A stretch of 42,116 nt of DNA, taken from Candidatus Micrarchaeota archaeon. Its GTDB lineage: Archaea > Micrarchaeota > Micrarchaeia > Anstonellales > Bilamarchaeaceae. A model generated the notes under the pieces. The model was not told the DNA's origin and searched no databases. It was given only the letters and a program-made list of their open reading frames with translations. The translations under genes and the position numbers were made by a program. Positions 1 through 42,116 of this stretch are shown one piece after another. The stretch is from contig JAHFFJ010000004.1 in assembly GCA_023248035.1 (NCBI GenBank), positions 12,048 to 54,163 on the forward strand, in the 5' to 3' direction. How positions within the stretch are numbered: the stretch's first letter is position 1; the number at the start of each line of letters is the position of its first letter.

Positions 1-553
1 CCTTCTTATTTTGAAGAGGTTCATTTGCGAGCATTGTAGTTAATGGGGTTTTTAAGTATCTTTCAGATGCGCGTCCAAATACCCGGGGTTTGTCAAGTAC
101 TGAATCTACCATTCCTCTTGGGACATCTGATGCAACAGAACTACAAATAACAACATAAATGCCTGGCTGAGCTTTTCGCAGTTCACTTACAAATTTTTCA
201 ACTACTCTTTCATGTCCATAATGAAACATAATTATTGCAATATCTTTTCCTTGTGCAGTTTCTGCTCCAGTTGTTGCGTAGCTGGCTGCTGGTTGACTAA
301 AAACTGTTGCTCCTTTACACATTTTCCCGAGCTTTGCTACTATTTTATTCCCAATAACTTTATGTCCTTCATCTATTCCAACATGAGTCGCTACCGGCTT
401 ATAATTCGGAACATAATCACTCAGTATAAAAACAACGGCGCTACAATCTGTCAAATGCTTTGTGGTGGTGCGTGCAGGTTCAAAAACTCTACTAAGAAAA
501 TCCGCAGGTATTCTACTATCTGATCCCTTTCCGCCCATTCTATGCCCTGTCAT
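1..553 (-). CDS. Hypothetical protein, 3'-truncated by the window edge; paralog of 23960-24490
   Basis: Own minus-strand translation from ATG at 553-551 (MTGHRMGGKGSDSRIPADF...) is open to position 1. GAGGTGA lies 5 nt upstream. GKDIAIIMFHYGHERVVEKFVSELRKAQPGIYVVICSSVASDVPRGMVDSVLDKP aligns with [55 protein letters not shown] of ORF 23960-24490. Absent from the ORF track because it is partial. Confidence 0.6.
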   Translation of the reverse strand, partial: MTGHRMGGKGSDSRIPADFLSRVFEPARTTTKHLTDCSAVVFILSDYVPNYKPVATHVGIDEGHKVIGNKIVAKLGKMCKGATVFSQPAASYATTGAETAQGKDIAIIMFHYGHERVVEKFVSELRKAQPGIYVVICSSVASDVPRGMVDSVLDKPRVFGRASERYLKTPLTTMLANEPLQNKK

Positions 554-705
554 ATCTTCACCTCAATTCGTGTTAAAAATAGAAATAATGCGGACTTATT
601 AAAAATATATCTCCCGATTAGAATTTATTGTAAACAACATACCAAGAATACTGCCGACTCGAGCAGATGAATTGGCGCAAATCCTTTTTCTTTAACATTA
701 AAATC

Positions 706-790
706 TAGGCGCGAGCGGATGCGGGTTTCAGCCCGCAGATAGCGAGCGCATTTTAGTTTTCCGTGCGAGTCCTCAGGCGAGCGAACGGAA
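706..790 (+). repeat. GC-rich GCGAGC-repeat patch ending in a copy of the intron M module
   Basis: Four GCGAG(C) copies in about 80 nt plus hairpin gcggg-tttcag-cccgc. Positions 763-787, gtgcgagtcctcaggcgagcgaacg, match the M module gtgcgagccgata(a)ggcgagcg(a/t)ac found inside the tRNA introns at 9602-9626, 18722-18745 and 23129-23154. Confidence 0.45.
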
Positions 791-792
791 AA

Positions 793-2331
793 TTATTTTA
801 CAAGTTGATGGGCTTTCTTTATACCCTCCCAACTTTCCCCTTTTATGAGAGCATAAGCAACTTTTTTTATCCCAGCTATTTCAGTCCGTATTTGCTCACC
901 AGTATTCCTATACCGAATAGTAACCGTACCCTTCTCAAGTGTTTCATAATCTATTGTGATCGCTATAGGTATTCCTATTTCATCCGCTCTTGCATATCGC
1001 CTTCCAATACTTCCACTCTCACGATAATCAACGTCCAATCCTACAAGGCGTAATTCACTTACAACTTCTTTTGCTTTATTGTCAAGGCCATCTTTACTCA
1101 TAAGTGGGAAAACAGCGACATGGTAAGGTGCAATAATAGCAGGAAAATCGAACCACTCCCATTCCTTAGCGGTTCCGTGCTTCCAGTTTCCAGCTTCGTC
1201 TTTCTCATCTTTATCTCTAAAACAATGCTCAAGAATACAGAAAAACAGCCTATCCAATCCCATCGCTATCTCAAAAACATGGGGGACTATCTTTCTCCCA
1301 TCAACATGGACGCTAAAGTCCTTTCCGCTTTGTTTTGCATGTTGTGAAAGGTCAAAATCAGTACGGTAAGAATTTCCAATTGTTTCAATTGCACCATATG
1401 AAGTTTCAACTTCCATATCTATGTTCCCTTTGGAATAATGAGGTAATTCGTTCTGGTCAAGCACACGATAATACATCTTACTCGTATCCACACCCGCTCG
1501 CTTATAAAATTCCCATCCGCGAACAAGGTAATATGCCATTATCTCATTAGCAGTAACTTTTTCTTTCACAATCTCTCCACTAGTCATTTCTTTTTTTACC
1601 CCACCAATCATCATGGTCAGGCTTTGAGTAGATAAGCTATCAAAAATTTCATGCTTGTCCTTAAGAGGATCAAAAAAATATTCCAGTTCCATTTGCGTAA
1701 ATTCTCTCATTCTCACAAGGCCTTTTCTTGGTGAAATCTCATTTCTAAAACTTCTGCCCACCTGGCCTACTGCAAGAGGTAGCTTGGTGCCATGGTTCCT
1801 AAAAAGCCTGGGGAATGCTGTAAAAGTTCCCTGCGCAGTTTCCGGCCTTGAATATCCCGGAACCCTCTCCCCTCCGATTTGGGTTGCAAACATAAGGTTG
1901 AATTTGTATGCCTTTCCAAAACTCCCCTGGCATCTTGGGCAAACTATCTTTTGATCCGCTATTATCTGATCTAGTGTTTCGAGTTTGCCATCCCAGCGTC
2001 CACCCTGCTTTTCATAGTGTTTTTCTTCTGCTAGATGGTCTGCCCGGATGCGTGTCTTGCACTTTAAACATTCTACAACCGGATCAGAAAAATTTGCAAC
2101 ATGTCCTGATGCTATTAGTACTGGTTCAGGAGTTATAAGCGAACTTTGAATCTCCAAAAAGCCCTCATTTTTTATGAACATTTCACGCCAGAGATTCTCG
2201 ATCTTATGCTTTATCAAAACCCCTACCGGTCCATAATCGTAAAATCCGGCAATTCCACCATATGGTTCATTGCTCGGAAAGAAAAATGACCTTTTTAACG
2301 CTAGTTCAAATATTCTCTCGTGAAGTTGCAT
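793..2331 (-). CDS. glyS: Glycine--tRNA ligase, archaeal/eukaryal dimeric type
   Basis: 512-aa ORF. N-terminus FFFPSNEPYGGIAGFYDYGPVGVLIKHKIENLWREMFI and class II core (RNEISPRKGLVRMREFTQMELEYF) are typical of alpha2 GlyRS. Confidence 0.93.
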   Translation of the reverse strand: MQLHERIFELALKRSFFFPSNEPYGGIAGFYDYGPVGVLIKHKIENLWREMFIKNEGFLEIQSSLITPEPVLIASGHVANFSDPVVECLKCKTRIRADHLAEEKHYEKQGGRWDGKLETLDQIIADQKIVCPRCQGSFGKAYKFNLMFATQIGGERVPGYSRPETAQGTFTAFPRLFRNHGTKLPLAVGQVGRSFRNEISPRKGLVRMREFTQMELEYFFDPLKDKHEIFDSLSTQSLTMMIGGVKKEMTSGEIVKEKVTANEIMAYYLVRGWEFYKRAGVDTSKMYYRVLDQNELPHYSKGNIDMEVETSYGAIETIGNSYRTDFDLSQHAKQSGKDFSVHVDGRKIVPHVFEIAMGLDRLFFCILEHCFRDKDEKDEAGNWKHGTAKEWEWFDFPAIIAPYHVAVFPLMSKDGLDNKAKEVVSELRLVGLDVDYRESGSIGRRYARADEIGIPIAITIDYETLEKGTVTIRYRNTGEQIRTEIAGIKKVAYALIKGESWEGIKKAHQLVK

Positions 2332-2389
2332 ATTTTTGCTTTGTATGAGCGGTTTTAAATGAGTTTCCGAAGATAACTTTTGGTGTATA

Positions 2390-2809
2390 ATGGTGTATAA
2401 TATAGAGCTTGAAATTGTAAAAACTGCTCCAGATAACGAGCGTGCACGTTATTCTCTTGATATGGCTGATGGATTTCTATTTTCTGCAAAAGAGAAACTA
2501 TCGAACAAAGATTATGGTAGCTCTATTGAAGATGCCAGAAATGCCATCTGTCTGGCAAGTGCTGCTATCATGTTTAAGGATGGCTATATCTCTTCAACAT
2601 TTGAAGGTACCTTAAGTTATCTTTCTCAACATTACCCGGGGAAACTTCCTTTAGATGAATGGAACAAAGTAGAATTTACTATCATAAGTCGTGGGGGAGT
2701 TTATGATTTACTAAATACCATTGTAAAAAAAACCCGTGAGCAGCAATCGAAAAAGGCATTTGAAACCGCAAGTATTTTTGTCAATGTCACTAGGCAAATA
2801 TTAATCTGA
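2390..2809 (+). CDS. HEPN-domain-like small protein
   Basis: 139-aa ORF. The helical pattern ARYSLDMADGFLFSAKEKLSNKDYGSSIEDARNAICLASAAIMFKDGY resembles HEPN. No nucleotidyltransferase partner is adjacent. Confidence 0.45.
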   Translation: MVYNIELEIVKTAPDNERARYSLDMADGFLFSAKEKLSNKDYGSSIEDARNAICLASAAIMFKDGYISSTFEGTLSYLSQHYPGKLPLDEWNKVEFTIISRGGVYDLLNTIVKKTREQQSKKAFETASIFVNVTRQILI

Positions 2810-2899
2810 ATGAAGCGAACGAGCCTCAAGTAGATCCAGAGATTTTTAGAGTTTGAATTCCCACTATAATCTAGAGTAATTGGGGAAGAGGCAAACAGA

Positions 2900-3943
2900 T
2901 CAACGGACAAAAAAGAACAGCACTGCTATGATAAGGTACATTATCACAAGCTGTGCCCCTTCAAACCAATTACATCGTCCATCGGTTGAAATTTCGTTTA
3001 CTATAAGTACGCTTGCAAAGACTGCGATAACTTCAAAAGGCGTGAAAACCAGATCCATTCCCTTTCCCATTAGTGTACCTGCAATCACAGTAAGGGGTGC
3101 AACAAACATTGCTATCTGGAGGGATGACCCCACAGTGACATTGACACTCAAATCAAGATCGTTTTTAAGTGCGAAAAATACGGCTGCAAGATGCTCAGCT
3201 GCATTACCAACTACTGCTACTATTATTGCACCTATAAACAGTTCAGTAAGTCCAAAATTTTCAGCAACGTGCTCTATCTGACCAACGAAAACTTCGCTGA
3301 TAATTCCTAACAATATTGTAGAAACTACAAGTACGCCTATTGCAAAATTCCTACTCCATTGTGCCTTTTCACCATCTTCTTTTGTTCTAAAAAGATATTG
3401 GTGGGTTTTGAGAGAAAACACCATACTGAGCGTGTAAATCGAGATCATCAAAATTGATACGCAAAGGCTTAGTATGTGCTCATCCTCATTACGATGCTCT
3501 GCCGGCACAAAATGGAACAAACTCGGAATCATTATGCTCATGAAGGCAATTAGGAGCATAGTCGAATTCATACCTGCAAGATGGGTAGAAAATTTTTGCT
3601 CCTTAAATTTCAAACCTCCAAAAAACAGACTAAGTCCAAATACGAACAAGAGATTGCCTATTATACTTCCTGCAATTGAAGCCTTTACTAGTTCTATCAG
3701 GCCTTTATTTATGGCTAGGAGTGCAATTATCAATTCCGCAGCATTTCCAAATGTAGCATTTAGTAAGCCACCAATCTGCCCCCCATAAATTTTTGCAAGT
3801 TCTTCGGTAGCTTCCCCCATCTTTGCTGCTAATGGGAGAATTGCAAGTAGGGAAGATACAAAAATAACCGTGCTATCTGCCCCAACAAAATTTAGGACTA
3901 GGGTAATAGGAATGAAAATTAGCAAAATGTCCATTATTCGCAT
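2900..3943 (-). CDS. Ca2+/H+ antiporter (CaCA/CAX family)
   Basis: 347-aa polytopic ORF with both alpha-repeat signatures, GNAAELIIALLAINKG and GNAAEHLAAVFFALKNDLDLSV. Confidence 0.88.
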   Translation of the reverse strand: MRIMDILLIFIPITLVLNFVGADSTVIFVSSLLAILPLAAKMGEATEELAKIYGGQIGGLLNATFGNAAELIIALLAINKGLIELVKASIAGSIIGNLLFVFGLSLFFGGLKFKEQKFSTHLAGMNSTMLLIAFMSIMIPSLFHFVPAEHRNEDEHILSLCVSILMISIYTLSMVFSLKTHQYLFRTKEDGEKAQWSRNFAIGVLVVSTILLGIISEVFVGQIEHVAENFGLTELFIGAIIVAVVGNAAEHLAAVFFALKNDLDLSVNVTVGSSLQIAMFVAPLTVIAGTLMGKGMDLVFTPFEVIAVFASVLIVNEISTDGRCNWFEGAQLVIMYLIIAVLFFFVR

Positions 3944-4092
3944 GACTGTTTCTCCACTATTGAAATTAAATCAATTCCGATTACCCACAATCTCGTGCAA
4001 ATATTGATGCCCACAAAGAATAAGCATAAAAACAACAACCTATCACCATTTATAACCATTAAGCATCAAACCCTTATATCTCATGTGATTTC

Positions 4093-4821
4093 TTGACCTT
4101 GGAGCAAAACCAAATTACTCATCTTTTTATCTGGGTGCACCCCGTATGGTTCCCAGTACTTGATAGTCGTCTTAGCGAATGGAAAGCGTTTATCGAACTT
4201 CTAGCCTATGAACCACATATAGGGCTTGTGGAAACGCGGGGGCTTGGACCGGGTGGTCTATCCAGGTTACTTGGGCTAGTAGCCAAAAACCGTCCCAACG
4301 AATATGAATCTGAACGGAAGCATCTCTGCTCATTAGATACGATAGAAATGCTTGCAGAATGCATTCTTGGAGACAGATACCTGCTTTGGCCGAACCCGCA
4401 GGAGAATGGTATTGGGAATGGTTTTGTAGTCGGAAGCAATAGCGACCATTTCCGGCTTCTTGCCGAAAGGTTTAATATAGATGAAAGATGGCAGCAAAAC
4501 TCGATAACTTCCGAGAAGAAACTATTTTCGCAGATAGCTGTTTACGGCCTCAAACCCGAAGTATGTGTCTACCACCAAGCGTGGAACATGGATCTGCACC
4601 GACTCTCATCCAGAATAGTATCATTGGGCATATCGCCCTTAGGCTGCATTGGAAGAGATTATGGAATCCCATCTTCGAAGGAAACGTTATCATTCATGTC
4701 TTCCCGACCAGAAATTTTCAGAAGAGATGAAATTGAACGCGGTCGCGAATACTTAACGTGGCTCGGCAAACATCCCTGGGAAAAACCACTCCATCGCCCT
4801 AAGCGGATTGCTTCACGCTAA
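4093..4821 (+). CDS. Hypothetical protein
   Basis: 242-aa ORF (TTG start) filling an otherwise empty interval. No motif recognised. It looks more GC-rich than its neighbours by eye. Confidence 0.45.
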   Translation: MTLEQNQITHLFIWVHPVWFPVLDSRLSEWKAFIELLAYEPHIGLVETRGLGPGGLSRLLGLVAKNRPNEYESERKHLCSLDTIEMLAECILGDRYLLWPNPQENGIGNGFVVGSNSDHFRLLAERFNIDERWQQNSITSEKKLFSQIAVYGLKPEVCVYHQAWNMDLHRLSSRIVSLGISPLGCIGRDYGIPSSKETLSFMSSRPEIFRRDEIERGREYLTWLGKHPWEKPLHRPKRIASR

Positions 4822-4869
4822 AGTACCACTGCGTCCGAAAGAGGTTAAAACTCTACCAACAGTTACTCT

Positions 4870-7662
4870 TTGGGATTTGAAATGGACGTTGACAAAAACT
4901 TACTTAGAAAACAGTTTGGTGCAGAATGGGAAAAGCACTACAAACTTAAAGTCCTGATCGATCGAGGCTTCAAAAGGCAAAAATGTTCCAAATGTTCGCG
5001 CATGTTTTGGGCCAAAGATGGCAGATCGAATGTGGATAAACCTACTTTGTGTGGTGATCCGTCATGCATCGGTTATCAGTTCATAGGCAATACTCCTGTA
5101 AAAAAGAAACTTGGCTATATAGAAACCTGGAAAGAAATTGAAAAATACTTTACAAAAAACGGTCATGGCTATATCAAACCCTATCCAACAGTTGCAAGGT
5201 GGCGGGATGACCTTTACTTTACTATAGCATCGATAAATGATTTCCAGCCCTATGTTGTAAATGGCGAACTAGATCCGCCTGCAAATCCGCTTATTGTTCC
5301 TCAACCATGCATCCGTTTTTCAGATATAAGCAATGTAGGTGTGAGCGGCAGGCACTACACGAATTTCGTCATGGTTGGCCAGCATGCATTTAATACAAAA
5401 AAGAGTGGCCTTTTCTACTGGAAAGAGCAGGCGCTTGAACACGATCTTAATTATCTAAAAGCCCTTGGAATTCCTGAAGATGAAATCATTTTCCAGGAAG
5501 ATGTCTGGGCAGGCGGAGGGAATTTCGGTCCATGCATAGAATATTTCTGTCGGGGTTTAGAGCTTGGTAACTGCGTTTTTATGCAATACGAAACCACCCC
5601 TCCAAATACCAATACTGTTGGTGGAGTTCACTATCGCGAGCTTAATACTAAAGTTATAGATATGGGTGCAGGTCTAAGCAGGCTGGCATGGATCACTTCA
5701 GGCGAACCAACCAGTTACGAAACTGTTTTTGGTCCTGTAATCGACAAGATGAAGAAAAAAGCCGGTGTTTCCATTGACAAGGATCTTTTTGTAAGATTTG
5801 CTAAAATCTCAGGAAGTCTAAATGAAGATGAAGTTCCTGATCTGGAAAAAGAGAAAGAGCGTATCGCTCAAGTTTTGGGTGTAACTAAACGTGAACTTTT
5901 CGATACTCTCGAACCCCTACAGGCTCTTTATGCATCTGCCGATCATTTATGCACCCTCCTCTTTACGGTCACTGATGGTATGCTCCCAAGCAACTCAGGT
6001 GGTGGCTATAATCTTCGGCTCATATTAAGGAGGGTGTTTGGTTTCCAGCAGCGATTTGGTTATGATCTTGATTATTCTGAAATAATGCATGGTCATGCCG
6101 ATTTTCTCGAATATATATTTCCTCATCTTCAAAACGGGGTTGATACTTCACTTGCAGTAATCGAAGAAGAAGCGAAACGCTACCGTGCGACAAAGGAAAA
6201 AGCAACCGGCATGGTTCTAAATATAGTGAAGAAAGCTAAAGGAGCAAGCGCAGGAAAAAACGCAATCCCCAGCAAGGAACTCATAACTCTCTACAAGAGC
6301 CATGGTATTCCACCCGAAGCAATTCAGGAAGTTGCAGCTGAAAACGATGTCGAAGTTGAAATGCCCGGAAATTTCTATAGCCTGGTAAAGGAAAAAGAGG
6401 AGAATCTAAGTCCATCTGAAGACGAAACCAAGCTCGCAAAAATAAGGAATTACACCTCAGATATGAAGAAAACTCTTCTTCTCTATTATAAGGAAGAAAA
6501 CTACCAAAAAGGAGATTTTACTGCCAAAGTGATCCATGTTGATGATAGCACTGGTTTCATTGTTCTTGACCAGACCCTTTTCTATCCTGAGGGTGGCGGT
6601 CAGGTATCTGATAATGGAACTATTGACGGGCATACTGTTGATTCCGTAATAAAAAATTCGGGAATAGTTTTGCATCACGTTGGAAAGGAAGCGATAAAGA
6701 AATTCAAGATTGGTCAGAATGTAAAAGGAGCAGTTAATCTTGCCCGCCGTAAAATTATCTCCCGCCATCACACTGGTGCACATCTGCTCAATGCCGCTTG
6801 TCGTGAGGTTTTAGGACCACATATCTGGCAGGGAGGTTCAAACAAGTCCGAGGAAAAAGCCCACCTTGATGTTACCCACTATCGAAAAATCTCAAACGAT
6901 GAACTTGCACGAATTGAGCAAAAAGTAAATGAATACATCATGGCAAATCTTCCAGTTGTTACTGAAACTCTTGTGCGTAACGAAGCAGAAGCACGTTATG
7001 GGTTTACTATCTACCAGGGAGGAGCGGTGCCAGGAAAAGAGCTGCGTATCGTGAGTATTGGCGAGCCGAAGAAGGAAGTTGATTCTGAGGCATGTGGTGG
7101 AACGCACGGCATGCACAGTCACACTGGCGAACTTGGCTGTTTCAAAATTGTTCGTCGCGAAAGCGTGCAAGATGGGATCGAACGTATAACCTACAAATGC
7201 GGTTCAGTTGCAATAGCCTATATGCAGGAACGCGAGCAATTGCTTCATGAAGCTGCTGGTGTGGTGAGTGTTTCCGAAAATGAGCTCAAACCTACTGTTG
7301 AAAGATTCTTTAACGAATGGAAATCCCAACGCAAGAAAATTGAAGAACTAAGCGAGCTTCTTGTAACCGAAGAGGCAAAAGATTTACTCTCTTCATATTC
7401 CGGAGTGCCTGTAATGAAGATGCTTGATCTGGATGAACCTTCACTCAAGAAACTCGCACTAAAAGTTGCTGAAAGTGATGGAGTTGCATGCTGTCTTCTC
7501 AACAAATCAGGAAATCTAATTTGTGCTGCAGGCAAAAATTCCGGACAAAAAGCAAAAGCAATGCTTGATAGAGTTCTTAGTGAGCTTGGCGGTTCAGGTG
7601 GTGGAAGTGACAGAATTGCACAAGGGAAGGCAAAGACAATAAAAATAGTAAAATTTAGCTGA
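4870..7662 (+). CDS. alaS: Alanine--tRNA ligase (archaeal type)
   Basis: 930-aa ORF with an archaeal AlaRS N-terminal catalytic region, editing-domain HxxxH (SRHHTGAHLLN) and CGGTH motifs, and a C-terminal DHHA1-like end. The likely true start is ATG 4882 (MDVDKNL). Confidence 0.94.
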   Translation: MGFEMDVDKNLLRKQFGAEWEKHYKLKVLIDRGFKRQKCSKCSRMFWAKDGRSNVDKPTLCGDPSCIGYQFIGNTPVKKKLGYIETWKEIEKYFTKNGHGYIKPYPTVARWRDDLYFTIASINDFQPYVVNGELDPPANPLIVPQPCIRFSDISNVGVSGRHYTNFVMVGQHAFNTKKSGLFYWKEQALEHDLNYLKALGIPEDEIIFQEDVWAGGGNFGPCIEYFCRGLELGNCVFMQYETTPPNTNTVGGVHYRELNTKVIDMGAGLSRLAWITSGEPTSYETVFGPVIDKMKKKAGVSIDKDLFVRFAKISGSLNEDEVPDLEKEKERIAQVLGVTKRELFDTLEPLQALYASADHLCTLLFTVTDGMLPSNSGGGYNLRLILRRVFGFQQRFGYDLDYSEIMHGHADFLEYIFPHLQNGVDTSLAVIEEEAKRYRATKEKATGMVLNIVKKAKGASAGKNAIPSKELITLYKSHGIPPEAIQEVAAENDVEVEMPGNFYSLVKEKEENLSPSEDETKLAKIRNYTSDMKKTLLLYYKEENYQKGDFTAKVIHVDDSTGFIVLDQTLFYPEGGGQVSDNGTIDGHTVDSVIKNSGIVLHHVGKEAIKKFKIGQNVKGAVNLARRKIISRHHTGAHLLNAACREVLGPHIWQGGSNKSEEKAHLDVTHYRKISNDELARIEQKVNEYIMANLPVVTETLVRNEAEARYGFTIYQGGAVPGKELRIVSIGEPKKEVDSEACGGTHGMHSHTGELGCFKIVRRESVQDGIERITYKCGSVAIAYMQEREQLLHEAAGVVSVSENELKPTVERFFNEWKSQRKKIEELSELLVTEEAKDLLSSYSGVPVMKMLDLDEPSLKKLALKVAESDGVACCLLNKSGNLICAAGKNSGQKAKAMLDRVLSELGGSGGGSDRIAQGKAKTIKIVKFS

Positions 7663-7984
7663 CTTGCGGTACTGTTTTATTATGTGTTGGTGCTGTTTTT
7701 TCAATCAGTTCAAGTTCAAGTTCCTTTATTTTTTTCACAATCGGACTTTTTTCATTAATCTTATATAATTTTGTCTTGCCAAACGAACGTGTAGGTACGA
7801 CAATTTCAAGTTCAACTATGTTCTCCCAATATTTGTAAAAGGTTGCCTTTGCAAGCTCTGTCCCATCTATTATTTGTTTTTTCGAATAGTCAAATAGCCT
7901 GTTTTCAAGAAGGAAATCAATTATTCTAAGAATGGGTGTATCCCCAAAATATTCTATCAGTACTGATTTCTCATCCTCTTTCAT
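7655..7984 (-). CDS. Winged-helix DNA-binding protein
   Basis: 109-aa ORF. TPILRIIDFLLENRLFDYSKKQIIDGTELAKATFYKYWENIVELEIVVPT is wHTH-like. It is divergent from 8039-8311 across an AT-rich promoter region (tttataaatata). Confidence 0.6.
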   Translation of the reverse strand: MKEDEKSVLIEYFGDTPILRIIDFLLENRLFDYSKKQIIDGTELAKATFYKYWENIVELEIVVPTRSFGKTKLYKINEKSPIVKKIKELELELIEKTAPTHNKTVPQVS

Positions 7985-8038
7985 ATAGTGGTTTACGATT
8001 CGATTATTTATAAATATATACTTTGAAAGGTAAACTCA

Positions 8039-8311
8039 GTGAACTTTATGGTATCAGATTTTGAACTCAAGGCTATGATACTACATAAACTTGCAAAAAA
8101 ACGAAAGTGGGGTGAAAGTCATACTGCATTTGAGAATGTGGCAAAAGGCGTTCCATCACATTTCAGAGGTCGTTTAAAAGAGCTAGCCCAAGAGCTAATC
8201 AAAGAAGGTTTTATAATTCCAAAACCAACAAGTTACGGTTTACAGATTTCACTTAATGTTGCCAGAGCGGATGACATAAAAGATAGGATAAGACACTATT
8301 TTGCAGACTAG
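8039..8311 (+). CDS. Small putative wHTH protein
   Basis: 90-aa ORF (ILHKLAKKRKWGESHTAFENVAKGV...LIKEGFIIPKP), divergently arranged with 7655-7984. Confidence 0.45.
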   Translation: MNFMVSDFELKAMILHKLAKKRKWGESHTAFENVAKGVPSHFRGRLKELAQELIKEGFIIPKPTSYGLQISLNVARADDIKDRIRHYFAD

Positions 8312-8318
8312 ATGCCAT

Positions 8319-9044
8319 CTAATCTTTAAACATCATCCTTGGTTTTGCAAGGAATGCAAATTTTTCCGGTTCAGCTAAGAATTCAGTAATAATATCCTTG
8401 CACGAAAACCCATACCTGCGATTAAGTTCATTTGCAGAGAGCTGCTCGGTTTTTCTCACTATGTAATTGGTATTGTGTGCAAGTTCCCCGCCTTTCAGGT
8501 AATAATACGGGGCACCTTTGTTATCTTCATATTCATCATATACTGATTCAAATTTATCGTATACTAAATTTGCAAGTACTAGATCGCCTTCAGCGTTGTT
8601 TATAGAAACATGACCATACCCAGGCGGAAGAATTATTGTGTTTCCTTTTTTTGCATGGACTATTATTACTTCTACACTTTCATCCTGCTGTTTTTTCTGA
8701 AGTATAAAAACTACACTTCCTTCAAGTACCTGGTAAACTTCAGGATAACAAAGTCCATCCTCGCTTTTGGGGTGATAATGGCCATAAGTTTTTGCACACT
8801 CACCAGAAATTTCTACTGCCGGGATGACAGTAATGTCAAAGCGCATATCATTTTTGTTGTACACATCTCGGTACATATAATATACCTCTAGATTAGCTGC
8901 ACCCTCAGTATATCTCATAAGGGTTTTTTTCATCTGACCCAGAAGTCGGACTGATTTTGAATGCTGTTTTCCTTCCACAAAAAGATTGCAACCTACAAGC
9001 TCTATGTGGATTGGTTTTTCATATAGGACTATGTCCATTCTCAA
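8319..9044 (-). CDS. pgiA: Cupin-type glucose-6-phosphate isomerase (archaeal cPGI family)
   Basis: The motifs TYGHYHP, PEVYQVLEGSVVFILQ and IILPPGYGHVSINNAEGDLVLANLVY are colinear with the Pyrococcus-type cupin PGI motifs TKGHFH, EVYVALKG..MLLQ and VYVPPYWAHRTVN. Confidence 0.72.
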   Translation of the reverse strand: MRMDIVLYEKPIHIELVGCNLFVEGKQHSKSVRLLGQMKKTLMRYTEGAANLEVYYMYRDVYNKNDMRFDITVIPAVEISGECAKTYGHYHPKSEDGLCYPEVYQVLEGSVVFILQKKQQDESVEVIIVHAKKGNTIILPPGYGHVSINNAEGDLVLANLVYDKFESVYDEYEDNKGAPYYYLKGGELAHNTNYIVRKTEQLSANELNRRYGFSCKDIITEFLAEPEKFAFLAKPRMMFKD

Positions 9045-9423
9045 CTACACCTTTCATTTTTTTGAATTCTGAAATCATTGCTAGTGGCTTCTTTACAATT
9101 ATCTTCTGCTTCTGGAATTTATAAAACAATAGTTTAAGGAATATCAGGAACTCCCTTTTTTTAATGCCCCTGCTATCAAATTCTTTTTGGAGCTTTTCTA
9201 TAGTCTTAAATGATGCTATAAAAAACGAAAGCTGTATGGTACTATCTCCGTTCCAGGTTTTTAATTCTTGATACATGAGCATTCGAACGAGGCCAAGTTT
9301 TGCACGAAGTCTTTTTGATGCTGCATCTTCTCCTTCAACACCAGAGCTGACAAGTTTTAGTGCATGAGCTAAGTGCTCCCACTCGGCATTTGCAAGAGTA
9401 TCTCTAATGTTGCTATTATTCAT
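9019..9423 (-). CDS. Hypothetical protein
   Basis: 134-aa ORF upstream of pgiA and overlapping it by 26 nt. No motif recognised. Confidence 0.4.
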   Translation of the reverse strand: MNNSNIRDTLANAEWEHLAHALKLVSSGVEGEDAASKRLRAKLGLVRMLMYQELKTWNGDSTIQLSFFIASFKTIEKLQKEFDSRGIKKREFLIFLKLLFYKFQKQKIIVKKPLAMISEFKKMKGVVENGHSPI

Positions 9424-9544
9424 CCACTTTACAATAAAGTGAAATTTTCTTAAATCCGACCATAAAAAAAGCCATTTTTTCTGTTTTATCTACATAGAAA
9501 TAGTCAATCTAACATTTCAAAATGAAAAATAGCCCCGGGCAGAT

Positions 9545-9760
9545 TCTCGAGCTTTTGGAAAAAGCTCGACCAAAACGGTCTGCTAATTTTTGCTTTTTTC
9601 TGTACGCTCGCCTTATCGGCTCGCACAGAACTGATAACAAAAATGGTTTACTAAAGTTCAGTAATTTTCCGATAAGGAAAATTCAACTGAACAAAAACCA
9701 AAAACCCGAAAAGGGTTTTCAACAGAAAGTTTTGATCAAAACTTTTTCTAAAAGTTTTGT
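9545..9760 (-). other. tRNA-Gln intron 2, inside the T-loop (~216 nt), full-length modular element
   Basis: It separates GGCAGTTCGA from ATCTGCC; the junction is ambiguous within GAA. It contains H1 (9738-9758), H2 (about 9700-9720), H3 (9656-9692), M (9602-9626), ccaaaacggtctgctaat (9570-9587) and H4 (9547-9569). Confidence 0.7.
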
Positions 9761-9803
9761 TCGAACTGCCGTCAAGAGGTCCAGAACCTCCTATCCTTGA
9801 CCA

Positions 9804-9915
9804 AAGTCTGCACTTTTTTAGGAAAAAAGTGCACAAAAAACTGGTTTGTTATCAGTCAAAAACCCGAAGGGGGTTTCAACACCAATTTTTGATCCAACTT
9901 TTTTTGAAAAAGTTG
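9804..9915 (-). other. tRNA-Gln intron 1, inside the D-loop (~112 nt)
   Basis: It separates GTCTAGCC from TGGTCAAGGAT. It contains hairpins ccaac..gttgg (9894-9916) and gcac..gtgc (9810-9832) and an H2 copy (about 9858-9878). Confidence 0.7.
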
Positions 9916-9955
9916 GGCTAGACGACGGGGCTATAACTGAAATTTGTTTGATAAG

Positions 9956-9965
9956 TAATAAAATA
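9956..9965 (-). promoter_or_regulatory. TATA-like box for tRNA-Gln
   Basis: Minus-strand TATTTTATTA lies 24-33 nt upstream of the tRNA 5' end (9932). Confidence 0.45.
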
Positions 9966-10009
9966 CTACTTATGCGAGCTATTCACTCTGGCAGAATGCT
10001 TAGATGACT

Positions 10010-10135
10010 GTTCAGTAATTTTCCGATAAGGAAAATTCAACTGAACAAAACCAAAAAACGAAACTTATATATAGTGGGAAACTTCTAATAAATGTGTACA
10101 GTTAGTTTTTTGGTTCTTTTTTCCTAAAAAAGAAC
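10010..10135 (-). repeat. Solo (non-tRNA) fragment of the intron element
   Basis: Positions 10010-10046 are a 37/37 identical copy of hairpin H3 (9656-9692; reverse complement at 18665-18701), followed by caaaaccaaaaaa. Positions 10112-10135 are an H-type hairpin, ggttcttttttcctaaaaaagaac. No tRNA exon-like sequence flanks them. Confidence 0.6.
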
Positions 10136-10189
10136 GGTGAATATGATGGTGAATAAGGAGGTTAAGGAAAGGGATTTCCTTCATAGGCA

Positions 10190-10468
10190 GGGATTTACTT
10201 CATTCGGCTCGATTCAAAGGGTCGACTAGTTTTACCTTTGGAAATAAGGGATGCCATAGGAATTGAAACTAATGGCAAAGTTCTGCTAAAAATTGTCACT
10301 AGTGTGAGCGCTAAATCGTCGAATGCAGCAGTAGCAAATTCTAATAGAAAAATTACTATAGAACTAGCGAAAGCTCCGGAGCCACCGTCAACTGATGAAG
10401 TTAATATTTTTCCATATTCTAGAAACGGAGCGTATATCAGAAAAAGGGAGGAAGATAAATATGATTAA
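10190..10468 (+). CDS. AbrB/SpoVT-fold (swapped-hairpin) small protein, start codon unclear
   Basis: The frame is open from 10187 and encodes ..GIYFIRLDSKGRLVLPLEIRDAIGIETNGKVLLKI, i.e. the classic DSKGR(I/L)V(I/L)P.EIR AbrB/MazE signature. The track start (TTG 10238) would cut off this motif. Only ATT codons (10193, 10202) are available upstream. Confidence 0.55.
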   Translation, partial: GIYFIRLDSKGRLVLPLEIRDAIGIETNGKVLLKIVTSVSAKSSNAAVANSNRKITIELAKAPEPPSTDEVNIFPYSRNGAYIRKREEDKYD

Positions 10469-11426
10469 AGTACCACGTCCAGTTCGACCTAGCTACAAAA
10501 ATGAATTTGTAGAAAAAAGAGTGGTTTCCTACATGTTTTTGCCACCAGAAACACCTTACTGTAATACTCGGTGTACCGGTTGTTATGTTTTTGATTCTGG
10601 TTCTTATAGAGCAAGAGTTCAGAGAACAGATGCAGAAATATTATATGATATAGAGAATTTAACGTCAAAAGGTTACACGGTATATCCAACTACAACAGAA
10701 ATATTGATGATGCGAGATTATTTGAGAATTTTACAAACAGTAGGTGCAAAGTCAGTATTAACAAATGGAATATTAATTACTGAACAACCGGAAATATCAG
10801 AACAGCTAAAATCTATTGGAATTGAACAAATTATAATAACGGGAAATTTTGAGAACAGCGGTTTAAGTCTTACCCCAAATAAACTAATCGAAAGAGCGAT
10901 AGATACAATAAATGCTAGCAAACTTGGCATTCTTCTTAGAATAACTATAACTCCGGAAAACCTAGAAGCAATTCCCGATATGGTTCGCTCATGCGCCTCT
11001 AGGGGAATTAGGATAATCGAATTTATGAGGTATGTTCCGCTTGGAAACAGCGGTGCAGTTAGTTTAAATGACGAACAAACAAGGCGATTTTTTTCTATCC
11101 TAGAACAAATGCGTAAAGATTATCCGGATATCTATCTTGCTCCTACTGGAACATTCGGTACTCAATATAGAAAAAAACAATGGAAATGTACCTCCGGTTA
11201 TACCTATTTCGCAATAGGTTTGGATAATCTCGTTTATCCCTGTATCTTTTTGACCCAAGCAGAAAATGCAATTGGCAAGTATGAAGGTGGCGAAATAATT
11301 ATTCAAAGAAATTTCGAAGCCGCAGGTGACCAGTATGATTGCCCAGCCTATAGCTATGCTTCTAGAAGATCTGGTCTAATTCCTGCAAATAAGCTAGTAA
11401 GAAATGGAGGTGTAAAATATGACTAA
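10461..11426 (+). CDS. Radical SAM protein with a short Cys-containing (Twitch/SPASM-like) C-terminal region
   Basis: CNTRCTGCY is the CxxxCxxC motif. The C-terminal part has C-x9-G-x7-C (CTSGYTYFAIGLDNLVYPC) plus one further Cys (DCPAY). The preferred start is ATG 10461, preceded by GGGAGGAAG and overlapping the stop of the previous ORF (ATGATTAA). The track ORF starts at 10395. Confidence 0.8.
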   Translation: MIKVPRPVRPSYKNEFVEKRVVSYMFLPPETPYCNTRCTGCYVFDSGSYRARVQRTDAEILYDIENLTSKGYTVYPTTTEILMMRDYLRILQTVGAKSVLTNGILITEQPEISEQLKSIGIEQIIITGNFENSGLSLTPNKLIERAIDTINASKLGILLRITITPENLEAIPDMVRSCASRGIRIIEFMRYVPLGNSGAVSLNDEQTRRFFSILEQMRKDYPDIYLAPTGTFGTQYRKKQWKCTSGYTYFAIGLDNLVYPCIFLTQAENAIGKYEGGEIIIQRNFEAAGDQYDCPAYSYASRRSGLIPANKLVRNGGVKYD

Positions 11427-11452
11427 AATGAAAAATATGGGAGAGTCTAAGA

Positions 11453-12883
11453 GTGGAGGTCAGAACGGAAGGGATTTACTTCATCTCTCCTAAAAGGGGA
11501 ATAAGTTTTGGTGGTGTAAGTGAACTTACAGAATCTCTTCGTTTGCCCTATGTAACATCGGCTTTAGAAATGCAAAAAGAATTGGAAATCCGTACTGGTG
11601 ATAGAGGAAAAGTTGCAAAAGAAAAAGCCTGCCGTTGGTTATATGATAGATGGGGAGTAAATATATTTCGTGGTTGGTGTATTGATTCTGGTGGCATTGC
11701 AATAGGAAATGAAACTCTAAAAGATTTTTTATCTGCATACTACAGAGGATCAAATATTCGTGGTATGGTAACTATTCCGCAATATGTATTAGACAAGTTT
11801 AAACCAAACGTCGGAATCGATACCCAAATGGAGTTTAAAGGTCTCTGGCTTCCACGTCAAATAGCACGCTTTGATGGAGAAGCACTAACGTCTCTTGCAA
11901 TTGCAAAATCTATGGAGCTTAGAGCTGGAATTCTAGAGTTGACATTAGATGCCTATGCAGATACTGGGTACAAAAGTAGCTTTATTTCGCAATATCAAGT
12001 GGATGAAGCGGGAGGTAAAATATCTACTGTGGAAAGTCCCAGGCCTGAAAGAGGTTTCTGTTTGGCAGATATCAAGAAGCCTGTTACAACACTTTCATAT
12101 GATGGTAATAACACCGAGCTTCGTACGAGGCTTTGCGGACTTCAGAGTTATTATCTATCAGAAATGTTCGTGCCCCTACCTCTTCGAGATCTCCAGTTAC
12201 CTACATACCTGCCAAGTAAGCTCTACATTGACGATCTTACTCCTTGCTATTGTGCAGCATTAGTCCAGAATCTCATGAGCGGAAAAGAACCAATCCCATC
12301 AATTATGGTGAGAGACGGAATTAGATCCACCAAGAACGAAAGCGGTCGAATTACATTCACCAATCTTCGTATTAATGCGAATGTACTTCTCACCCTTAGA
12401 TGGACTGGAGAATGCTATTCCTCTCCTTATGGAAATATCAAACTTACCAAGGATGAGGTTATCCAGCTCGCTTGTACGTTTGATGCCCGACCTTCTGCAG
12501 AATGGAATTATCAAAACCTCTACCTTTTCCTACCTGGTATATTATTTCCAGAAATGGGATTTTTGGTAACTCCATTCGAATTTGATGATGAAAAAATTCT
12601 TGGTGCCACTAAGCGTGCAATAGAATTTGCAAGAGCGGAATTCGGTTTAGCACCACTACTAGTTCCGTTCCTGCCTATGTCATGGCTAAAAAACTCATCA
12701 CTGCTAAAGGCCACATCCAAAGTAGGGAAATACCCGGAATATGCACAATATAAGTTATCTGACCAAACTATTGGATCACTTATTGGGTTAGGGGCGGAAT
12801 CTTCAATAGAAAGGTCAGTTAAACTTGGTTTAGCTCTTGCAGAAATAGTTTCCAGGGATGAAATTAAGGTGAGGAAGCGATGA
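11453..12883 (+). CDS. Hypothetical 476-aa protein (no recognisable family)
   Basis: Long ORF with a GTG start 8 nt after GGGAGAG. Its stop overlaps the next start (ATGA). The N-terminus ..EGIYFIS shares a 14-nt identical motif with the AbrB-like gene. Confidence 0.7.
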   Translation: MEVRTEGIYFISPKRGISFGGVSELTESLRLPYVTSALEMQKELEIRTGDRGKVAKEKACRWLYDRWGVNIFRGWCIDSGGIAIGNETLKDFLSAYYRGSNIRGMVTIPQYVLDKFKPNVGIDTQMEFKGLWLPRQIARFDGEALTSLAIAKSMELRAGILELTLDAYADTGYKSSFISQYQVDEAGGKISTVESPRPERGFCLADIKKPVTTLSYDGNNTELRTRLCGLQSYYLSEMFVPLPLRDLQLPTYLPSKLYIDDLTPCYCAALVQNLMSGKEPIPSIMVRDGIRSTKNESGRITFTNLRINANVLLTLRWTGECYSSPYGNIKLTKDEVIQLACTFDARPSAEWNYQNLYLFLPGILFPEMGFLVTPFEFDDEKILGATKRAIEFARAEFGLAPLLVPFLPMSWLKNSSLLKATSKVGKYPEYAQYKLSDQTIGSLIGLGAESSIERSVKLGLALAEIVSRDEIKVRKR

Positions 12884-13869
12884 AATTCCTACCATCACTT
12901 TTCTGCCTCAATAATGTTCCTCTTGTTAGTGGCTACGAGAGGAATTTTTATGATTCTTTTCTGGAATTACTCAAAGCAGAACTTCCGGAACGTGAAATAA
13001 TCGTTGAAGGTTCAAACTTTATCGTACTACCTGAAAAGGAGGGTAAGTGCGATACTATTCTTGTTGCTCACTATGACCAGGTTGGCCTTGTTGTTGATGC
13101 ACAATACAATCAGAAGCTCTATCGCGCTAAAAAAATTGGTCTACTTAACCCATCATCGGTTTATGGCAAGGTTCTCCAGAGTGTGGTTGATGGTAAAATA
13201 ATTCGGGCAGTTGCTTCTAGTCCTCCACCCCATGTCAAAGCTGAAGAAAGTAGGATTTTTCTGGAACTTGAAGAGCCAATAGAGTTAGCTCCGTTTTGGC
13301 CATTCTCATTCGAAAATCGTATGATAAAGACCCAGTCTAGTATTTTTTCTCCAGCTCTAGACAATAGAATTGGAGTTATCTGCTCAATACAGTGTGCTAA
13401 AAACTATGGAACTGGTCTTCTACTAACTGCAGGTGAGGAAACAGGTACTACTCGCTTGCTGCCATCGTTGGAGAATATCGAGCGAGTGGTAACCAATCCA
13501 AAATACATAGTTGTAGATGCAACTTTTTCAAAATCTGATCCAACCTGTAATGGTTATCTGGGGGATGGCTCAGTTGCATTTATCTCAATTGAAGGTGGAG
13601 GTAGCGGAAACATTGCACCTCAAAATCTAGTAGGCAAAATGAAAAACCTAGCTCTAAAAGAAATCAAAACAGAAGAAAAAGATGCAACTACTGATGCCAC
13701 AACCTTTTATCGTTTAGGGCGAGAAGCTGTTGCAGTAGTCTATCCAATATCCTACATGCACAGTAGCATGGAAAAAATTGAAATTGCAACTATAAGTTCT
13801 CTCTACCGGTTCCTTAGAGCCCTTAACTACAATGGTTTTAATACAATTCCAGAGGATATCATCTTATGA
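12880..13869 (+). CDS. M42-family (TET/FrvX-like) metallopeptidase
   Basis: The motifs VSGYE, AHYDQVGLVV, PPPH, ALDNRIGV, TAGEETG, VVDAT and YMHSSME occur in the M42 order. The positions of the metal ligands H, D, EE, D and H are retained. Confidence 0.75.
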   Translation: MKFLPSLFCLNNVPLVSGYERNFYDSFLELLKAELPEREIIVEGSNFIVLPEKEGKCDTILVAHYDQVGLVVDAQYNQKLYRAKKIGLLNPSSVYGKVLQSVVDGKIIRAVASSPPPHVKAEESRIFLELEEPIELAPFWPFSFENRMIKTQSSIFSPALDNRIGVICSIQCAKNYGTGLLLTAGEETGTTRLLPSLENIERVVTNPKYIVVDATFSKSDPTCNGYLGDGSVAFISIEGGGSGNIAPQNLVGKMKNLALKEIKTEEKDATTDATTFYRLGREAVAVVYPISYMHSSMEKIEIATISSLYRFLRALNYNGFNTIPEDIIL

Positions 13870-15104
13870 AGCTCACACCAAAAGGCATGCGGGATATTGC
13901 CCCTGAGGATATGTTAGTTCGGGAAGACGTAATTGATAAAATCCGTTCCATCTTCAAAAAGTATGGCTATCGTCCTCTGGAAACACCTGCAATGGAATAC
14001 CTAGAAACACTTCGTGCAAAAGCAGGTTCGGAAGCAGATAAGCAGATTTTTGTCCTTGATGGGGGAGAGTACGGACTCAGATTCGATCTCACAGTTCCTC
14101 TTGCCCGCTACGCCTCATCAACTGATGATCCAAAACCATTCAAGAGATATGCAATTGATGTTGTTTGGAGGAAGGAAGAACCACAGCGAGGGAGGTTTAG
14201 GGAATTTTACCAGGCTGATGTGGATATTGTTGGTAGTAGTTCCATGCGTGCTGAAGCTGAGATACTTTCACTTTCAAGAGATGTTTGTTTCGCTTTTGAT
14301 TTTAAAAAACCAAAAATCCTAATCAACAACAGAAAAATCCTAGATGGAATTGCAGCAAAGCTGGGAGTGGAAGAGCAATCAAAAACCGAGCTTTTCCGCA
14401 TACTGGACAAGCTTGATAAAATCGGGGAAGAGGAAGTAGGCAAGCTTCTAAAAGAAGTTTTAGGGTCAAAGGCTGCTGAATTGCTCAAAATAATAAAATC
14501 AAAAGGAGATAACAAAACAAAACTTAAGCTCGCAGCAAAATATAGTGAAGAGGGTGCCCACGAGATCGAAGAATTAATCGCCCTTTGCGATTTTGAAGTA
14601 GAATTCGACATGTTCCTTGTACGGGGGCTTGGTTACTATACAGGTCCTGTTTTCGAGATCAAAATAAGTGCTGATATGGGTTCAATTGCTGGCGGGGGTC
14701 GTTATGATAACCTGCTTGGTGTCTATGGCCAATCATCTCCTGCAGTCGGTATCTCTTTTGGGATTGAACGACTCATCACACTTATTAGTGAGCGTACTAA
14801 ATACAACAAAAAAACTTCCACTCAGGTGCTTGTTAGTGCCGTGAAAACGGAATTTTATCCAAACGCAATTTCTGCTGCTTCCCAACTCCGTAATGGTGGG
14901 GTGGCTGCCGAAACCGATCTTAATGAACGCAATCTTAGGAAGCAGTTCGATTATGCAAATGCACTTGGAATACCTTTTGTTGCAATAATCGGCGAGAGGG
15001 AAATCACAGCAAAAAAAGTAACTTTGCGTGATATGATTTCAGGTAAAGAGGAAACCCTTTCACTTGAAGAAGTAATATCAAAAATAAACGGGCTATCTAA
15101 ATGA
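13866..15104 (+). CDS. hisS: Histidine--tRNA ligase
   Basis: 412-aa ORF with PKGMRDIAPEDM, RYEEPQRGRFREFYQ-like (WRKEEPQRGRFREFYQADVDIVG) and GGGRYDNL motifs. Confidence 0.93.
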   Translation: MKLTPKGMRDIAPEDMLVREDVIDKIRSIFKKYGYRPLETPAMEYLETLRAKAGSEADKQIFVLDGGEYGLRFDLTVPLARYASSTDDPKPFKRYAIDVVWRKEEPQRGRFREFYQADVDIVGSSSMRAEAEILSLSRDVCFAFDFKKPKILINNRKILDGIAAKLGVEEQSKTELFRILDKLDKIGEEEVGKLLKEVLGSKAAELLKIIKSKGDNKTKLKLAAKYSEEGAHEIEELIALCDFEVEFDMFLVRGLGYYTGPVFEIKISADMGSIAGGGRYDNLLGVYGQSSPAVGISFGIERLITLISERTKYNKKTSTQVLVSAVKTEFYPNAISAASQLRNGGVAAETDLNERNLRKQFDYANALGIPFVAIIGEREITAKKVTLRDMISGKEETLSLEEVISKINGLSK

Positions 15105-15628
15105 CGCTGCTAATTCCAATCCTTTACATAAAAGACAAGCAGGTTTTTGCAAAAGAAGGTGGCATGCTTAGGCTTATGGGCAAGCCAATCGATGTGGTGA
15201 AAAAACTTCAGAAAAAAGGGTTCAAGCTCGTTCATTTTGTAGATAGCGATGCGCTGGTGGGCATCACCACAAACATGGACACTTACGATGCACTTACCTA
15301 TTTCATAAATATCCAGGTAGAATGTGCTCCAAATCCAGTATTCATAAAAAAACTGCTATCAATAAAATGCCGGGTGGTTCTTCCTGCTGAGCATTTACCA
15401 AGTGAAAAGAATAAACTGCTTGTTGGAAAAGTTCGAAAAGGTTATGATGGAAAAGCAGAAGGATTTGGTGATGTAATAATCGATCATGACCCATCGCTCG
15501 TGCAAAAATTCATCAAACTCGGTAAGCGAGTTATCGTTTTTGAAGGCTCGAAAAATTATAGTAAAGAATGTAGTAAAGAAATATGGGGCTTACTTCTTTC
15601 TGAGAAGTCTGCTTTTGACAGCAGCTAA
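15101..15628 (+). CDS. HisA/HisF-like (beta/alpha)-barrel family protein, short (175 aa)
   Basis: LLIPILYIKDKQVFAKEGG...GKPIDVVKKLQKKGFKLVHFVDSDALVG parallels the HisA N-terminus (IIPAIDLKDGK.VRL.QG....DP...A......GA..LHLVDLDGA). Its start overlaps the hisS stop (ATGA-type). Confidence 0.45.
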   Translation: MTLLIPILYIKDKQVFAKEGGMLRLMGKPIDVVKKLQKKGFKLVHFVDSDALVGITTNMDTYDALTYFINIQVECAPNPVFIKKLLSIKCRVVLPAEHLPSEKNKLLVGKVRKGYDGKAEGFGDVIIDHDPSLVQKFIKLGKRVIVFEGSKNYSKECSKEIWGLLLSEKSAFDSS

Positions 15629-16453
15629 TTTTGTTGCCAAGGCCGCACCTTTGAGAGGTAGCGGTCTTCCAAGTTTCTTTTTTCCTACTGTCTCTGTTTT
15701 CACTTCGCTTACATCTACTGGTTTTTTGACTATAAGTGCTTTTTCTGGTTTTTCACCACTCATTATTGTGAATCCTCTTTCATCAAGTATTGCAGCGTAA
15801 GATTTTGTCGAATGCTTTACTCCTTTCATCTTTATCACTTCAAGGTAACGCATTCTCTCCATGCTCTTATCATCGTAGCGGTAAAATAAATTTATCCAAC
15901 CGTCGCTAAAGCTTTCTATGCTATATTCTGAGTTTGGGCGTGCCCCAGAATTTGACATTTTAAAATCCTCAGATATGATCAGTGTGGTGACACCCCATTT
16001 TCTGATATTTTCTATGAACTTAAGAAATCCTTTCTTTCTTTCATCTTCACCATGGAAAAATAGTGCTATTGGCATTACGGAATCTATTACCACCCTCTTT
16101 ATCCCGGTGGTATTTATTATTTCATGGATGGCTCCTGACTGCGTGACTATTTGATCCACTTCGTGTATTGGGTAATCAAGCAAAATAAATTTCCGCTCCT
16201 TTTCAAGGGAAGAAAAATCCCACACATAGCCACTCACATGAAAGAAGAAGTCCTTTCTACTCTCCTCTATAGCTATATAGAGGCCTGGTTCTCCCATCAT
16301 TGCTCCATTATAGATGAACTGCGCCCCGAGCGTACTTTTCCCCGATCCTGTAGGGCCACTTACTGTTATTACTGATCCTTCTAGCAGCCCGCTGCCAGCA
16401 ACACTATCTAGTCCCGGTATCCCGCTTTTTATAAATTTACGTTCTGGAGCCAT
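15590..16453 (-). CDS. KaiC/RecA-superfamily ATPase
   Basis: GIPGLDSVAGSGLLEGSVITVSGPTGSGKSTLGAQFIYNGAMMGEPGLYIAIEE contains Walker A and KaiC-like context. The C-terminal tail is Lys-rich. Confidence 0.85.
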   Translation of the reverse strand: MAPERKFIKSGIPGLDSVAGSGLLEGSVITVSGPTGSGKSTLGAQFIYNGAMMGEPGLYIAIEESRKDFFFHVSGYVWDFSSLEKERKFILLDYPIHEVDQIVTQSGAIHEIINTTGIKRVVIDSVMPIALFFHGEDERKKGFLKFIENIRKWGVTTLIISEDFKMSNSGARPNSEYSIESFSDGWINLFYRYDDKSMERMRYLEVIKMKGVKHSTKSYAAILDERGFTIMSGEKPEKALIVKKPVDVSEVKTETVGKKKLGRPLPLKGAALATKLAAVKSRLLRKK

Positions 16454-16948
16454 CTATTCACCCTCAAGTATCTTTTTCCCCATTTCCGCTCTTTTCCTAA
16501 GGTTATCCTGTAAATGTTCTATTTCTTTAGGGCTTGAAACTTTAGTTAATATGTATCTTTTGTATTCTGCAGTTATTGCAGACATTGTTCCAAGAAGACT
16601 ATGCGCTTCACTAAGTTCCATCCTTATTTCATCCGGTCTTAGTATCTCCACGGTGTATGGACTATTTGCCATGCAGATTGCTGCCAGGGCTGCAAAGTTT
16701 CTAGTGAGTACTTTTAGTTCTATTGAACTTGACCAGTTCTTCCCCTCCTCACCGCCTTTAGGTTCATCTATTTCCCCCAAAGCAAAAACAACTCCTGGCT
16801 TTTTTATAACCTCATTTATGAACCCACTTCCGAGTTCCTGGACCAGCTCTTTGGTTTTTGCATGTATGTCGAAATAGAGCATGGCCAAAACGCCGCCATT
16901 CGCTATGGTTTCTTTGGTGACTTTTTCAACTTCATTCATTGTAAGCAC
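16454..16948 (-). CDS. Hypothetical protein directly abutting the KaiC-like gene
   Basis: 164-aa ORF whose stop is immediately followed by the KaiC-like ATG (16453). Confidence 0.55.
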   Translation of the reverse strand: MLTMNEVEKVTKETIANGGVLAMLYFDIHAKTKELVQELGSGFINEVIKKPGVVFALGEIDEPKGGEEGKNWSSSIELKVLTRNFAALAAICMANSPYTVEILRPDEIRMELSEAHSLLGTMSAITAEYKRYILTKVSSPKEIEHLQDNLRKRAEMGKKILEGE

Positions 16949-17102
16949 TCCTATTTCTTGATTGTCTGTAACGGTTTAAATACCTCCCCAGTTCCAGACA
17001 TTCTGACATATCTTATCAGATCAAGCCCATTTTTTCCTTCCCTTTTTTGTCTTCATCAGTCTTCTAGATGTTTTTTAAACTCGTCTAGACAACCTATATG
17101 CG

Positions 17103-18098
17103 GTGCTACTCATGTCTGAATGGAAATCTCAAAAACCTAGTGGGGATAGAGGCGGAAAAAGATCTAATGAACGTCCAAATCGATCAGGATATCGCGGGGG
17201 CGGCAATCGTTCCAGAGACGAAAATAGTCGTGGTTATGGGCGAGATTATAATCGTGGCGGAAATGACGATGGCGGTTTTAACAAGCGCGAGCGCTTTATG
17301 CGAAAATCCCGTGACAGCGTTATGCAGGCGTTAAAAAGCCGTGACATGCTTCTTGCAAGCGTAACAAAGTCCATCGAAGATCTGGATAAGACAATTAACC
17401 TTCTTGGCGAGCGTCTTGAAGACTGGTATAGTCTTTATTTCCCAGAACTTAAGACTGATGAAAAAATCAAATTTTGCAATGCAATACTCATAATTGACCG
17501 AGATAATTTTGATGAAAACGCTCTCTCTGCTATACTTGGCCAGAAGCATGCTTTAGAACTTGCACAATCATCTAAAACAAGTCTTGGAACAAAACTCTCT
17601 TCAAAAGACCTTTCAGAATGTCTTTTACTTGCAAAATCCATTCTTTCTCTTGAAACTTTAAGGAAGGATTACGAAAATTATCAGAAAGAACTTGCACATG
17701 AACTTTGTCCCAATCTTTCTGAAGTTGGCGGTCCGGAAATCGCTGCAAAGCTGGTTTCACATGTAGGTTCACTGGTGAGACTTGCAATGCTCCCTGCGAG
17801 TGCGATACAGGTTTTGGGTGCGGAAAAAGCCCTTTTTAAACACTTAAAGAACCGCAGAATCCCTCCTCCAAAGCACGGAATAATATTTCAATATGCACGC
17901 ATTTCATCATCACCAAAAAGTGTTAGGGGTAAAATTGCCCGTGCACTTGCAAACAAGCTTTCAATCGCTGCAAAGGCCGATGCATTTACAAAAAATCCAA
18001 TATTCGCTGATCTGAAAAAGGATCTCGAAACTCGTCTATCTGAAATCATGGTGGATTACGAGAGACAAAAGAAAGCAAAAGTAACTCCTCCAGCTTAA
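17103..18098 (+). CDS. nop5: Nop5 (Nop56/58)-family C/D box RNP protein with an RGG-rich N-terminus
   Basis: The coiled-coil and Nop domains are colinear with archaeal Nop5 (LGERLEDWYSLYFPEL; VLGAEKALFKHLKNRRIPPPKHGIIFQ; GKIARALANKLSIAAKADAF). The first ~75 aa are GDRGGKRSNERPNRSGYRGGGNRSRDENSRGYGRDYNRGGNDDGGF. The likely start is ATG 17112. Confidence 0.85.
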   Translation: MLLMSEWKSQKPSGDRGGKRSNERPNRSGYRGGGNRSRDENSRGYGRDYNRGGNDDGGFNKRERFMRKSRDSVMQALKSRDMLLASVTKSIEDLDKTINLLGERLEDWYSLYFPELKTDEKIKFCNAILIIDRDNFDENALSAILGQKHALELAQSSKTSLGTKLSSKDLSECLLLAKSILSLETLRKDYENYQKELAHELCPNLSEVGGPEIAAKLVSHVGSLVRLAMLPASAIQVLGAEKALFKHLKNRRIPPPKHGIIFQYARISSSPKSVRGKIARALANKLSIAAKADAFTKNPIFADLKKDLETRLSEIMVDYERQKKAKVTPPA

Positions 18099-18108
18099 GG
18101 TAATCCAA

Positions 18109-18498
18109 ATGATTCGTGTACGTGCTGTTAAGCCATCTGAAATAGATGATGCAAAAAATTTCATAAGGCGCATTTTTCCAAATGCAATGGTACAAATAAC
18201 CGAAGACGATCTTCTTCTTCTGGCTGAGGAAATGGGTCAGTTTGTTGGTTTTGCACACATAATCGATGAAGGCGAACGAGTTCTTATTCAGGGAATTGGT
18301 GTTACTGAATCTATGCGTGGACAGGGTGTTGGTACAATTTTGCTCGAACACATCCTCCATGCCCTACGTGATAATGACCGACCGATTTTCCTTAAGGTAA
18401 AAGCTTTAAACCCGGTTATCGACCTATATTGCCGATACGGATTTTTCCTTCACCGCTTTGGAGATTCGCATATGCTGGTAAAAAAAGTTGATAACTAA
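18109..18498 (+). CDS. GNAT-family N-acetyltransferase
   Basis: IQGIGVTESMRGQGVGTILLEHIL is the acetyl-CoA motif A (Q/RxxGxG/A). Confidence 0.85.
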   Translation: MIRVRAVKPSEIDDAKNFIRRIFPNAMVQITEDDLLLLAEEMGQFVGFAHIIDEGERVLIQGIGVTESMRGQGVGTILLEHILHALRDNDRPIFLKVKALNPVIDLYCRYGFFLHRFGDSHMLVKKVDN

Positions 18499-18524
18499 GC
18501 TATTCAAGTCCCATTAGGGACTTC

Positions 18525-18533
18525 TTTTTATTT
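18525..18533 (+). promoter_or_regulatory. TATA-like box for tRNA-Pro
   Basis: TTTTTATTT lies 26-34 nt upstream of the tRNA 5' end (18559). Confidence 0.4.
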
Positions 18534-18558
18534 CCTTCGTCTTTATTTCATATCAATC

Positions 18559-18830
18559 GGGGAAATGAGCTAACCTGGTATGCTGTCAGCTTTGGGTCTC
18601 CACCTTTTAGGAAAAGGTGGAGCCAAAACGTGCTGTTTCAAAACCCTTTCGGGTTTTTGGTTTTGTTCAGTTGAATTTTCCTTATCGGAAAATTACTGAA
18701 CTTCACAAACCATTTTTGTAAGTGCGAGCCGATAGGCGAGCGAACGAAACAAAAATTAGCAAGACTGTTTTGGGTACCTTTTAAGGTATCAAAAGAGCTG
18801 GTTGTCTGAGTTCAAATCTCAGTTTCCCCA
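18559..18830 (+). tRNA. tRNA-Pro(UGG) with a 199-nt intron at 37/38
   Basis: Exon 1 is 18559-18596 (GGGGAAATGAGCTAACCTGGTATGCTGTCAGCTTTGGG). Exon 2 is 18796-18830 (AGCTGGTTGTCTGAGTTCAAATCTCAGTTTCCCCA). Features are acceptor GGGGAAA/TTTCCCC, anticodon arm TCAGC-TTTGGGA-GCTGG, T arm CTGAG-TTCAAAT-CTCAG and discriminator A. Confidence 0.88.
18597..18795 (+). other. tRNA-Pro canonical-position intron (199 nt), full-length modular element
   Basis: It contains H1 ctccaccttttaggaaaaggtggag (18598-18622), H2 aaaaccctttcgggtttt, H3 (18665-18701), M (18722-18745), attagcaagactgttttggg (18755-18774) and H4 gtaccttttaaggtat. CAAA (18790-18793) pairs with loop nt 32-35 UUUG, leaving an AG|A bulge at the 3' splice site. 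Confidence 0.8.
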
Positions 18831-18975
18831 TAAAAGGAACCAAGGTTCCTTTTTATCCTCCTTTGAAAAGAACCAATGGTTCTTTTTGAATCTCATGAAA
18901 GAACCTACGGTTCTTTCTATCTCCCTCTTTTTTGAATCAAGGTTTCTTTCTAACTTCCTTTTCTTTGAGTATTTT
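18831..18975. repeat. Tandem array (~4 units, ~33-nt period) of palindromic hairpins
   Basis: The units are aaaaggaaccaaggttcctttt, gaaaagaaccaatggttcttttt, gaaagaacctacggttctttc and a degenerate fourth, separated by the pyrimidine spacers atcctcc, gaatctc, atctccc and aacttcc. The first hairpin plus T5 sits directly 3' of tRNA-Pro (terminator-like). Confidence 0.75.
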
Positions 18976-19077
18976 AATTTACAATTTTGTTCTAAAATCG
19001 AAATTTAGTGTGTTTGGACTGCACTTATTGGGTAAAAACAACGAATCATTTATATATTTACTGGCGAAAAACATCTC

Positions 19078-20211
19078 ATGGCAACCAGTATAAGACAGAA
19101 ATCTCCCAGTTTAGAAAAAAAAAGTAAAAAAATAAAAGTATCCGCATTTCACAAGGCTCCCGATAAATACAGCTTTAGTCATCTGGCAAAAATACTTACA
19201 AGTGGTGAACGTCTTGCAATGCTTAGTGCAGTTGACCGTCTAAAAGGGCGAGTGAGAGTTCTTATCGAACTTGCACTTTTTTCGAGTTTTCCCTTTGTAA
19301 GGCTTGCTGCAATCTCAAATCTCTCCCACGATGTCGAAGCTCTTATTGACATCGCTAAATTCTGCCAGCATGAAGATACTCGTGCTTCAGCAGTGGATGA
19401 ACTTTCACACGATCCTGATGCCCTAGCTGAAATTGCATGCTCCTCTCTCTTTGGGGGAACCAGACTCGCTGCAGTGCACAATCTTTCCAATCCAGATTCA
19501 CTCGCTGAAATAGCATCACGCTCTCCAAATAAAGATTCCCGTTCAGCAGCAGTTGAGAAAATTGCAAATAATCCTGCAGCACTAAAAAAAGTTGCAGAAA
19601 ACTCACCTTATAGAAATGTACGCATGCAGGTTATCAATCTCCTTTCCTCAAATATCGACACCCTATGTTCGCTTGTGCTATCCAAGCACAATCAGGTGAA
19701 AAAAGCTGCAGTTTCCAAGCTCTCACTTTCAGTTGAGGAAATTGAAGATACCGAAGCACTAATCCAAATAGCAAAGTTTTCGCAAAATGAGGATTCTCGC
19801 TACATCTCGGTGGGGAGGCTTTCTAACGATCCACTTTCACTAAAGGCCGTTATTTCAGATTCAGAATATACTGACTCACGTTCAACCGCACTCATGCTTC
19901 TTTCTGATATGGTAAAAAAATTGCACGACCCGGAACTTCTTTCCGATGTCGCAATACTTTCACCATATGCAGATTGTCGGTCTGCAGCAATCGATCGCCT
20001 TGTTGGTCAAAATTCAGCACTTTTATCTGTAGCAGCAAAATCCAAATTCAGAAATTCGCGAGATCAGGCTCTCCATAAACTTAAGGGAGATGTTGAAGCT
20101 TTAAAGAGCCTCTCCAAACTATCCCGCTATCCTGATACACGCAAAAAAGCACACCATCTTGTTTCAAAACCTGATGTTTTCGAAAACGAACTCGTGCGAA
20201 TCCTGGGATAA
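19078..20211 (+). CDS. Alpha-solenoid (HEAT/LRV-like) repeat protein
   Basis: 377-aa ORF with about 30-aa repeats of the form ..D.R.aAv..LS.DP.AL..IA.. (for example EDTRASAVDELSHDPDALAEIA and KDSRSAAVEKIANNPAALKKVA). Confidence 0.6.
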   Translation: MATSIRQKSPSLEKKSKKIKVSAFHKAPDKYSFSHLAKILTSGERLAMLSAVDRLKGRVRVLIELALFSSFPFVRLAAISNLSHDVEALIDIAKFCQHEDTRASAVDELSHDPDALAEIACSSLFGGTRLAAVHNLSNPDSLAEIASRSPNKDSRSAAVEKIANNPAALKKVAENSPYRNVRMQVINLLSSNIDTLCSLVLSKHNQVKKAAVSKLSLSVEEIEDTEALIQIAKFSQNEDSRYISVGRLSNDPLSLKAVISDSEYTDSRSTALMLLSDMVKKLHDPELLSDVAILSPYADCRSAAIDRLVGQNSALLSVAAKSKFRNSRDQALHKLKGDVEALKSLSKLSRYPDTRKKAHHLVSKPDVFENELVRILG

Positions 20212-20247
20212 CCTTCTTTTTTAAGTGTTTGTTTATAGATAGTTGTA

Positions 20248-20955
20248 ATGGCAGCAACATCAAGGCCACCTTCAGTTGCTCTACCGCCAGAACAAAGACC
20301 ATCTCCATTTGCTCTGGATCCAGAACAAAGACCAAAACCCAAAGGTACTTATAGTTCTAGATCACCTCAAGTTGAATCTCCTCAATCTATACGCTCTGTT
20401 ACTCCTGCTAATCGATCTGGTGCAATATCCAGAAAGCCTCGATCAGACCAAGAAGAAAAATTATCTCCAGAAGAAAAAACAAGGCAATTGACCCTTATAG
20501 CAAGACTAAAAACAAATGTAGCCGGAATCACATCCGATGATTTTTCAGAATTTATTAGAGCTAGTACTGATTGCGAAGTTGCTTTGGCTTTCACTTCTCT
20601 TTTGGCAGTGTATCTTGATCGGCACGAACCGGAACATATATTTCTTGTTTCTATCTTAGTTGCCTTTTCTGGTTCAGAAGAACTTAGGAGTCATGGCATT
20701 CTTTGTCTAAAAAACATAGCGAAAAATGGCCATAATATTTGTGAATTCTTAGACTCTACTGGCAATTCCAACTCCACAGGCCCTACAAATCCACTTAGAC
20801 TTATTATGGAAGATATAAATCTATCAGGTATTTCCAATATAATTGATATACTTGTGTTGCATGCAAATCTTGGTCATACTCAAAGAGCCCAAGTTTTAGA
20901 TGTTATCGAAGGGAAACCCGATTTTGTTAGACTAAAAACTGCGTTAACTATATAG
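20248..20955 (+). CDS. Hypothetical protein with a Pro/Ser-rich repeat-containing N-terminus
   Basis: 235-aa ORF with the internal DNA/peptide duplication PPEQRPSPFALDPEQRPKPKG. Its stop abuts the 3' end of the convergent tRNA-Thr. Confidence 0.5.
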   Translation: MAATSRPPSVALPPEQRPSPFALDPEQRPKPKGTYSSRSPQVESPQSIRSVTPANRSGAISRKPRSDQEEKLSPEEKTRQLTLIARLKTNVAGITSDDFSEFIRASTDCEVALAFTSLLAVYLDRHEPEHIFLVSILVAFSGSEELRSHGILCLKNIAKNGHNICEFLDSTGNSNSTGPTNPLRLIMEDINLSGISNIIDILVLHANLGHTQRAQVLDVIEGKPDFVRLKTALTI

Positions 20956-20989
20956 CCTCGGGAGGGATTTGAACCCCCGGCCTCCTCCT

Positions 20990-21107
20990 TGCCCGCTTTT
21001 GGTAAAAGCGGGACCAAAACAGTCTTGCTAATTTTCGCTGCGCGAAAATGTAAAACCCGAAAGGGTTTTCAACAGAAAGTTTTGATCCAACTTTTCCTAA
21101 AAGTTGG
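20990..21107 (-). other. tRNA-Thr intron at 37/38 (118 nt), element variant lacking H3
   Basis: It contains H1 ccaac..gttgg (21087-21107), caacagaaagttttgatc, H2 (about 21051-21070), ccaaaacagtcttgctaat (21014-21032) and H4 cccgc..gcggg (20992-21012). Intron nt -6..-3 CGGG pair with loop 32-35 CUCG, leaving a CA|A bulge. Confidence 0.75.
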
Positions 21108-21128
21108 TACGAGAGAGGCGCTCTACCA

Positions 21129-21208
21129 TTTTTCGCGCTTTTTTAGTAAAAAAGCGCACCAAAAAACTAACAATAAGTTTTTGATGCACCTTTTTTCTAA
21201 AAAGGTGC
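21129..21208 (-). other. tRNA-Thr D-loop intron (80 nt), minimal element (H1 - closing stem - H4)
   Basis: It separates GCTCAGT from TGGTAGAGC. The hairpins are gcacc..ggtgc (21186-21208) and gcgc..gcgc (21135-21157), with AUCAAAAAC...GUUUUUUGGU between them. Confidence 0.7.
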
Positions 21209-21245
21209 ACTGAGCTACCGAGGCTTTAATTCAAATTAAATAGTC

Positions 21246-21255
21246 TATTTTAAAA
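21246..21255 (-). promoter_or_regulatory. TATA-like box for tRNA-Thr
   Basis: Minus-strand TTTTAAAATA lies 22-31 nt upstream of the tRNA 5' end (21224). Confidence 0.45.
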
Positions 21256-21496
21256 GACCTGAGCATTTTCATGAAAGTGTACCCCCGGAGAAAAAATTCA
21301 AATGAACAGGGAAAAAAGGATGATGTTTACTGAATTTTTGACTTGGATAACTGTGGGTGTCAATACGGATGAAGTTTGATGAAACTTTACCATAAGTTTA
21401 TAGGAGGAAAGTTTCGTTTGATGAAACTTTAACTGGAGTCTGTACGAAGTAAAGTTTCAAATGCGCCCGCCGGGATTCGAACCCGGGTCATTAGCT

Positions 21497-21543
21497 CTCA
21501 TCTTTACCCCTAGTTTTGGGCCGCCTTTTCCTAAAAGGCGGAA
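21497..21543 (-). other. tRNA-Gly anticodon-loop intron (~47 nt)
   Basis: It lies between CTTCCA and AGCTAA. It contains the H-type hairpin ccgccttttcctaaaaggcgg (21521-21541) followed by CCCAAAAC. I could not draw a clean 4-bp central helix for a canonical BHB here. Confidence 0.6.
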
Positions 21544-21564
21544 TGGAAGGCTAAGATCCTACCG

Positions 21565-21678
21565 TTTTCCAAGCTTTTAGGTGCGAGCACACCCTGTTAG
21601 GGCGTGTCGCGGTTTCATCAAAACCGATTCGTTATTTTTAACTAATCAGTTTTTGTGAAACTTTTTCCTAAAAAGTTT
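21565..21678 (-). other. tRNA-Gly D-loop intron (~114 nt)
   Basis: It contains hairpin aaac..gttt (21658-21677), CACAAAAAC...GGUUUUGAUG, and a long GC-rich hairpin gtgcgagcacaccctgttagggcgtgtcgc (about 21581-21610) at the M-module position. Confidence 0.6.
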
Positions 21679-21717
21679 GCTAGACTACAGGCGCTTTTTT
21701 CTTTTGTTGTTAAGTTG

Positions 21718-21727
21718 TTTTTAAAAA
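21718..21727 (-). promoter_or_regulatory. TATA-like box for tRNA-Gly
   Basis: TTTTTAAAAA lies 24-33 nt upstream of the tRNA 5' end (21694). Confidence 0.45.
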
Positions 21728-22192
21728 TCACAGCTTTTTCCTCATTTCTATGTGCATGTCTCTAAAACCCCACTTCTTGTACAATCCATGGGCTTCAGGA
21801 TTTATCGCATGCACCCCTATAGATGCATACGTCATCTTTTTCTTTTTGAACCATGCAAGCGTTTCTTTTACTAATTGCTCACCGATGCCTTTGCCACGAT
21901 ATTTTTCCTTCACATACAAATCAAATATATGACCAAGCCTCTTGAGCTTGAAAACTTTCACGTTGTTCTTTATTGCGCTTAATGAATACCCCACTATTTC
22001 GTCATCCTCTTTCGCAACAAGTACGAGCCTATTCGACGATTTTATACCTTTCAAGACCCATAGTTTCCATTTGCGTTCGGCGTCATCTACTAAATCAAGC
22101 ATCGAGCTTCCACGTATCCTGTGGAATTGCATGAGTTCGTTCCATAACACTAAAAGAACTTTAACATCTTTTGGAGTGGCCTTTCTTATCAT
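21728..22192 (-). CDS. GNAT-family N-acetyltransferase
   Basis: 154-aa ORF. LYVKEKYRGKGIGEQLVKETLAWFKK is motif A. Confidence 0.85.
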   Translation of the reverse strand: MIRKATPKDVKVLLVLWNELMQFHRIRGSSMLDLVDDAERKWKLWVLKGIKSSNRLVLVAKEDDEIVGYSLSAIKNNVKVFKLKRLGHIFDLYVKEKYRGKGIGEQLVKETLAWFKKKKMTYASIGVHAINPEAHGLYKKWGFRDMHIEMRKKL

Positions 22193-22839
22193 CAGAATAC
22201 GCCAGCCAGTTCAGCCAAAAAGGTTTTAGGATCTTTAGCTTTTACAAATGCACTTGCAAGCAACACTCCCTCAGCACCCAATTCCAGGGCTTTTTTTACA
22301 TCCTGCTTGTTGCTCACACCTGCTCCACAAAGCACCTTCACATGGTGATTGACATCTTTGATTGCACGTACTGAGTTTACCACTATTTCCGGACGCACCT
22401 TTGAAACACTAATTCCCTTGCCTATAAGTTCTGGAGGTTCCACAGCAATAAAAGTGGGTTTATGCGATACTATCGAAGCCGCTTCATTAGTTGTTGCTGC
22501 ACAAACAATACTCTCTAACCCATTCATATGTAGCCTTTCTATAGTTTGGGCCATCTTATCGCGAGCAAGTTTTTTCTCAGAATGATTTATAATCGAGCCT
22601 TTTACCTTTATGTCCTTTAACATCTCAGCAGCTATCGAACCAGTGTACGCTCCTGGAGGTTCAGGGTCAGTATGTTGTGCAAATATATCACACGAGCGGC
22701 CTGTTGCTTCCTTAAGGTAGGGTGTAGGTGGACAAACAACTATTCTAAGGCCGGTTTTACCCACAATCTCATCAGCTATGTCTGCAAAAAGAAGCGATCT
22801 TTCTATATCTGTATATGTCTTAAGGTTAAGGACTATCAT
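22192..22839 (-). CDS. tpiA: Triosephosphate isomerase (short archaeal type)
   Basis: 215-aa ORF with NLKTY, IINHSEKKL, AVEPPELIGKGISVS and CGAGVSNKQDV...GVLLASAFVKAKDP. Confidence 0.9.
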   Translation of the reverse strand: MIVLNLKTYTDIERSLLFADIADEIVGKTGLRIVVCPPTPYLKEATGRSCDIFAQHTDPEPPGAYTGSIAAEMLKDIKVKGSIINHSEKKLARDKMAQTIERLHMNGLESIVCAATTNEAASIVSHKPTFIAVEPPELIGKGISVSKVRPEIVVNSVRAIKDVNHHVKVLCGAGVSNKQDVKKALELGAEGVLLASAFVKAKDPKTFLAELAGVF

Positions 22840-22877
22840 AATCTACTATGGTGAAAGTAATCTTATTAATAGCTTTT

Positions 22878-22885
22878 AAAAAAAA
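22878..22885 (-). terminator. Oligo-T tract directly 3' of tRNA-Ser
   Basis: Eight consecutive T on the minus strand start at the nucleotide after discriminator G (22886). Archaeal RNAP terminates at oligo-T. Confidence 0.5.
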
Positions 22886-22900
22886 CGCCGAGGGCAGGAT

Positions 22901-23006
22901 CCCCAACTTTTAGGGAAAGTTGGATCAAAACAGTCTTGCTAGTTTTAAAAACCCGGAAGGGTTTTTCAACAAACTGTTTTTGTAAAACTTTTTTCCTAAA
23001 AAGTTT
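22901..23006 (-). other. tRNA-Ser T-loop intron (~106 nt), element variant lacking H3/M
   Basis: It contains H1 aaaac..gtttt (about 22984-23007), caacaaactgtttttgt, H2 aaaaacccggaagggttttt (about 22947-22968), tcaaaacagtcttgctagt (22924-22943) and H4 ccaac..gttgg (22903-22923). Confidence 0.7.
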
Positions 23007-23035
23007 TTGAACCTGCAATCCACGAGGGATCGGCT

Positions 23036-23072
23036 CTCTCGTAAAATTTGTTCCGTTTTTCCAACAGATCCG
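23036..23072 (-). other. tRNA-Ser canonical 37/38 intron (37 nt)
   Basis: Loop nt 32-35 CUCG (23078-23075) pair perfectly with intron nt -6..-3 CGAG (23041-23038). The 3' bulge is AG|A. Confidence 0.8.
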
Positions 23073-23096
23073 TTCGAGACCGACGCACTACCGGAA

Positions 23097-23187
23097 TGCA
23101 CTGCTGCCTCCAGTTTCCCGTTTTGTTTCGTTCGCTCTCCTTATCGGTTCGCACGAAACTGAAAACTCGAGACTGAAAACGCAATTA
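23097..23187 (-). other. tRNA-Ser D-arm intron (~91 nt)
   Basis: The junction is ambiguous within a duplicated GCA. It contains hairpin CGCA-TAAT-TGCG, the direct repeat GTTTTCAGT x2, the M module (23129-23154, RNA GTGCGAACCGATAAGGAGAGCGAACG) and AAACAAAA as in the Pro intron. Confidence 0.6.
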
Positions 23188-23200
23188 TGCGACCTCGGCA

Positions 23201-23950
23201 CTAATATGAATAACTGGCCATGCTTGCTATAAACAAGAAAGCATAAATTGCCAGAACCACTGCTATTGGTATCAACACCACTGCTGCTGCTCTTAAACGG
23301 TCTAGTTGGTGCACGGTCTTTATTATTTTGTAATTTAGGTATATCGAATATACCGCTATTATGATGCTTAATATTGATCCTAGGCAGGGTATCACCAGTA
23401 GTGGGAAAACGATATTCCATGCTGATGTGACAAATGAGCTGAAATAAACTTGCTCAGTATATTTGCCCTTTCCACCCAATAGCTTTGCAATCAGAAAAGA
23501 AATTCCCTGACCTACTAGCAATACTATAGGTTCTAAGACGATTATCATAACTGCGTATATTATCCCAAAAACTATCAGCCCCAGGCCCAAAGCTCCCCCT
23601 AAAACCCCGCCCATTTCACTACTAATGCTTCCAAATAGGCTGTTGGCGATTGAACCAAAAAACAGTCCTATTATCGCAAAAAGGAGCAATGCTCCTACTG
23701 CAGGCACCAGAGAAGATAATGCTACATTGATTACTGCTTCCTTTAAGTCAGCCTTTGATTTCTGCTCCTGCATAATCTGATCGGTTTTTGAAGGCTCCAA
23801 AAACCTAAACCACAACTTTATCCGCTCAAGTACCATGAGAAGTAATTCAGTCAAACCAGTTAAATTCCTTGCGATAAGCCATCGATGCCATTCTGACCAA
23901 AAATTCTTGTCCTCTATTGCCGGCCTTGGCCTGTATATTTTTAAAATCAT
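23201..23950 (-). CDS. Polytopic membrane protein (possibly Yip1-domain family)
   Basis: 249-aa ORF with about 5 hydrophobic segments after a soluble N-terminus. The family call is by gestalt only. A TATA-like TTTATAGC (23226-23234) for tRNA-Ser lies within its 3' end. Confidence 0.65.
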   Translation of the reverse strand: MILKIYRPRPAIEDKNFWSEWHRWLIARNLTGLTELLLMVLERIKLWFRFLEPSKTDQIMQEQKSKADLKEAVINVALSSLVPAVGALLLFAIIGLFFGSIANSLFGSISSEMGGVLGGALGLGLIVFGIIYAVMIIVLEPIVLLVGQGISFLIAKLLGGKGKYTEQVYFSSFVTSAWNIVFPLLVIPCLGSILSIIIAVYSIYLNYKIIKTVHQLDRLRAAAVVLIPIAVVLAIYAFLFIASMASYSY

Positions 23951-23959
23951 TGATAAAAA

Positions 23960-24490
23960 ATGATATTCGGTGGAAGAATGACCCGAACTAGACTTTTAAT
24001 CGAAGCATCAGGACACGGGCCTGCTAGACCTTTTAAAAATGTTGCAGACGCGCTTGCAGATCCAACCCCAGTCAGAGGAAAATTAGCTTCTTGCAGAATT
24101 GTGGTATTTGACAATGATTCAGACTTTACGTACGCCACAATTCTAATAGATCGCATGCGTGGAAAATGCGCTAGCACTACTCCGATCCATTTCGACTTTA
24201 GGGGTTCTAGCTCTATCACCAGTGCGGTTCAAATTGGGCAAGGGAACGACATTGTCGTTATTTTCTTTTATCGAAATCATGAGGATACAGTCAAAGAAAT
24301 GATTGCACAAATGCGTGCAGCAAAACCCGAACTATATGTTGTTATTGCATCTGCCATGCCACATCACGTCCCAAGTAATTTAGCCGATATGGTTTTGGAC
24401 AAGAGCGAGCTGAGGTCAGAGAGTTTGTACACGCAATTTGAACAAATGCTTCAAGTGCCCGCACTAGGATCACCGGGCAGTGGCAAATAA
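23960..24490 (+). CDS. Hypothetical protein, paralog of the partial CDS at 1-553
   Basis: 176-aa ORF. The C-terminal ~60 aa align with the 1-553 product (see that entry). Confidence 0.6.
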
Positions 24491-24581
24491 TCGAGAGTAT
24501 GGTAAATCGGAGCATAGCATAGTAAACTGGTCTATAGTAAACTTTCATAAAATCTTTCTTCTATTTTTCATTGTTGATTCT

Positions 24582-25463
24582 ATGTCTAATGAAATAGGAA
24601 CTTTTAATATCAAATCCGGGCTTGCAAAAATGCTAAAGGGCGGAGTGATCATGGATGTTACTAATGCCGAGCAGGCGATCATTGCACAAAAAGCTGGTGC
24701 AGTTGCGGTAATGGCACTTGAACGCGTGCCTGCCGATATCCGTGCCCAGGGCGGGGTCGCAAGAATGTCCGATCCGCAAAAAATAAAGGAAATACAATCT
24801 AGTGTTACTATTCCAGTTATGGCAAAATGCAGAATTGGTCATTTTGTCGAAGCCCAGCTTCTCGAGGCGCTTGAAGTTGATTTCATCGATGAAAGTGAAG
24901 TACTGACTCCTGCCGATCCCACTCTTCATGTTGATAAAAAAAACTTCACCGTACCATTTGTATGTGGGGCAAGAAATCTTGGCGAAGCCCTGCGTCGGAT
25001 AAACGAAGGAGCCGCAATGATCCGGAGTAAGGGTGAAGCTGGAACTGGCAACATCATCGAAGCTATCAGGCATATAAGGGCTATAAATGATGAAATCTTC
25101 AGCCTCAAAAATTTATCATCAGAAAAACTCGTTTCGCTAGCCAAAGACTATCGCGTTCCAGTTACTTTGATGGAAGAAACTGCAAAGCTAGGTCGCCTTA
25201 CTGTGGTGAATTTTGCAGCTGGTGGTATTGCTACTCCTGCTGATGCAGCACTTTGCATGCAACTTGGTGTGGATGGAGTTTTTGTTGGTTCGGGTATCTT
25301 TAAAAGTTCCAACCCTGCAAAAATGGCAAAAGCAATGGTGGATGCAGTTGCACATTTTAATGATCCAAAAAAACTAGTAGAAGCCAGTGTAGGGCTAGGT
25401 GATGCCATGCCCGGACTTGAAATCTCCTTGTTGGAAACCAAACTTTCAGAGCGTGGCATATAA
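24582..25463 (+). CDS. pdxS: Pyridoxal 5'-phosphate synthase, lyase subunit PdxS
   Basis: [42 protein letters not shown] is the PdxS signature. The preferred start is ATG 24582 (MSNEIG). The track ORF starts at 24480 with a non-homologous extension. Confidence 0.94.
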
Positions 25464-25517
25464 ATCCACTAAAAGTAACTAAATAATTTATATACCTTCT
25501 TATCCTAATCATTTATT

Positions 25518-26081
25518 GTGTTAACTACATTCCAGAATAGATCAGGTAATTGCAATCCCAAAACTCCATTACGTGCTGCCGTAGTATTAATTGATATGCA
25601 AAATCCAAATCACATGCACCCGGTTGTTGGCGGGGAGATGTTTGATGGTATCTCCCGTCTCCAAAAACTACTTGATTTTGCCAGAGAGCATTGTATGCCC
25701 ACACTCTTTACACTCTATGATGGTGGTCCTGATCTTCTTCCTCGTCTTGCAACTTATGCTCCAAACCATAAGGTTTTTGGCAAATTCGAAACTGATGCTT
25801 TTAGCAACGCGGCTTTTGGGGCTTTCTTAACTGGCCGAGGAATTACTCATGTTGCGGTGGGAGGATTCGACATTTCCTATTCTGTAGAAGCAACAGTTAG
25901 CAGTGCATGTGCACGTGGTTTTAATGTATTAACCGCACCAGAACTCCTTTTTGGAGAACCATTAGATCACATTGATTATACATCCTCATGGCAAAGAAGT
26001 CTAATTAGGTTTGCTGAAATAGGTGTACTTAAATCAGATTTTACAAACTTGCTTTCAGACTTGCGTTCGCTAAGGAATTAA
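25518..26081 (+). CDS. Isochorismatase-family cysteine hydrolase
   Basis: AAVVLIDMQN and THVAVGGFDISYSVEATVSSACARGFNV resemble the isochorismatase/nicotinamidase fold motifs, although Ser replaces the usual catalytic Cys position (..YSVEAT..). GTG start. Confidence 0.65.
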   Translation: MLTTFQNRSGNCNPKTPLRAAVVLIDMQNPNHMHPVVGGEMFDGISRLQKLLDFAREHCMPTLFTLYDGGPDLLPRLATYAPNHKVFGKFETDAFSNAAFGAFLTGRGITHVAVGGFDISYSVEATVSSACARGFNVLTAPELLFGEPLDHIDYTSSWQRSLIRFAEIGVLKSDFTNLLSDLRSLRN

Positions 26082-26147
26082 ACTCCTTTAAATACCTGAG
26101 TAAATCTAACCCCCTGAATAATTAATTTTTCTAAACATTCTTTTATT

Positions 26148-26765
26148 ATGCGAATTGGTGTTCTTGCCTTACAGGGTAATGTATCCGAGCATGTAAATGC
26201 AACAAAAAAGGCAGCTTCTGCTCTAGGACTCGAATGCAACGTGATCGAAGTTCGAACCAAACGCGACCTGAAAGGGGTTATAGGTTTAATCATTCCCGGA
26301 GGGGAAAGCACCACCCTCCAAAAACTTTGCGAACGGGAAGGGCTTTTTGAGGAGATAGAGAAAGTGCCAAACATTTTCGGTACCTGTGCTGGTGCTATAA
26401 TGCTCGCAAAAAAAATTCACAAGAAAGAATCCGATCAGCGTACTCTTGAACTTATGGATATCGAAGTTGACCGTAATGGTTATGGCCGCCAGGTGCAGTC
26501 TTTTGAAAAAAATGTAGAAACTAAATTTGGTAAAGTTCGTGCCTTCTTCATCCGGGCTCCACGTATAAAATCAATAGGTAAGGGAGTATCGATAATCGCA
26601 AATAACAATGGTGAAACTATCGCTTGCCAACAAATAATAAATGATAAAACAAATGATAAAAAATTCCACTTTTACCTTGCCACCTGCTTTCATCCTGAAC
26701 TCAGTACAACAAAGTTCCACGAAGAATTCCTTCGGGTGTGCAGTGGTGCGCATTTATATTGTTAA
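26148..26765 (+). CDS. pdxT: Pyridoxal 5'-phosphate synthase, glutaminase subunit PdxT
   Basis: MRIGVLALQGNVSEHVNA, IIPGGESTT, GTCAGAIML and FHPEL are the class I amidotransferase triad context typical of PdxT. Confidence 0.9.
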   Translation: MRIGVLALQGNVSEHVNATKKAASALGLECNVIEVRTKRDLKGVIGLIIPGGESTTLQKLCEREGLFEEIEKVPNIFGTCAGAIMLAKKIHKKESDQRTLELMDIEVDRNGYGRQVQSFEKNVETKFGKVRAFFIRAPRIKSIGKGVSIIANNNGETIACQQIINDKTNDKKFHFYLATCFHPELSTTKFHEEFLRVCSGAHLYC

Positions 26766-26810
26766 CTATTTAATATCAATTACTATTCTTCAAGTTAAAG
26801 GTGATAATAA

Positions 26811-27326
26811 ATGGGAATCAGACCAGGTCGAGCAATACGAGATGCAGATAAAGTTGCATGGACCAGATATTCAAGAAGTAAACCACGTAAATCATTCATA
26901 AAATCAATGCCACACGCAGATCTTCACCAATTCAGGATGGGAGTTCTAAAGAATGATTATGATTGCATTTTGAGTCTCAGGAGCAACGAGGCCACTATAT
27001 TAAGAGATAATGCGATCGAGAGTGCACGTCAAAGTTCAAACAAGCACCTAGAGAAAATGACTGCTGGTGCATACTACTTCACTGTTAGGGTTTACCCTCA
27101 TCACATAATAAGGGAAAATAAGATGATTGCAGGTGCTGGTGCAGATCGTCTTCAAAAAGGTATGCGACGTGCATTTGGAAGACCTACCGATCGTGCTGCA
27201 AGACTGGGTGTTGGTACCAAATTGTTTACTGTTCACTCCTATAAGGCCAATATTGAGCACATAAAAAAGGCATTTGGGCGTGCTACGAGGAAACTTTCCG
27301 GTTCTTATAGTATAGTAGTTGAATAG
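26811..27326 (+). CDS. rpl10e: 50S ribosomal protein L10e (uL16)
   Basis: 171-aa ORF (RPGRAIRD...YSRSK....HQFRMG...AGADRLQKGMRRAFG), the archaeal L10e pattern. Confidence 0.9.
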   Translation: MGIRPGRAIRDADKVAWTRYSRSKPRKSFIKSMPHADLHQFRMGVLKNDYDCILSLRSNEATILRDNAIESARQSSNKHLEKMTAGAYYFTVRVYPHHIIRENKMIAGAGADRLQKGMRRAFGRPTDRAARLGVGTKLFTVHSYKANIEHIKKAFGRATRKLSGSYSIVVE

Positions 27327-27372
27327 TAATTGAATAATTGTAATTGAATATGAATAATAGTAATTGAATAAT
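27325..27372 (+). repeat. Three direct copies of GTAATTGAATA (17-nt period)
   Basis: agtaattgaataat occurs at 27325-27338 and 27359-27372, and tgtaattgaatat at 27339-27351. The first copy overlaps the rpl10e stop codon (TAG 27324-27326) and the rest lie immediately downstream. Confidence 0.7.
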
Positions 27373-27522
27373 TTTACATTTTTTTCTAATTATTCTATCT
27401 TCTCTACTCCTATTTCCTATACATATCCCGTTCAAATCCCCCCAATCTTTATATATTTTGTGTGTTTGCGCCCTATTTTTGGCTATTTATGTTGTCTTGT
27501 GGTTATATCTTTATAAATCCAA

Positions 27523-29304
27523 TTGTGCATAATTACTACTGTTAGAGGTGAGTATTTGGACAAAGTTACTGTTGAAGAACCGCTCATAAGTACTGATGTT
27601 GATAACCTTATCCGTACTATTGCAGAAAAGAAGAAGATTGGCCTAAATGATCTAAGGCAGGAATGCAAGATCGATAAAAAGACCATGGACAAATGGATTG
27701 CAGTACTTGAAGATGAAGGTTACATAAACGTGGAATATGGCATCCGCGGTACCTACATATTCTGGAGAGAAAATGGCCAAATCGAGCGAGCTGAACAACC
27801 CCAGGGTAGTTTCGAAGAGACACCTGTTGCCCCGGTAATGGAAGAGATCCAGGAGCCAAACCAAGAAGAAATACCACAAGAAGTTCACGGAGACTTTTCT
27901 CCAACCAAAACTGAAGAAGAACCAGAACCTGAGGAACTCTTAAGCGACTATCTCGAGCGCAAGCGTGGAAACGATGTAGAAAGTCTAAAATCAAATATTC
28001 TTACCAGCCTTGATGAATCTGAGTCAAGTTCCTGGGAAAATGACACTTTTGATACTCCAGAAGAAAAGCCAGAAACTGAGCTTCCACCTCGCATAAAAGT
28101 TAAACAACCTATTGTAAAAGATATTGTAAAAGAAACAGAAGCCCCAAGACAAATAGGAGTTATTACTCCTCCTAAACGTGCATCTGCGGATGTTCGTGAA
28201 CTAGTTGCTTCTTACCTTGCTGAGATAAAAAATGAAAAGGCTAAAACCGAAGCACTAAGGAAGGAAAAAGAGAATCTTTATCGTGATAAGTTCAATGCAA
28301 TTGAAGGCAAGATGCAGGCTGATATAGTAGTGATAACCGAAAAAATACTTGAAAAACAAAGCAAGATTGCAGAACTTAAGGAGCGTGTACTCGAACTTCC
28401 CGACAAAGTTGACCAGCTTAGTGAGGTTCAGAAACAAATGGAAGATCTTAAAAAAGAGGGTAAAGATGCTCTTGAACGAACAAGGCAAAAAGCAGAGCAG
28501 TTCATAGGTTCTCTATCTACTTCAAAAACCGAAATCGAACAAAAACTTTCAACTATAAATTCAACACTCGCTGAGCAATCCGAGCGTATGAAGGAACTTG
28601 AAAAAACAGCTGCTGTAATTGGTGCGCGTTCAGCAAAGGCCAAATCTGCTCTAGAAGATACCCGTGTCCAGGTGGAAGAACTTAATTCCACTCTCTCCAA
28701 TTTAACATCTGATCTTGAAGCCTTAAAAGAGATGAAGCAAGAAGTTGCAGAAATGACTGATAGTGTAAAAGAAGCTGTAGCAAGTCATGGAAGCGAACTT
28801 GAATCACTTGAAGAAGAAATCGAGGGTATTTCCCGTGTCGAGCACTGGGTTGAGGAGTACATAAGGGATTACGAGCAAAAAGTTTCTGAGATCGAAGAAT
28901 ATGTATCTCATGGTGAAGATGAAATTTCAGATTTGCGTGAATCTGCAGAATCACTTTACATGAAAAAATATCTTGGTGAACTCGAAAACCTTGCTGATGC
29001 TTATGAGAATGAGCTTCAGGATACAGTTTCATCTGAAAGGTCAATAGAGGGCAAAATTACGGCTTCCCGAACCAGAATAAGTGAACTGGTGGGGGAAAGT
29101 CACGATATGATAAAGAAACTTCGCAGTGATCTTGCTGATGAACGTGATTATGATGAGATCCTTTCACGTGTAAAAGAGCGAACTGCCAAAACCAAATCCA
29201 TAGTTGGTGAAAAGCAAAAGGAAAGAAGCAAGTTAAGGGAAGATTCAAAAAAGACAAGAAAAACAAAGTCGGTCGGTCTTTCCAAGAAGAAAAAGAAAAA
29301 ATAG
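27523..29304 (+). CDS. Coiled-coil protein with an N-terminal winged-helix domain and a Lys-rich C-terminus
   Basis: 593-aa ORF with a wHTH-like N-terminus (LIRTIAEKKKIGLNDLRQECKIDKKTMDKWIAVLEDEGYINVEYG), an acidic linker, more than 300 aa of heptad-rich E/K sequence and a KKKKKK end. The probable start is TTG ~27556 after GAGGTGA. Confidence 0.65.
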   Translation: MCIITTVRGEYLDKVTVEEPLISTDVDNLIRTIAEKKKIGLNDLRQECKIDKKTMDKWIAVLEDEGYINVEYGIRGTYIFWRENGQIERAEQPQGSFEETPVAPVMEEIQEPNQEEIPQEVHGDFSPTKTEEEPEPEELLSDYLERKRGNDVESLKSNILTSLDESESSSWENDTFDTPEEKPETELPPRIKVKQPIVKDIVKETEAPRQIGVITPPKRASADVRELVASYLAEIKNEKAKTEALRKEKENLYRDKFNAIEGKMQADIVVITEKILEKQSKIAELKERVLELPDKVDQLSEVQKQMEDLKKEGKDALERTRQKAEQFIGSLSTSKTEIEQKLSTINSTLAEQSERMKELEKTAAVIGARSAKAKSALEDTRVQVEELNSTLSNLTSDLEALKEMKQEVAEMTDSVKEAVASHGSELESLEEEIEGISRVEHWVEEYIRDYEQKVSEIEEYVSHGEDEISDLRESAESLYMKKYLGELENLADAYENELQDTVSSERSIEGKITASRTRISELVGESHDMIKKLRSDLADERDYDEILSRVKERTAKTKSIVGEKQKERSKLREDSKKTRKTKSVGLSKKKKKK

Positions 29305-29454
29305 TTGGTTTACATAAGTTCTAGAATGAGACTTTCGAGGGCATTATTTTTTGCTGGTGCTATCTCCACTTTGGGATGTAATAGGGAAAAGAATTGGTGT
29401 ATTTAAGAATACTGTCTGCTCTGAATAATCTAATCAACTGAATTAGCCGAGAGT

Positions 29455-30105
29455 TCTGCCTGCATCGCAGGCTGGTGAATCGGCGACATACTTATTTTTT
29501 CACTGTAAAAATTACGTCGGTAGCCGGCGCGCCGCCCGAAGGGCGGCACAGGTCTTTCATGAGAAGAGGCTACCGGACGTGAGCAAATGGTTAGTGGAAC
29601 TTTTGTAAATAAAAAGGAATCTGGCAGATACAACTACCAACATATCTATTTTGTTTCAAAGAAAAGGAAGGCAGTTTTCAGAAAACAAAAAACAATTGAT
29701 GCATGCAGGGCAGCTTTCTATGAAGCTGCCGGGCAATTTGGCTTCACAATAAGGGAATTGGGATTCGGAGAAGATTTTGCACATGTCCACATGATTGTTG
29801 ATATTCCATCCAAATTTTCCGTGCAGCAAACTCTTCAAATATTCAAAAGCCACAGTGCCTCAAGAATTTTTGAGAAAGTTCCAAATTTTCTGAAACTATA
29901 TCCTAACAGGGAATTTTGGAGTGGCTGGAGATACAATGGCAGCATAGGTCCAATGACTGAGGCAGTTGTCAAAAAATATATTCAAAAGCAGGATATAATC
30001 CAGAAAAGAATCTCAGATTTCAACTGAAGCGAGCGCCGCTGATACGGCGAGCCTTGCTCGCCGAGAAGGCGCGAGCAGTGGGGTCATAGGGGCGAAGCCC
30101 CTATT
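29455..30105 (+). mobile_element. IS200/IS605-family element (tnpA only); ends approximate
   Basis: tnpA is flanked by GC-rich hairpins in an AT-rich background. On the left are gcctgc-atc-gcaggc (29458-29472) and cggtagcc...ggctaccg enclosing gccgccc-gaa-gggcggc (29518-29575). On the right are ggcgag-ccttg-ctcgcc (30046-30062) and atagggg-cgaag-cccctat (30086-30104). No tnpB is present. Confidence 0.6.
29587..30027 (+). CDS. tnpA: IS200/IS605-family Y1 (HUH) transposase TnpA
   Basis: 146-aa ORF with HUH motif FAHVHMIV, SKFSVQQTLQIFKSHSASRIF and the C-terminal catalytic Tyr context VVKKYIQKQ. It is colinear with IS200 TnpA. Confidence 0.85.
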   Translation: MVSGTFVNKKESGRYNYQHIYFVSKKRKAVFRKQKTIDACRAAFYEAAGQFGFTIRELGFGEDFAHVHMIVDIPSKFSVQQTLQIFKSHSASRIFEKVPNFLKLYPNREFWSGWRYNGSIGPMTEAVVKKYIQKQDIIQKRISDFN

Positions 30106-30639
30106 TCATAGTTTCATTTGTTTCTCATTCCTACTTCTAACATCATCCACTATGGCGAGCCAGGAATCCCCTATTTTCATAAAGTAATTCCCAAAAGTTT
30201 TGCTAAGTGATATTCGCATCGGTCGGAATTTACGCTTGCTTTCTATTGCAACTAAAGTGTCTCGTTCCACCTTTATCATTCCCACTCTTTTAAGGCGGGG
30301 AAGAACTCGGTTGTAAAAGGTTGCCTTAGAAATCCCATTTGTATTTACATAAGCAGCTATCTCCTCACCACCCACCTGGCTCTTTTCACAAAGCAGTTTA
30401 AGAAAACCAGTTGCTATCTCATAATATTTTGGCTGGTATTTTTTTGAGAATATAAAATTCGCAACCTCATCCACATTCCAGGTGTTTCTGGTTATGTTCT
30501 CGTTTTTATCCTGAAAAGATCGAAGCTCTTCACTATCATGCCTTGGAAGATAGACCGATTCATCTGATGGCACCCCACGAGAGGCAATGCTTTTTTTGGC
30601 TGTATTAAGGGGTTGCGTGTCGTTTTCGATTCCATTCAT
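30106..30639 (-). CDS. Putative HTH DNA-binding protein
   Basis: 177-aa ORF. GGEEIAAYVNTNGISKATFYNRVLPRLKRVGMIKVE is HTH-like. Confidence 0.5.
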   Translation of the reverse strand: MNGIENDTQPLNTAKKSIASRGVPSDESVYLPRHDSEELRSFQDKNENITRNTWNVDEVANFIFSKKYQPKYYEIATGFLKLLCEKSQVGGEEIAAYVNTNGISKATFYNRVLPRLKRVGMIKVERDTLVAIESKRKFRPMRISLSKTFGNYFMKIGDSWLAIVDDVRSRNEKQMKL

Positions 30640-30701
30640 AAAAAGGAATTCCAGAGAAAAAATATAAGGTTTACTGCTATGCGATGTAAATCGCTCTACA
30701 C

Positions 30702-31010
30702 TTACTCACCAAAGATACTTCCAAAACCAGATTCTGCTTCCTCTTCTTCTTTGCGTATCTTTTCAGCAATTTTATCTTCATTTTTTGCAACTACTGCATG
30801 CTCTTTTAATTTTTCATCAGCCTTTTTTACAAAATCATCTGATGCTGAAATGTAAATATAAATTTTGTTCTTATCTTCGCCAAGAACTGTTCCATCCTTC
30901 ACCTTATAGCCTACTCTCGCAAAGCTATCATCCGCATAAGGGTCGGTTTCAAGTATCTTGGTTATTAGTGCCTTCTTGGAACTATCACATTCGTAAACTC
31001 TGTACATCAT
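30702..31010 (-). CDS. Small acidic protein with a ribosomal-stalk-like C-terminal tail
   Basis: 102-aa ORF ending in KIRKEEEEAESGFGSIFGE. Its start overlaps the stop of the upstream membrane-protein gene. Confidence 0.6.
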   Translation of the reverse strand: MMYRVYECDSSKKALITKILETDPYADDSFARVGYKVKDGTVLGEDKNKIYIYISASDDFVKKADEKLKEHAVVAKNEDKIAEKIRKEEEEAESGFGSIFGE

Positions 31011-31732
31011 TCGCCCCCTTCTTTTTCTAGCATTATTATCATGGCTGAATATACAACAGGATAAGCAAAGAAAAGAGTTACTAACTGTATGAACGGTATG
31101 AAACTTAACAGCCAGACTATGGCAAAAATAACGAACATAACTAAGAAAAATACGTGCCTTTTCACAATGAAATGCAGTGCATGCCTTAGCGAACTATAAA
31201 CATCAGTACCAAAAGTACCTGCAGAAAGGAATGCCGGGGTAAACAACATGTGGACTATGAAAGTTACGGCCAAAACATAAATGCCGATGGCCGCATCCAT
31301 ATACTGGTATGGGCTAAGGAAGTAGATATAAACTGCGATTCCAGGACCTGCCAAAAGCAACCATACCAGATCTCGTGTAAGCATTATGGCAAACATTTCT
31401 GGTGCCTTATCTATTGCATAAGAATAGAATTTTATCAGACTTGTCTTCTCATTTGATAAAGCAGAGTGAAATGCTTTTGCAAGTGCAGCATTAAGTCCAC
31501 TTGTGAAAAAGAGGAACAATAGCGTAATTACTATATATGCGCCAATGCTTCCTAGGGACACGGGGTCAAATCCTTGTCCAAAAATTGAAAGAATAATGAA
31601 ATATACTAAGAAAATCGACAATGCCCCAAACAAGAATACTACGAGCATGAACACATAGAGGAGCGAACTCCAGGCAAACATAAAAGGACTTTTCGAATAA
31701 GCTGTAAAAGATTTCTTAAGGCTCTCTATCAA
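31007..31732 (-). CDS. Polytopic membrane protein
   Basis: 241-aa ORF with about 6 hydrophobic segments. The TTG start is preceded by GGTGA. Confidence 0.65.
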   Translation of the reverse strand: MIESLKKSFTAYSKSPFMFAWSSLLYVFMLVVFLFGALSIFLVYFIILSIFGQGFDPVSLGSIGAYIVITLLFLFFTSGLNAALAKAFHSALSNEKTSLIKFYSYAIDKAPEMFAIMLTRDLVWLLLAGPGIAVYIYFLSPYQYMDAAIGIYVLAVTFIVHMLFTPAFLSAGTFGTDVYSSLRHALHFIVKRHVFFLVMFVIFAIVWLLSFIPFIQLVTLFFAYPVVYSAMIIMLEKEGGE

Positions 31733-31793
31733 ATTTTCACCTACTTATCTGTAATGAAGCAAATTATTTAAATGCCGCACTCGTTCATTTATC

Positions 31794-33257
31794 ATGAATA
31801 TTCCCCGCTGTATGAGTACCCAGCATCCTGATAATGTTGCAAGCCCATTTTTCTCCGATTCTGACGTTTTGGCAGGGGAAGCAGAAGTTAAGGAAGCTTT
31901 TTTTGTTTTCTCCCAGCTTGGTTGCACTGAGCAGATGTGGGATAGTGAAGGAAAGGAAGCAGATAACCAGGTGGTCGAAAAACTTCTCTCCCGTCATCTT
32001 GATTTTTTCAGGAAGAAACCTATAGGGAAGGATTTCTATCTTACCTATCGTGTTCCAAATCCATCAGTGGAGACCAACCAGGGAAAAATTCTTCTTGAAA
32101 CTCTTCATAGCATCCCGCGTGCTTTTGATGTTGCACGTGCAGCTGGTCTTGACATCGCACCGATTTTCGAAGTCATCCTTCCCATGACCACCAGCCATCT
32201 CGAACTCGAGCGAATAAGGAACTATTACGAGCATGTAATAATTGGCCAAAAAGATACAAAACTTGGCAGCGAGCGCATTTCGGTTAAGGATTGGGTGGGT
32301 GACTTCCAGCCTGAGAGCATTCATGTAATCCCGCTTTTCGAGGATCTAAATTCAATATCCACTTGTGATGCTATAGTTTCGAAATATATTGAAGGTAAGG
32401 ATCTAGAGTACCAGAGGGTTTTTCTTGCAAGGAGTGATCCTGCTTTAAACTACGGTTCAGCAAGTGCAGTACTTCTTTCCAAAATTGGCCTTCAACGTCT
32501 TTATGCTCTCGAGCAAAAAACAAGTACGCCTATCCTTCCGATAATCGGGGTAGGTAGTGCACCATTCCGAGGCAATTTCACACCAAACAATGTCAATAAC
32601 TGTGGGGAGGAATACCCAAGTGTCCAAACATTCACTGCACAATCATCATTCAAATACGATCATTCATTTCGTGATGTAGTTAATGCTGTAGATATGCTTA
32701 ACCACGGCACTAGGCATCCACCACTAGAGATTGATGAAAAACGTGCACTTTTCTTCATTAAAAAAATGTGTAAGGTTTATGAGGGTCAGCTTAGGGAAGT
32801 TGCAGATCTTATAAATGGCATATCCGCATTTGTTCCAGGAAGACGGGCAAGAAAGCTACATACCGGACTTTTCGGTTACTCGCGGTCTATGAAAGGCATA
32901 AAACTTCCTAGAGCAATCAAATTCTGTGCATCCTTCTATTCTATTGGTATTCCGCCTGATCTGCTTGGTTTATCAGCACTTAGTGAAAAAGAGTTTGATG
33001 AACTCCACAGCCTTTATACCAAGATTGATGAGGATCTGATTTCTTCCGTTCGTTTTCTCAACAAATCTAACCTATCCAAAATGCCTACGCAAGTAAAATC
33101 TGGCATTTCTCGTGTATTAGAATGGGTGGAATACGAGTCTGATGATGAATATTGTGAAATCACATCAAGAATTTACCAAAACTTCCGATCTGGTAATCAC
33201 GGGCACCTTATCGAAGACATAAAAGCTGCAGCATGGAAAAGGCAGTTCCTCGGCTAA
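31794..33257 (+). CDS. ppcA: Archaeal-type phosphoenolpyruvate carboxylase
   Basis: 487-aa ORF beginning MNIPRCMSTQHPDNV, the atPEPC N-terminal signature. The size is typical. Confidence 0.9.
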   Translation: MNIPRCMSTQHPDNVASPFFSDSDVLAGEAEVKEAFFVFSQLGCTEQMWDSEGKEADNQVVEKLLSRHLDFFRKKPIGKDFYLTYRVPNPSVETNQGKILLETLHSIPRAFDVARAAGLDIAPIFEVILPMTTSHLELERIRNYYEHVIIGQKDTKLGSERISVKDWVGDFQPESIHVIPLFEDLNSISTCDAIVSKYIEGKDLEYQRVFLARSDPALNYGSASAVLLSKIGLQRLYALEQKTSTPILPIIGVGSAPFRGNFTPNNVNNCGEEYPSVQTFTAQSSFKYDHSFRDVVNAVDMLNHGTRHPPLEIDEKRALFFIKKMCKVYEGQLREVADLINGISAFVPGRRARKLHTGLFGYSRSMKGIKLPRAIKFCASFYSIGIPPDLLGLSALSEKEFDELHSLYTKIDEDLISSVRFLNKSNLSKMPTQVKSGISRVLEWVEYESDDEYCEITSRIYQNFRSGNHGHLIEDIKAAAWKRQFLG

Positions 33258-33334
33258 AAATCTAAAGAATCTGGAATTAGAAATAACTAAGATTCAACCT
33301 CTTCCATTTTAATCTTTCTTCACTTATTCAAAAC

Positions 33335-34480
33335 ATGGATGACTTATCAAAAGATCAAAATGATCCAATTTCTATTCACAAAAAACTCCGGGGTAAAATC
33401 TTCATTGGTGCCAAAGCTAAACTAAAAACCACCAACGATCTAGCTATGCTTTACACCCCCGGTGTGGCAAAGCCATGTCTGGAAATTGCAAAAAATAAAC
33501 AATTAGTTTACGAATATACAATGAAAGGTAACAGTGTTGCAATAGTGACCGATGGAACACGAGTTTTAGGTTTAGGGGATATTGGTCCAGAGGCAGCGCT
33601 TCCGGTTATGGAAGGTAAAGCACTCATAATGCAACAGTTTGCAGGTATAGATGCCTTTCCAATCTGTCTTGATACAAAAAATGCAGATGAAATAGTTGCT
33701 ATTGTAAAAGCAATTGCACCTGGATTTGGAGCTATAAATCTTGAGGATATTGAAACTCCAAAGGTATTTGAAATAGAACGCAAATTAACAGAAGAACTCA
33801 ATATCCCGGTTTTCCATGATGATCAGCATGGCACTGCAATAGTTGCGCTTGCTGCACTCTATAATGCACTTAAAGTTGTAGGGAAATCCCATACTACCGA
33901 TCTAAAAATTGCTATAGTTGGTGCAGGCAGTGCGGGCTATGCAATTGCAAAACTCCTTTCTTTCGCGGGCTTTAGTGATATTGTTGTTTTTGACAGTAAA
34001 GGAGCAATATCGAACTCAAGATTAGAAGAATATAAGAAAGAACTAGCACAGCTAAATCGTTCTAATTTCTCTGGTACTCTAGAAAACTTTGTAGGTGCTG
34101 ATGTTATTATTTCTGCAGCCCTTCCGGGTTCGCTCCCAATAAAAACTATTAAATCAATGAAAAAACCTAATATCGTTTTTGCGCTTTCAAATCCTATATC
34201 AGAAATTTCCCTTCAGCAGGCAAAAGAACTCAATATAGATGTTTTTGGAACTGGTAGGAGCGACTATCCAAATCAGATAAACAACTCACTCTGTTTCCCG
34301 GGCTTTCTAAGGGCACTTCTTGATCTTAAGGTGAAGAAAATAACACCTCAGATGAAAATCGCAGCTGCAAAAGCAATTGCAGATTCAGTAAAAAAACCAA
34401 CAAAAAATAAGATTGTTCCAGATGCGTTCGATAAAAAAATTCTCAAAAACATTGTTAAAAAAGTGGGCGAAAGTATATAA
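33335..34480 (+). CDS. NAD(P)-dependent malic enzyme (short form)
   Basis: LAMLYTPGVAKPCLEI, VAIVTDGTRVLGLGDIGPEAALPVMEGKA, FHDDQHGTAIV and GAGSAG Rossmann motifs. Confidence 0.9.
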   Translation: MDDLSKDQNDPISIHKKLRGKIFIGAKAKLKTTNDLAMLYTPGVAKPCLEIAKNKQLVYEYTMKGNSVAIVTDGTRVLGLGDIGPEAALPVMEGKALIMQQFAGIDAFPICLDTKNADEIVAIVKAIAPGFGAINLEDIETPKVFEIERKLTEELNIPVFHDDQHGTAIVALAALYNALKVVGKSHTTDLKIAIVGAGSAGYAIAKLLSFAGFSDIVVFDSKGAISNSRLEEYKKELAQLNRSNFSGTLENFVGADVIISAALPGSLPIKTIKSMKKPNIVFALSNPISEISLQQAKELNIDVFGTGRSDYPNQINNSLCFPGFLRALLDLKVKKITPQMKIAAAKAIADSVKKPTKNKIVPDAFDKKILKNIVKKVGESI

Positions 34481-34498
34481 TAAGTCAATCAGAGAAAT

Positions 34499-35932
34499 GT
34501 GAATATTATGGACAAAATAGACCCATCAGTTGTTTTCAAATCGCTCATGCGAAAACTTGACGATCCTAATCCTGATGAAAGACTTAGTGCTATAGCTACT
34601 CTGGGCGTAATGTTCAAAAGTTCTTCCCATTCCGATTATGATACATTGTCAATGATAGATGATGCAGTCCAAAAACTCAGGCAAATAATCAAAAAAGATC
34701 CTTCAGATAATGTCCGTATTGCTGCAATAGGTGCTTTTGGTGAAATGAACTATCGGGATTCAGTTCCCATTCTTATCAACTCTCTAAAGGATCCGACACC
34801 CAATATATGCGCTGCTGCTGCTAAGGCACTTGGACTGATCGGAGATCCAACTTCGGTGCACTTTCTTTTGGATGCAGCTTTATCTGCCTACGATCAAAAC
34901 CCATCACTACCAAATGCACTTGCACGTTTTAAGGATCCAAAAATTGCAAAAAACATAGTTGATGCCCTGCTAAAAGGGGTAGAAAGCCCAGAAACCGCAG
35001 TTGCTAAGAATGCCATAAACGCACTTATTGTAATTAATGATCCAAGGGCTCTGCCTGCATTGATAAAAGCTTCCAAAAAACCCAACCAGGAAATTCGGGA
35101 ACTTTCAATTTATTCATTATCTAATTTCAGAAATGAGCAGCTACTTCCTGTATTGTTACCTGCACTCTCAGATTCATCCTCAGCAGTAAAAATCGCTGCA
35201 ATATATGTTATTGCAGGTGTTGAAGGTAACATGTTTTCTTTTAGTAATCTTCACTATGATCCAATCCCTAACCTCCCAAAAGATGTTATAAGTTCCATAA
35301 TTTCGTTATCAAAAGATCCAGATCCAGAAGTCAGGGCATGTTCAGCAGCTGCCTTAGGGAAAATTGGTGATACAAGTGCAGAATCACCACTGATCGCTGC
35401 CTTAAATGACCCTGAACGTAATGTCAGGCTGAATGCAACCTATGCACTTGGTAACCTGGGTAGTTCTAAAGCTACAAAAAATTTGATAAAAATTATGAAT
35501 GACCCTTCCGAAGATGTAAGGGTTGCTGGGATTTTTGTTCTTGCACAATTAAAAGAAAAAACTGCAATTCCTGATCTTATTGGTGCCTTGAAAGATAGTA
35601 ATTCTAATGTTAGATTTGCAGCAATATCTACCTTGGGTATTTTTCTTGATGTAAGTTCCATACCTCCATTATTAGAAAGCCTCAAAGATAAGGAATCCTA
35701 CCTAAGGGAGGCAGCTATAGATGCCCTAAGGAAATTTACCGAACAAAAAATTCCTATAGACAAAAAATCCTATGCTGCAATCAGAAAGTTTACCGAAAGT
35801 TTCCATTTTGAAAAACTTAAATCTGATCCAGAGACTCGTCAGGCTCATGCTGATATAAGTAATGTACTTAGCGATCTTGCCTCACAATCTAAACCTGAAA
35901 TGAGGCAGGGTAATCTTAAGTCAAAACTTTAA
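34499..35932 (+). CDS. HEAT-repeat (PBS-lyase HEAT-like) protein
   Basis: More than 10 repeats of the type D.(D/N)..VR..A..ALG.IGD (for example DPEVRACSAAALGKIGD and ERNVRLNATYALGNLGS). The likely start is ATG 34508. Confidence 0.8.
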   Translation: MNIMDKIDPSVVFKSLMRKLDDPNPDERLSAIATLGVMFKSSSHSDYDTLSMIDDAVQKLRQIIKKDPSDNVRIAAIGAFGEMNYRDSVPILINSLKDPTPNICAAAAKALGLIGDPTSVHFLLDAALSAYDQNPSLPNALARFKDPKIAKNIVDALLKGVESPETAVAKNAINALIVINDPRALPALIKASKKPNQEIRELSIYSLSNFRNEQLLPVLLPALSDSSSAVKIAAIYVIAGVEGNMFSFSNLHYDPIPNLPKDVISSIISLSKDPDPEVRACSAAALGKIGDTSAESPLIAALNDPERNVRLNATYALGNLGSSKATKNLIKIMNDPSEDVRVAGIFVLAQLKEKTAIPDLIGALKDSNSNVRFAAISTLGIFLDVSSIPPLLESLKDKESYLREAAIDALRKFTEQKIPIDKKSYAAIRKFTESFHFEKLKSDPETRQAHADISNVLSDLASQSKPEMRQGNLKSKL

Positions 35933-35998
35933 TTTTAGATTATAAATTAATCGAGATGACCCAAATGTTTATATGTTTTATATTCACTTCCATTATTT

Positions 35999-36796
35999 AT
36001 GAAAAAAACTAAAAGTACTAAAAAAAGTAAAGTTGTCAAAGATAATCATTCCCACATCCAAAAAGGAATCTTAATGTTGGTTCTGCTGTTTCTTTCGATA
36101 TCAGTATTTTCGGTTCTTACATCGAACATGCTCTATGTTCCTCCCAATGTTTCGAGCTTTTATATGTCCATAACTCCAGCTCTATCATCGGTTGTTGCAG
36201 GGAACTTTGTAAGTGCAAAATTAGCTATAACCCGCCTTGGCCTTGCCAAACCTGTTAATCTATCCATAGTTGATTGTCCTCCTAATGCTACCTGCTCACT
36301 AAGTAAAAAATCTGGCCAACCACCGTATAAGTCCACTCTATATGTAACTACTTCTGCATACACTCCGGCAGATAAATACAATATTACTGTAATAGGAACT
36401 TCTGGTTCAGTAACAAAATTCGTAATTTATAAAGTTACTGTTAAAAAAGCCCCATTCGATTTTAAGCTACATCCTGATCCAGAATATGCAGACATTTCTC
36501 CAGGTGGTATTGCAACCACAAAAATGAATGCAACTATGCTTTCGGGTATTCCGGAAAAAATTACCCTTTCAGTACTAGGCGGATGTCCCCCTTCAGCAAC
36601 TTGTACAATCGATCCCCCAACAGTTCTTCCGCCTGGAGTTTCAGCTAGCAGTGTAGCCATCCTAGATGTAAACACTACCGGACTTACTCCTCCAGGTCCA
36701 TACAAAGTAACTGTAATGGGAACTGGTGGTGGCATATCACGTAATGGCTACTATTATGTTAATGTCACTGCAAATGCCGCAGCAAGTCCTAACTAA
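35999..36796 (+). CDS. Secreted/surface protein with two ~90-aa Cys-containing repeats
   Basis: N-terminal basic stretch plus TM, then the duplicated module CPPNATCSL...YNITVIGTSG..YKVTV / CPPSATCTI...YKVTVMGTGG..YYVNVT. Confidence 0.6.
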   Translation: MKKTKSTKKSKVVKDNHSHIQKGILMLVLLFLSISVFSVLTSNMLYVPPNVSSFYMSITPALSSVVAGNFVSAKLAITRLGLAKPVNLSIVDCPPNATCSLSKKSGQPPYKSTLYVTTSAYTPADKYNITVIGTSGSVTKFVIYKVTVKKAPFDFKLHPDPEYADISPGGIATTKMNATMLSGIPEKITLSVLGGCPPSATCTIDPPTVLPPGVSASSVAILDVNTTGLTPPGPYKVTVMGTGGGISRNGYYYVNVTANAAASPN

Positions 36797-38183
36797 TTTT
36801 TATTTTTTTATCTATTTCACTAGGACCAGTAATAGATAAGATTTTTTCAAGATCTACCTTATTCATTATGCCTTTTTCTATTACCAGTTCTTTAAGTGAA
36901 ATCCCTCTTTGATATGCCTCTTTCACCAATTTAGAGACCCTCGAATAACCAAGATAGGGATTAAGGGCAGTTGCATATCCAAAAGTTCGTTCAAAATTCT
37001 CCTTTGTCTTTTTCTCATCAACTTCCAATCTATCTATGCATCGTCTAAACATTATTGTACAATTGCTAAGTATCTCTAAATTCTGAAGAAGGCAGTATGC
37101 TATTAATGGCGTAGCAAAATTAAGTTCAAGCTGGCCTGATGCAACCGCCATCATAATCGCATGGTCATTACCAACAACCAGAAAAGAAACCATATTCACT
37201 GCTTCGGGTATTGAAGGATTGACCTTACCTGGCATAATTGATGAGCCTGGTTCAACTTCTTCAAGAACTATCTCAGCTATACCTGCATTTGGCCCAGAAA
37301 CCAATAATCTTAGGTCATTTGCAATCCTTGAAAGTGTGGTTGCATATCTGCGGAGTGCAGCAGAAAGAGAAAGAAAGTCATTCATATTCTGTGTTATCTC
37401 TATTCCATTTAGTGCTACTTTGACAAAAAGTCCTGTTTCCTTTTTTATCTGTGCTATTAACTTCTCACGGAATTTCGGGTGTGCAGTTATCCCGCTTCCT
37501 ATTGCAGTTCCGCCTACTCCCAATTCCAAAAGGCCATCAAGTGCGGATTCGATTTCATGCCTATCTTTCTCTATTGCCCTCTGATATGCCTCAAAAACCT
37601 GTCCATAAGTCATAGGTACGGCATCTTGTAAATGAGTCCGGCCAATTTTCATGGTATTCTTGTATCTGTTGGCTTTTTTTGAGAAAGCTTCTTCAAGCAT
37701 TTTTGCCTCATTGAGTGTAGTAGCAGCAAGTTTGAGCGCAGCTATTTTTACTGCTGATGGTACAACATTATTCGAACTCTGGGACATATTTACATGGTTA
37801 TTTGGATGAACTAACTTGTACTCGCCCTTCTTACCGCCTAGGAGTTCTTCTGCACGATTTGCAATAACCTCATTTACGTTCATATGGAGCGGAGTTCCTG
37901 CTCCTGCCTGGAAAGCATCAAGTATGAATTCAGAATCAAGTTTACCGGAAATCACTTCATCTGCAGCTTTTACAATTGCCCCCCCGATTTTCCCATCTAA
38001 CCTTGCAAGATCGACATTAGTTTTCGCAGCACATTTTTTTATGATCGCCACAGCCACAATCATCTGGTGGTGGACCTTTATTCCGCTTAATTTGAAATTA
38101 GCATGCGCTCTGGAAGTAAAAGATCCGTAATATGCGTTATCCGGTACATTAACTTTTCCAAGAAAATCCTCCTCTACTCTCAT
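36789..38183 (-). CDS. aspA: Aspartate ammonia-lyase (fumarase/aspartase class II family)
   Basis: It carries the GSSIMPGKVNP signature. AYYG near the N-terminus and NPSIPEAVNMV after the signature look aspartase-like rather than FumC-like (NPTQCEA). Confidence 0.7.
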   Translation of the reverse strand: MRVEEDFLGKVNVPDNAYYGSFTSRAHANFKLSGIKVHHQMIVAVAIIKKCAAKTNVDLARLDGKIGGAIVKAADEVISGKLDSEFILDAFQAGAGTPLHMNVNEVIANRAEELLGGKKGEYKLVHPNNHVNMSQSSNNVVPSAVKIAALKLAATTLNEAKMLEEAFSKKANRYKNTMKIGRTHLQDAVPMTYGQVFEAYQRAIEKDRHEIESALDGLLELGVGGTAIGSGITAHPKFREKLIAQIKKETGLFVKVALNGIEITQNMNDFLSLSAALRRYATTLSRIANDLRLLVSGPNAGIAEIVLEEVEPGSSIMPGKVNPSIPEAVNMVSFLVVGNDHAIMMAVASGQLELNFATPLIAYCLLQNLEILSNCTIMFRRCIDRLEVDEKKTKENFERTFGYATALNPYLGYSRVSKLVKEAYQRGISLKELVIEKGIMNKVDLEKILSITGPSEIDKKIKIS

Positions 38184-38184
38184 A

Positions 38185-38805
38185 TCATCTCCTCATAACA
38201 AATCCACCTATTAAAGCTAAAATAAGTGCTGGCATACATCCAGTTTCGGGCTTTACTGGCACAGCTGGGGTTGTTGGTGTTTCGTTTTCCTCAGAAACAT
38301 TTACCTCAATTGGAATATCCGGAGTTGGCTTTTCAACTATTCCCTTATCGTCTATACTTTCATTATCTTCTTTCACTTCTTCTATTGTGTCATTATCTGC
38401 CAGGCCTTGAGAAATTTCCTCAAAACATTTTTGGTATGTAAATTCAATCTCCTTGCTTCGTAATCCTGGCTTATCCACTCGTAATACAAAAAGCGCGGTA
38501 AGGTAGTTCATATTCCCTACGACCTCTATCTTTCCAATACCATTACCATCGGTTTTACCGCTCCCTATGGGTTGGTAGCCATAATTTGTGTAGAAAAGAT
38601 AAATTTTTCCATCAGCTACCTGCTCCCCACTTTCGTGAGCTGTTGCATTTATTGTTAGCTGTTTGCTTTGGCAGTCTATAGTCGTTCCAACATCAATGAT
38701 ACTTAAGTTTTCCTGGCCGGTATTTTTTGTGTCTATATAATTCGGGGTTACACCAATGGCAATAGCTAATCCCAAAAGGAATAGCGCGTATAATACGATT
38801 TTCAT
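38185..38805 (-). CDS. Secreted protein with a C-terminal sorting-signal-like anchor; paralog of 38819-39424
   Basis: The preferred start is ATG 38805 (MKIVLYALFLLGLAIAIG, signal-like). The track ORF extends to 38916. It has a Thr/Pro linker and ends in KPETGCMPALILALIGGFVMRR. Confidence 0.6.
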   Translation of the reverse strand: MKIVLYALFLLGLAIAIGVTPNYIDTKNTGQENLSIIDVGTTIDCQSKQLTINATAHESGEQVADGKIYLFYTNYGYQPIGSGKTDGNGIGKIEVVGNMNYLTALFVLRVDKPGLRSKEIEFTYQKCFEEISQGLADNDTIEEVKEDNESIDDKGIVEKPTPDIPIEVNVSEENETPTTPAVPVKPETGCMPALILALIGGFVMRR

Positions 38806-38818
38806 GATAATTAATCCG

Positions 38819-39424
38819 TTATTTATATTTAAATAGACTAGCAAATCCCAATCCAAGTAAAAATAAACCCGGGCAAATTGGTATTTTCTCAGTTTTACCT
38901 GTAGGTGCTGTTTCATTTTTAACCGATTTATTGGACTGATTTGATGTTGGGGAGATCGGAACTGGTTTCACCAGGTTAGTTTTATTAGTATTATTAGTCG
39001 CTACTTTTACGGGAGGCTTTATTGTTCCATTTGAGTAGCATGGTGAAAGATCAAAATGAACCTCTTTACTCCTATAAGATTTTTTCTGCACCACCATTAC
39101 AAAAAGTCCATGCATGAATTTTACATCTCCAGGTAACTTATGCAGGGCATAACCTTTTGCATCAGTAACCACATTTGATATTAATGGCACGGAAAAATCA
39201 ATGTACTGGATATAGACGGTTGCATCACGCACTGGCTTGTTGCTTTCATTAAATATAAACGTAGTTATTGTTCCTGCAGTGCAGTCTGCACTAATGGCAT
39301 AAGTAAATTCCTTGAAAATTGGATCACCAAGATCGTCTTGCTCATAGATTTTGGGTGCTATCATCTTAGCCGTCGACAAGTGAAAAAGAAGGATGAAAAT
39401 AACTAACGGAATGTAAAGACGCAT
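38819..39424 (-). CDS. Secreted protein with a C-terminal anchor; paralog of 38185-38805
   Basis: It has a signal-like N-terminus (MRLYIPLVIFILLFHLSTA). The central domain aligns with its neighbour (..DC...T..........V.DA.VY......G...LFV..V.K...RSKE..F....C). It ends in IPICPGLFLLGLGFASLFKYK. Confidence 0.6.
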   Translation of the reverse strand: MRLYIPLVIFILLFHLSTAKMIAPKIYEQDDLGDPIFKEFTYAISADCTAGTITTFIFNESNKPVRDATVYIQYIDFSVPLISNVVTDAKGYALHKLPGDVKFMHGLFVMVVQKKSYRSKEVHFDLSPCYSNGTIKPPVKVATNNTNKTNLVKPVPISPTSNQSNKSVKNETAPTGKTEKIPICPGLFLLGLGFASLFKYK

Positions 39425-39669
39425 TGTTTCATATTGGATATAAATCTTATATGTTTTTCCAGTATAAAAACCAAGAAAAATAAAGGAAAAGAAAACTCTG
39501 GACTGGCATAAATGATAGATGGACTTCTCGATATGTGGGAACCGAAGAACTTTTGACTGCTAAACTTTTCGAAGTTGTTCCGGGGGCAACGCAAGTTCGA
39601 GAAAAAAGACATAAAGTTTGAATATAAACTAAAAGCTAGGTAATGTAAGGGGCTACTTATCATAAAAAC

Positions 39670-40626
39670 TCATTTTACTACTGCAAATTTTGCAAGAAGA
39701 GCTTCGATCTGTATCCTTTCGTTCGCTCCCTGCACCAGCCTAAAATTACACTCACCAACTGCTTCTATAAGTACCATCCTCTCTTTTTCGTTAATCGTGA
39801 GTTTGGGTATTTCACGGTAAACCTGAATGAGTATGTCTTCACCGCTAAGGCCATAAGTTATAATTAGTTTATCCAGCTTCTCCCGTGCTTCCTGGAACTT
39901 TCCATCCAGGGCAAGATCAACCATCTCCTTTACTTCTTTGGGAGTTGCTCTGCTACTTGTCTTATGTACCAATTCCTCGCTTATCTGGTGTGAATGCATG
40001 GCACACCCTTGCAAAATATTGAGTGCTCTGCGCATGTCGCCTTCAGAAACATAAAATATTGCTTCAAATGCCTTTTCATCCATCTTAAGTTTTTCGTTCT
40101 TTACTACATGTTCAAGAGCACTGTGCATTTCCTTCATAGTTAATGGTATGAACCTAAAGACTGCGCACCTGCTCTGAATGGGTTCAATTATTCTAGAAGA
40201 GTAGTTTGCCGATATTATGAATCGTGTTACTGATGAGTTGGCTTCCATGGTCCTACGTAATGCCTGCTGGGCATCTGAAGTAAGTGCATCTCCTTCATCG
40301 AGGAATATCAGCTTGAATGGAGCACCACCCATCGAAATTGTGCGTGCAAAATCCTTTATCCTTCCTCTTACTACCTCAATTCCACGTTCATCGCTTGCAT
40401 TAAGTTCAAGAAAATTTCCAATCTCTTTTCCAAATATTTCCCTTGCAAGTGCAAGTGAACATGTGGTTTTACCTACGCCTGGCGGTCCTGCAAAAAGCAT
40501 ATTTGGCATATTTCCTGCCTTTACAAATGCCTTTAATCTTTCTACTATCTCTCGTTGCCCTGCTACGCCATCTAAGTTCTGAGGCCTATATTTCTCTGTC
40601 CAGGGAAGAATATCTGATTTTTCCAT
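39670..40626 (-). CDS. rfcS: Replication factor C small subunit
   Basis: WTEKYRPQNLDGVAGQ, FAGPPGVGKTT, DEGDALT and SRC motifs. The preferred start is ATG 40626 (MEKSDILPW). The track ORF's 45-aa extension to 40761 would overlap the divergent KaiC-like gene. Confidence 0.92.
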   Translation of the reverse strand: MEKSDILPWTEKYRPQNLDGVAGQREIVERLKAFVKAGNMPNMLFAGPPGVGKTTCSLALAREIFGKEIGNFLELNASDERGIEVVRGRIKDFARTISMGGAPFKLIFLDEGDALTSDAQQALRRTMEANSSVTRFIISANYSSRIIEPIQSRCAVFRFIPLTMKEMHSALEHVVKNEKLKMDEKAFEAIFYVSEGDMRRALNILQGCAMHSHQISEELVHKTSSRATPKEVKEMVDLALDGKFQEAREKLDKLIITYGLSGEDILIQVYREIPKLTINEKERMVLIEAVGECNFRLVQGANERIQIEALLAKFAVVK

Positions 40627-40689
40627 TACACTTAATTCTTTAACAATATATATAAATTTTAGCCGCTTCGAGTATGATATAGTGGTATT

Positions 40690-41376
40690 ATGGATCGAGT
40701 AAAGACTGGAATATCTGGAATGGACGAAATGCTTAATGGGGGGATTCCAACTGGAAGACATGTAGCTCTTTATGGCGGACCAGGATCAGGAAAATCATCA
40801 TTCTGTTTTGAGTTCCTCTATCAGGGTGCAAAAATGGGCGAACCGGGACTCTACATTACTCTCGAAGAAACTACTGAAGATATAATAGATAATATGAAAA
40901 ACACATTCCCACTTCTCACCGAGACATCAAAGTTGATAGAAGCAAAAAAGCTTGAAATAGTAAAACCAGAAAAGCTCGACCTTGAAGATGTAGCTAATCT
41001 TCTTGAAGATCGGATCACATCTAACGGGATAAAGCGTGCGGTTATAGATTCCTCGACAATGATCCGCCTTTCTTTCCAGAGTGAGGTGGAATACAGGCAG
41101 ACTCTTTTCGAATTCCTTTCTCTCCTTCGTAATCTCGATGTTACTACTATTACGACTGTGGAAGCAACATCCGCAAGAAAAGAAGAAATGAGATTCGATA
41201 TCGAACAGTTTGTTATGGATGGAATCATAAACCTCTATAATCTCGATCGCGAGGATAGGCGGGTTCGTGCGCTTGAAATCTTCAAAATGCGTGGGAGTGA
41301 CCACTCGCGTGATCTCGTGCCATTTAAGGTGACGCCATCGGGAATCAAGGTTTATGTGGGTGAAAAAGTCTTCTAA
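40690..41376 (+). CDS. KaiC/RecA-superfamily ATPase (single domain)
   Basis: GISGMDEMLNGGIPTGRHVALYGGPGSGKSSFCFEFLYQGAKMGEPGLYITLEE and ALEIFKMRGSDH. Confidence 0.85.
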   Translation: MDRVKTGISGMDEMLNGGIPTGRHVALYGGPGSGKSSFCFEFLYQGAKMGEPGLYITLEETTEDIIDNMKNTFPLLTETSKLIEAKKLEIVKPEKLDLEDVANLLEDRITSNGIKRAVIDSSTMIRLSFQSEVEYRQTLFEFLSLLRNLDVTTITTVEATSARKEEMRFDIEQFVMDGIINLYNLDREDRRVRALEIFKMRGSDHSRDLVPFKVTPSGIKVYVGEKVF

Positions 41377-41640
41377 TAAAAGGAACCAATGGTTCCTTTT
41401 TATCCTCCTTTTTAAGTGATCATGGTTCTTTTTGAATCTCCTTTGAAAAGGACCAAGGTCCTTTTCTAATCTCCTTTTCTTTGAATGGTTCTGTTCCAAT
41501 CTCCTTTTTATTTGAAATGAAAGAAACCAAGGTTTCTTTTTAACTTCCTTTTGAAAGGAAACTACGTTTCCTTTCTAACCTTCCTCCATTAGAACGGTTC
41601 TTTGCAACTTCCTTTTTCTTTCAATTCCTCCAGATGTTTA
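41377..41640. repeat. Tandem array (~7 units) of palindromic hairpins, sister of 18831-18975
   Basis: The units include aaaaggaaccaatggttcctttt, gaaaaggaccaaggtccttttc, gaaagaaaccaaggtttcttttt and gaaaggaaactacgtttcctttc, plus degenerate ones. The spacers are atcctcc, aatctcc, taatctcc and aacttcc. The first ~32 nt are near-identical to the start of the 18831 array. Confidence 0.75.
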
Positions 41641-41771
41641 TTTGAACTTACTACTTCTACCAATTTCTACTTTCAAATGGGCTTGTAGGGCTATTTTCTG
41701 CCCGTTACGCTTCTTTATAAAATCTTTAGCGATATATTATTTCCTATTCTAATTAGTTGAGGTTATAGGAT

Positions 41772-42116
41772 ATGTACGATCATCGCAAAACAGAGAAAGA
41801 AATATTGGAGTTCTGGGAAAAGAACGATATATTCCGCAAGGTAAGGGAAAAGAATAAAGGCAATCCAACCTTTTATTTTTGTGATGGTCCACCATACGCT
41901 ACCGGTCAAATCCACCCTGGTACCGGATGGAACAAAACCATAAAAGATGCAGTCTGTAGATATCACCGATTATCTGGTAAAGATGTTCGTGCTCAGGCAG
42001 GTTATGACACCCATGGCCTTCCCATAGAAGTAAAAGTTGAGCAGGAACTCAAATTCAAGAACAAAGGTGACATAGAAAAATACGGGATAGGAAAATTCAT
42101 CGATCACTGTAAGGGG
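41772..42116 (+). CDS. ileS: Isoleucine--tRNA ligase, N-terminal part (runs off the window)
   Basis: Own translation gives MYDHRKTEKEILEFWEKNDIFRKV...FYFCDGPPYATGQIHPGTGWNKTIKDAVCRYHRLSGKDVRAQAGYDTHGLPIEVKVEQEL. This is the class I HIGH region and archaeal IleRS pattern. GAGGT lies upstream of the ATG. Confidence 0.85.
   Translation, partial: MYDHRKTEKEILEFWEKNDIFRKVREKNKGNPTFYFCDGPPYATGQIHPGTGWNKTIKDAVCRYHRLSGKDVRAQAGYDTHGLPIEVKVEQELKFKNKGDIEKYGIGKFIDHCKG

What the first reader, a model, noticed from the sequence alone, without database searches (positions are those of the whole stretch)
9530..23199. Most of the ten tRNA introns are length variants of one modular, hairpin-rich element, always co-oriented with the host tRNA
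Read in RNA sense, the larger introns share one module order. That order is H1 hairpin, AUCAAAAC-UUUCUGUUG, H2 (GAAAACCCUUUCGGGUUUU), then an optional block, then AAAUUAGCAAGACUGUUUUGG, then H4 hairpin. The optional block is UGGUUUUUG, H3 (37-nt hairpin GUUCAGUUGAAUUUUCCUUAUCGGAAAAUUACUGAAC) and M (GUGCGAGCCGAUAAGGCGAGCG). Full copies are the Gln T-loop intron (216 nt) and the Pro 37/38 intron (199 nt). Copies lacking H3/M are the Thr 37/38 (118 nt), Ser T-loop (106 nt) and Gln D-loop (112 nt) introns. The minimal H1-stem-H4 form is the Thr D-loop intron (80 nt). The Ser D-arm intron keeps only M plus the following AAACAAAA. The Gly D-loop intron shares only the leading hairpin, the AAAAAC segment and a GC-rich hairpin at the M position. 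The two short anticodon-loop introns of Gly and Ser share little or nothing. H2 occurs 5 times, H3 occurs 3 times (identical 37-mers), and the UUAGCA(A)GAC(U/C)GUUUUG segment occurs 4 times. AUCAAAAC and GUUUUGGU are complementary and would close the core as a helix. The same element therefore sits at three structurally different tRNA positions in different isoacceptors. Introns total about 1120 nt against about 373 nt of exon. Multi-intron tRNAs and sequence-related introns at different positions are known (Thermoproteales, ARMAN-type archaea), but those are typically tens of nucleotides. A conserved ~200-nt multi-hairpin core suggests either a mobile intron/MITE that exploits tRNA splicing or a functional, possibly circular, intron-derived RNA.
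Basis: partly seen in the sequence, partly recalled or inferred. Interest (0 to 1): 0.92.

Follow-up and report, generated by a model that had tools for sequence, protein, structure and literature searches.

The report
Hairpin-repeat introns splitting archaeal tRNA genes
Five transfer-RNA genes of an ultrasmall archaeon (Micrarchaeota) are broken up by ten introns, eight of which are built from copies of one small palindromic hairpin repeat that also occurs in rRNA introns, between genes and in giant viruses, which gives a concrete lead on how archaeal tRNA introns spread.

Summary
Five split tRNA genes (Gln-CUG, Pro-UGG, Thr-CGU, Gly-UCC, Ser-CGA) carry ten introns: 1122 nt of intron against about 372 nt of exon. 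Every junction fits a strict or relaxed bulge-helix-bulge (BHB) motif. Splicing in silico gives five canonical cloverleaf tRNAs. Relatives have identical or near-identical exons, but their introns are absent, short or different.

The "one modular element" is really a nested set of hairpin repeats. Eight introns begin with a ~28-nt unit: hairpin C-U4-6-RGG-A4-6-G with variable complementary flanks, followed by (A)UCAAAAC. Five of them clearly end with its reverse complement, so the intron ends form an inverted repeat. The unit's stem covaries strongly and almost only through Watson-Crick pairs, which points to a DNA-level palindrome. The same unit occurs in other archaeal tRNA introns, a 16S rRNA intron, beside tRNA ends, in intergenic doublets and arrays, and in genuine giant-virus contigs. 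Module M resembles the end hairpin of a co-resident mobile IS200-type element. H3 and M also occur outside tRNAs.

Best reading: these are functional BHB introns that were colonised or expanded by DNA-level hairpin repeats. This is a new variant of known archaeal intron "transposition". How the repeats move is unknown.

The parts
9530..9932 (-). tRNA-Gln(CUG) gene, 73 nt mature, two introns
   Evidence: Read; spliced product called tRNA-Gln(ctg) by ARAGORN
9804..9917 (-). Gln D-loop intron at 15/16, 114 nt: b3, H1, P2 enclosing H2, H4, then AGAC+UU
   Evidence: Central helix GUCU/AGAC 4 of 4; L002 has a 14-nt intron at the same site; three-helix fold, z=-4.8
9544..9759 (-). Gln T-loop intron at 59/60, 216 nt: H1, P2 enclosing H2, H3 and M, then H4
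   Evidence: BHB UUCG/CGAG 4 of 4 with a 5-bp exon helix; fold z=-8.2; 82% identical to the Pro intron
18559..18830 (+). tRNA-Pro(UGG) gene with one intron
   Evidence: exons identical in relatives L003 and L006
18597..18795 (+). Pro 37/38 intron, 199 nt: H1, P2 enclosing H2, H3 and M, then a degenerate H4 and CAAA+AG
   Evidence: BHB UUUG/CAAA 4 of 4, exon helix 6 bp; orthologous introns in L003/L006 are 81-83 nt with different content
20954..21224 (-). tRNA-Thr(CGU) gene with two introns
21129..21209 (-). Thr D-loop intron at 15/16, 81 nt: the minimal H1-P2-H4 inverted doublet
   Evidence: relaxed BHB (2 of 4 central pairs); present in L003, absent in L005
20990..21107 (-). Thr 37/38 intron, 118 nt: H1, P2 enclosing H2 and a small hairpin, then H4
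   Evidence: BHB CUCG/CGGG 4 of 4; same architecture in L003 and L005; z=-5.9
21462..21694 (-). tRNA-Gly(UCC) gene with two introns
   Evidence: the syntenic tRNA-Gly in L002 has no intron
21565..21679 (-). Gly D-loop intron at 15/16, 115 nt: H1, P2 hairpin, GC-rich M-like hairpin
   Evidence: 3 of 4 central pairs; z=-7.8
21497..21543 (-). Gly 37/38 intron, 47 nt: single-unit form (H1 + CCCAAAAC + tail)
   Evidence: 3 of 4 central pairs, exon helix 5 bp
22886..23199 (-). tRNA-Ser(CGA) gene with three introns
23096..23184 (-). Ser D-loop intron, 89 nt: no H1/H4 unit, contains M
   Evidence: Boundary reset using the intact D-arm of L005; BHB GCAU/GUGC 4 of 4 (candidate list)
23036..23072 (-). 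Ser 37/38 intron, 37 nt: not a family member
   Evidence: BHB CUCG/CGAG 4 of 4, exon helix 6 bp; does not align with the family
22900..23005 (-). Ser T-loop intron at 59/60, 106 nt: H1, P2 enclosing H2, then H4
   Evidence: BHB UUCA/UGGG 4 of 4; z=-3.2
10010..10136 (-). Element-like copy outside any tRNA, upstream of tRNA-Gln: H1-type hairpin (10112-10136), CCAAAAAAC...GUUUUUUGG, UUUUG, and H3 (10010-10046)
   Evidence: (family D8, 96%)
711..783 (+). Two M-like GCGAG...CGAGC hairpins in intergenic/3'-of-gene DNA, outside the stated range
   Evidence: (family D13)
29426..30109 (+). IS200-type element (approximate ends): Y1 transposase gene at 29587-30027; its right-end hairpins (30029-30076) carry the M signature GCGAGC-N-GAUAM-GGCGAGC
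   Evidence: Pfam Y1_Tnp E=2.5e-20; homologues with conserved ends sit in different flanks

Best explanation
These are five functional, heavily split tRNA genes of a Micrarchaeota (DPANN) archaeon.

Splicing. The ten introns are archaeal protein-spliced introns, removed at bulge-helix-bulge (BHB) or relaxed BHB junctions by the tRNA splicing endonuclease. In this lineage that enzyme is presumably the broad-specificity epsilon2 type. The exons would then be joined by RNA ligase.

Common scaffold. Eight of the ten introns begin, exactly one nucleotide after the 5' splice site, with a ~28-nt repeat unit. The unit is a hairpin with an invariant C-U4-6 / A4-6-G core and an RGG loop, closed by 3-5 variable complementary pairs and followed by (A)UCAAAAC. 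Five of the eight clearly end with the reverse complement of this unit (GUUUUGRU plus a hairpin with a CCU-type loop). That copy sits 2-6 nt before the 3' splice site, or overlaps the 4-nt strand that pairs with the exon. A sixth intron (Pro_37) has only a degenerate version. The two hairpins (H1, H4) and the linker helix (P2) stand in for the intron-side helix of a canonical BHB. Because the ends are inverted repeats, a rod-like alternative fold also exists.

Nested modules. Other hairpin repeats sit inside P2: H2, the strain-specific H3, and M. M looks like a miniature of the right-end hairpin of an IS200-type element.

Proposed history (inferred). Short or new BHB introns were colonised and expanded by DNA-level hairpin repeats. 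The copies were then spread or homogenised between introns by transposition or by recombination across the shared inverted repeats. RNA splicing removes the inserts, so essential tRNA genes, and 16S rRNA in other archaea, become tolerated landing sites.

Shown versus inferred. Shown: the junction geometry, the spliced cloverleaves, exon conservation against intron turnover, similarity between paralogous introns, the inverted-repeat unit and its covariation, and its wide distribution. Inferred: actual splicing, the enzyme type, and the mobility mechanism.
For: - BHB geometry with 2+1 bulges: 4 of 4 central pairs in 7 introns, 3 of 4 in 2, and 2 of 4 in 1. The exon helix is 5-6 bp at the 37/38 and 59/60 sites.
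- All five spliced products are canonical tRNAs.
- The lineage is Micrarchaeota. ARMAN-2 Micrarchaeum has 56% disrupted tRNAs and an epsilon2 endonuclease that cleaves relaxed BHBs (PMC3239211).
- Exons conserved, introns in flux. Pro exons are identical in L003/L006 but the introns differ. The Thr D-loop intron is present in L003 and absent in L005. Gly has no introns in L002, and Gln has only a 14-nt 15/16 intron and no T-loop intron there. Ser in L005 has only a 37/38 intron.
- Paralogous introns are much closer than orthologous ones: 82% over 188 columns and 93% over 56 nt, against 15 shared nt.
- H1-side units and reverse-complemented H4-side units align as one family. The profile finds 14 units in the window, 13 in introns and 1 upstream of tRNA-Gln.
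- Hairpin covariation: 84% of 128 independent units have at least 3 complementary flank pairs, against 19% with shuffled partners. The formal covariation score is 0.369 against 0.088, with 0 of 500 shuffles as high and slid controls at 0.10 or below. All four Watson-Crick pair types are used and no G-U pairs occur at the three variable inner positions, which fits a DNA palindrome.
- The unit occurs elsewhere: in tRNA introns at 37/38, the D-loop and the T-loop, in archaeal 16S rRNA introns, beside tRNA ends, and as inverted doublets and arrays without any tRNA. It also occurs in genuine giant-virus contigs.
- M matches the conserved right end of a mobile IS200-type element.
- Folds are much more stable than shuffles, z=-3.2 to -8.2.
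Against: - No transposase or recombinase is tied to the H1/H4 unit. The only transposase in the window has different ends, and no other held locus encodes it.
- No target-site duplication is visible at the one filled/empty pair examined (Thr D-loop, L003 vs L005).
- The closing stems differ between copies within this one genome. Simple copy-and-paste does not predict that.
- Within this 42-kb window the unit occurs only in or next to tRNA genes, which would also fit a tRNA- or RNA-specific process.
- The interior modules H2 (5 of 5) and H3 are co-oriented with the tRNAs, which hints at RNA-sense copying or selection.
- Three introns have poor central helices.
- T5-T6 runs inside the genes resemble archaeal termination signals.
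- No expression data exist. The rest of the genome (a 322-kb contig) could not be read, so uninterrupted copies of the same isoacceptors cannot be excluded.
Confidence: 0.6

Rival explanations
1. The hairpin unit is mainly an RNA-end or processing signal rather than a mobile element. It would mark the boundaries of functional RNAs (exon ends, tRNA 5' and 3' ends, mRNA 5' regions) for a hairpin-recognising nuclease, comparable to the Mimiviridae 'hairpin rule'. Introns would be one use of a general excision tag.
For: The hairpin side of the unit sits 1 nt after 5' exons, 2-6 nt before 3' exons, 0-7 nt before mature tRNA 5' ends (L011, L095, L108) and 4-5 nt after tRNA 3' ends (L101, L127). Many archaeal copies lie directly 5' of a Shine-Dalgarno sequence and AUG. 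In giant-virus contigs the unit lies between tandem tRNAs and between genes. Mimiviridae use intergenic hairpins nicked by an RNase III-like enzyme as 3'-end signals (PMC4402537).
Against: BHB geometry alone already explains the splice sites. Gene starts (27) and gene ends (41) both abut the hairpin side, so no consistent role emerges. The Mimivirus signal is described as not conserved in sequence. The lack of G-U pairs argues for DNA-level rather than RNA-level constraint. No unit lies near any protein gene in this window.
Confidence: 0.15
2. The similarity among introns reflects concerted evolution only. Ancient introns at classical sites (15/16, 37/38, 59/60) are homogenised by gene conversion through their shared inverted repeats, without transposition to new sites.
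For: The shared ~28-nt ends provide homology. A relative has a short intron at the same 15/16 site. The interior is copied while the closing stems stay intron-specific.
Against: Several sites are empty in relatives: Gly 15/16 and 37/38, Gln 59/60, Thr 15/16 in L005, Ser D-loop and 59/60 in L005. This requires gains or many losses. Units also occur in non-intron DNA.
Confidence: 0.15
3. The long introns encode a functional structured RNA, possibly circular after excision. The modules would be conserved for that RNA's function.
For: Very stable multi-branch folds (z down to -8.2). The interior modules are co-oriented. Two ~200-nt copies are 82% identical.
Against: The interior is not conserved in relatives. 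There is no match to any Rfam family even at permissive thresholds. H3 gave no exact match in the three collections scanned, so it appears strain-specific. M is related to an IS end. Modules occur singly outside tRNAs.
Confidence: 0.07
4. The loci are tRNA pseudogenes destroyed by repeat insertions.
For: Standard tRNA finders see nothing. T5-T6 runs lie inside the genes. The rest of the genome was not inspected.
Against: Every insertion sits at a BHB-compatible junction. The spliced products are perfect cloverleaves. Exons are identical or near-identical in relatives that carry different introns. Relatives' loci likewise show no uninterrupted tRNAs over tens of kb.
Confidence: 0.03

Closest known systems
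Transposed tRNA introns of Thermoproteales (Fujishima et al. 2010, as summarised in PMC4090602)
   Same: [quoted passage not shown]
   Different: Different phylum (DPANN Micrarchaeota). Introns reach 216 nt and have an explicit inverted-repeat hairpin unit. That unit also exists outside tRNAs, in rRNA introns, intergenic doublets and arrays, and giant viruses. The introns are composite, with nested repeats.
Disrupted tRNA genes of ARMAN-2 / Ca. Micrarchaeum acidiphilum with the epsilon2 splicing endonuclease (PMC3239211, PMC12397907)
   Same: Same phylum. Multiple introns per tRNA, including at 59/60. Relaxed BHB motifs are tolerated.
   Different: The two introns whose lengths I retrieved from that work (the in-vitro substrates) are 13 and 25 nt, and no shared modular or repeat architecture is reported in the passages I read. 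The endonuclease of the present organism was not seen.
REP/REPIN elements with RAYT transposases, and MITEs in general (from general knowledge)
   Same: Short palindromic units dispersed in non-coding DNA, often as inverted doublets and clusters. Terminal inverted repeats. Non-autonomous.
   Different: No cognate transposase was identified for the H1/H4 unit and no target-site duplication was seen. Closing stems vary between copies. The copies reside inside essential RNA genes and are removed by RNA splicing.
IS200/IS605 end hairpins and their miniature derivatives (PATE-like)
   Same: Module M shares GCGAGC-N-GAUAM-GGCGAGC with the conserved right-end hairpin of a mobile IS200-type element in the same window.
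   Different: M carries only the right-end-like motif, and it has its own variable lower stem. Mobilisation by the Y1 transposase is untested.
Mimiviridae 'hairpin rule' transcript 3'-end signals (PMC4402537)
   Same: A/T-rich intergenic palindromic hairpins in giant-virus genomes. The unit family found here occurs in such contigs, between genes and between tRNAs.
   Different: The published signal is defined by structure and is not conserved in sequence. Here a sequence-conserved unit is shared with archaea, and its role in the viruses is untested.
Archaeal tRNA-Trp introns that encode box C/D sRNAs (from general knowledge)
   Same: Long (~100 nt) tRNA introns with their own structured RNA content.
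   Different: No C/D boxes or K-turn signature, and no Rfam match.

Membership tests
Archaeal BHB (protein-spliced) tRNA introns | Removing the insert restores a canonical cloverleaf tRNA | tested here: met
   ARAGORN calls all five spliced sequences: Gln ctg, Pro tgg, Thr cgt, Gly tcc, Ser cga
Archaeal BHB (protein-spliced) tRNA introns | Splice sites lie in two bulges separated by a 4-bp helix (hBHBh' or a relaxed form) | tested here: met
   4 of 4 central pairs with 2+1 bulges in 7 of 10 introns, 3 of 4 in Gly_37 and Gly_D15, 2 of 4 in Thr_D15. The intron-side helix is replaced by the H1/H4 hairpins, so the motif is relaxed on that side
Archaeal BHB (protein-spliced) tRNA introns | Cleavage by the splicing endonuclease and exon ligation in vivo or in vitro | not testable with these tools
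   No expression or biochemical data are available
Archaeal BHB (protein-spliced) tRNA introns | Host encodes a broad-specificity endonuclease (epsilon2 or alpha-beta type) when non-canonical introns are present | not tested
   No endonuclease gene was seen among the 20 window proteins scanned. This is inferred from the phylum (PMC3239211)
Transposed tRNA introns (Thermoproteales type) | Highly similar intron sequences in different tRNAs and positions of one genome | tested here: met
   Gln_T59 vs Pro_37: 82% over 188 columns. Gln_T59 vs Thr_37: 93% over 56 nt
Transposed tRNA introns (Thermoproteales type) | Orthologous sites in relatives are empty or hold unrelated introns | tested here: met
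MITE | Terminal inverted repeats | tested here: met
   H1 plus linker equals the reverse complement of linker' plus H4; units found on opposite strands at intron ends
MITE | Target-site duplication flanking the insertion | tested here: inconclusive
   No direct repeat is evident at the filled (L003) versus empty (L005) Thr D-loop site, but only one pair was read
MITE | A related autonomous element with the same ends | tested here: not met
   The only transposase in the window (IS200-type) has different ends. None was found in the held loci
MITE | Many dispersed copies | tested here: met
REP/REPIN-RAYT system | A Y1 (RAYT) gene flanked by the same palindromic units | tested here: not met
   The Y1 gene's flanks carry M-type hairpins, not H1/H4-type
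IS200/IS605-derived miniature element (for module M) | Sequence and structure match to an IS end hairpin | tested here: met
   GCGAGC-N-GAUAM-GGCGAGC is conserved in the right ends of the window element, L131/L132 and L133-136, and in M
IS200/IS605-derived miniature element (for module M) | Both left-end and right-end hairpins are present so that the Y1 transposase can mobilise it | tested here: not met
   M copies contain only the right-end-like motif
Box C/D sRNA-bearing tRNA intron, group I/II intron, or known ribozyme | Match to the corresponding RNA family model | tested here: not met
   Rfam gathering search gave 0 hits. The permissive scan gave only sub-threshold noise
Mimiviridae hairpin-rule signal | Hairpin coincides with transcript 3' ends and is cut by a viral RNase III-like enzyme | not testable with these tools
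   Only genomic context in giant-virus contigs was seen. The literature basis is PMC4402537

The most novel reading that the evidence does not exclude
The hairpin + CAAAAAC unit defines a previously undescribed class of tiny palindromic mobile elements. As inverted doublets they can sit inside essential structured RNA genes (tRNA, 16S rRNA), because their hairpin ends recreate a substrate for the host splicing endonuclease. In that reading they are protein-spliced 'intron MITEs' and would be the missing agent behind archaeal tRNA intron gain. The same family has also crossed between archaea and giant viruses of eukaryotes.
Probability: 0.3. Interest if true: 0.88.

Novelty: new variant of a known kind. 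Interest (0 to 1): 0.72.

Why it matters
[quoted passage not shown] The review literature still calls the mechanism unknown (PMC4090602). This locus offers a defined candidate agent: a ~28-nt hairpin unit with inverted-repeat organisation. Its stem shows DNA-type (Watson-Crick only) covariation. It has copies inside and outside spliced RNAs, and related loci differ in whether the intron is present. That makes the question testable through population genomics, in-vitro splicing of unit-bearing precursors, and searches for the enzyme that copies the unit.

There is also a practical point. Standard tRNA finders miss every tRNA in this window and in about 97 kb of relatives' DNA, so tRNA complements of such DPANN genomes will be badly under-called.

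The occurrence of the same unit in archaeal chromosomes and in genuine giant-virus genomes is unexpected and currently unexplained.

Tried and rejected
- Exact scans for the H3 core in species-representative genomes, viral contigs and JGI metagenomes found nothing. H3 appears strain-specific.
- RNAalifold on the MAFFT unit alignment gave no pairs, because MAFFT staggered the variable-length U/A runs. The covariance model R1 is therefore sequence-only. Covariation was tested instead on core-anchored units.
- My first Ser D-arm boundary (8/9) gave no BHB. It was rejected after the orthologue in L005 showed the true exon.
- A strict T-arm filter for classifying metagenome hits missed obvious tRNAs such as L009, so its counts are only lower bounds.
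- Promoter or terminator cassette idea. TTTTTGAT lies at -30 to -23 of tRNA-Ser in L011, and many copies sit 5' of a Shine-Dalgarno sequence and AUG. But gene starts and gene ends both abut the hairpin side. The window's own tRNA genes also have ordinary TATA-like boxes at about -30, and no unit lies near any protein gene.
- A kissing-loop between the H1 (AGG) and H4 (CCU) loops. The complementarity is explained more simply by the ends being inverted repeats, and it shows up as the rod conformer.
- tblastn with the Y1 transposase against all held loci found no other copy.
- Full-text search for the motif strings found nothing relevant.
- The 322-kb source contig could not be retrieved, so no whole-genome count was possible.

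Full report
WHAT IS THERE

ARAGORN and Rfam find no tRNA anywhere in the 42-kb window. Direct reading shows five archaeal-type tRNA genes interrupted by long inserts. H2 occurs at five loci, H3 as three identical 37-mers, the UUAGCAAGACUGUUUUG tail three to four times, and M two to three times. The neighbouring genes are archaeal: Nop5, archaeal-type PEP carboxylase and several aminoacyl-tRNA synthetases. The only relative among species-representative genomes is a Candidatus Micrarchaeota MAG. A lineage-specific HEAT-repeat protein has about 80 homologues, and those that carry an organism name are labelled Micrarchaeota, Micrarchaeia or Ca. Bilamarchaeum. So the host is a DPANN archaeon of the ARMAN-2 phylum. 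That phylum is already known to have 56% disrupted tRNA genes and an epsilon2 splicing endonuclease that accepts relaxed BHB motifs (PMC3239211; PMC12397907).

ARE THEY REAL INTRONS IN LIVE GENES?

I scored every candidate splice-site pair against strict BHB geometry: exon helix, 4-bp central helix, and 3-nt bulges cut after the second base.

- The Pro, Thr and Ser 37/38 introns and the Gln and Ser 59/60 introns give 4 of 4 central pairs and a 5-6 bp exon helix. Gly 37/38 gives 3 of 4.
- With free boundaries, the three D-loop introns fall at 15/16, directly after the invariant AG. The D-stem 5' strand pairs with the intron tail: Gln 4 of 4, Gly 3 of 4, Thr 2 of 4.
- Relatives confirm these junctions independently. 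L002 has tRNA-Gln(CUG) with a 14-nt intron at the same 15/16 site and a perfect GUCU/GGAC helix. L005 has tRNA-Thr with an uninterrupted GCUCAGUGGCAGAGC D-arm.
- L005 also has tRNA-Ser with an intact D-arm. This moved the window's Ser intron into the D-loop, where GCAU/GUGC pairs 4 of 4.

Splicing all ten introns in silico yields five sequences that ARAGORN calls as canonical tRNAs: Gln-CUG, Pro-UGG, Thr-CGU, Gly-UCC and Ser-CGA. That is about 372 nt of exon against 1122 nt of intron. tRNA-Pro exons are identical in L003 and L006 although the intron differs. The pseudogene reading is therefore unlikely.

ARCHITECTURE

An unsupervised alignment keeps H1 plus the CAAAAC linker in 11 of 13 introns, including relatives, and H2 in six. 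Ser_37 and Ser_D do not join, apart from M in Ser_D.

The key point is that the reverse complement of the 3' end (GUUUUGRU plus H4 with a CCU-type loop) is the same sequence family as the 5' end (H1 with an AGG/GGG loop plus AUCAAAAC). Nineteen such units align at 69% column identity with an invariant core. A profile built from them finds 14 units in the window, on opposite strands at the two ends of introns, and none in the other ~40 kb. Those 14 are the training sequences, so the informative result is that there are no additional copies.

Of the eight unit-bearing introns, Gln_D15, Gln_T59, Thr_D15, Thr_37 and Ser_T59 have a unit at both ends. Pro_37 has only a degenerate H4. Gly_D15 and Gly_37 have the 5' unit alone.

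H1 always starts one nucleotide after the 5' splice site. H4 ends 2-6 nt before the 3' splice site or overlaps the 4-nt strand that pairs with the exon. So the two hairpins and the P2 linker helix occupy the place of the intron-side helix of a canonical BHB.

Predicted folds are far more stable than shuffles (z=-3.2 to -8.2). They show two competing conformers: a three-helix form (H1, P2, H4) and a rod in which the inverted repeats pair with each other.

THE HAIRPIN IS SELECTED, AND LOOKS LIKE A DNA PALINDROME

- Among 128 independent units from metagenomes, 84% have at least three complementary flanking pairs, against 19% with shuffled partners. They use 21 different stem sequences.
- On a fixed-register alignment of 45 distinct units, the covariation score is 0.369 against 0.088 (0 of 500 shuffles as high), and slid controls are at or below 0.10.
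- The three variable inner pairs use AU, UA, GC and CG freely but never G-U. That is what a DNA-level palindrome predicts, rather than a purely RNA-level constraint.

TURNOVER AND COPYING

- Gln_T59 and Pro_37 lie in different tRNAs at different positions, yet they are 82% identical over 188 columns. Gln_T59 and Thr_37 are 93% identical over their first 56 nt.
- The orthologous Pro intron in L003 shares only 15 nt with the window's.
- Relatives lack the Gly introns and the Gln T-loop intron, the Thr D-loop intron in L005, and the Ser D-loop and T-loop introns.

This is the pattern described for Thermoproteales intron "transposition", whose mechanism is still unknown (PMC4090602).

THE MODULES ARE SEPARATE REPEATS

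- One H3 copy (10010-10046) lies outside any tRNA, in an element-like unit upstream of tRNA-Gln.
- GCGAGC is enriched about fourfold in the window. M-type hairpins occur in three introns, at 711-783, and immediately after an IS200-type Y1 transposase gene.
- Homologous transposase elements sit in different genomic contexts with conserved ends. Their right end conserves GCGAGC-N-GAUAM-GGCGAGC, which is the M signature.

THE UNIT IS WIDESPREAD

The contexts include:

- co-oriented tRNA introns at 37/38, the D-loop and the T-loop;
- introns in archaeal 16S rRNA (L113, L021);
- positions abutting mature tRNA 5' and 3' ends;
- positions next to protein genes;
- inverted doublets and spacer-less arrays with no tRNA nearby.

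Host contigs span 20-66% GC, and only 5 of 120 encode close homologues of window proteins. The same pattern also occurs in 45 viral-contig stretches, with the same complementary flanks, doublets and arrays. These contigs encode the NCLDV major capsid protein, D5 primase, Rpb2 and MutS7-like proteins, so they are genuine giant viruses. L087, which has Shine-Dalgarno-proximal copies, is archaeal. In Mimiviridae, intergenic hairpins are 3'-end processing signals, but they are described as not sequence-conserved (PMC4402537). I found no description of this motif and no Rfam match for any module.

INTERPRETATION

The best-supported reading is that these are functional BHB introns whose bodies are made of DNA-level hairpin repeats: an inverted doublet scaffold with further repeats nested inside. 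RNA splicing makes these insertions tolerable in essential RNA genes.

Several observations remain unexplained:
- which enzyme copies the unit;
- why the closing stems differ between copies;
- why, in this window, units are confined to tRNA loci;
- why the family is shared with giant viruses.

A promoter or terminator role was considered and is not supported. An RNA-processing-tag role remains a live rival.

Noticed in passing
window 18832-18962 and 41379-41616: Tandem arrays with a period of about 33 nt. Each repeat is a different hairpin (AAAAGGAACC-AA-GGTTCCTTTT) followed by ATCCTCC-like spacers, whose reverse strand reads GGAGGAT, which resembles a Shine-Dalgarno sequence. One array lies just downstream of tRNA-Pro and one upstream of the IleRS gene. 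They are not the H1/H4 unit, and their function is unknown.
   Followed up: no
L137-L181 (viral contigs), e.g. L161, L167, L168: The same hairpin + CAAAAAC unit family, as arrays and inverted doublets, occurs in genuine Nucleocytoviricota contigs that encode the major capsid protein, D5 primase and Rpb2. A ~28-nt repeat shared between archaea and giant viruses of eukaryotes is unexplained.
   Followed up: partly
L113 9285-10955; L021 8290-8965: Archaeal 16S rRNA genes carry a ~50-nt intron of the single-unit type (H1 + AUCAAAAAC + tail) near E. coli position ~1068. The same repeat therefore also interrupts rRNA.
   Followed up: partly
window 29426-30109: An IS200-type element encoding only a Y1 transposase. 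Homologues at 55-89% identity are mostly on contigs shorter than 2 kb, and the same element is found in different flanks (L128 vs L130), so it is an active mobile family in these communities.
   Followed up: yes
window, H4 hairpins of Thr_37 (20992-21012), Gln_T59 (9548-9568) and Ser_T59 (~22903-22925): The 3' strand of H4 overlaps the 4-nt strand that must pair with the exon in the BHB central helix. The 5' strand of H4 therefore mimics the exon end (CCCG vs CUCG; UCGAG vs UUCGA). This could be a structural switch, or a trace of palindrome extension copying flanking sequence.
   Followed up: no
window, inside all unit-bearing introns (e.g. 9809-9833, 21134-21158): T5-T6 runs, which normally act as archaeal termination signals, lie inside tRNA transcription units, sometimes four per gene. 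Either termination differs in this lineage or the hairpin context masks the runs.
   Followed up: no
window, whole: The GCGAGC hexamer is about fourfold over-represented (30 observed vs 7.9 expected) and is strand-biased (22 on the + strand, 8 on the - strand). Some occurrences fall at coordinates inside long ORFs (for example 7061-7352 and 17287-17407).
   Followed up: partly
L003, L004, L005, L006, L007 (about 97 kb in all): ARAGORN finds no tRNA in any of these relatives' loci, although split tRNA-Thr, -Pro and -Ser genes are present. Automated tRNA counts for these Micrarchaeota genomes are likely to be severe underestimates.
   Followed up: partly
L012, L014, L024, L054, L055, L060, L078, L087, L092 (archaeal-type metagenome contigs): Recurrent arrangement GUUUUUGAU, then a CCU-loop hairpin, then a Shine-Dalgarno sequence and AUG, immediately upstream of protein genes. 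In L011, L095 and L108 the same arrangement lies 0-7 nt upstream of mature tRNA 5' ends.
   Followed up: partly
L005 ~9150-9180 (tRNA-Ser 37/38 intron): The relative's Ser 37/38 intron (GCGGAGGCUCGCAAGAGAGCGCCGCGAUU) contains GCUCGC, the reverse complement of the M core. M-type sequences therefore also populate introns in relatives.
   Followed up: no

What the first reader, a model, noticed from the sequence alone, without database searches (positions are those of the whole stretch)
9530..9932. tRNA-Gln(CUG) split by a 112-nt D-loop intron and a 216-nt intron inside the T-loop
Three minus-strand exon blocks of 17, 43 and 15 nt reassemble into a 75-nt cloverleaf with 7/7 acceptor pairs, GGCAG/CTGCC T stem, TTCGAAT T-loop and CUG anticodon. 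The T-arm halves GGCAGTTCGA (9770-9761) and ATCTGCC (9544-9538) are 216 nt apart. T-loop introns are among the rarest archaeal intron positions, and this one is several-fold longer than the tRNA itself.
Basis: seen in the sequence. Interest (0 to 1): 0.85.

Follow-up and report, generated by a model that had tools for sequence, protein, structure and literature searches.

The report
Archaeal tRNA-Gln gene with two long introns
This is a real glutamine tRNA gene of a tiny DPANN (Micrarchaeota-like) archaeon, cut into three pieces by two unusually long protein-spliced introns (D-loop and T-loop) from a hairpin-ended intron family that has spread through at least five neighbouring tRNA genes; the kind is known, the size and family structure are new.

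Summary
Minus-strand blocks at 9932-9530 join into a tRNA-Gln(CUG) that ARAGORN calls only after splicing. Bulge-helix-bulge (BHB) geometry and three syntenic orthologues move the junctions slightly. Exons are 9932-9918, 9803-9760 and 9543-9530. Introns are 9917-9804 (114 nt, position 15/16) and 9759-9544 (216 nt, position 59/60). The mature tRNA is 73 nt, not 75.

Both junctions have a 4-bp helix flanked by 3-nt bulges. The D-loop junction is identical in two distant relatives, whose introns there are 23 and 67 nt. The T-loop intron is unique to this lineage. The T-stem halves, 216 nt apart, show compensatory changes against the orthologues.

The context is Micrarchaeota-like. In ARMAN-2, 59/60 introns are already known and are cut in vitro by the epsilon2 endonuclease, so the position is not novel.

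The new part is the intron itself. It exceeds the 11-129 nt range given in a 2014 review. It belongs to a structured family with perfect hairpins at both ends. The family also interrupts tRNA-Pro, Thr, Gly and Ser in this window, at 15/16, 37/38 and 59/60. It was not found in relatives or in public contig scans.

Splicing is inferred, not shown.

The parts
9956..9964 (-). A/T-rich TATA-like box (ATTTTATTA) at -32..-24 from the tRNA 5' end; putative archaeal promoter
   Evidence: Read. Similar boxes sit about 28 nt upstream of tRNA-Thr, Gly and Pro. No such box lies 24-34 nt upstream of exons 2 or 3. Inference only.
9918..9932 (-). Exon 1 (15 nt): acceptor 5' strand, U8, C9, D-stem 5' strand GUCU, A14 G15
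   Evidence: Identical in the orthologues L009, L030 and L032.
9804..9917 (-). Intron 1 (114 nt) at D-loop position 15/16, with a relaxed BHB. H = GUCU (9923-9920) / AGAC (9809-9806). Bulges AG|C and UU|U.
   Evidence: The same junction GTCTAG|TGGTCAAGG and H = GTCT/GGAC occur in L030 (23-nt intron) and L032 (67-nt intron, strict hBHBh'). A fold constrained to this BHB costs 1.7 kcal/mol over the MFE.
9894..9916 (-). Intron 1 5'-terminal hairpin HP1 (CCAACUUUUU CAA AAAAAGUUGG), starting at intron nt 2
   Evidence: MFE fold; family alignment A3.
9809..9833 (-). Intron 1 3'-terminal hairpin HP2 (UGCACUUUUUU CCU AAAAAAGUGCA), abutting H3' AGAC
9760..9803 (-). Exon 2 (44 nt): rest of the D-loop, D-stem 3' strand, anticodon arm (CUG), variable loop UGAC, T-stem 5' strand GGCAG, T-loop UUCGAA
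9544..9759 (-). Intron 2 (216 nt) at T-loop position 59/60, with an hBH motif. H = UUCG (9765-9762) / CGAG (9549-9546). Bulges AA|C and AA|U. h = the 5-bp T stem.
   Evidence: Background frequency of a 4/4 partner is 0.028. The constrained fold costs 2.9 kcal/mol over the MFE. 83% identical over 188 nt to the 37/38 intron of tRNA-Pro. Absent from all three orthologues.
9737..9759 (-). Intron 2 HP1 (CAAAACUUUU AGA AAAAGUUUUG)
9547..9569 (-). Intron 2 HP2 (UCGAGCUUUU UCC AAAAGCUCGA); its last 2 bp overlap H3' CGAG
9656..9692 (-). Internal 37-nt perfect hairpin module (GTTCAGTAATTTTCCGATAAGGAAAATTCAACTGAAC). It is absent from the shorter family members and repeated exactly at 10010-10046 and 18665-18701.
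9601..9627 (-). Internal GCGAGC...GCGAGC module (stem with tandem G-A pairs), also in the Pro intron, in the first Ser intron and at 763-804
   Evidence: (D13). The structure is read by eye and not tested.
9530..9543 (-). Exon 3 (14 nt): U60, T-stem 3' strand CUGCC, acceptor 3' strand CGGGGCU, discriminator A73. No encoded CCA.
9525..9529 (-). T5 run directly after the discriminator base; putative archaeal terminator
   Evidence: Read; inference.

Best explanation
The locus is the functional, probably single-copy, tRNA-Gln(CUG) gene of a Micrarchaeota-related DPANN archaeon.

Proposed mechanism (inferred):
- One roughly 400-nt precursor is transcribed from a TATA-like box about 28 nt upstream.
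- In the precursor, the D-stem 5' strand GUCU pairs with the last nucleotides of intron 1 (AGAC). T-loop UUCG pairs with the end of intron 2 (CGAG).
- Each pairing forms the 4-bp helix of a bulge-helix-bulge motif, with both cut sites after the second nucleotide of a 3-nt bulge.
- The archaeal splicing endonuclease cuts both motifs. In this lineage it is expected to be a broad-specificity type such as epsilon2.
- The RtcB-type ligase joins the three exons into a 73-nt tRNA and probably circularises the introns. CCA is added afterwards.

Shown here: the exons, the BHB geometry, conservation of the D-loop junction in relatives, compensatory evolution across the T stem, and the intron family. Inferred: transcription as one RNA, the enzyme, and actual splicing.

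Both introns belong to one lineage-specific structured family. Its layout is a terminal hairpin, GAUCAAAAC, a GUUGAAAACCC/GGGUUUU hairpin, optional inserts, AAAAUUAGCAAGACUGUUUUGGUC, and a terminal hairpin. The family has spread to several tRNA genes and positions. The D-loop site is an old intron site. The T-loop intron is a recent gain.

The 5' hairpin starts at intron nt 1-2, and the 3' hairpin abuts or overlaps the 3' strand of the H helix. I propose that they replace the outer h' helix and keep the long intron from misfolding with the tRNA body.
For: Gene identity:
- The spliced sequence is called tRNA-Gln(ctg).
- It lies in conserved synteny (AlaRS, GPI, a 134-aa ORF, the tRNA, radical SAM, HisRS) with a Micrarchaeota MAG whose tRNA-Gln(CUG) sits at the same place.
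- In the four-orthologue alignment 84/84 stem cells are paired. Five pairs carry compensatory changes, three of them in the T stem that the 216-nt intron splits.

Splice motifs:
- The BHB is H 4/4 at both junctions. At the T-loop, h is the 5-bp T stem.
- The D-loop junction and its H helix are conserved in L030 and L032 although their intron interiors are unrelated and of other lengths.
- BHB-constrained folds cost only 1.7-4.6 kcal/mol over the MFE.
- The precursor folds far better than shuffles, z = -9.1.

Intron family:
- The same family sits at 37/38 in tRNA-Pro. There ARAGORN -i independently calls i(39,199), and the splice product equals the uninterrupted orthologue in L009 at the junction.
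- It also sits at 37/38 in tRNA-Thr and at 59/60 in tRNA-Ser with a strict hBHBh'.
- Six introns with 4/4 H helices have a joint background of about 5e-8.
- The H helices and the central helix use G-U pairs that only work on the tRNA-sense strand.

Other:
- Exon GC is 0.59 against 0.35 for the introns.
- The locus is identical in a second assembly.
- Precedent: ARMAN-2 59/60 hBH introns were cleaved in vitro by epsilon2 EndA (PMC3239211).
Against: - There are no RNA data, so splicing is inferred.
- The endonuclease gene is not in the window, and the rest of the 322-kb contig could not be read. The enzyme type is therefore unknown.
- Neither Gln intron has a canonical h' helix (h' = 0-1 bp), so a relaxed-specificity enzyme is required.
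- The h helix at the D-loop junction is only 3 bp, two of them G-U.
- The introns contain eight T5-T6 runs. Oligo-T is the archaeal termination signal and should reduce full-length precursor.
- In intron 2 the H helix competes with the last 2 bp of HP2.
- A second, uninterrupted tRNA-Gln(CUG) elsewhere in the genome cannot be excluded.
Confidence: 0.85

Rival explanations
1. The locus is a dead tRNA-Gln gene. Two MITE-like palindromic elements inserted into the D-loop and T-loop, the pieces are never rejoined, and the cell uses another tRNA-Gln copy.
For: - The introns look like mobile DNA. There are multiple similar copies.
- The terminal hairpins are strictly Watson-Crick palindromes with no G-U pairs. 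HP2 cores are the reverse complement of HP1 cores, as in terminal inverted repeats.
- One orphan copy lies outside any tRNA, at 10010-10135.
- The introns contain many T5-T6 runs.
Against: - The exons are intact and 93% identical to the orthologues. All stems are paired, and there are lineage-specific compensatory changes in the split T stem.
- Each insertion carries a 3' end complementary to its own exon, in exact BHB register.
- The D-loop junction is shared with relatives.
- All five tRNA genes in 42 kb carry such elements and no uninterrupted tRNA is present. That is implausible for pseudogenes in a small genome.
- There is no consistent target-site duplication.
Confidence: 0.07
2. It is a split (tri-split) tRNA. 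The three exons are transcribed separately, each piece ends at the oligo-T runs, and the pieces are joined in trans at the BHB motifs, as in Nanoarchaeum and Caldivirga.
For: - T5-T6 runs follow exon 1 and exon 2 within about 10-25 nt. These could terminate transcription.
- DPANN archaea are the home of split tRNAs (PMC4033280).
- The BHB geometry would serve trans-splicing equally well.
Against: - The exons are collinear, on one strand, within 403 nt.
- No TATA-like box lies 24-34 nt upstream of exon 2 or exon 3 (read).
- Known split tRNAs use long G+C-rich complementary leader/trailer helices. Here the helices are local hairpins.
- The relatives' 23-nt and 67-nt introns at the same D-loop site can only be cis-spliced.
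Confidence: 0.05
3. The intervening sequences are self-splicing (group I or II) introns, or the whole pattern is a chance or assembly artefact.
For: Group I introns do occur in tRNA genes and in some archaea (PMC6125680, listed). The region is A/T-rich and repetitive, which can mislead assemblers.
Against: - No Rfam family matches, even at E <= 10, apart from noise.
- At 114 and 216 nt the introns are too short for a ribozyme core.
- They hold no ORF with a Pfam match.
- An independent assembly is 100% identical.
- The statistics exclude chance.
Confidence: 0.01

Closest known systems
Non-canonical BHB introns of Candidatus Micrarchaeum acidiphilum ARMAN-2 tRNAs: tRNA-Cys(GCA) 59/60, and tRNA-Pro(GGG) 53/54 + 59/60 (Fujishima et al. 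2011, PMC3239211)
   Same: Related lineage: the best protein hits are Micrarchaeota at 42-47% identity. Same T-loop position (59/60). Same relaxed hBH motif, with the T stem as the outer helix. Several introns per tRNA. In ARMAN-2 a large share of tRNA genes is interrupted.
   Different: The ARMAN-2 59/60 intron that was tested is 13 nt; this one is 216 nt and highly structured. Here the introns form one sequence family with terminal hairpins. No enzyme or cleavage data exist for this organism.
Multiple-intron tRNAs and large-scale intron transposition in Thermoproteales (Sugahara 2008; Fujishima 2010; as summarised in PMC4090602 and PMC4033280)
   Same: [quoted passage not shown] There are up to three introns per gene. 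BHB motifs are adapted to each site.
   Different: A different phylum. Those introns are mostly 12-25 nt; these are 100-216 nt. The nested modular build, the perfect terminal hairpins, and modules that also occur outside tRNA genes are not described there, as far as the papers read here go.
Split and tri-split tRNA genes (Nanoarchaeum equitans, Caldivirga maquilingensis)
   Same: tRNA pieces are joined at BHB motifs at D-arm or T-arm positions, in a DPANN or archaeal context.
   Different: Here the pieces are adjacent, collinear and most likely co-transcribed. There are no complementary G+C-rich leaders.
Long tRNA-Trp intron carrying a box C/D sRNA (Haloferax and other Euryarchaeota; cited in PMC4090602)
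   Same: A tRNA intron much longer than the median that carries a structured RNA.
   Different: Neither Gln intron has a RUGAUGA C box, and no snoRNA family matches meaningfully. The position is 15/16 or 59/60, not 37/38.
MITEs / palindrome-ended miniature mobile elements
   Same: Multiple short non-coding copies. The ends are inverted repeats of each other and can form hairpins. Members form an internal deletion series. One orphan copy lies outside a gene.
   Different: There is no consistent target-site duplication and no common target sequence. No transposase is recognisable in the window. Every copy in a tRNA sits in exact BHB register.

Membership tests
Archaeal endonuclease-dependent (BHB) tRNA intron | Both cut sites lie in 3-nt bulges separated by a 4-bp helix (H) | tested here: met
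   T-loop: H = UUCG/CGAG, bulges AA|C and AA|U. D-loop: H = GUCU/AGAC, bulges AG|C and UU|U. Background frequencies are 0.028 and 0.024.
Archaeal endonuclease-dependent (BHB) tRNA intron | Outer helices h and h' flank the bulges (strict hBHBh') | tested here: not met
   h is 5 bp (T-loop) and 3 bp (D-loop), but h' is 1 and 0 bp. These are therefore relaxed hBH motifs, with a terminal hairpin where h' would be. Relaxed motifs are accepted members of the family where the enzyme is (alpha-beta)2 or epsilon2 (PMC3239211).
Archaeal endonuclease-dependent (BHB) tRNA intron | Removal restores a canonical cloverleaf that matches orthologues | tested here: met
   ARAGORN; 93% mean column identity; 84/84 paired cells.
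Archaeal endonuclease-dependent (BHB) tRNA intron | The host encodes a splicing endonuclease able to cut relaxed motifs, plus an RtcB ligase | not testable with these tools
   Neither gene is in the window. The DNA of the 322-kb contig could not be fetched.
Archaeal endonuclease-dependent (BHB) tRNA intron | Excision observed (RNA-seq junction reads or in vitro cleavage) | not testable with these tools
   No expression data are available.
tRNA-Gln(CUG), archaeal | CUG anticodon in a 7-nt loop, A1-U72, A73, and orthology by synteny | tested here: met
   That A1-U72/A73 are typical of archaeal tRNA-Gln is from my own knowledge.
Split (trans-spliced) tRNA | Pieces at separate loci with their own promoters and long complementary leader/trailer | tested here: not met
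   The exons are collinear within 403 nt. No TATA-like box precedes exons 2 or 3. The helices are local hairpins.
Group I / group II self-splicing intron | Ribozyme core recognisable by a covariance model | tested here: not met
   There is no Rfam hit at gathering score, and only noise at E <= 10.
Box C/D sRNA-bearing intron | C box RUGAUGA and D box CUGA in K-turn register | tested here: not met
   Neither intron has RUGAUGA or UGAUGA.
MITE-like mobile element | Terminal inverted repeats, target-site duplication, many copies | tested here: inconclusive
   There are at least 8 copies, and the HP1/HP2 cores are reverse complements of each other. Only one intron has a possible TSD (GAA), and no transposase was seen.

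The most novel reading that the evidence does not exclude
The hairpin-ended elements may be a previously undescribed class of mobile DNA, not just long introns. On this reading they are a MITE-like family with palindromic terminal inverted repeats (core CTTTT-AGG-AAAAG / CTTTT-CCT-AAAAG). They survive inside essential tRNA genes because their ends reconstitute a bulge-helix-bulge site, so the host splicing endonuclease removes them from the RNA. They would be archaeal 'introners'. That would give a concrete DNA-level mechanism for the long-unexplained transposition of archaeal tRNA introns, with the terminal hairpins serving both transposition and splicing. The facts that fit are the strict absence of G-U pairs in 14 hairpins, the orphan copy outside a tRNA, the replacement of an older short intron at the conserved D-loop site, and the modular inserts.
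Probability: 0.2. Interest if true: 0.75.

Novelty: new variant of a known kind. Interest (0 to 1): 0.5.

Why it matters
Non-canonical and multiple tRNA introns are known in Thermoproteales, Asgard archaea and ARMAN-2, so the gene architecture is not new.

What this locus adds is a clean, recent case of intron gain. The same roughly 100-216-nt structured element sits at three different tRNA positions, in five genes within 42 kb. Relatives have either no intron or an unrelated short one at the same sites.

- **Origin and spread.** Such a young, recognisable family is good material for asking how archaeal tRNA introns arise and move. The reviews read here still call that mechanism unknown.
- **Enzyme tolerance.** It also tests how much intron the splicing endonuclease can handle: about three times the tRNA length, with hairpins in place of the outer helix.
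- **Annotation.** Standard tRNA finders miss four of the five genes, which affects tRNA-complement and completeness estimates for DPANN genomes.

Tried and rejected
- **Public contig scans.** Exact-pattern scans with the conserved intron module AYTAGCAAGACTGTTTTGR returned only chance hits: GTDB genome contigs (7 hits, bacteria and unrelated) and JGI metagenome contigs (17 hits, no flanking similarity).
- **Rfam.** Nothing at gathering score, and nothing meaningful at permissive E-values.
- **Unrestricted BHB scan.** It gives hundreds of loose hits in this A/T-rich sequence. It was useless until restricted to junction neighbourhoods and 4/4 helices.
- **MAFFT + RNAalifold on whole introns.** It recovered only HP2 and the CCC/GGG hairpin, because HP1 was misaligned. 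The hairpins were realigned separately.
- **Endonuclease and transposase genes.** I looked for both in the window and found none.
- **Own 322-kb contig.** Its DNA was not retrievable.
- **Hypotheses rejected.** Box C/D sRNA in the introns. An IS200/IS605-type target rule, because the 5' flanks share no tetranucleotide. A K-turn reading of the GCGAGC module, because it has no 3-nt bulge (by eye).
- **Unresolved junctions.** Strict BHB junctions could not be assigned for the first introns of tRNA-Thr, Gly and Ser.

Full report
**1. Observation**

Joined as written, they give a 75-nt sequence that ARAGORN calls tRNA-Gln(ctg). ARAGORN finds no tRNA in the unspliced 42-kb window, and Rfam finds no family at gathering score. 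An independent assembly from a second ENA sample (L008) is 100% identical over 3084 nt that include the locus, so this is not an assembly artefact.

**2. Exact junctions**

I scored candidate cut pairs for the archaeal bulge-helix-bulge (BHB) geometry. That geometry is a 4-bp helix H between the exon nucleotides -6..-3 and the intron nucleotides n-5..n-2, with both cuts after the second base of a 3-nt bulge.

*T-loop.* The only solution with an outer helix cuts after 9760 and after 9544.
- H = UUCG/CGAG.
- Bulges are AA|C and AA|U.
- The outer helix is the 5-bp T stem.
- The intron is 9759-9544 (216 nt, position 59/60).

*D-loop.* The only 4/4 solution cuts after 9918 and after 9804.
- H = GUCU/AGAC, where GUCU is the D-stem 5' strand.
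- Bulges are AG|C and UU|U.
- The intron is 9917-9804 (114 nt, position 15/16).
- The product is a 73-nt tRNA with D-loop AGUGGUCAA.

ARAGORN accepts both the 73-nt and the 75-nt versions. The orthologues decide for 73 (section 3).

The chance that a random window 4-mer pairs 4/4 with these exon strands is 0.024 and 0.028. Forcing both BHB motifs costs 4.6 kcal/mol relative to the MFE of -152.8 kcal/mol. The precursor folds at z = -9.1 against shuffles.

**3. Organism and orthologues**

The window encodes archaeal housekeeping genes: AlaRS, HisRS, ProRS-like, cupin-type GPI, Nop5, RFC, L10e and archaeal PEP carboxylase.

The neighbouring radical-SAM protein has its best non-self hits, at 42-47% identity, in 'Candidatus Micrarchaeota archaeon' MAGs. 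One of these MAGs (L009, GCA_040758595.1) shares the gene order AlaRS, GPI, a 135-aa ORF, a gap, radical SAM, HisRS, KaiC, MJ0538, Nop5. In that gap lies a tRNA-Gln(CUG). Its D-loop (AGCGGUCAA, 9 nt) and T-loop are uninterrupted, but it has a roughly 72-nt intron near 37/38.

Two further relatives carry the gene with a D-loop intron of 23 nt (L030) and 67 nt (L032). The junction is exactly the same, GTCTAG|TGGTCAAGG, with H = GUCU/GGAC. L032 has a strict hBHBh' with h' = 10 bp. None of the relatives has a T-loop intron.

The four spliced sequences align without gaps at 93% mean column identity. On the cloverleaf, 84 of 84 cells are paired. Five pairs have changes on both sides, three of them in the T stem. 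The window's G49:C65 and A52:U62 are lineage-specific. So the two T-stem halves, 216 nt apart in the DNA, are evolving as a pair.

**4. The introns are one family and are not confined to this gene**

Repeat searches led to four more interrupted tRNA genes in the window.

| tRNA | Window coordinates | Introns |
|---|---|---|
| Pro(UGG) | 18559-18830 (+) | one, at 37/38 |
| Thr(CGU) | 20954-21224 (-) | two |
| Gly(UCC) | 21462-21694 (-) | two |
| Ser(CGA) | 22886-23199 (-) | three, one at 59/60 |

Each is called a tRNA once spliced. ARAGORN -i independently calls tRNA-Pro with i(39,199), exactly the BHB prediction.

BHB results for these genes:
- Pro: H = UUUG/CAAA, h = 6.
- Thr second intron, at 37/38: H = CUCG/CGGG, h = 5.
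- Ser second intron, at 37/38: H = CUCG/CGAG, h = 6.
- Ser third intron, at 59/60: H = UUCA/UGGG, h = 5, h' = 6.

The joint background frequency for six 4/4 H helices is about 7e-11, or about 5e-8 if three registers are allowed for each.

The uninterrupted tRNA-Pro(UGG) of L009 matches the window's spliced Pro at the junction TTTGGG|AGCTGG. That validates the junction rule for this intron family.

Six introns align as a nested deletion series. The order is HP1, GAUCAAAAC, GUUGAAAACCC-UUCG-GGGUUUU, optional inserts, AAAAUUAGCAAGACUGUUUUGGUC, HP2. The Gln T-loop intron and the Pro 37/38 intron are 83% identical over 188 nt.

**5. Terminal hairpins**

Hairpins of the form N3-7 T4-6 / loop / A4-6 N3-7 occur 13 times in the window, against 0.16 expected. 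Twelve are inside the five tRNA loci. There are none in about 50 kb of relatives' DNA.

In an alignment of 14 such hairpins, 97.8% of 138 cells pair. Thirty-nine cells have changes on both sides, and 0/500 shuffles reach this. One caveat: the hairpins were picked as hairpins.

HP1 begins at intron nt 1-2, directly after the 5' bulge. HP2 ends at, or overlaps, the H 3' strand. I infer that they stand in for the missing h' helix and insulate the long intron from the tRNA body.

When the BHB is enforced, ViennaRNA instead pairs the two termini with each other. However, the variable outer stems match only within each hairpin, not between HP1 and HP2. The local hairpins are therefore the conserved feature.

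Two oddities remain.
- No hairpin pair is G-U.
- HP1 loops are AGG/AGA while HP2 loops are CCU-like, so the ends are inverted repeats of each other.

Both are what a DNA-level mobile element would show. However, there is no consistent target duplication, no common target sequence, and no transposase in the window.

**6. What is known**

ARMAN-2 (Micrarchaeota) has 56% of its tRNA genes interrupted. These include 59/60 introns in tRNA-Cys and tRNA-Pro. Its epsilon2 endonuclease cut a 13-nt 59/60 hBH intron in vitro (PMC3239211). In Thermoproteales, similar introns in different tRNAs were read as intron transposition, by an unknown mechanism (PMC4090602, PMC4033280). Some Asgard genomes have introns in over 90% of their tRNA genes (PMC11291895).

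So the gene type and the T-loop position are known. Reviews give archaeal tRNA intron lengths as 11-129 nt, or 'less than 100 nt'. The 216-nt and 199-nt introns here exceed that. I found no description of a hairpin-ended family. The family module was absent from GTDB representative genomes and JGI metagenomes by exact-pattern scan.

**7. Evolutionary reading (inference)**

The 15/16 D-loop site is old, because it is shared by lineages only about 45% identical in a neighbouring protein. In this lineage its interior has been replaced or invaded by the family element. The 59/60 intron of tRNA-Gln and the 37/38 intron of tRNA-Pro are gains specific to this lineage.

**8. Weak points**

- There are no RNA data.
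- The endonuclease type is unknown.
- The Gln motifs are relaxed BHB.
- The introns hold eight T5-T6 runs, although oligo-T terminates archaeal transcription.
- A second tRNA-Gln copy cannot be excluded.

The rivals are weakly supported. They are a pseudogene hit by MITEs, a separately transcribed split tRNA, a self-splicing intron, and an artefact. Their weights are in the rival section.

**9. Verdict**

This is a real, most likely functional, three-exon tRNA-Gln(CUG) gene with endonuclease-type introns at 15/16 and 59/60. It is a new variant of a known kind. What makes it notable is the intron length and the lineage-specific hairpin-ended intron family.

Noticed in passing
window 18559-18830 (+); intron 18597-18795: tRNA-Pro(UGG) with a 199-nt intron at 37/38 from the same family (H = UUUG/CAAA, h = 6). 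ARAGORN -i calls it i(39,199). The syntenic orthologue in L009 (12814-12886) is uninterrupted and matches at the junction.
   Followed up: yes
window 20954-21224 (-); second intron 20990-21107: tRNA-Thr(CGU) with a roughly 80-nt D-loop intron (no strict BHB found, junction ambiguous) and a 118-nt intron at 37/38. Both are from the same family. ARAGORN -i miscalls the locus as tRNA-Ala with a 205-nt intron.
   Followed up: partly
window 21462-21694 (-): tRNA-Gly(UCC) with a roughly 110-nt D-loop intron and a 47-nt intron at 37/38. The D-loop intron has an HP1 hairpin plus UGAUGA and CUGA motifs, and its junction is unresolved. The 37/38 intron has H 3/4.
   Followed up: partly
window 22886-23199 (-); T-loop intron 22900-23005: tRNA-Ser(CGA) with three introns. 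The first follows position 7-9 and its junction is unresolved. The second is a 37-nt canonical BHB intron at 37/38. The third is a 106-nt family intron at 59/60 with a strict hBHBh'. It is a second T-loop intron at the same position as in tRNA-Gln.
   Followed up: partly
window 10010-10135 (-): An orphan intron-like element 80-200 nt upstream of tRNA-Gln on the same strand. It has an HP1-type hairpin (10113-10135, loop AGG) followed by CAAAAAAC, plus an exact copy of the 37-nt GTTCAG hairpin module (10010-10046). No exons were recognised around it.
   Followed up: partly
window 700-804 (+), 9601-9627, 18722-18763, about 23140-23165: A repeated module GYGCGAG-(variable hairpin)-GCGAGCGNAC. It can form a stem with tandem G-A pairs. 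It occurs inside three introns and twice in an intergenic spacer near 700-800. Its function is unknown.
   Followed up: no
window 18832-18962 and 41379-41616: Arrays with a period of about 33 nt. Each unit is a short hairpin (AAAGGAACC-NN-GGTTCCTTTT) followed by ATCCTCC/ATCTCC. One array lies right after tRNA-Pro and one after a KaiC-like gene. They may be terminator arrays or another small repeat family.
   Followed up: no
window 21374-21452: Two tandem 42-nt units directly downstream of tRNA-Gly. Each is an 8-bp stem (GAAACTTT/AAAGTTTC) with a roughly 20-nt loop, followed by ATCAAAC. The stem and tail resemble the intron family's HP1 + GATCAAAAC.
   Followed up: no
window 9530-9932 (introns); alignment A3: The 14 terminal hairpins contain no G-U pair, and HP1 loops (AGG/AGA) are complementary to HP2 loops (CCU-like). 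This fits either DNA-level terminal inverted repeats or a loop-loop contact. The two Gln introns also contain eight T5-T6 runs, although oligo-T is the archaeal terminator.
   Followed up: partly
L009 about 2880-2950 (-): About 170 nt downstream of the Micrarchaeota MAG's tRNA-Gln lies a partial copy of its 3' end (GGGCTTCGATCCGCTCGGGCTA). It is preceded by a GGCC-TTTTT-GGCC hairpin. It may be a decayed duplicate or another split piece.
   Followed up: no

What the first reader, a model, noticed from the sequence alone, without database searches (positions are those of the whole stretch)
10143..13869. Translationally coupled cluster: AbrB-like protein, radical SAM enzyme, unknown 476-aa protein and M42 peptidase, running into hisS
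Four co-directional genes have overlapping stop/start codons (ATGATTAA at 10461; ATGA at 12880 and 13866). The partners are a radical SAM enzyme with an auxiliary-Cys C-terminal region, a metallo-aminopeptidase with its ligand positions intact, a large protein I cannot assign to any family, and an AbrB-fold DNA-binding protein. This combination is the kind of context seen for peptide- or cofactor-maturation systems. Two short ORFs share a (E/G)RD(F/L)LH core. They are 10143-10229 (MMVNKEVKERDFLHRQGFTSFGSIQRVD, GGTGA 5 nt upstream) and 11428-11493 (MKNMGESKSGGQNGRDLLHLS). They sit immediately before the AbrB-like and the 476-aa genes and could be candidate substrate or leader peptides, or merely by-products of the repeated DNA motif.
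Basis: partly seen in the sequence, partly recalled or inferred. Interest (0 to 1): 0.65.

Follow-up and report, generated by a model that had tools for sequence, protein, structure and literature searches.

The report
Histidine-sensing frameshift leader, archaeal operon
The two tiny ORFs are not peptide precursors: they carry a conserved 15-base signal ending in a histidine codon that heads histidine operons in Micrarchaeota, and it most likely makes ribosomes slip one base forward when histidine is scarce, which would be a new kind of amino-acid sensor.

Summary
The genes, the overlapping stops and starts, and the shared (E/G)RD(F/L)LH ORFs are all there. The peptide-maturation reading does not hold.

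The repeated element is a 15-nt unit, A[GA]GG[AG]T-NNN-CTT-CAY, present three times in the window: twice in tandem before the AbrB-like gene and once before the 476-aa gene. The same unit, with the same frame geometry, occurs in 14 distinct Micrarchaeota loci. In most loci where the contig extends far enough it sits ahead of histidine genes: hisDCBGHAF, hisG or hisS. It is found with or without the radical SAM enzyme, the 476-aa protein or the M42 peptidase.

A well-initiated small ORF reads each unit as x-x-x-Leu-His, and the downstream gene always lies in the +1 frame. Two units bring the ribosome into the AbrB frame, which lacks a usable start codon in the window and at least four other lineages. 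The unit resembles the prfB +1 frameshift site (Shine-Dalgarno-like stretch, 3-nt spacer, CUU, slow codon), with a His codon in place of the stop.

Best explanation, about 0.5: His-tRNA-sensing programmed +1 frameshifting. Rivals are a stalling leader peptide without a shift and a DNA operator. The 476-aa protein belongs to a rare family with no Pfam match and no solved structural relative.

The parts
10065..10081 (+). Promoter-like block: TATA-like TTATATATA followed by AGTGGGAAA
   Evidence: The block (A/T-rich TATA)+AGTGGGAAA is conserved upstream of the leader in nearly all related loci (alignment). Its function is inferred, not tested.
10136..10148 (+). Shine-Dalgarno GGTGA and the start of small ORF 1 (ATG 10143, ATG 10146)
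   Evidence: The string (GGTGA)-N3-5-ATGGTGAA is conserved in position across the loci.
10143..10229 (+). Small ORF 1 (frame 0), MMVNKEVKERDFLHRQGFTSFGSIQRVD. It reads unit 1 as ERDFLH and stops at TAG 10227-10229.
   Evidence: The stop TAG lies inside the AbrB Leu codon CTA, which is invariant in 13 of 13 intact orthologues although neighbouring codons vary.
10170..10184 (+). Unit 1: AGGGAT TTC CTT CAT (SD-like hexamer, 3-nt spacer, slip codon CTT 10179-10181, His codon 10182-10184)
10189..10203 (+). Unit 2: AGGGAT TTA CTT CAT, 19 nt after unit 1. It is read as GRDLLH only in the +1 frame (CTT 10198-10200, CAT 10201-10203).
   Evidence: The spacing is 19 nt in 13 loci and 16 nt in one; both equal 1 modulo 3.
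10199..10468 (+). AbrB/SpoVT-like coding frame (frame +2), (F)IRLDSKGRLVLPLEIRDAIGIE... It has no canonical start between the stop at 10184-10186 and TTG 10238.
10204..10225 (+). Hairpin directly 3' of unit 2, followed by CTAGTTTTAC
   Evidence: Other loci have hairpins here in other registers, and no consensus structure was found. Its role is unknown.
10461..11426 (+). Radical SAM enzyme, 321 aa, with CX3CX2C plus four conserved extra Cys (twitch/partial-SPASM-like)
11419..11493 (+). Small ORF 2, MTKMKNMGESKSGGQNGRDLLHLS. SD GGAGGTG lies at 11406-11412, the start overlaps the rSAM stop, and the ORF stops at TAA 11491-11493.
11470..11484 (+). Unit 3: AGGGAT TTA CTT CAT (CTT 11479-11481, CAT 11482-11484). 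The 476-aa frame is +1 relative to it.
11453..12883 (+). Protein X (476 aa counted from GTG 11453; under the frameshift model it is entered at 11480). It belongs to a rare, unassigned family.
12880..13869 (+). M42-family metallo-aminopeptidase, 329 aa
13866..15104 (+). Histidyl-tRNA synthetase (hisS)
15101..15628 (+). Short HisA/HisF-like protein, 175 aa, coupled to hisS
   Evidence: weak hits. The same gene follows hisS (directly or one gene later) in L001 and L008.

Best explanation
The window holds the head of a histidine-starvation operon of a Micrarchaeota (DPANN) archaeon: AbrB-like regulator, rSAM, X, M42, hisS and a HisA-like gene. Its expression is gated by three copies of a recoding signal.

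Each unit consists of:
- a Shine-Dalgarno-like hexamer (AGGGAT);
- a 3-nt spacer;
- the Leu codon CUU;
- a His codon CAY.

Proposed sequence of events:
1. A short, efficiently initiated ORF brings ribosomes onto the unit.
2. When charged tRNA-His is plentiful, CAY is read. The ribosome stays in frame and terminates a few codons later, so the downstream frame is not translated.
3. When His-tRNA(His) is scarce, the A site stays empty. Peptidyl-tRNA-Leu(GAG) re-pairs one base forward (CUU to UUC, which pairs equally well), helped by the rRNA pairing 3 nt upstream as in bacterial prfB.
4. Translation then continues in the +1 frame.

Two units in tandem (frame 0 to +1 to +2) are needed to make the AbrB-like protein, which gives a steep response. 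One unit gates X and, through the overlapping stop/start codons, adds to the translation of M42, hisS and the HisA-like gene.

Shown: the anatomy, its conservation, the frame geometry and the histidine context. Inferred: the slip itself, its dependence on histidine, and the role of the AbrB-like protein as a starvation-induced regulator (possibly acting on the conserved AGTGGGAAA box). The biochemical roles of rSAM, X and M42 remain unknown; histidine scavenging is a guess.
For: Distribution and context
- A scan for the tandem unit in 185,579 species genomes returned only three contigs, all Candidatus Micrarchaeota. A metagenome scan and a search for AbrB homologues bring the total to 14 distinct loci.
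- The genes downstream are histidine genes wherever the contig reaches them: hisD-hisC/HAD-hisB-hisG-hisH(-hisA-hisF) in L004 and L017; hisG in L006; Y-racemase-hisD-hisS in L008; Y-racemase-hisS in L020; rSAM-X-hisS in the window and L001.

Frame geometry
- In all 14 tandem loci a small ORF with an SD and ATG (GTG in two) reads unit 1 as xxxLH.
- Unit 2 is read that way only in the +1 frame.
- Where the sequence is long enough to show it, the AbrB-like domain lies in +2.
- One locus has 16-nt instead of 19-nt spacing, which changes the helical phase but keeps the frame.
- At all five single units (before the unrelated families X, Y and Z) the long ORF is +1 to a small ORF that has its own SD or overlaps the upstream stop.

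Start codons
- The AbrB frame has no canonical start in the window, L006 and L013. In L017/L021 and L020 the only one lies at or before the expected transcript start.
- Where candidate starts exist, they sit at inconsistent positions. Some units have ATC where others have ATG.
- The AbrB frame is nevertheless clearly translated from just after unit 2, because synonymous changes run throughout it.

Sequence constraints
- CTT and CAY are invariant in all 32 catalogued copies, and the His wobble varies C/T. The hexamer varies (AGGGAT, AGGGGT, AAGGAT, AGGTGT, GGTGGA) but stays SD-like.
- The median duplex energy to GAUCACCUCCU is -7.4 kcal/mol, a value reached by 3.4% of background 11-mers. The pairing ends 3 nt before CUU, as in prfB AGGGGG-UAU-CUU-UGA.

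Selection on the other two frames
- The frame-0 stop TAG is kept by an invariant Leu codon CTA in 13 of 13 AbrB genes.
- The +1 frame stops within five codons of unit 2's His codon in 12 of 14 loci, through four different sequence contexts.

Supporting details
- tRNA-Leu(GAG) exists in these organisms (L017).
- L024 carries a 2-nt insertion that hard-wires frame 0 into +1 at unit 1.
- The DNA is confirmed by independent assemblies.
Against: - There is no expression, proteomic or ribosome-profiling evidence. The one metatranscriptome from the same sample has no reads here.
- According to a comprehensive review, no natural case of regulatory 'hungry-codon' frameshifting is known (PMC5009743). 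In archaea only one -1 case has been demonstrated (PMC8211752).
- Several lineages could make AbrB without any shift. L001, L004 and L007 have an ATG inside unit 2, L025 and L026 a GTG, and L014 and L027 an upstream ATG in an open AbrB frame.
- X has a possible own start: GTG 11453 with GGGAGAG 7 nt upstream in the window, and an ATG just after the unit in L001.
- L008 keeps perfect tandem units although its AbrB gene has decayed.
- In L024 unit 2 is degenerate, with no route into the AbrB frame.
- The SD argument assumes the usual archaeal 16S 3' end, which was not available for this organism.
- An essential gene (hisS) lies downstream of the gates. It has its own SD-like GAGGAT 8 nt upstream of its ATG (seen in the sequence).
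Confidence: 0.5

Rival explanations
1. A histidine-sensing leader peptide without a frameshift. Ribosomes translating the small ORFs pause at the single His codon. The pause changes the access of other ribosomes, or of the transcription and termination machinery, to what follows. It could act by holding open the hairpin that starts 0-1 nt after the His codon (attenuation-like). Alternatively it could occlude the start of an AbrB-like repressor, so that starvation lowers the repressor level. In this reading AbrB and X start at codons in or near the unit (AUG, GUG or near-cognate AUU).
For: - The histidine context and the conserved, well-initiated small ORFs fit this as well as they fit frameshifting.
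- A hairpin followed by GTTTT comes directly after unit 2 and unit 3 in the window. Other loci have hairpins after unit 2, and the Lys codon AAG is invariant.
- In three loci the +1 frame stops immediately after the His codon, as at the end of a classical leader peptide.
- About half of the loci have an ATG or GTG in the AbrB frame in or near the units.
- In L001 the ATG of X lies in a 7-bp hairpin just after the unit (sequence).
Against: - It does not explain why CTT, rather than any Leu codon, is invariant. It also does not explain why an SD-like hexamer sits exactly 3 nt upstream, or why every downstream gene is in the +1 frame.
- In the window, L006, L013, L017/L021 and L020 no usable start codon exists for AbrB, and some units carry ATC.
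- A ribosome stalled at CAY would cover starts lying within about 15 nt and so repress them, which is the wrong sign for hisDCBGHAF.
- One His codon per unit is a weak sensor for attenuation.
- The T tract is only 4 nt, and it reads TCTT in four loci.
- RNAalifold finds no consensus structure.
Confidence: 0.25
2. The repeat is a DNA operator for a histidine-responsive transcription factor, either the adjacent AbrB-like protein or a factor encoded elsewhere. On this view the small ORFs are accidental.
For: - The element is conserved at the nucleotide level and occurs as direct repeats.
- It lies 35-100 nt downstream of a conserved TATA/AGTGGGAAA block and next to a gene for a DNA-binding fold.
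- L008 keeps the tandem copies although its AbrB gene has decayed.
Against: - All copies are on the coding strand, inside ORFs that have conserved SD and ATG signals.
- The 16-nt spacing variant changes the helical phase by about 100 degrees but preserves the reading frame.
- Variable positions follow a codon pattern: the spacer's third base and the His wobble.
- Single copies lie deep inside operons at gene junctions that have no promoter block.
- Stops in frames 0 and +1 are under selection, which a DNA site does not predict.
Confidence: 0.1
3. One reading: a RiPP or cofactor-maturation cluster. The small ORFs would be precursor peptides with an RD(F/L)LH core, modified by the radical SAM enzyme, processed by the M42 peptidase and regulated by AbrB.
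For: - The rSAM gives weak best hits to SPASM-type peptide maturases: rSAM_ACGX, SkfB and PapB in NCBIfam and SkfB 6efn at E=0.009.
- A small ORF directly precedes X.
- X-like proteins pair with MH-clan peptidase-like genes in two distant genomes.
Against: - The motif occurs without rSAM, X or a peptidase at plain histidine operons.
- The 'core' residues R-D are not conserved as amino acids, whereas the nucleotides of CTT-CAY are.
- The tandem copies are in different frames.
- The small-ORF sequence outside the unit is not conserved.
- M42 is unique to the window, and the rSAM is absent from another AbrB-X-hisS locus.
- There is no PF13186 SPASM hit.
Confidence: 0.03

Closest known systems
Programmed +1 frameshift site of bacterial prfB (release factor 2): AGG GGG UAU CUU UGA C
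   Same: Same order and spacing of elements: an internal Shine-Dalgarno-like stretch, a 3-nt spacer, CUU in the P site slipping to the overlapping +1 codon, and a slowly decoded A-site codon whose decoding rate is the sensed quantity. The downstream frame has no start of its own. The logic is that of a sensor and effector combined.
   Different: Here the sensor codon is a sense codon (His, CAY), not a stop. The sensed quantity would therefore be charged tRNA-His, not a release factor. Units are used in tandem (two shifts) and repeated within one operon. The host is an archaeon. The controlled genes are a regulator and a histidine regulon, not the factor that decodes the site.
his operon leader peptide (hisL) transcription attenuation of enterobacteria
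   Same: A short ORF at the very head of a histidine operon whose translation reports the supply of His-tRNA(His).
   Different: hisL has seven consecutive His codons and alternative terminator/antiterminator hairpins (established knowledge). Here there is one His codon per unit and no conserved alternative structures. The inferred output is a change of reading frame.
Ty1 (CUU AGG C) and other eukaryotic +1 sites driven by a slowly decoded sense codon; 'hungry-codon' frameshifting in starved E. coli
   Same: tRNA-Leu slips forward from CUU while the A site waits for a scarce aminoacyl-tRNA.
   Different: In Ty1 the scarcity is constitutive (a rare tRNA). Hungry-codon shifting in E. coli is regarded as an error, and no natural regulatory use is known (PMC5009743).
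T-box riboswitches and HisR repressors controlling hisS and his operons in Gram-positive bacteria (PMC9413887)
   Same: The same regulon logic: biosynthesis genes and hisS respond together to histidine or tRNA-His charging.
   Different: No T-box or other Rfam family is detected here, and the element is translated.
Radical SAM/SPASM peptide-maturase clusters (SkfB, PapB and similar)
   Same: A radical SAM enzyme with extra C-terminal cysteines lies next to small ORFs and a peptidase.
   Different: The small ORFs are independent of the enzyme, are not conserved as peptides, and belong to histidine operons.

Membership tests
prfB-type programmed +1 frameshift site | P-site codon whose tRNA can re-pair in the +1 frame (CUU N) | tested here: met
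   CTT is invariant in all 32 catalogued copies and is always followed by C. With anticodon GAG, both CUU and UUC give one G-C, one A-U and one G-U pair. A tRNA-Leu(GAG) gene was found in L017.
prfB-type programmed +1 frameshift site | Internal Shine-Dalgarno-like sequence 3 nt upstream of the shift codon | tested here: met
   Median predicted duplex energy to GAUCACCUCCU is -7.4 kcal/mol, against a background mean of -2.0. The pairing ends 3 nt before CUU. The 16S 3' end is assumed, not read from this genome.
prfB-type programmed +1 frameshift site | A-site codon is an in-frame stop (UGA) read by the regulated factor | tested here: not met
   The A-site codon is His CAY in every copy. This is therefore not a prfB site but, at most, works like one.
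prfB-type programmed +1 frameshift site | Downstream ORF in +1 without its own initiation codon; orthologues with a fused frame | tested here: inconclusive
   The +1 relation holds at every unit. A start codon is lacking in about five lineages but candidates exist in others. L024 fuses frames at unit 1 only.
prfB-type programmed +1 frameshift site | Trans-frame protein product demonstrated | not testable with these tools
   No proteome or ribosome-profiling data are available, and the metatranscriptome is empty at this locus.
Amino-acid operon leader peptide (attenuation, hisL type) | Run of several consecutive regulatory codons | tested here: not met
   There is one His codon per unit and one in each small ORF.
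Amino-acid operon leader peptide (attenuation, hisL type) | Mutually exclusive terminator and antiterminator structures | tested here: not met
   RNAalifold finds no consensus pairs in 11 leaders. Only a simple hairpin plus T4 is seen in the window.
T-box riboswitch | Match to the Rfam T-box covariance model | tested here: not met
   No Rfam hit at gathering threshold in the window. Nothing relevant at E<=1 in 9400-10300.
RiPP cluster with rSAM/SPASM maturase | Precursor peptide co-occurs with the maturase and is conserved as a peptide | tested here: not met
   The motif is found without the rSAM in L004, L006, L008, L017 and L020. The R-D residues vary while the nucleotides CTT-CAY do not.
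RiPP cluster with rSAM/SPASM maturase | SPASM domain (PF13186; 7-Cys motif) | tested here: not met
   There is no PF13186 hit. Only four extra conserved Cys are present, which fits a twitch-like single auxiliary cluster at most.
Radical SAM superfamily | PF04055 at or above cut-off, and CX3CX2C | tested here: met
   29.9 bits against a cut-off of 29.5. C34-X3-C38-X2-C41 is invariant in three orthologues.
Peptidase M42 | PF05343 above cut-off, with metal-ligand motifs | tested here: met
   66.5 bits against a cut-off of 23.2. Alignment to TET1 2cf4 shows the His, Asp, Glu-Glu, Asp and His motifs present.
AbrB/MazE/SpoVT swapped-hairpin DNA-binding domain | Pfam or TIGRFAM model at or above cut-off | tested here: inconclusive
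   PF04014 scores 18.7 bits (cut-off 24.7) and TIGR01439 scores 21.3 bits (cut-off 28.3). Homologues are annotated as AbrB family by one source, and two carry PF04014.

The most novel reading that the evidence does not exclude
Micrarchaeota regulate their histidine regulon (biosynthesis operon, hisS and accessory genes) by programmed +1 ribosomal frameshifting at SD-like-N3-CUU-CAY units. These units would read the charging level of tRNA-His directly and are used singly or in tandem. This would be the first natural regulatory use of hungry-codon frameshifting, the first cellular +1 recoding signal in archaea, and a modular design that could in principle be retargeted to any amino acid by changing one codon.
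Probability: 0.45. Interest if true: 0.9.

Novelty: new variant of a known kind. Interest (0 to 1): 0.8.

Why it matters
How archaea sense amino-acid supply and control biosynthetic operons is largely unknown. Leader-peptide attenuation and T-boxes are bacterial devices.

A frameshift unit whose sensor is a sense codon would link two classical paradigms: the prfB/antizyme type of sensor and his-operon attenuation. It would supply the example that a major review of recoding states is missing (PMC5009743), and it would add a +1 case to the single -1 case demonstrated in archaea (PMC8211752).

It also matters for annotation. In these genomes, gene callers give the AbrB-like and downstream genes arbitrary or truncated starts and call the leader ORFs as hypothetical genes. 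The unit is only 15 nt long and would be easy to test and to re-engineer.

Separately, X, Y, the rSAM and the short HisA-like protein become candidates for unknown steps of histidine acquisition in reduced-genome archaea.

Tried and rejected
- RiPP precursor reading: rejected on distribution and on the lack of peptide conservation.
- Assembly or sequencing error as the cause of the frame breaks: rejected. Two independent assemblies are identical, and 14 loci share the geometry.
- Deletion of one 19-nt repeat unit (slippage between repeats) as the route into the AbrB frame: rejected. It would lead to frame +1, not +2 (arithmetic).
- ATK inside the unit as a conserved start codon: weakened. The same base is G, T or C, and G is no commoner in unit 2 than in units 1 or 3. 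L025 and L027 have ATC.
- Known RNA families and tRNA: none found at the leader.
- Conserved RNA secondary structure of the leader: none found by RNAalifold.
- Analogous units with other sensor codons: not seen in the window, L001, L004, L006, L008, L017 or L020.
- Function of X: no Pfam in any of the 26 family members and no PDB sequence hit. Two AlphaFold models (pLDDT 78.8, and 96.4 for the homologue P0006) have no Foldseek PDB match better than E=0.02 and TM 0.27. X is not related to protein Y of L008.
- RNA evidence: the only metatranscriptome from the same sample has no reads on the locus.
- Literature: no description of this element was found.

Full report
**1. The observation**

The region reads as the first stage described. 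An AbrB-like frame ends at 10468 and overlaps the start of a radical SAM gene (10461-11426). A 476-aa ORF (11453-12883, here called X), an M42 peptidase (12880-13869) and hisS (13866-15104) follow with ATGA overlaps. A further ATGA overlap leads into a 175-aa HisA-like gene (15101-15628).

HMM searches gave these assignments:
- radical SAM: PF04055, 29.9 bits, just above the cut-off;
- M42: PF05343, 66.5 bits;
- hisS: confirmed;
- AbrB/MazE models: sub-threshold only;
- X: nothing.

The M42 protein aligns with TET1 and has its ligand motifs in place. The rSAM has CX3CX2C plus four further conserved Cys.

The shared (E/G)RD(F/L)LH core of the two small ORFs comes from a DNA repeat that has three copies, not two: 10170-10184, 10189-10203 and 11470-11484. 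That is 3 matches against 0.23 expected, and no shuffle reaches 3. The AbrB-like frame has no canonical start codon between the stop at 10184-10186 and TTG 10238. That TTG would cut off the conserved first strand (RLDSKGRLVLP). Independent assemblies of two groundwater metagenomes reproduce the sequence exactly.

**2. Relatives**

X has one relative in the 5.8-billion-protein index (31% identity, a Candidatus Micrarchaeota MAG) and 26 relatives in an exhaustive profile search.

The MAG locus (L001) is syntenic: alanyl-tRNA synthetase, cupin-type GPI, a 135-aa protein, AbrB-like, rSAM, a small ORF, X, hisS, and a HisA-like gene. It has no M42. Proteins there are only 31-42% identical to the window's, yet the 15-nt repeat is present at the same three places almost unchanged.

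**3. The link to histidine**

A scan of one genome per species for the tandem repeat returned three contigs, all Micrarchaeota. A metagenome scan and a search with the AbrB-like protein brought the set to 14 distinct loci.

What follows the tandem repeat and the AbrB-like gene:

| Locus | Downstream genes |
|---|---|
| L004, L017 | hisD, hisC/HAD, hisB, hisG, hisH (in L017 also hisA, hisF) |
| L006 | hisG |
| L008 | unknown protein Y, an Asp/Glu racemase-like protein, hisD, hisS |
| L020 | unknown protein Y, an Asp/Glu racemase-like protein, hisS |
| L025 | the rSAM |
| window, L001 | rSAM, X, hisS |

Another contig has a 95-aa gene, X and hisS without the rSAM.

The element is therefore a feature of histidine operons, not of the rSAM/X/M42 set. 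This removes the basis for reading the small ORFs as RiPP precursors.

**4. Anatomy of the unit**

Across the 32 catalogued copies, CTT and CAY never change, and the His wobble is C or T. The three bases before CTT vary like a codon for Leu, Phe or Val: TTA, GTA, TTC, GTC, CTG and others. The hexamer before that varies between AGGGAT, AGGGGT, AAGGAT, AGGTGT and GGTGGA. As amino acids the hexamer would read RD, RG, KD, RC or GG, so no peptide is conserved.

As RNA the hexamer stays complementary to the usual archaeal 16S 3' end. The median duplex energy is -7.4 kcal/mol, a value reached by 3.4% of background 11-mers. The pairing ends exactly 3 nt before CUU.

This is the architecture of the prfB +1 frameshift site (AGGGGG-UAU-CUU-UGA-C), with a His codon where prfB has a stop.

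**5. Frame geometry**

In every tandem locus a small ORF starts 4-11 codons upstream of CTT in unit 1. It has an SD (GGTGA) and an ATG (GTG in two loci), within a conserved string ...GGTGAAnnnGATGGTGAA..., and it reads unit 1 as xxx-Leu-His. Unit 2 lies 19 nt further on (16 nt in L026; both equal 1 modulo 3), so it is read as xxx-Leu-His only in the +1 frame. Where the sequence is long enough to show it, the AbrB-like domain follows in frame +2.

At the five single units the same rule holds. These precede X in the window and L001, Y in L008 and L020, and a third family in L013. A small ORF with its own SD, or overlapping the upstream stop, reads the unit in frame, and the long ORF is in +1. 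One forward slip per unit accounts for every case.

**6. All three frames matter**

- The AbrB frame is translated from just after unit 2, because synonymous substitutions run through RLDSKGRLVLPLEIR.
- The Leu codon in R-L-V is CTA in 13 of 13 intact genes, while the neighbouring Arg, Val, Leu and Pro codons vary. CTA-G supplies the TAG that ends the small ORF in frame 0.
- Frame +1 stops within five codons after the His codon of unit 2 in 12 of 14 loci, through four different sequence contexts.
- In the window, L004, L006, L007 and L008 the AbrB frame is closed by a stop between the two units.
- Candidate start codons for AbrB are absent in the window, L006 and L013. In L017/L021 and L020 they lie only at or before the expected transcript start. 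Elsewhere they sit at inconsistent positions: an ATG inside unit 2, a GTG inside the hexamer, or an upstream ATG.

**7. Mechanism proposed (inferred)**

With His-tRNA(His) abundant, CAY is decoded, the ribosome stays in frame and terminates nearby. With His-tRNA scarce, the A site is empty and peptidyl-tRNA-Leu slips from CUU to UUC. For anticodon GAG this is an even exchange of pairs, and such a tRNA gene lies just upstream of the leader in L017. The slip would be assisted by the rRNA pairing 3 nt upstream.

Two units in series would make synthesis of the AbrB-like protein depend on the square of the slip frequency. The overlapping stops and starts would pass the effect to downstream cistrons, which also have their own SD-like sequences. 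The AbrB-like protein would be a starvation-induced regulator. In L021/L022 it is not followed by his genes, which suggests action in trans. A conserved AGTGGGAAA box after the TATA element is a candidate target.

**8. Weak points and rivals**

Nothing has been shown experimentally, and the one metatranscriptome is empty here. Several lineages could start AbrB or X conventionally. L008 keeps the tandem units beside a decayed AbrB gene. L024 is an unexplained variant: a 2-nt insertion fuses frame 0 to +1 at unit 1, and unit 2 is degenerate.

- **Stalling leader peptide without a shift.** This is the main rival. A hairpin begins directly after units 2 and 3 in the window and in other registers elsewhere. 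However, no consensus structure is found, the T tract is short and not conserved, and a stalled ribosome would cover nearby starts. This reading also leaves the invariance of CTT and the SD spacing unexplained.
- **DNA operator.** This fits the nucleotide conservation. It does not fit the frame-preserving 16-nt variant, the codon-like variation, the selection on stops, or the copies deep inside operons.

**9. The accessory genes**

- X is a rare family. It has no Pfam match in any member, and confident models (pTM 0.81; pLDDT 96 and pTM 0.92 for the homologue P0006) have no significant PDB neighbour. X precedes hisS in three lineages, directly or with M42 between, and is paired with an MH-clan peptidase-like gene in a distant genome.
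- The rSAM family has eight members in the index. Its distant members sit in an unrelated multi-rSAM/polyamine-like cluster.
- Their roles are unknown. Histidine scavenging is a guess based only on co-regulation.

**10. Literature**

Searches found no description of this element. Atkins et al. 2016 state that no example is known of hungry-codon frameshifting producing starvation-specific trans-frame proteins (PMC5009743). De Lise et al. 2021 list a single demonstrated -1 case in archaea (PMC8211752).

**Verdict**

The region is best read as a histidine-responsive translational leader, probably a tandem +1 frameshift sensor, at the head of a histidine-starvation operon. I put about 0.75-0.8 on a translated histidine-sensing leader of some kind, and about 0.5 on the frameshift mechanism specifically.

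Noticed in passing
window 9424-10140 (especially about 9760-9940, minus strand; repeats at 9656-9705 and 10010-10059): A 700-bp stretch without a gene holds a 50-nt direct repeat with 354-nt spacing. It also holds a segment conserved with L001 5990-6185. In L001, on the minus strand, that segment reads like a tRNA with a long non-canonical intron (acceptor AGCCCCG, T arm GGTTCGAATCC). ARAGORN and Rfam find nothing there.
   Followed up: partly
L017 169-252: A tRNA-Leu(GAG) gene lies immediately upstream of the his leader. This is the tRNA that would read CUU and slip to UUC.
   Followed up: no
window 10226-10228 and the equivalent codon in 12 other loci: The Leu codon of the AbrB R-L-V motif is CTA in 13 of 13 genes, and the Lys codon two positions before it is always AAG, although neighbouring synonymous sites vary freely. 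CTA-G forms the stop of the overlapping small ORF. The AAG constraint is unexplained; it may pair with the Leu codon CTT/CTC in a hairpin.
   Followed up: partly
window 10204-10225 and 11486-11500: A hairpin followed by GTTTT lies directly after the His codon of unit 2 and of unit 3. It could be a 3' stimulator, a pause site or an attenuator. Other loci have hairpins in different registers.
   Followed up: partly
window 15101-15628; L001 11762-12307; L008 4002-4514 (minus strand): A short (170-181 aa) protein with only a weak N-terminal HisA/HisF match is conserved just downstream of hisS (one gene further on in L001). It is too short to form a full (beta-alpha)8 barrel.
   Followed up: no
L008 7820-8968 (minus strand) and 7071-8198 (minus strand); L020 4113-5117 and 5075-5812: In other lineages the place of rSAM+X is taken by another unassigned protein family (Y, 334-382 aa) plus an Asp/Glu racemase-like gene. 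These are also entered through a single His unit.
   Followed up: partly
L013 (reverse strand), from about 2540 to the contig end: A third gene family follows a single His unit. It contains GCTLKNRNVGCKFC, possibly an unusual Fe-S or radical-SAM-like motif. The AbrB gene in this contig has an internal TAA.
   Followed up: no
L024 233-300: In this variant leader a 2-nt insertion (CTTTTCAC for CTTCAC) joins frame 0 to frame +1 at unit 1. Unit 2 has lost both CTT and CAT (CGT TAT plus 3 nt). This may be a decayed or rewired leader, or an assembly artefact of a 526-nt contig.
   Followed up: no
window 10073-10081 and the aligned position in 12 loci: AGTGGGAAA immediately after the TATA-like element is conserved across loci whose proteins are only 30-50% identical. 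It is a candidate binding site for a regulator.
   Followed up: no
L028 1-6900: The most distant homologues of the rSAM sit after a 50-aa ORF in a cluster with three other radical SAM genes, BpsA_C, AdoMet decarboxylase, HAD and acetyltransferases. This looks like a small-molecule or peptide pathway unrelated to histidine.
   Followed up: no

What the first reader, a model, noticed from the sequence alone, without database searches (positions are those of the whole stretch)
18559..18830. tRNA-Pro(UGG) with a 199-nt anticodon-loop intron carrying the complete element
Exons of 38 and 35 nt flank a 199-nt insert exactly at 37/38. The insert is far larger than typical 37/38 introns of tens of nucleotides, and it contains every module (H1, H2, H3, M, conserved 3' segment, H4). 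This makes it the best reference copy for structure and function work.
Basis: seen in the sequence. Interest (0 to 1): 0.7.

Follow-up and report, generated by a model that had tools for sequence, protein, structure and literature searches.

The report
Giant structured intron in archaeal tRNA-Pro
A proline tRNA gene of an uncultured ultrasmall archaeon (Micrarchaeota) is split in its anticodon loop by a 199-base intron, an enlarged member of a conserved, folded intron family not found in Rfam that sits at three different positions in many tRNA genes of this lineage.

Summary
Window 18559-18830 (+) is a tRNA-Pro(UGG) gene with exons of 38 and 35 nt and a 199-nt insert after position 37. Removing the insert gives a clean cloverleaf. 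The host is a DPANN archaeon (Candidatus Micrarchaeota).

The exon-intron junctions form an archaeal bulge-helix-bulge splice motif. The anticodon stem, a 4-bp helix (U32-G35 with CAAA) and two 3-nt bulges are all present. The outer helix is replaced by the intron's own 5' hairpin, H1.

The insert belongs to a family built on an ~85-nt core of five helices. I found the core in Pro, Thr, Gln, Ser, Ala, Val and Asn tRNA genes, in D-, anticodon- and T-loops, in the window and in related metagenome contigs. It was never found outside tRNA genes. Rfam has no match.

"H3" and "M" are apical expansions of two core hairpins, so the 199-nt copy is an expanded copy. The syntenic tRNA-Pro of one relative carries a 147-nt core-only version. 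Others carry an unrelated intron or none.

This is a new variant of a known kind: mobile-looking archaeal BHB introns. Splicing itself, any function of the core and the spreading mechanism are inferred, not shown.

The parts
18559..18596 (+). tRNA-Pro(UGG) exon 1 (positions 1-37; 38 nt). The anticodon UGG is at 18593-18595.
   Evidence: ARAGORN with introns allowed, and on the spliced sequence. The exon is 100% identical to exon 1 of the syntenic tRNA-Pro in L003, L004 and L020.
18591..18597 (+). 5' half of the BHB motif. UUUG (tRNA 32-35, 18591-18594) forms the central 4-bp helix. The 5' splice-site bulge is G36 G37 | U, with the cut after 18596.
   Evidence: BHB enumeration: H 4/4 and h 5-6 bp only in this register. 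The BHB-constrained fold is -92.1 kcal/mol against an MFE of -96.9.
18597..18795 (+). The 199-nt intron.
   Evidence: It is a paralogue of the tRNA-Gln T-loop intron, with roughly 88% identity in the interior by eye (85% mean column identity over the whole alignment A1).
18598..18622 (+). H1: perfect 11-bp hairpin CUCCACC-UUUU-AGG-AAAA-GGUGGAG. It starts at intron nt 2 and takes the place of the outer BHB helix h'.
   Evidence: The same placement is seen in the other element-type introns. The outer stem differs between most copies, while the inner CUUUU-RRR-AAAAG is conserved.
18623..18629 (+). P 5' strand, CCAAAAC. It pairs with GUUUUGG at 18767-18773.
   Evidence: RNAalifold and pair counts: AAAAC x GUUUU is paired in nearly all of 12 copies (2 unpaired cells in 60) and shows no covariation.
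18634..18638 (+). P2 5' strand, UGUUU. It pairs with UAGCA at 18757-18761. A U.G wobble is invariant in all 12 copies; a second G.U is present in 10 of 12 and is U.U in this copy.
18639..18659 (+). H2: AAAACCC-UUUC-GGGUUUU hairpin, the most conserved block of the family.
   Evidence: The stem-loop is identical in 10 of the 11 copies aligned in A2 (W_Ser has loop UUCC). The closing pair covaries C-G/A-U. L035 Pro has a compensated C-G to U-A change.
18659..18711 (+). H2b (GGUUU x AAACC) carrying the apical expansion H3 (18665-18701, GUUCAGUUGAAUUUUCC-UUAUC-GGAAAAUUACUGAAC).
   Evidence: In core-type copies this is a 2-4-bp hairpin (UGG..CCA) with no H3. The H3 block is 100% identical at 10010-10057 and 96% identical in Gln i2 (I2, D8).
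18712..18756 (+). Hx (AUUUUUGU x ACAAAAAU) carrying the apical expansion M (18722-18745, GUGC-GA-GCC-GAUA-GGC-GA-GCGAAC, with a tandem G.A internal loop).
   Evidence: The Hx base is conserved and its apical pairs covary. M is present only in W_Pro and W_Gln i2 among element copies.
18757..18773 (+). Conserved 3' segment UAGCAAGACUGUUUUGG, comprising the P2 3' strand, a 5-nt joiner and the P 3' strand.
   Evidence: (I5, I18).
18773..18790 (+). H4: hairpin GGUACC-UUUUAA-GGUAUC, the inverted counterpart of H1.
   Evidence: In other copies the H4 loop is CCU/CCA against AGG in H1, so the two ends are inverted repeats (I4, 26).
18790..18796 (+). 3' half of the BHB motif. CAAA (18790-18793) pairs with U32-G35. 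The 3' splice-site bulge is A G | A38, with the cut after 18795.
18796..18830 (+). tRNA-Pro exon 2 (positions 38-73; 35 nt; no encoded CCA).
9544..9759 (-). Closest paralogue: 216-nt intron in the T-loop of tRNA-Gln(CUG), with the same core plus H3 and M. Its BHB uses the T-stem and UUCG x CGAG.
   Evidence: 53.5 bits.
9804..9917 (-). D-loop intron of tRNA-Gln, a diverged copy of the family. H is a perfect GUCU x AGAC helix, and the spliced D-arm equals that of the intronless L019 tRNA-Gln.
   Evidence: 24.5 bits, E 0.0025.
20990..21107 (-). 118-nt core-type intron at 37/38 of tRNA-Thr(CGU). It is orthologous to introns in L005 and L035.
   Evidence: 67.6 bits.
22900..23005 (-). 106-nt reduced copy (no H2b or Hx) in the T-loop of tRNA-Ser(CGA).
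   Evidence: (50.6 bits).
10010..10135 (-). Partial copy outside a tRNA, upstream of tRNA-Gln: an H1-type hairpin and an H3 block, but no core.
   Evidence: (I2, D8, D10). The covariance model does not hit it.

Best explanation
The 199-nt insert is an archaeal bulge-helix-bulge (BHB) tRNA intron in a functional tRNA-Pro(UGG) gene of a Micrarchaeota (DPANN) archaeon.

How the pre-tRNA is read, from sequence:
- The anticodon stem (h) is continued by a 4-bp helix between tRNA nucleotides 32-35 (UUUG) and the last-but-two nucleotides of the intron (CAAA).
- This helix is flanked by two 3-nt bulges (GG|U and AG|A) that hold the splice sites.
- Directly after the 5' bulge the intron folds into its own hairpin, H1. 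H1 stands in for the usual outer helix h', so the motif is of the relaxed hBH/BHL kind.

Inferred steps: the tRNA-splicing endonuclease cuts at 18596/18597 and 18795/18796, and an RtcB-type ligase joins the exons and probably circularises the intron. Micrarchaeum has a broad-specificity epsilon2 endonuclease.

The intron is one member of a lineage-specific family built on a conserved ~85-nt five-helix core (P, P2, H2, H2b, Hx), bracketed by inverted hairpin modules (H1 + CCAAAAC ... GUUUUGG + H4). The family occupies anticodon loops, T-loops and D-loops of many different tRNAs, so it has spread between genes. Each copy has an H4/3' end matched to its own exon. The window copy is an expanded version in which H2b and Hx carry the extra hairpins H3 and M.

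The core is at least as conserved between diverged genomes as the flanking protein-coding DNA. It is therefore under selection, most simply for correct folding and presentation of the splice sites, and possibly for a function of the excised RNA.
For: Gene and intron:
- ARAGORN calls the gene and the intron.
- The exons are identical to those of orthologues whose genomes differ by 15 points of G+C.
- An independent assembly is identical.

Host:
- Nop5, archaeal-type PEP carboxylase and aminoacyl-tRNA synthetases are encoded in the window.
- The best named Nop5 relatives are Micrarchaeota/Bilamarchaeum.

BHB:
- H is 4/4 and h is 5 bp, with two 3-nt bulges, in Pro, Thr i2 and Gln i2; Gly i2 has H 3/4.
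- In the second test, 11 of 12 anticodon/T-loop element introns gave h of at least 5 bp with H 4/4 (9 copies) or 3/4 (the two Val copies), and H1 starts at intron nt 2.
- The BHB-constrained fold costs only 4.8 of 96.9 kcal/mol and reproduces every module.

Family:
- Alignments A2, A3 and A5 define it, and RNAalifold gives the consensus structure.
- 95.8% of cells are paired against about 60% when partners are slid, and 8 pairs change on both sides against 0-3 in slid controls.
- Model R1 hits 12 introns at 50-103 bits and nothing outside tRNA genes.

Spread:
- The Pro (37/38) and Gln (T-loop) introns share an interior that is roughly 88% identical by eye (85% mean column identity over A1), yet have unrelated terminal stems.

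Turnover at the orthologous site:
- No intron in L005, L020 and L021.
- An unrelated 81-133-nt intron in L003, L004 and L019.
- A D-loop intron instead in L018.
- A homologous 147-nt core-type intron in the syntenic L035.

Conservation:
- Intron segments are 75-82% identical between the window and L035, against 65-69% for the flanking coding DNA.

Literature:
- Similar introns in different tRNAs of Thermoproteales were taken as intron transposition (PMC4090602, PMC4033280).
Against: - No RNA evidence: splicing, circularisation and intron stability are all untested.
- The canonical outer helix h' (intron 5'/3' pairing) is absent (0 bp). Cleavage therefore depends on an endonuclease with relaxed specificity, and I did not locate that gene for this organism.
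- The unconstrained MFE pairs the anticodon-stem 5' strand with the intron's CCAAAAC..GCUG segment instead.
- Two related introns (window Thr D-loop intron, L005 Thr i2) give no acceptable BHB.
- In several copies H4 overlaps the 3' strand of the central helix by 1-4 nt, so the two structures compete.
- P, P2 and most of H2 never vary, so they are supported as conserved sequence, not by covariation.
- H1 and H4 are almost purely Watson-Crick (220 WC, 3 G.U). This fits DNA-level palindromes as well as RNA hairpins.
Confidence: 0.8

Rival explanations
1. The element is first of all a DNA transposon of the miniature inverted-repeat (MITE) kind. A transposase recognises its hairpin + CCAAAAC ends. 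It survives in tRNA genes only because it can be spliced out there, in the way IStrons escape by self-splicing.
For: - The two ends are inverted copies: H1 + AUCAAAAC against GUUUUGAU + H4 (34 nt, 91% complementary between H1 of Thr i2 and H4 of Ser i3, I4).
- The terminal hairpins are near-perfect palindromes with almost no G.U pairs.
- A partial copy lies outside a tRNA gene, and 48 nt of it are 100% identical to the Pro intron (I2).
- Units of the same design (stem-TTTT-RRR-AAAA-stem + NNNCCAAAAC), as facing arrays or short perfect-TIR units, fill the intergenic regions of giant-virus and virophage contigs.
- A review proposes that archaeal intron gain proceeds at the DNA level (PMC4090602).
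Against: - No target-site duplication is seen at any copy.
- The outermost stems differ between most copies, which is unlike transposase-bound termini.
- The core was found only inside tRNA genes, at splice-competent positions.
- No core copies turned up in IMG/VR with two patterns.
- No transposase is encoded next to any copy.
- P2 contains a U.G wobble that is invariant in all copies, and it pairs only in the tRNA-sense RNA.
- The giant-virus units have a different interior, and model R1 does not hit them.
Confidence: 0.2
2. The intron exists to deliver a functional small RNA. Once excised, and probably circularised, the conserved core (and, in this copy, M and H3) acts in trans as a guide or as a protein-binding RNA. 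The model is the box C/D RNA nested in the tRNA-Trp introns of Euryarchaeota.
For: - The core is conserved in sequence across paralogues and across orthologues from genomes with 40-55% G+C.
- It is more conserved than the neighbouring coding DNA.
- Its variable hairpin tips tolerate expansions, as in many functional RNAs.
- M-like tandem-G.A hairpins also occur outside the element, at 700-805 and in Ser i1.
- There is precedent for a functional RNA inside a tRNA intron (PMC4090602, section 4).
Against: - The intron has no box C (RUGAUGA), by direct reading.
- There is no ACA-type pocket architecture. M is a symmetric tandem G.A loop, not a K-turn with a 3-nt bulge.
- No Rfam family matches, even at E < 0.5 over the whole window.
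- No variable segment looks like a guide.
- Many copies per genome of one trans-acting RNA is unusual.
- Selection for splice-site presentation alone could explain the conservation.
Confidence: 0.25
3. It is a self-splicing group I (or group II) intron, like the roughly 200-300-nt group I introns in bacterial tRNA anticodon loops.
For: - The size (199 nt) and the anticodon-loop location resemble bacterial tRNA group I introns.
- Group I introns do occur in Micrarchaeota rRNA genes (PMC6125680).
Against: - Rfam gives no hit to Intron_gpI or group II models at gathering threshold or at E up to 10 on this region.
- The helices found (P, P2, H2, H2b, Hx) do not map onto P1-P9.
- The same core sits in the D- and T-loops, with BHB motifs at the junctions.
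Confidence: 0.02
4. The gene is a decaying pseudogene and the insert is junk that is never removed.
For: - The intron is very long and contains two T5 runs that could stop archaeal RNA polymerase.
- Standard tRNA finders miss the gene.
Against: - The exons are identical to those of intronless or differently interrupted orthologues at the same syntenic spot.
- The BHB motif is intact.
- A homologous intron is retained in L035 with compensatory changes.
- All five tRNA genes in the window are interrupted, so interruption is the normal state here.
Confidence: 0.04

Closest known systems
Canonical archaeal BHB tRNA introns at 37/38
   Same: The position is the same, one nucleotide 3' of the anticodon. 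The 4-bp central helix uses tRNA 32-35, there are two 3-nt bulges, and the anticodon stem serves as the outer helix (PMC4090602).
   Different: - At 199 nt it is far longer than the reported 11-129 nt range (median 12-25).
- The outer helix h' is not made by intron 5'/3' pairing; a self-contained hairpin (H1) takes its place.
- The interior is a conserved multi-helix domain rather than free-to-vary sequence.
Transposed intron families of Thermoproteales (Fujishima et al. 2010, as summarised in PMC4090602 and PMC4033280)
   Same: [quoted passage not shown] This implies spread between genes by an unknown mechanism.
   Different: - The phylum is different (DPANN/Micrarchaeota rather than Crenarchaeota).
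- Here there is an ~85-nt core with covariation support, inverted terminal hairpin modules, and apical expansions.
Disrupted tRNA genes and epsilon2 splicing endonuclease of Candidatus Micrarchaeum (ARMAN-2) (PMC3239211)
   Same: The phylum is the same. A majority of tRNA genes are interrupted, with introns in the T-loop and other non-canonical sites and relaxed hBH motifs. This enzyme probably explains why such introns are tolerated.
   Different: - The parts of that paper I read (sections 13 and 17) describe positions and motif types, not a conserved large intron family.
- I did not verify that the window's organism encodes the epsilon2 type.
tRNA-Trp introns carrying a box C/D small RNA
   Same: This is also a long tRNA intron whose interior is a conserved, structured RNA.
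   Different: - There are no C/D boxes here.
- The core is the same in many tRNAs and positions, so it cannot be a position-specific guide for its own host tRNA.
MITEs, and IStrons (transposons that splice themselves out of RNA)
   Same: It is short and non-coding, has inverted terminal modules, occurs in multiple copies per genome, and its insertion is made harmless by RNA splicing.
   Different: - There is no target-site duplication.
- The termini are not constant.
- Copies are confined to tRNA genes.
- Splicing would be done by the host endonuclease, not by a ribozyme.

Membership tests
Archaeal BHB (endonuclease-spliced) tRNA intron | The insert interrupts a tRNA gene, and its removal restores a standard cloverleaf. 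| tested here: met
   ARAGORN on the spliced and unspliced sequence.
Archaeal BHB (endonuclease-spliced) tRNA intron | A central 4-bp helix is flanked by two 3-nt bulges on opposite strands, with the splice sites in the bulges. | tested here: met
   UUUG x CAAA pairs 4/4, with bulges GG|U and AG|A.
Archaeal BHB (endonuclease-spliced) tRNA intron | An exon-side outer helix h is present. | tested here: met
   The anticodon stem gives 5-6 bp directly adjoining the 3' bulge.
Archaeal BHB (endonuclease-spliced) tRNA intron | For the strict hBHBh' form, an intron-side outer helix h' is formed by pairing of the intron 5' and 3' parts. | tested here: not met
   0 bp. Hairpin H1 starts at intron nt 2 instead, so the motif is of the relaxed hBH/BHL type.
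Archaeal BHB (endonuclease-spliced) tRNA intron | The intron is cleaved by the tRNA-splicing endonuclease and the exons are joined by RtcB. | not testable with these tools
   No RNA or enzyme data are available.
Archaeal BHB (endonuclease-spliced) tRNA intron | The host encodes an endonuclease able to cut relaxed motifs (alpha-beta or epsilon2 type). | not tested
   The window was not searched exhaustively for the gene. This is known for ARMAN-2 (PMC3239211).
Paralogous ('transposed') archaeal intron family | Clearly homologous introns occur in different tRNA species and at different positions. | tested here: met
   A1 (85% mean column identity; interior roughly 88% by eye). Model R1 hits introns in Pro, Thr, Gln, Ser, Ala, Val and Asn genes.
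Paralogous ('transposed') archaeal intron family | Presence or absence differs between orthologous genes of related genomes. | tested here: met
   In syntenic tRNA-Pro genes there is no intron in 3 contigs, an unrelated intron in 3, a D-loop intron in 1 and a homologous intron in 1.
Group I intron | Conserved catalytic core (P3-P8), detectable with Rfam RF00028. | tested here: not met
   No hit at gathering threshold or at E up to 10.
MITE / DNA transposon | Terminal inverted repeats. | tested here: inconclusive
   The ends are inverted hairpin + CAAAAC modules (I4), but the outermost stems differ between most copies.
MITE / DNA transposon | Target-site duplication flanking each copy. | tested here: not met
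   The junction sequences of 8 window introns were read directly. Nothing is repeated beyond 1-2 nt of boundary ambiguity.
MITE / DNA transposon | Copies are scattered in non-tRNA DNA. | tested here: not met
   Model R1 with filters off hits only tRNA introns in 42 kb. One partial fragment lies at 10010-10135.
Box C/D sRNA-bearing intron | Box C (RUGAUGA) and box D (CUGA) forming a K-turn. | tested here: not met
   There is no UGAUGA in 18597-18795 (read). The only CUGA lies inside the H3 stem.

The most novel reading that the evidence does not exclude
The ~85-nt core, with its inverted hairpin-CCAAAAC ends, is a new class of mobile genetic element. It would be an RNA domain that carries its own splice-site scaffold (H1 as h', H4 as an exon-matching adaptor) and so can colonise any tRNA loop. 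Its conserved interior would be a functional RNA, either a protein-binding platform or a catalytic aid to insertion or excision. Its end modules would share ancestry or a mobilisation mechanism with the hairpin-CCAAAAC repeat arrays that fill intergenic regions of some giant viruses and virophages.
Probability: 0.12. Interest if true: 0.85.

Novelty: new variant of a known kind. Interest (0 to 1): 0.6.

Why it matters
How archaeal tRNA introns are gained and moved is an open question. The reviews read here state that the transposition mechanism is unknown and the advantage of intron gain is unexplained.

This family offers an unusually tractable case, for four reasons:
- The introns are long, with a recognisable conserved core that a covariance model can track.
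- They sit at three different tRNA positions.
- They show orthologous gain, loss and replacement at a single syntenic site.
- They have a modular design in which the 5' hairpin replaces the outer BHB helix and the 3' hairpin overlaps the exon-matching strand.

The design gives concrete mutants to test what a relaxed-specificity endonuclease really needs. It also gives concrete sequences to look for as circular RNAs.

On the practical side, none of the five tRNA genes in this 42-kb window is found by ARAGORN at default settings or by Rfam. tRNA complements of such DPANN genomes are therefore probably under-called.

Tried and rejected
- **Default annotation.** ARAGORN at default settings and Rfam at gathering threshold found nothing in the window. 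Rfam at E < 0.5 over the whole window gave only an 18-nt tmRNA-like T-arm match.
- **Weak Rfam hits on the region**. The CRISPR-DR21 match (25.6 bits against a cut-off of 48) covers H2 and its flanks. I judged it chance, because the 3' half of the match is not conserved in other copies. The miRNA and plastid-UTR hits are generic hairpins.
- **Group I or II intron.** Rejected (see rivals).
- **Box C/D or H/ACA guide.** There is no box C. The pocket next to M has only 2 nt on its 5' side in this copy. M is not a K-turn.
- **Metagenome scan**. 18 of 24 loci were chance hits (terminator-like hairpins and one CRISPR array). Six were real.
- **Viral-contig scans for the core.** None found.
- **MAFFT alignment of whole introns** misaligns H1 and H4, so RNAalifold did not report them. 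I assessed them by folding each end separately.
- **Strict BHB for D-loop introns.** Found for Gln i1 and (with G.U pairs) Gly i1. Not found for window Thr i1. The only perfect motif there would leave a 16-nt D-loop, so I discarded it.
- **A TIR-TIR pairing model for h'.** It works only in Thr i1 and is not general.
- **Literature search.** The paper search and DOI look-ups timed out throughout. Only four papers were read, by PMC id. Statements about novelty therefore rest on Rfam 15 and those reviews, not on a full search.
Full report
**1. The observation**

Window 18559-18830 (+) reads GGGGAAAUGAGCUAACCUGGUAUGCUGUCAGCUUUGGG | 199 nt | AGCUGGUUGUCUGAGUUCAAAUCUCAGUUUCCCCA. ARAGORN with introns allowed reports tRNA-Pro(tgg) at [18559,18830] with intron i(39,199). 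The spliced 73-mer gives a regular cloverleaf with anticodon UGG, G37 and discriminator A73.

With default settings neither ARAGORN nor Rfam finds any tRNA in the 42-kb window. The pre-tRNA folds much better than shuffled controls (z = -6.2). A contig from a different sample is 100% identical over 5071 nt, including the whole gene (L046).

**2. Host and setting**

The window encodes AlaRS, ProRS, HisRS, archaeal-type PEP carboxylase, Nop5, triosephosphate isomerase and KaiC-like ATPases. The best named relatives of Nop5 (60-72% identity) are all Candidatus Micrarchaeota or Bilamarchaeum. The host is therefore a DPANN archaeon, with about 40% G+C.

The gene order HisRS - KaiC - MJ0538 - Nop5 - (metallophosphoesterase) - GNAT - tRNA-Pro is conserved in eight related contigs. 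This makes the tRNA-Pro genes positional orthologues.

**3. All five tRNA genes in the window are interrupted**

Besides tRNA-Pro, I reconstructed these genes on the minus strand:
- tRNA-Gln(CUG), 9530-9932, with D-loop and T-loop introns.
- tRNA-Thr(CGU), 20954-21224, with D-loop and 37/38 introns.
- tRNA-Gly(UCC), 21462-21694, with D-loop and 37/38 introns.
- tRNA-Ser(CGA), about 22877-23203, with D-loop, 37/38 and T-loop introns.

The spliced Gln, Thr and Gly sequences are all called as tRNAs. Ser was reconstructed by eye against its L018 orthologue.

**4. The splice motif**

I tested every boundary choice that yields the same mature RNA. For Pro, only the 37/38 register gives a bulge-helix-bulge motif:
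- a 4-bp helix, U32-U33-U34-G35 with C18790-A-A-A18793;
- bulges G36 G37 | U and A G | A38;
- the anticodon stem as the outer helix.

The usual intron-side outer helix (intron 5' end pairing with the 3' end) is absent. Instead the hairpin H1 begins at intron nucleotide 2.

The same arrangement recurs in 11 of 12 element-type introns in anticodon loops and T-loops, from the window and from other contigs. The exon stem is 5 bp, the central helix pairs 4/4 in nine copies and 3/4 in the two Val copies, there are two 3-nt bulges, and then H1 follows. In T-loop introns the T-stem and T-loop nucleotides 54-57 play the parts of the anticodon stem and nucleotides 32-35.

For the tRNA-Gln D-loop intron, a perfect central helix (GUCU with AGAC) predicts a mature D-arm identical to that of an intronless orthologue. 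The window tRNA-Thr D-loop intron and the L005 Thr 37/38 intron give no acceptable motif.

Forcing the Pro BHB costs 4.8 kcal/mol relative to the MFE, and the resulting fold contains every module.

By the definitions in PMC4090602 and PMC4033280 this is a relaxed (hBH/BHL-like) motif. The epsilon2 endonuclease of Micrarchaeum cuts such motifs, and 56% of ARMAN-2 tRNA genes are interrupted (PMC3239211). That this enzyme cuts here is inference.

**5. The element**

*Paralogues in the window.* The Pro intron and the 216-nt T-loop intron of tRNA-Gln are clear paralogues. Alignment A1 has 85% mean column identity overall, and the interior is roughly 88% identical by eye. Their terminal hairpin stems share nothing.

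*More copies.* A pattern taken from the interior (AAAAC N9-13 AAACCCTTYCGGGTTT) matches three window introns and L005, with none expected by chance. In JGI metagenomes it retrieved six further true copies, at 37/38 of tRNA-Ala(CGC) (two), tRNA-Val(GAC) (two), tRNA-Thr(CGU) and tRNA-Asn(GUU). These contigs have 42-55% G+C.

*Core structure.* Alignment and RNAalifold give a common core:
- P: AAAAC with GUUUU.
- P2: UGUUG with UAGCA, containing a U.G wobble that is invariant in all 12 copies and a G.U present in 10 of 12.
- H2: AAAACCC-UUUC-GGGUUUU.
- H2b: a small hairpin, UGG..CCA.
- Hx: AUUUU..AAAAU at the base, with a variable tip.

*Support for the structure.* On 12 copies aligned to the covariance model R1, 95.8% of cells pair, against about 60% when partners are slid by one column. 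Eight pairs change on both sides, against 0-3 in slid controls. That alignment is fitted to the model, so it leans towards the structure. The covariation lies in the Hx tip, H2b and the H2 closing pair. P, P2 and most of H2 are invariant.

*Where the core is found.* R1 was built without the Pro copy and hits it at 60 bits. With filters off it finds nothing in the window outside tRNA introns.

Both occur only in the Pro and Gln T-loop introns of this genome.

*The end hairpins.* H1 and H4 are long hairpins with a conserved inner part (C-UUUU-NNN-AAAA-G). Their outer stems differ in nearly every copy.
- The H1 loop is purine-rich (AGG) and the H4 loop is its complement (CCU or CCA). Together with CAAAAC...GUUUUG, this makes the two ends inverted repeats (I4).
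- They are almost purely Watson-Crick: 220 WC pairs and 3 G.U pairs in 22 hairpins.
- The 3' strand of H4 overlaps the intron strand of the central BHB helix by 1-4 nt in several copies. The 5' strand of H4 therefore resembles the exon sequence upstream of the 5' splice site. This explains why H4 is site-specific.

**6. History at the tRNA-Pro site**

| Contig | State of the syntenic tRNA-Pro |
|---|---|
| L005 (Bilamarchaeum dharawalense), L020, L021 | no intron |
| L003, L004, L019 | unrelated 81-133-nt intron at the same 37/38 site |
| L018 | about 36-nt D-loop intron instead |
| L035 (the one contig syntenic beyond tRNA-Pro through to TIM; 64% amino-acid identity in the neighbouring ORF) | homologous 147-nt core-type intron at 37/38, without H3 and M, plus extra D-loop and T-loop introns |

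The element was therefore present at this site before the window and L035 lineages split. H3 and M were either gained in the window lineage or lost in L035.

Intron segments are 75-82% identical between the two contigs, against 65-69% for the flanking coding DNA. The tRNA-Thr 37/38 intron is likewise shared by the window, L005 and L035, with compensated stem changes.

**7. Interpretation**

*Shown from sequence:*
- a tRNA-Pro gene;
- a 199-nt insert at 37/38;
- a relaxed BHB motif;
- membership of a conserved, structured intron family confined to tRNA genes and present at three loop positions;
- turnover at the orthologous site.

*Inferred:*
- excision by the host splicing endonuclease, followed by ligation and circularisation;
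- spread between tRNA genes;
- selection on the core.

I favour a cis role for the core: a compact fold that brings the ends together and presents H1 next to the 5' bulge. A trans function of the excised RNA cannot be excluded.

The mechanism of spread is open. The inverted, palindromic ends and a partial extragenic fragment point to DNA-level mobility. The fragment is at 10010-10135, and 48 nt of it are identical to the Pro intron. Restriction to tRNA genes, the absence of target duplications, variable termini and the RNA-only wobble pairs in P2 point the other way.

**8. A resemblance noticed on the way**

The exact motif CTTTTAGGAAAAG N6-7 CAAAAC occurs in 12 IMG/VR contigs. In most of these it belongs to large families of the same unit (stem-TTTT-RRR-AAAA-stem + NNNCCAAAAC). 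The units are arranged as facing tandem arrays, or as short perfect inverted-repeat units, in intergenic regions.

The contigs are giant viruses (NCLDV capsid, poly(A) polymerase, capping enzyme), a virophage and a tailed virus. Their interiors are unrelated to the archaeal core. R1 gives no significant hit, and there are no core pattern matches in IMG/VR.

I cannot tell whether this is shared ancestry, a shared mechanism or convergence of AT-rich palindromes.

**9. Comparison and novelty**

The general phenomena are known:
- BHB introns;
- multiple and non-canonical introns;
- intron families shared between tRNAs in Thermoproteales;
- heavily interrupted tRNA genes, and a permissive endonuclease, in Micrarchaeum.

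As far as I could check, three things are not described:
- an ~85-nt conserved core with covariation support, shared by introns at D-, anticodon- and T-loop positions;
- the use of an intron-internal hairpin in place of h', and of inverted hairpin end modules;
- intron lengths of 199-216 nt, against a reported maximum of 129.

The check consisted of Rfam 15 and four papers.

I rate this a new variant of a known kind.

Noticed in passing
window 9530-9932 (-), 20954-21224 (-), 21462-21694 (-), about 22877-23203 (-): Four more tRNA genes: Gln-CUG, Thr-CGU, Gly-UCC and Ser-CGA. Each is split by two or three introns in the D-loop, anticodon loop and/or T-loop. Standard tRNA finders and Rfam miss all of them.
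   Followed up: yes
window 10010-10135 (-): A partial copy of the element lies outside any tRNA, upstream of tRNA-Gln. It consists of an H1-type hairpin, CAAAAAAC, 45 nt containing TATATATA, then the H3 block. 48 nt are 100% identical to Pro intron 18654-18701, which suggests recent duplication or gene conversion.
   Followed up: partly
window 700-805 (+) and 23121-23150 (-): Hairpins of the 'M' type (GYGC-GA-stem-loop-stem-GA-GCRC, with a tandem G.A internal loop) occur outside the element. Two in tandem sit at the 3' end of the ProRS ORF, and one is in the D-loop intron of tRNA-Ser.
   Followed up: no
window 18832-18962 and 41376-41616: Tandem arrays of 3-7 units of about 33 nt. Each unit is a hairpin (AAAGGAACC-AA-GGTTCCTTT) followed by TTATCCTCC-like sequence. 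One array directly follows tRNA-Pro and the other follows the stop codon of ORF 40690-41376.
   Followed up: partly
L006, L007, L008, L012-L017 (IMG/VR contigs): Giant-virus and virophage contigs carry dense intergenic arrays of a unit with the same design as the intron's end module (stem-TTTT-RRR-AAAA-stem + NNNCCAAAAC). The arrays face each other in inverted orientation and are bounded by TATATA. L006 has 38 such hairpins in 14 kb.
   Followed up: partly
L003 12159-12291, L004 12150-12230, L019 12049-12131: The orthologous tRNA-Pro genes carry a different intron family at 37/38. It contains UGAUGG ... CUGA, a box C/D-like pair.
   Followed up: no
window 21374-21452 (+); L004 12063-12082; L019 11965-11982: Repeated GTTTGATGAAAC (box-C-like) hairpins lie between tRNA-Gly and tRNA-Thr in the window. 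The same motif lies just upstream of tRNA-Pro in two relatives. These may be small RNA genes.
   Followed up: no
window 21497-21543 (-); L005 20575-20595 (-); L029 (T-loop of tRNA-Ala, at the contig end); L035 about 3735-3790 (-): A short module, UCCGCC-UUUU-NNN-AAAA-GGCGG-CCCAAAA, keeps the same outer stem in four different contexts: a 37/38 intron of tRNA-Gly, the 3' trailer of tRNA-Gly, the T-loop of tRNA-Ala and the D-loop of tRNA-Pro.
   Followed up: no
L035 about 1241-1291 (+) and L044 (D-loop of tRNA-Asn): A further shared D-loop intron type, UUUUGUUUUGCUAAUUUUUCGC...GCGAAAAAUGCAAAAC, occurs in two different tRNAs. Part of it is the reverse complement of the element's AAAAUUAGCAAAAC segment.
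   Followed up: no
window 18635-18670: H2 with its flanks scores 25.6 bits against Rfam CRISPR-DR21 (cut-off 48). I judged this a chance match.
   Followed up: partly
window 27430-27458: A T-arm-like fragment (GTTCAAATCCCCCC) is 72% complementary to the tRNA-Thr 3' end but has no matching 5' stem. It may be a tRNA remnant or an old attachment site.
   Followed up: no

What the first reader, a model, noticed from the sequence alone, without database searches (positions are those of the whole stretch)
18591..18796. Splice sites are bracketed by covarying A/U-clamp hairpins, and 3' sites fit h-B-H at all three testable 37/38 introns
For the Pro, Thr and Ser 37/38 introns, anticodon-loop nt 32-35 pair with intron nt -6..-3 (UUUG/CAAA, CUCG/CGGG, CUCG/CGAG). 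This leaves the expected 3-nt bulge (NN|A38) next to the anticodon stem. At the 5' side I find no continuous outer helix. In the element-bearing introns (Pro, Thr) the intron instead starts with hairpin H1 and ends with hairpin H4. The short 37-nt Ser intron has no comparable terminal hairpins. At least 15 such hairpins have the form X-CUUUU(U)-4 nt-AAAAG-X', where the outer stem X differs between copies but stays complementary. The observed pairs are ccaac/gttgg, gcacc/ggtgc, gcgc/gcgc, cccgc/gcggg, ctccacc/ggtggag, tcgagc/gctcga, ccgcc/ggcgg and gcac/gtgc. My inference is that the central helix, H1, the AUCAAAAC/GUUUUGGU closing helix and H4 form a four-way junction. H1 stacking on the central helix could then mimic the missing outer helix of a bulge-helix-bulge substrate.
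Basis: inference. Interest (0 to 1): 0.75.

Follow-up and report, generated by a model that had tools for sequence, protein, structure and literature searches.

The report
Palindrome-ended repeat introns in archaeal tRNAs
The flagged stretch is a 199-base intron in a proline tRNA gene of a tiny archaeon (Micrarchaeota), and its end hairpins are the inverted terminal modules of a repeat family that has spread through this lineage's tRNA genes and is probably removed by the normal protein-based tRNA splicing system.

Summary
Window 18559-18830 is tRNA-Pro(UGG) with a 199-nt intron at 37/38. Four more tRNA genes in the window (Gln, Thr, Gly, Ser) carry nine further introns in the D-loop, at 37/38 and in the T-loop.

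There are 13 perfect clamp hairpins X-C-U4-6-N3-A4-6-G-X' (0.39 expected by chance) and two degenerate ones. All lie in or beside these tRNA genes. The outer stems covary strongly.

The 4-bp central helix and 3-nt bulges of an archaeal bulge-helix-bulge (BHB) site are present in the exact register at 7 of 10 window introns.

It is only part of the story:
- The hairpins are strict DNA palindromes. They have 0 G·U in 98 pairs, against 17 in 70 for central helices.
- The 3' hairpin is an inverted copy of the 5' one.
- The same 30-nt module sits in opposite orientations at one intron site in two genomes.
- Copies also lie in tRNA 5' leaders and in one spacer.
- Orthologous tRNA-Pro genes have no intron or an unrelated one.
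- In most introns the strand that must pair with the exon lies inside the 3' hairpin, so that hairpin and the central helix exclude each other.

Best reading: relaxed BHB introns built from a lineage-specific, mobile-looking palindromic repeat family. This is a new variant of a known kind.

The parts
18559..18596 (+). tRNA-Pro(UGG) exon 1 (positions 1-37). U32-G35 (18591-18594) is the exon strand of the central helix. G36 and G37 are in the 5' bulge.
   Evidence: This exon is identical in 14 orthologues.
18597..18795 (+). 199-nt intron at 37/38.
18598..18622 (+). H1: clamp hairpin CUCCACC-UUUU-AGG-AAAA-GGUGGAG. It starts at intron +2.
18623..18629 (+). Closing helix, 5' strand (CCAAAAC).
18640..18657 (+). 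Conserved core hairpin AAAACCC-UUUC-GGGUUUU. It is shared by Thr37, GlnT, SerT, GlnD and the introns of relatives.
18665..18701 (+). Long bulged hairpin module. Copies also lie in GlnT (about 9650-9690) and in the spacer (about 10008-10052).
18726..18745 (+). Module GUGCGAGCCGAUAGGCGAGC (coordinates approximate). It is also in GlnT and SerD, and is present inverted in the L101 Thr37 intron.
18767..18773 (+). Closing helix, 3' strand (GUUUUGG).
18774..18789 (+). H4: degenerate 3' hairpin GUACC-UUUUAA-GGUAU. It ends at intron -7.
18790..18795 (+). Intron strand of the central helix (CAAA, -6..-3), followed by the bulge bases AG.
18796..18830 (+). tRNA-Pro exon 2 (positions 38-73).
20954..21224 (-). 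tRNA-Thr(CGU). Its D-loop intron is 21129-21209 (H1, closing hairpin, H4; 81 nt). Its 37/38 intron is 20990-21107 (H1 ... H4).
21462..21694 (-). tRNA-Gly(UCC). Its D-loop intron is 21566-21678 (H1 only). Its 37/38 intron is 21497-21543 (H1 plus CCCAAAAC only).
22886..23199 (-). tRNA-Ser(CGA). Its T-loop intron is 22900-23005 (H1 ... degenerate H4). Its 37-nt 37/38 intron is 23036-23072 and its D-loop intron is 23096-23184; neither has a clamp hairpin.
9530..9932 (-). tRNA-Gln(CUG). Its T-loop (59/60) intron is 9544-9759, with a core 83% identical to the Pro intron core. Its D-loop intron is about 9805-9916; the 3' boundary is uncertain by 2-3 nt.
10008..10135 (.). Partial element outside any tRNA. 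It comprises the long hairpin, CCAAAAAAC..GUUUUUUGG, and clamp hairpin 10113-10135. It lies between tRNA-Gln and an AbrB-like ORF.

Best explanation
The region is the intron of tRNA-Pro(UGG) in a Micrarchaeota (DPANN) genome. It is one of at least ten introns in the five tRNA genes of the window.

Splicing (inferred from anatomy). The introns are ordinary protein-spliced archaeal introns of the relaxed BHB type:
- Exon bases -6..-3 before the 5' site pair with intron bases -6..-3 before the 3' site. This forms a 4-bp central helix.
- Both splice sites fall after the second base of a 3-nt bulge.
- The anticodon stem or T stem supplies the exon-side outer helix.
Cleavage would be by the host splicing endonuclease, which is expected to be of a broad-specificity type.

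What is unusual is the make-up of the introns. They belong to a lineage-specific modular repeat family.
- The terminal module is a perfect palindrome, X-C-U4-6-(RGG loop)-A4-6-G-X', followed by YCAAAAC.
- The 3' end carries the same module inverted: GUUUUGR, then the hairpin with a pyrimidine loop.
- Each full intron is therefore bounded by terminal inverted repeats. Variable internal modules can themselves be inverted.
- The family has colonised D-loop, anticodon-loop and T-loop sites and 5' leaders of tRNA genes, and it is shared among related genomes.

Why X varies:
- There are several module subfamilies.
- At the 3' end, the outer 3' arm doubles as the exon-pairing strand, so it must match each host exon. 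The 5' arm follows it and becomes an exon mimic.
- Complementarity is kept as strict Watson-Crick pairing. This points to maintenance at the DNA level (palindrome correction or recent templated origin) and not only to RNA-level selection.

In the pre-tRNA, H1 abuts the 5' bulge and the clamp of H4 ends at -7. The hairpins can therefore stand in for the missing intron-side outer helix. That is a by-product or secondary use (inferred).
For: tRNA genes and introns:
- Identified.
- The spliced products are called as canonical tRNAs.

Central helix in register:
- 4/4 pairs in Pro37, Thr37, Ser37, GlnT, SerT, SerD and GlyD, where the background chance of 4/4 is 0.02-0.10 per intron.
- Also 4/4 in L082 ThrD, L099 Thr37, L101 GlnD and L082 Gly37 at the given boundaries. 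L082 and L101 Thr37 reach 4/4 after a one-base slide that leaves the product unchanged.

Lineage and enzyme:
- The best matches for Nop5 and for the 377-aa neighbouring protein are Micrarchaeota MAGs.
- The epsilon2 EndA of ARMAN-2 and Mancarchaeum cleaves strict and hBH motifs. [quoted passage not shown]

Repeat family:
- The Pro37 and GlnT cores are 83% identical, yet their terminal X stems are unrelated.
- Modules are shared by Thr37, SerT and GlnD, and by L082, L099, L100 and L101.

Inverted termini:
- 15 of 15 5' hairpins have purine-rich loops. 14 of 14 3', leader or spacer hairpins have pyrimidine-rich loops (p = 1e-8).

DNA-level behaviour:
- 0 G·U in 98 outer-stem pairs, against 17 in 70 central-helix pairs (p = 1e-7).
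- The window Gly37 5' module is the reverse complement of the L100 Gly37 3' end (29/30), while the Gly exons are 79% identical.
- The same module sits just before G1 of tRNA-Pro in L089.
- An internal module is inverted in L101.

Gain and loss:
- Of 15 tRNA-Pro orthologues with identical exon 1, 10 have no intron, 4 share an unrelated 81-133 nt intron family, and only the window has the hairpin intron.
- The Thr D-loop intron is present in the window and L082 and absent in L084 and L099.

tRNA exclusivity:
- All clamp hairpins in about 200 kb of hairpin-bearing genomes lie in or next to tRNA genes.
Against: - No transposase or other mobility gene is linked to the family. The one IS200-like Y1 transposase in the window has different, GC-rich end hairpins.
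- No target-site duplication is seen.
- The near-exclusive tRNA location is not what a randomly inserting DNA element would give.
- The opposite orientations at the Gly37 site could come from differential loss of one end of a two-ended ancestor and not from inversion.
- Very high module identity between genomes could reflect selection and not transfer.
- No RNA data show that the introns are spliced at the inferred sites.
- D-loop boundaries are ambiguous for the window's ThrD (central helix 2/4) and GlnD (1-3/4).
- The endonuclease gene of this genome was not seen in the 40 ORFs scanned.
Confidence: 0.6

Rival explanations
1. Dedicated RNA scaffold. H1 and H4 evolved, and are needed, to form a four-way junction with the central helix and the closing helix. 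H1 stacks on the central helix and replaces the missing outer helix, so that the endonuclease can cut.
For: - H1 starts at -2 to +3 in all 14 introns where the scan called a 5' clamp hairpin.
- The Pro fold with the central helix enforced is a linker-free four-way junction only 4.8 kcal/mol above the MFE.
- D-loop introns lack an exon-side outer helix, so H1 is the only helix flanking a bulge there.
- Outer stems covary.
Against: - The exon-pairing strand lies inside H4 in Thr37, GlnT, SerT, L099, L101 and others. Full H4 and the central helix therefore exclude each other.
- Ser37, SerD, L082 Gly37 and the orthologous Pro introns use the same central helix without hairpins.
- Single-ended introns exist with the module at either end (window Gly37 and L100 Gly37).
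- Copies lie in leaders and in a spacer.
- There are no G·U pairs.
Confidence: 0.25
2. Rod conformer. The conserved clamp sequences exist so that H1 and H4 pair with each other (CUUUU-RGG-AAAAG with CUUUU-CCY-AAAAG). This gives the ordinary continuous intron-side outer helix directly next to the central helix. The local hairpins are only the alternative fold of an inverted repeat.
For: - The MFE of the Thr pre-tRNA pairs H1 with H4.
- With the central helix enforced, Thr37, GlnT and SerT all fold as rods within 1-5 kcal/mol of the hairpin fold.
- The AAAAG of H4 then sits at -11..-7, adjacent to the exon-pairing strand.
- The H1 and H4 loops are fully complementary in L082, L084 and SerT.
- This model explains why the clamp sequence, and not only its pairing, is invariant.
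Against: - The rod leaves X unpaired, so the 5' bulge becomes 6-10 nt and not 3.
- X:X' complementarity (98 of 104 cells) has no role in a rod.
- Loops within one intron are complementary in only 3 of 10 cases (by inspection).
- Single-ended introns cannot form a rod.
Confidence: 0.2
3. The hairpins are protein-binding or stabilising signals for a functional intron-derived RNA. One example would be a stable or circular intron RNA built around the conserved AAAACCC-loop-GGGUUUU core, by analogy with C/D-box guides in tRNA-Trp introns.
For: - The core hairpin and the AAAUUAGCAAG segment are conserved across genomes with 40-60% GC.
- The invariant C-U4/A4-G clamp suggests sequence-specific recognition.
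Against: - No Rfam family reaches its gathering score. The only hits are weak and look like chance.
- No C/D or H/ACA boxes are seen.
- Minimal introns (ThrD, Gly37) lack the core.
- Modules occur in both orientations.
Confidence: 0.1
4. Chance low-complexity A/T palindromes, or a self-splicing (group I) tRNA intron.
For: - The genome is AT-rich (40% GC).
- The intron ends in G, and group I introns are known in tRNA anticodon loops.
Against: - 14 hits observed (13 true clamps) against 0.39 expected, with strong covariation.
- There is no group I hit even at E<=10.
- The exon-intron pairing follows the BHB register at several tRNA positions.
Confidence: 0.01

Closest known systems
Relaxed (hBH / HBh') bulge-helix-bulge tRNA introns of ARMAN-2 'Candidatus Micrarchaeum acidiphilum', cut by the epsilon2 splicing endonuclease (Fujishima et al. 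2011, PMC3239211; PMC5829648)
   Same: - Same phylum.
- Many tRNA genes are disrupted at 37/38, at 59/60 and at other sites.
- A 4-bp central helix with 3-nt bulges is present.
- One outer helix is missing.
   Different: - The ARMAN-2 introns used as splicing substrates in that paper are 13 and 25 nt.
- The introns here are 47-216 nt, modular and related to one another.
- They carry invariant-clamp palindromic hairpins at their ends.
- The endonuclease type of this genome was not seen.
[quoted passage not shown] 2010, as summarised in PMC4090602)
   Same: [quoted passage not shown] Gain is inferred to occur at the DNA level, with the BHB requirement limiting where introns survive.
   Different: - Different phylum (DPANN, not Thermoproteota).
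- The summary read here mentions no terminal inverted palindromic modules, exon-mimic hairpins, leader copies or orientation flips for that case.
MITEs and REP/REPIN elements (for example REPINs, PMC3116915)
   Same: Short non-coding repeats with palindromic units arranged as inverted doublets. They have many copies, fall into subfamilies, and form hairpin or rod structures when transcribed.
   Different: - REPINs and MITEs are scattered in intergenic DNA. REPINs are tied to a RAYT (Y1) gene, and MITEs usually have target-site duplications.
- Here the copies are almost exclusively inside or beside tRNA genes.
- No duplication and no linked transposase were found.
Canonical hBHBh' introns of Euryarchaeota (for example the tRNA-Trp intron)
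   Same: Position 37/38. Anticodon-loop bases 32-35 pair with intron -6..-3, and the 3' bulge lies next to the anticodon stem.
   Different: The canonical form has a continuous intron-intron outer helix after the 5' bulge. Here that helix is replaced by two separate hairpins.

Membership tests
Archaeal protein-spliced (BHB) tRNA intron | The insert lies in a tRNA gene, and its removal gives a canonical cloverleaf tRNA. | tested here: met
   All five spliced sequences are called as tRNAs (Pro, Thr, Gly, Gln, Ser) by ARAGORN without the intron option.
Archaeal protein-spliced (BHB) tRNA intron | A 4-bp central helix between exon -6..-3 and intron -6..-3, with both splice sites after the second base of a 3-nt bulge. 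| tested here: met
   4/4 pairs in 7 of 10 window introns, including Pro (UUUG/CAAA). Background chance is 0.02-0.10 per intron.
Archaeal protein-spliced (BHB) tRNA intron | Outer helices on both sides (strict hBHBh'). | tested here: not met
   The exon-side helix is present (anticodon stem or T stem). There is no continuous intron-side helix. H1 and H4 flank the site instead. The site is therefore the relaxed hBH/HBh' type.
Archaeal protein-spliced (BHB) tRNA intron | Cleavage by the EndA splicing endonuclease and ligation by RtcB. | not testable with these tools
   No EndA gene was found among the 40 window ORFs scanned. The enzyme type is inferred from the phylum (PMC3239211, PMC5829648).
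Group I self-splicing intron | The conserved catalytic core (P3-P9), detectable with Rfam RF00028. | tested here: not met
   No hit at the gathering score or at E<=10.
MITE / non-autonomous DNA transposon | Terminal inverted repeats and multiple related copies. | tested here: met
   The 5' and 3' modules are inverted copies of each other (loop polarity 15/15 against 14/14). There are 10 window introns plus copies in 7 related loci.
MITE / non-autonomous DNA transposon | Target-site duplication and a cognate transposase. | tested here: not met
   No direct repeats flank the introns (inspection). The only transposase in the window (Y1, 29587-30027) has unrelated GC-rich end hairpins.
REP/REPIN-RAYT system | Palindromic units dispersed in intergenic DNA, and a single-copy RAYT flanked by the same units. 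| tested here: not met
   The hairpins are confined to tRNA genes and their immediate flanks. The Y1 gene is not flanked by clamp hairpins.
Transposed tRNA introns (Thermoproteales type) | Highly similar introns at different positions of non-homologous tRNA genes. | tested here: met
   The Pro37 and GlnT cores are 83% identical. Modules are shared among Thr37, SerT and GlnD.

The most novel reading that the evidence does not exclude
A tRNA-gene-specific mobile intron family that carries its own splice-site scaffolding. Its terminal palindromes supply the helices next to both bulges. The 3' palindrome is rewritten at each new site so that one arm pairs with the host exon and the other arm mimics that exon. 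This would give a hairpin-to-BHB conformational switch. It would also be the first concrete mechanistic handle on how archaeal tRNA introns transpose.
Probability: 0.25. Interest if true: 0.85.

Novelty: new variant of a known kind. Interest (0 to 1): 0.62.

Why it matters
Archaeal tRNA introns are known to multiply and move between tRNA genes, but the vehicle and the mechanism are unknown.

This family has recognisable termini: an invariant clamp palindrome plus CAAAAC, in inverted copies. It also shows:
- subfamilies shared between genomes;
- orientation flips;
- copies in 5' leaders;
- clear presence/absence differences at identical sites in orthologous tRNA genes.

That makes intron mobility traceable by comparative genomics. 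The roles of the termini can be tested with a recombinant endonuclease.

The 3' hairpin competes with the exon for the strand that forms the central helix. This suggests either a folding switch in the substrate or a DNA-level process that keeps palindromes perfect. Either would be new for this intron class.

On the practical side, standard tRNA finders and Rfam miss every tRNA gene in this window. tRNA complements of such genomes are therefore being under-called.

Tried and rejected
- Default ARAGORN and Rfam (gathering score and E<=10) found no tRNA, no group I intron and no other family. A weak CRISPR-DR21 hit at 18635-18670 (E=2.5) was treated as chance.
- The first protein look-up failed because the ORF start was wrong.
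- The parent 322-kb contig could not be read, so no genome-wide census was possible.
- The IS200-like Y1 transposase in the window was examined as a possible mobiliser. Its end hairpins are GC-rich and unrelated.
- Target-site duplication: the similarity between the 5' arm of H4 and the exon does not extend beyond the 4 bases that both must pair with. It is therefore not a duplication.
- A kissing-loop or loop-loop pairing idea: loops within the same intron are complementary in only 3 of 10 cases.
- Two scans of viral contigs for the module gave nothing for the CCGCC subfamily. The general pattern gave five chance hits and one unclear copy (L103).
- An alternative register for the window Thr D-loop intron (GCUC/GCGC, 3/4) would give an 11-nt D-loop. 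It was judged unlikely, because the orthologues have AGUGGCA.
- Literature searches found no description of these hairpins.

Full report
WHAT IS THERE

The window is an archaeal contig with 39.8% GC. It encodes Nop5, archaeal-type PEP carboxylase, AlaRS and HisRS. The closest relatives of its Nop5 and of the 377-aa protein next to the finding are Candidatus Micrarchaeota MAGs.

Default ARAGORN and Rfam report no RNA gene at all. With introns allowed, ARAGORN calls tRNA-Pro(UGG) at 18559-18830 with a 199-nt intron.

Reading the other spacers showed four more split tRNA genes, all on the minus strand:
- Gln(CUG), 9530-9932, with D-loop and T-loop introns.
- Thr(CGU), 20954-21224, with D-loop and 37/38 introns.
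- Gly(UCC), 21462-21694, with D-loop and 37/38 introns.
- Ser(CGA), 22886-23199, with D-loop, 37/38 and T-loop introns.

After in-silico splicing, all five are called as ordinary tRNAs. Every tRNA gene found in the window is interrupted, with ten introns in total.

CHECK OF THE OBSERVATION

- U32-G35 (18591-18594) pair with intron -6..-3 (18790-18793), leaving bulges GG|U and AG|A.
- H1 is 18598-18622.
- The closing helix is CCAAAAC with GUUUUGG.
- The 3' hairpin is 18774-18789, although it is a degenerate copy.

The Thr and Ser pairings are also correct.

The same register rule extends beyond 37/38. It gives 4/4 pairs in both T-loop introns and in the Ser and Gly D-loop introns. In all, 7 of 10 window introns score 4/4, against a per-intron background of 0.02-0.10.

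Hairpins of the form X-T4-7-N2-5-A4-7-X' number 14 in the window (13 true clamps), against 0.39 in shuffles. They are essentially absent from about 1.2 Mb of other archaeal loci. On 28 hairpins from the window and its relatives:
- the clamp C-U4 / A4-G is invariant;
- the four outer pairs show 51 double changes and no single-sided change;
- the covariation score is 0.536 against 0.097, with 0 of 500 shuffles reaching it.

RELATED SEQUENCES CHANGE THE PICTURE

Syntenic loci from related Micrarchaeota (GC 54-60%) were fetched. The tRNA-Pro 5' exon was also scanned against metagenome contigs.

1. Fifteen tRNA-Pro genes share an identical exon 1. Ten of them have no intron. Four share an unrelated 81-133 nt intron family with an ordinary continuous outer helix. 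Only the window carries the hairpin intron.
2. Orthologous tRNA-Thr genes in L082, L084, L099, L100 and L101 carry H1/H4-type introns at 37/38, with different outer stems. The differences include compensatory changes between orthologues, for example UAAGC/GCUUA against UAAAC/GUUUA. The Thr D-loop intron is present in some of these genes and absent in others.
3. The 30-nt 5' module of the window's Gly37 intron (UCCGCCUUUUAGGAAAAGGCGGCCCAAAAC) is the reverse complement of the 3' end of the L100 Gly37 intron, matching at 29 of 30 positions. The Gly exons are only 79% identical. The same module ends one or two bases before G1 of tRNA-Pro in L089, and a related module does so in L090. These copies are in a 5' leader, not an intron.
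4. An internal module (GUGCGAGCCGAUAGGCGAGC) is inverted in the L101 Thr37 intron.
5. A partial element lies in the spacer at 10008-10135.
6. Within the window, the Pro37 and GlnT cores are 83% identical, but their terminal outer stems are unrelated.

THREE FEATURES OF THE HAIRPINS

1. Polarity. All 15 hairpins at 5' ends have purine-rich loops (mostly AGG or GGG). All 14 at 3' ends, in leaders or in the spacer have pyrimidine-rich loops (CCU, CCC and the like; p = 1e-8). The 3' module is therefore the 5' module inverted, which makes them terminal inverted repeats.
2. Strict Watson-Crick pairing. There are 0 G·U in 98 outer-stem pairs. The central helices have 17 G·U in 70 pairs (p = 1e-7). 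RNA helices under selection normally tolerate G·U. Perfect palindromes point to DNA-level maintenance or a recent templated origin.
3. Overlap with the splice-site helix. In Thr37, GlnT, SerT and in the L099, L101 and L082 introns, H4 ends at -3 or -4. The exon-pairing strand (-6..-3) is then the outer 3' arm of H4, and the 5' arm of H4 is a Watson-Crick copy of the exon strand. Full H4 and the central helix are mutually exclusive. Only the invariant clamp, which ends exactly at -7, can coexist with the central helix. This explains much of the variation in X at 3' ends, because that arm has to match each host exon.

FOLDING

- The Pro pre-tRNA folds far better than shuffles (z = -6.2).
- For Thr37, GlnT and SerT, enforcing the central helix makes the model pair the H1 clamp with the H4 clamp. 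This forms a rod, within 1-5 kcal/mol of the local-hairpin fold.
- Both conformers are therefore plausible. The conserved X:X' pairing favours local hairpins. The invariant clamp sequence also permits the rod.

INTERPRETATION

Shown by the analysis:
- These are tRNA genes whose inserts obey the BHB register.
- The inserts belong to one modular repeat family with inverted palindromic termini.
- The family is lineage-restricted, tied to tRNA genes, and polymorphic among orthologues.

Inferred:
- Excision is by a broad-specificity EndA. The epsilon2 type is known in Micrarchaeota (PMC3239211, PMC5829648), and no EndA gene lies in the window.
- The family is or was mobile at the DNA level.
- H1 and the H4 clamp can substitute for the missing intron-side outer helix.

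It is not the reason the hairpins exist.

The mobility mechanism is unknown. No target-site duplication or linked transposase was found. The IS200-like gene at 29587-30027 has different end hairpins. The near-exclusive tRNA location argues for targeting or strong filtering.

COMPARISON WITH KNOWN SYSTEMS

The closest known cases are:
- the relaxed hBH introns of ARMAN-2 (PMC3239211);
- the transposed introns of Thermoproteales (Fujishima 2010, via PMC4090602);
- by form only, MITE and REPIN elements (PMC3116915).

The library searched holds no description of clamp-palindrome termini, exon-mimic hairpins or orientation-flipped modules in tRNA introns. I rate this as a new variant of a known kind, with interest 0.62.

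Noticed in passing
window 18833-18960 and 41378-41600: A second repeat family. It consists of tandem arrays (period about 33 nt) of terminator-like hairpins AAAAG-GAACC-N3-GGUUC-CUUUUU with an AUCCUCC spacer. One array follows tRNA-Pro and another follows a KaiC-like ORF. The motif is the circular permutation of the clamp hairpin (AAAAG-Z..Z'-CUUUU against X-CUUUU..AAAAG-X').
   Followed up: partly
window 29587-30027 (+), flanks 29531-29547 and 30045-30104: An IS200-like Y1 transposase ORF (Pfam Y1_Tnp, E=2.5e-20) flanked by GC-rich hairpins. These are not of the clamp type, so no link to the intron family was found.
   Followed up: partly
window 10008-10135: A partial copy of the intron element (long hairpin, CCAAAAAAC..GUUUUUUGG, clamp hairpin) in the spacer between tRNA-Gln and a small AbrB-like ORF that starts near 10147.
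   Followed up: partly
L089 2996-3016 and L090 2313-2333: A closing helix plus a 3'-type clamp hairpin sits in the 5' leader and ends 1-2 nt before G1 of an intron-less tRNA-Pro. How this leader is removed (RNase P or EndA) is unclear.
   Followed up: partly
window 21373-21428; L085, L087, L096 and L098, about 50 nt upstream of tRNA-Pro: A palindromic motif GAAGUUU(U)GAUGAAACUUU recurs upstream of tRNA genes in several relatives and twice between tRNA-Gly and tRNA-Thr in the window. It may be a promoter-associated protein-binding site.
   Followed up: no
L101 12950-13270 (-), Thr37 intron: The module GCUCGCCUAUCGGCUCGCAC is the reverse complement (35/39) of a module in the window's Pro37, GlnT and SerD introns. 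Internal modules of the family therefore occur in both orientations.
   Followed up: yes
window 27312-27370: An AT-rich tandem repeat (unit about 11 nt, ATAGTAATTGA, about 5 copies) downstream of the ribosomal protein L10e/L16 gene.
   Followed up: no
L103 3935-3957 (IMG/VR contig of 360 kb): One clamp hairpin (CUCAAC-U5-CA-A4-GUUGAG) followed by AUCAAAAC, in a large contig classed as viral. The context is not recognisably a tRNA.
   Followed up: partly
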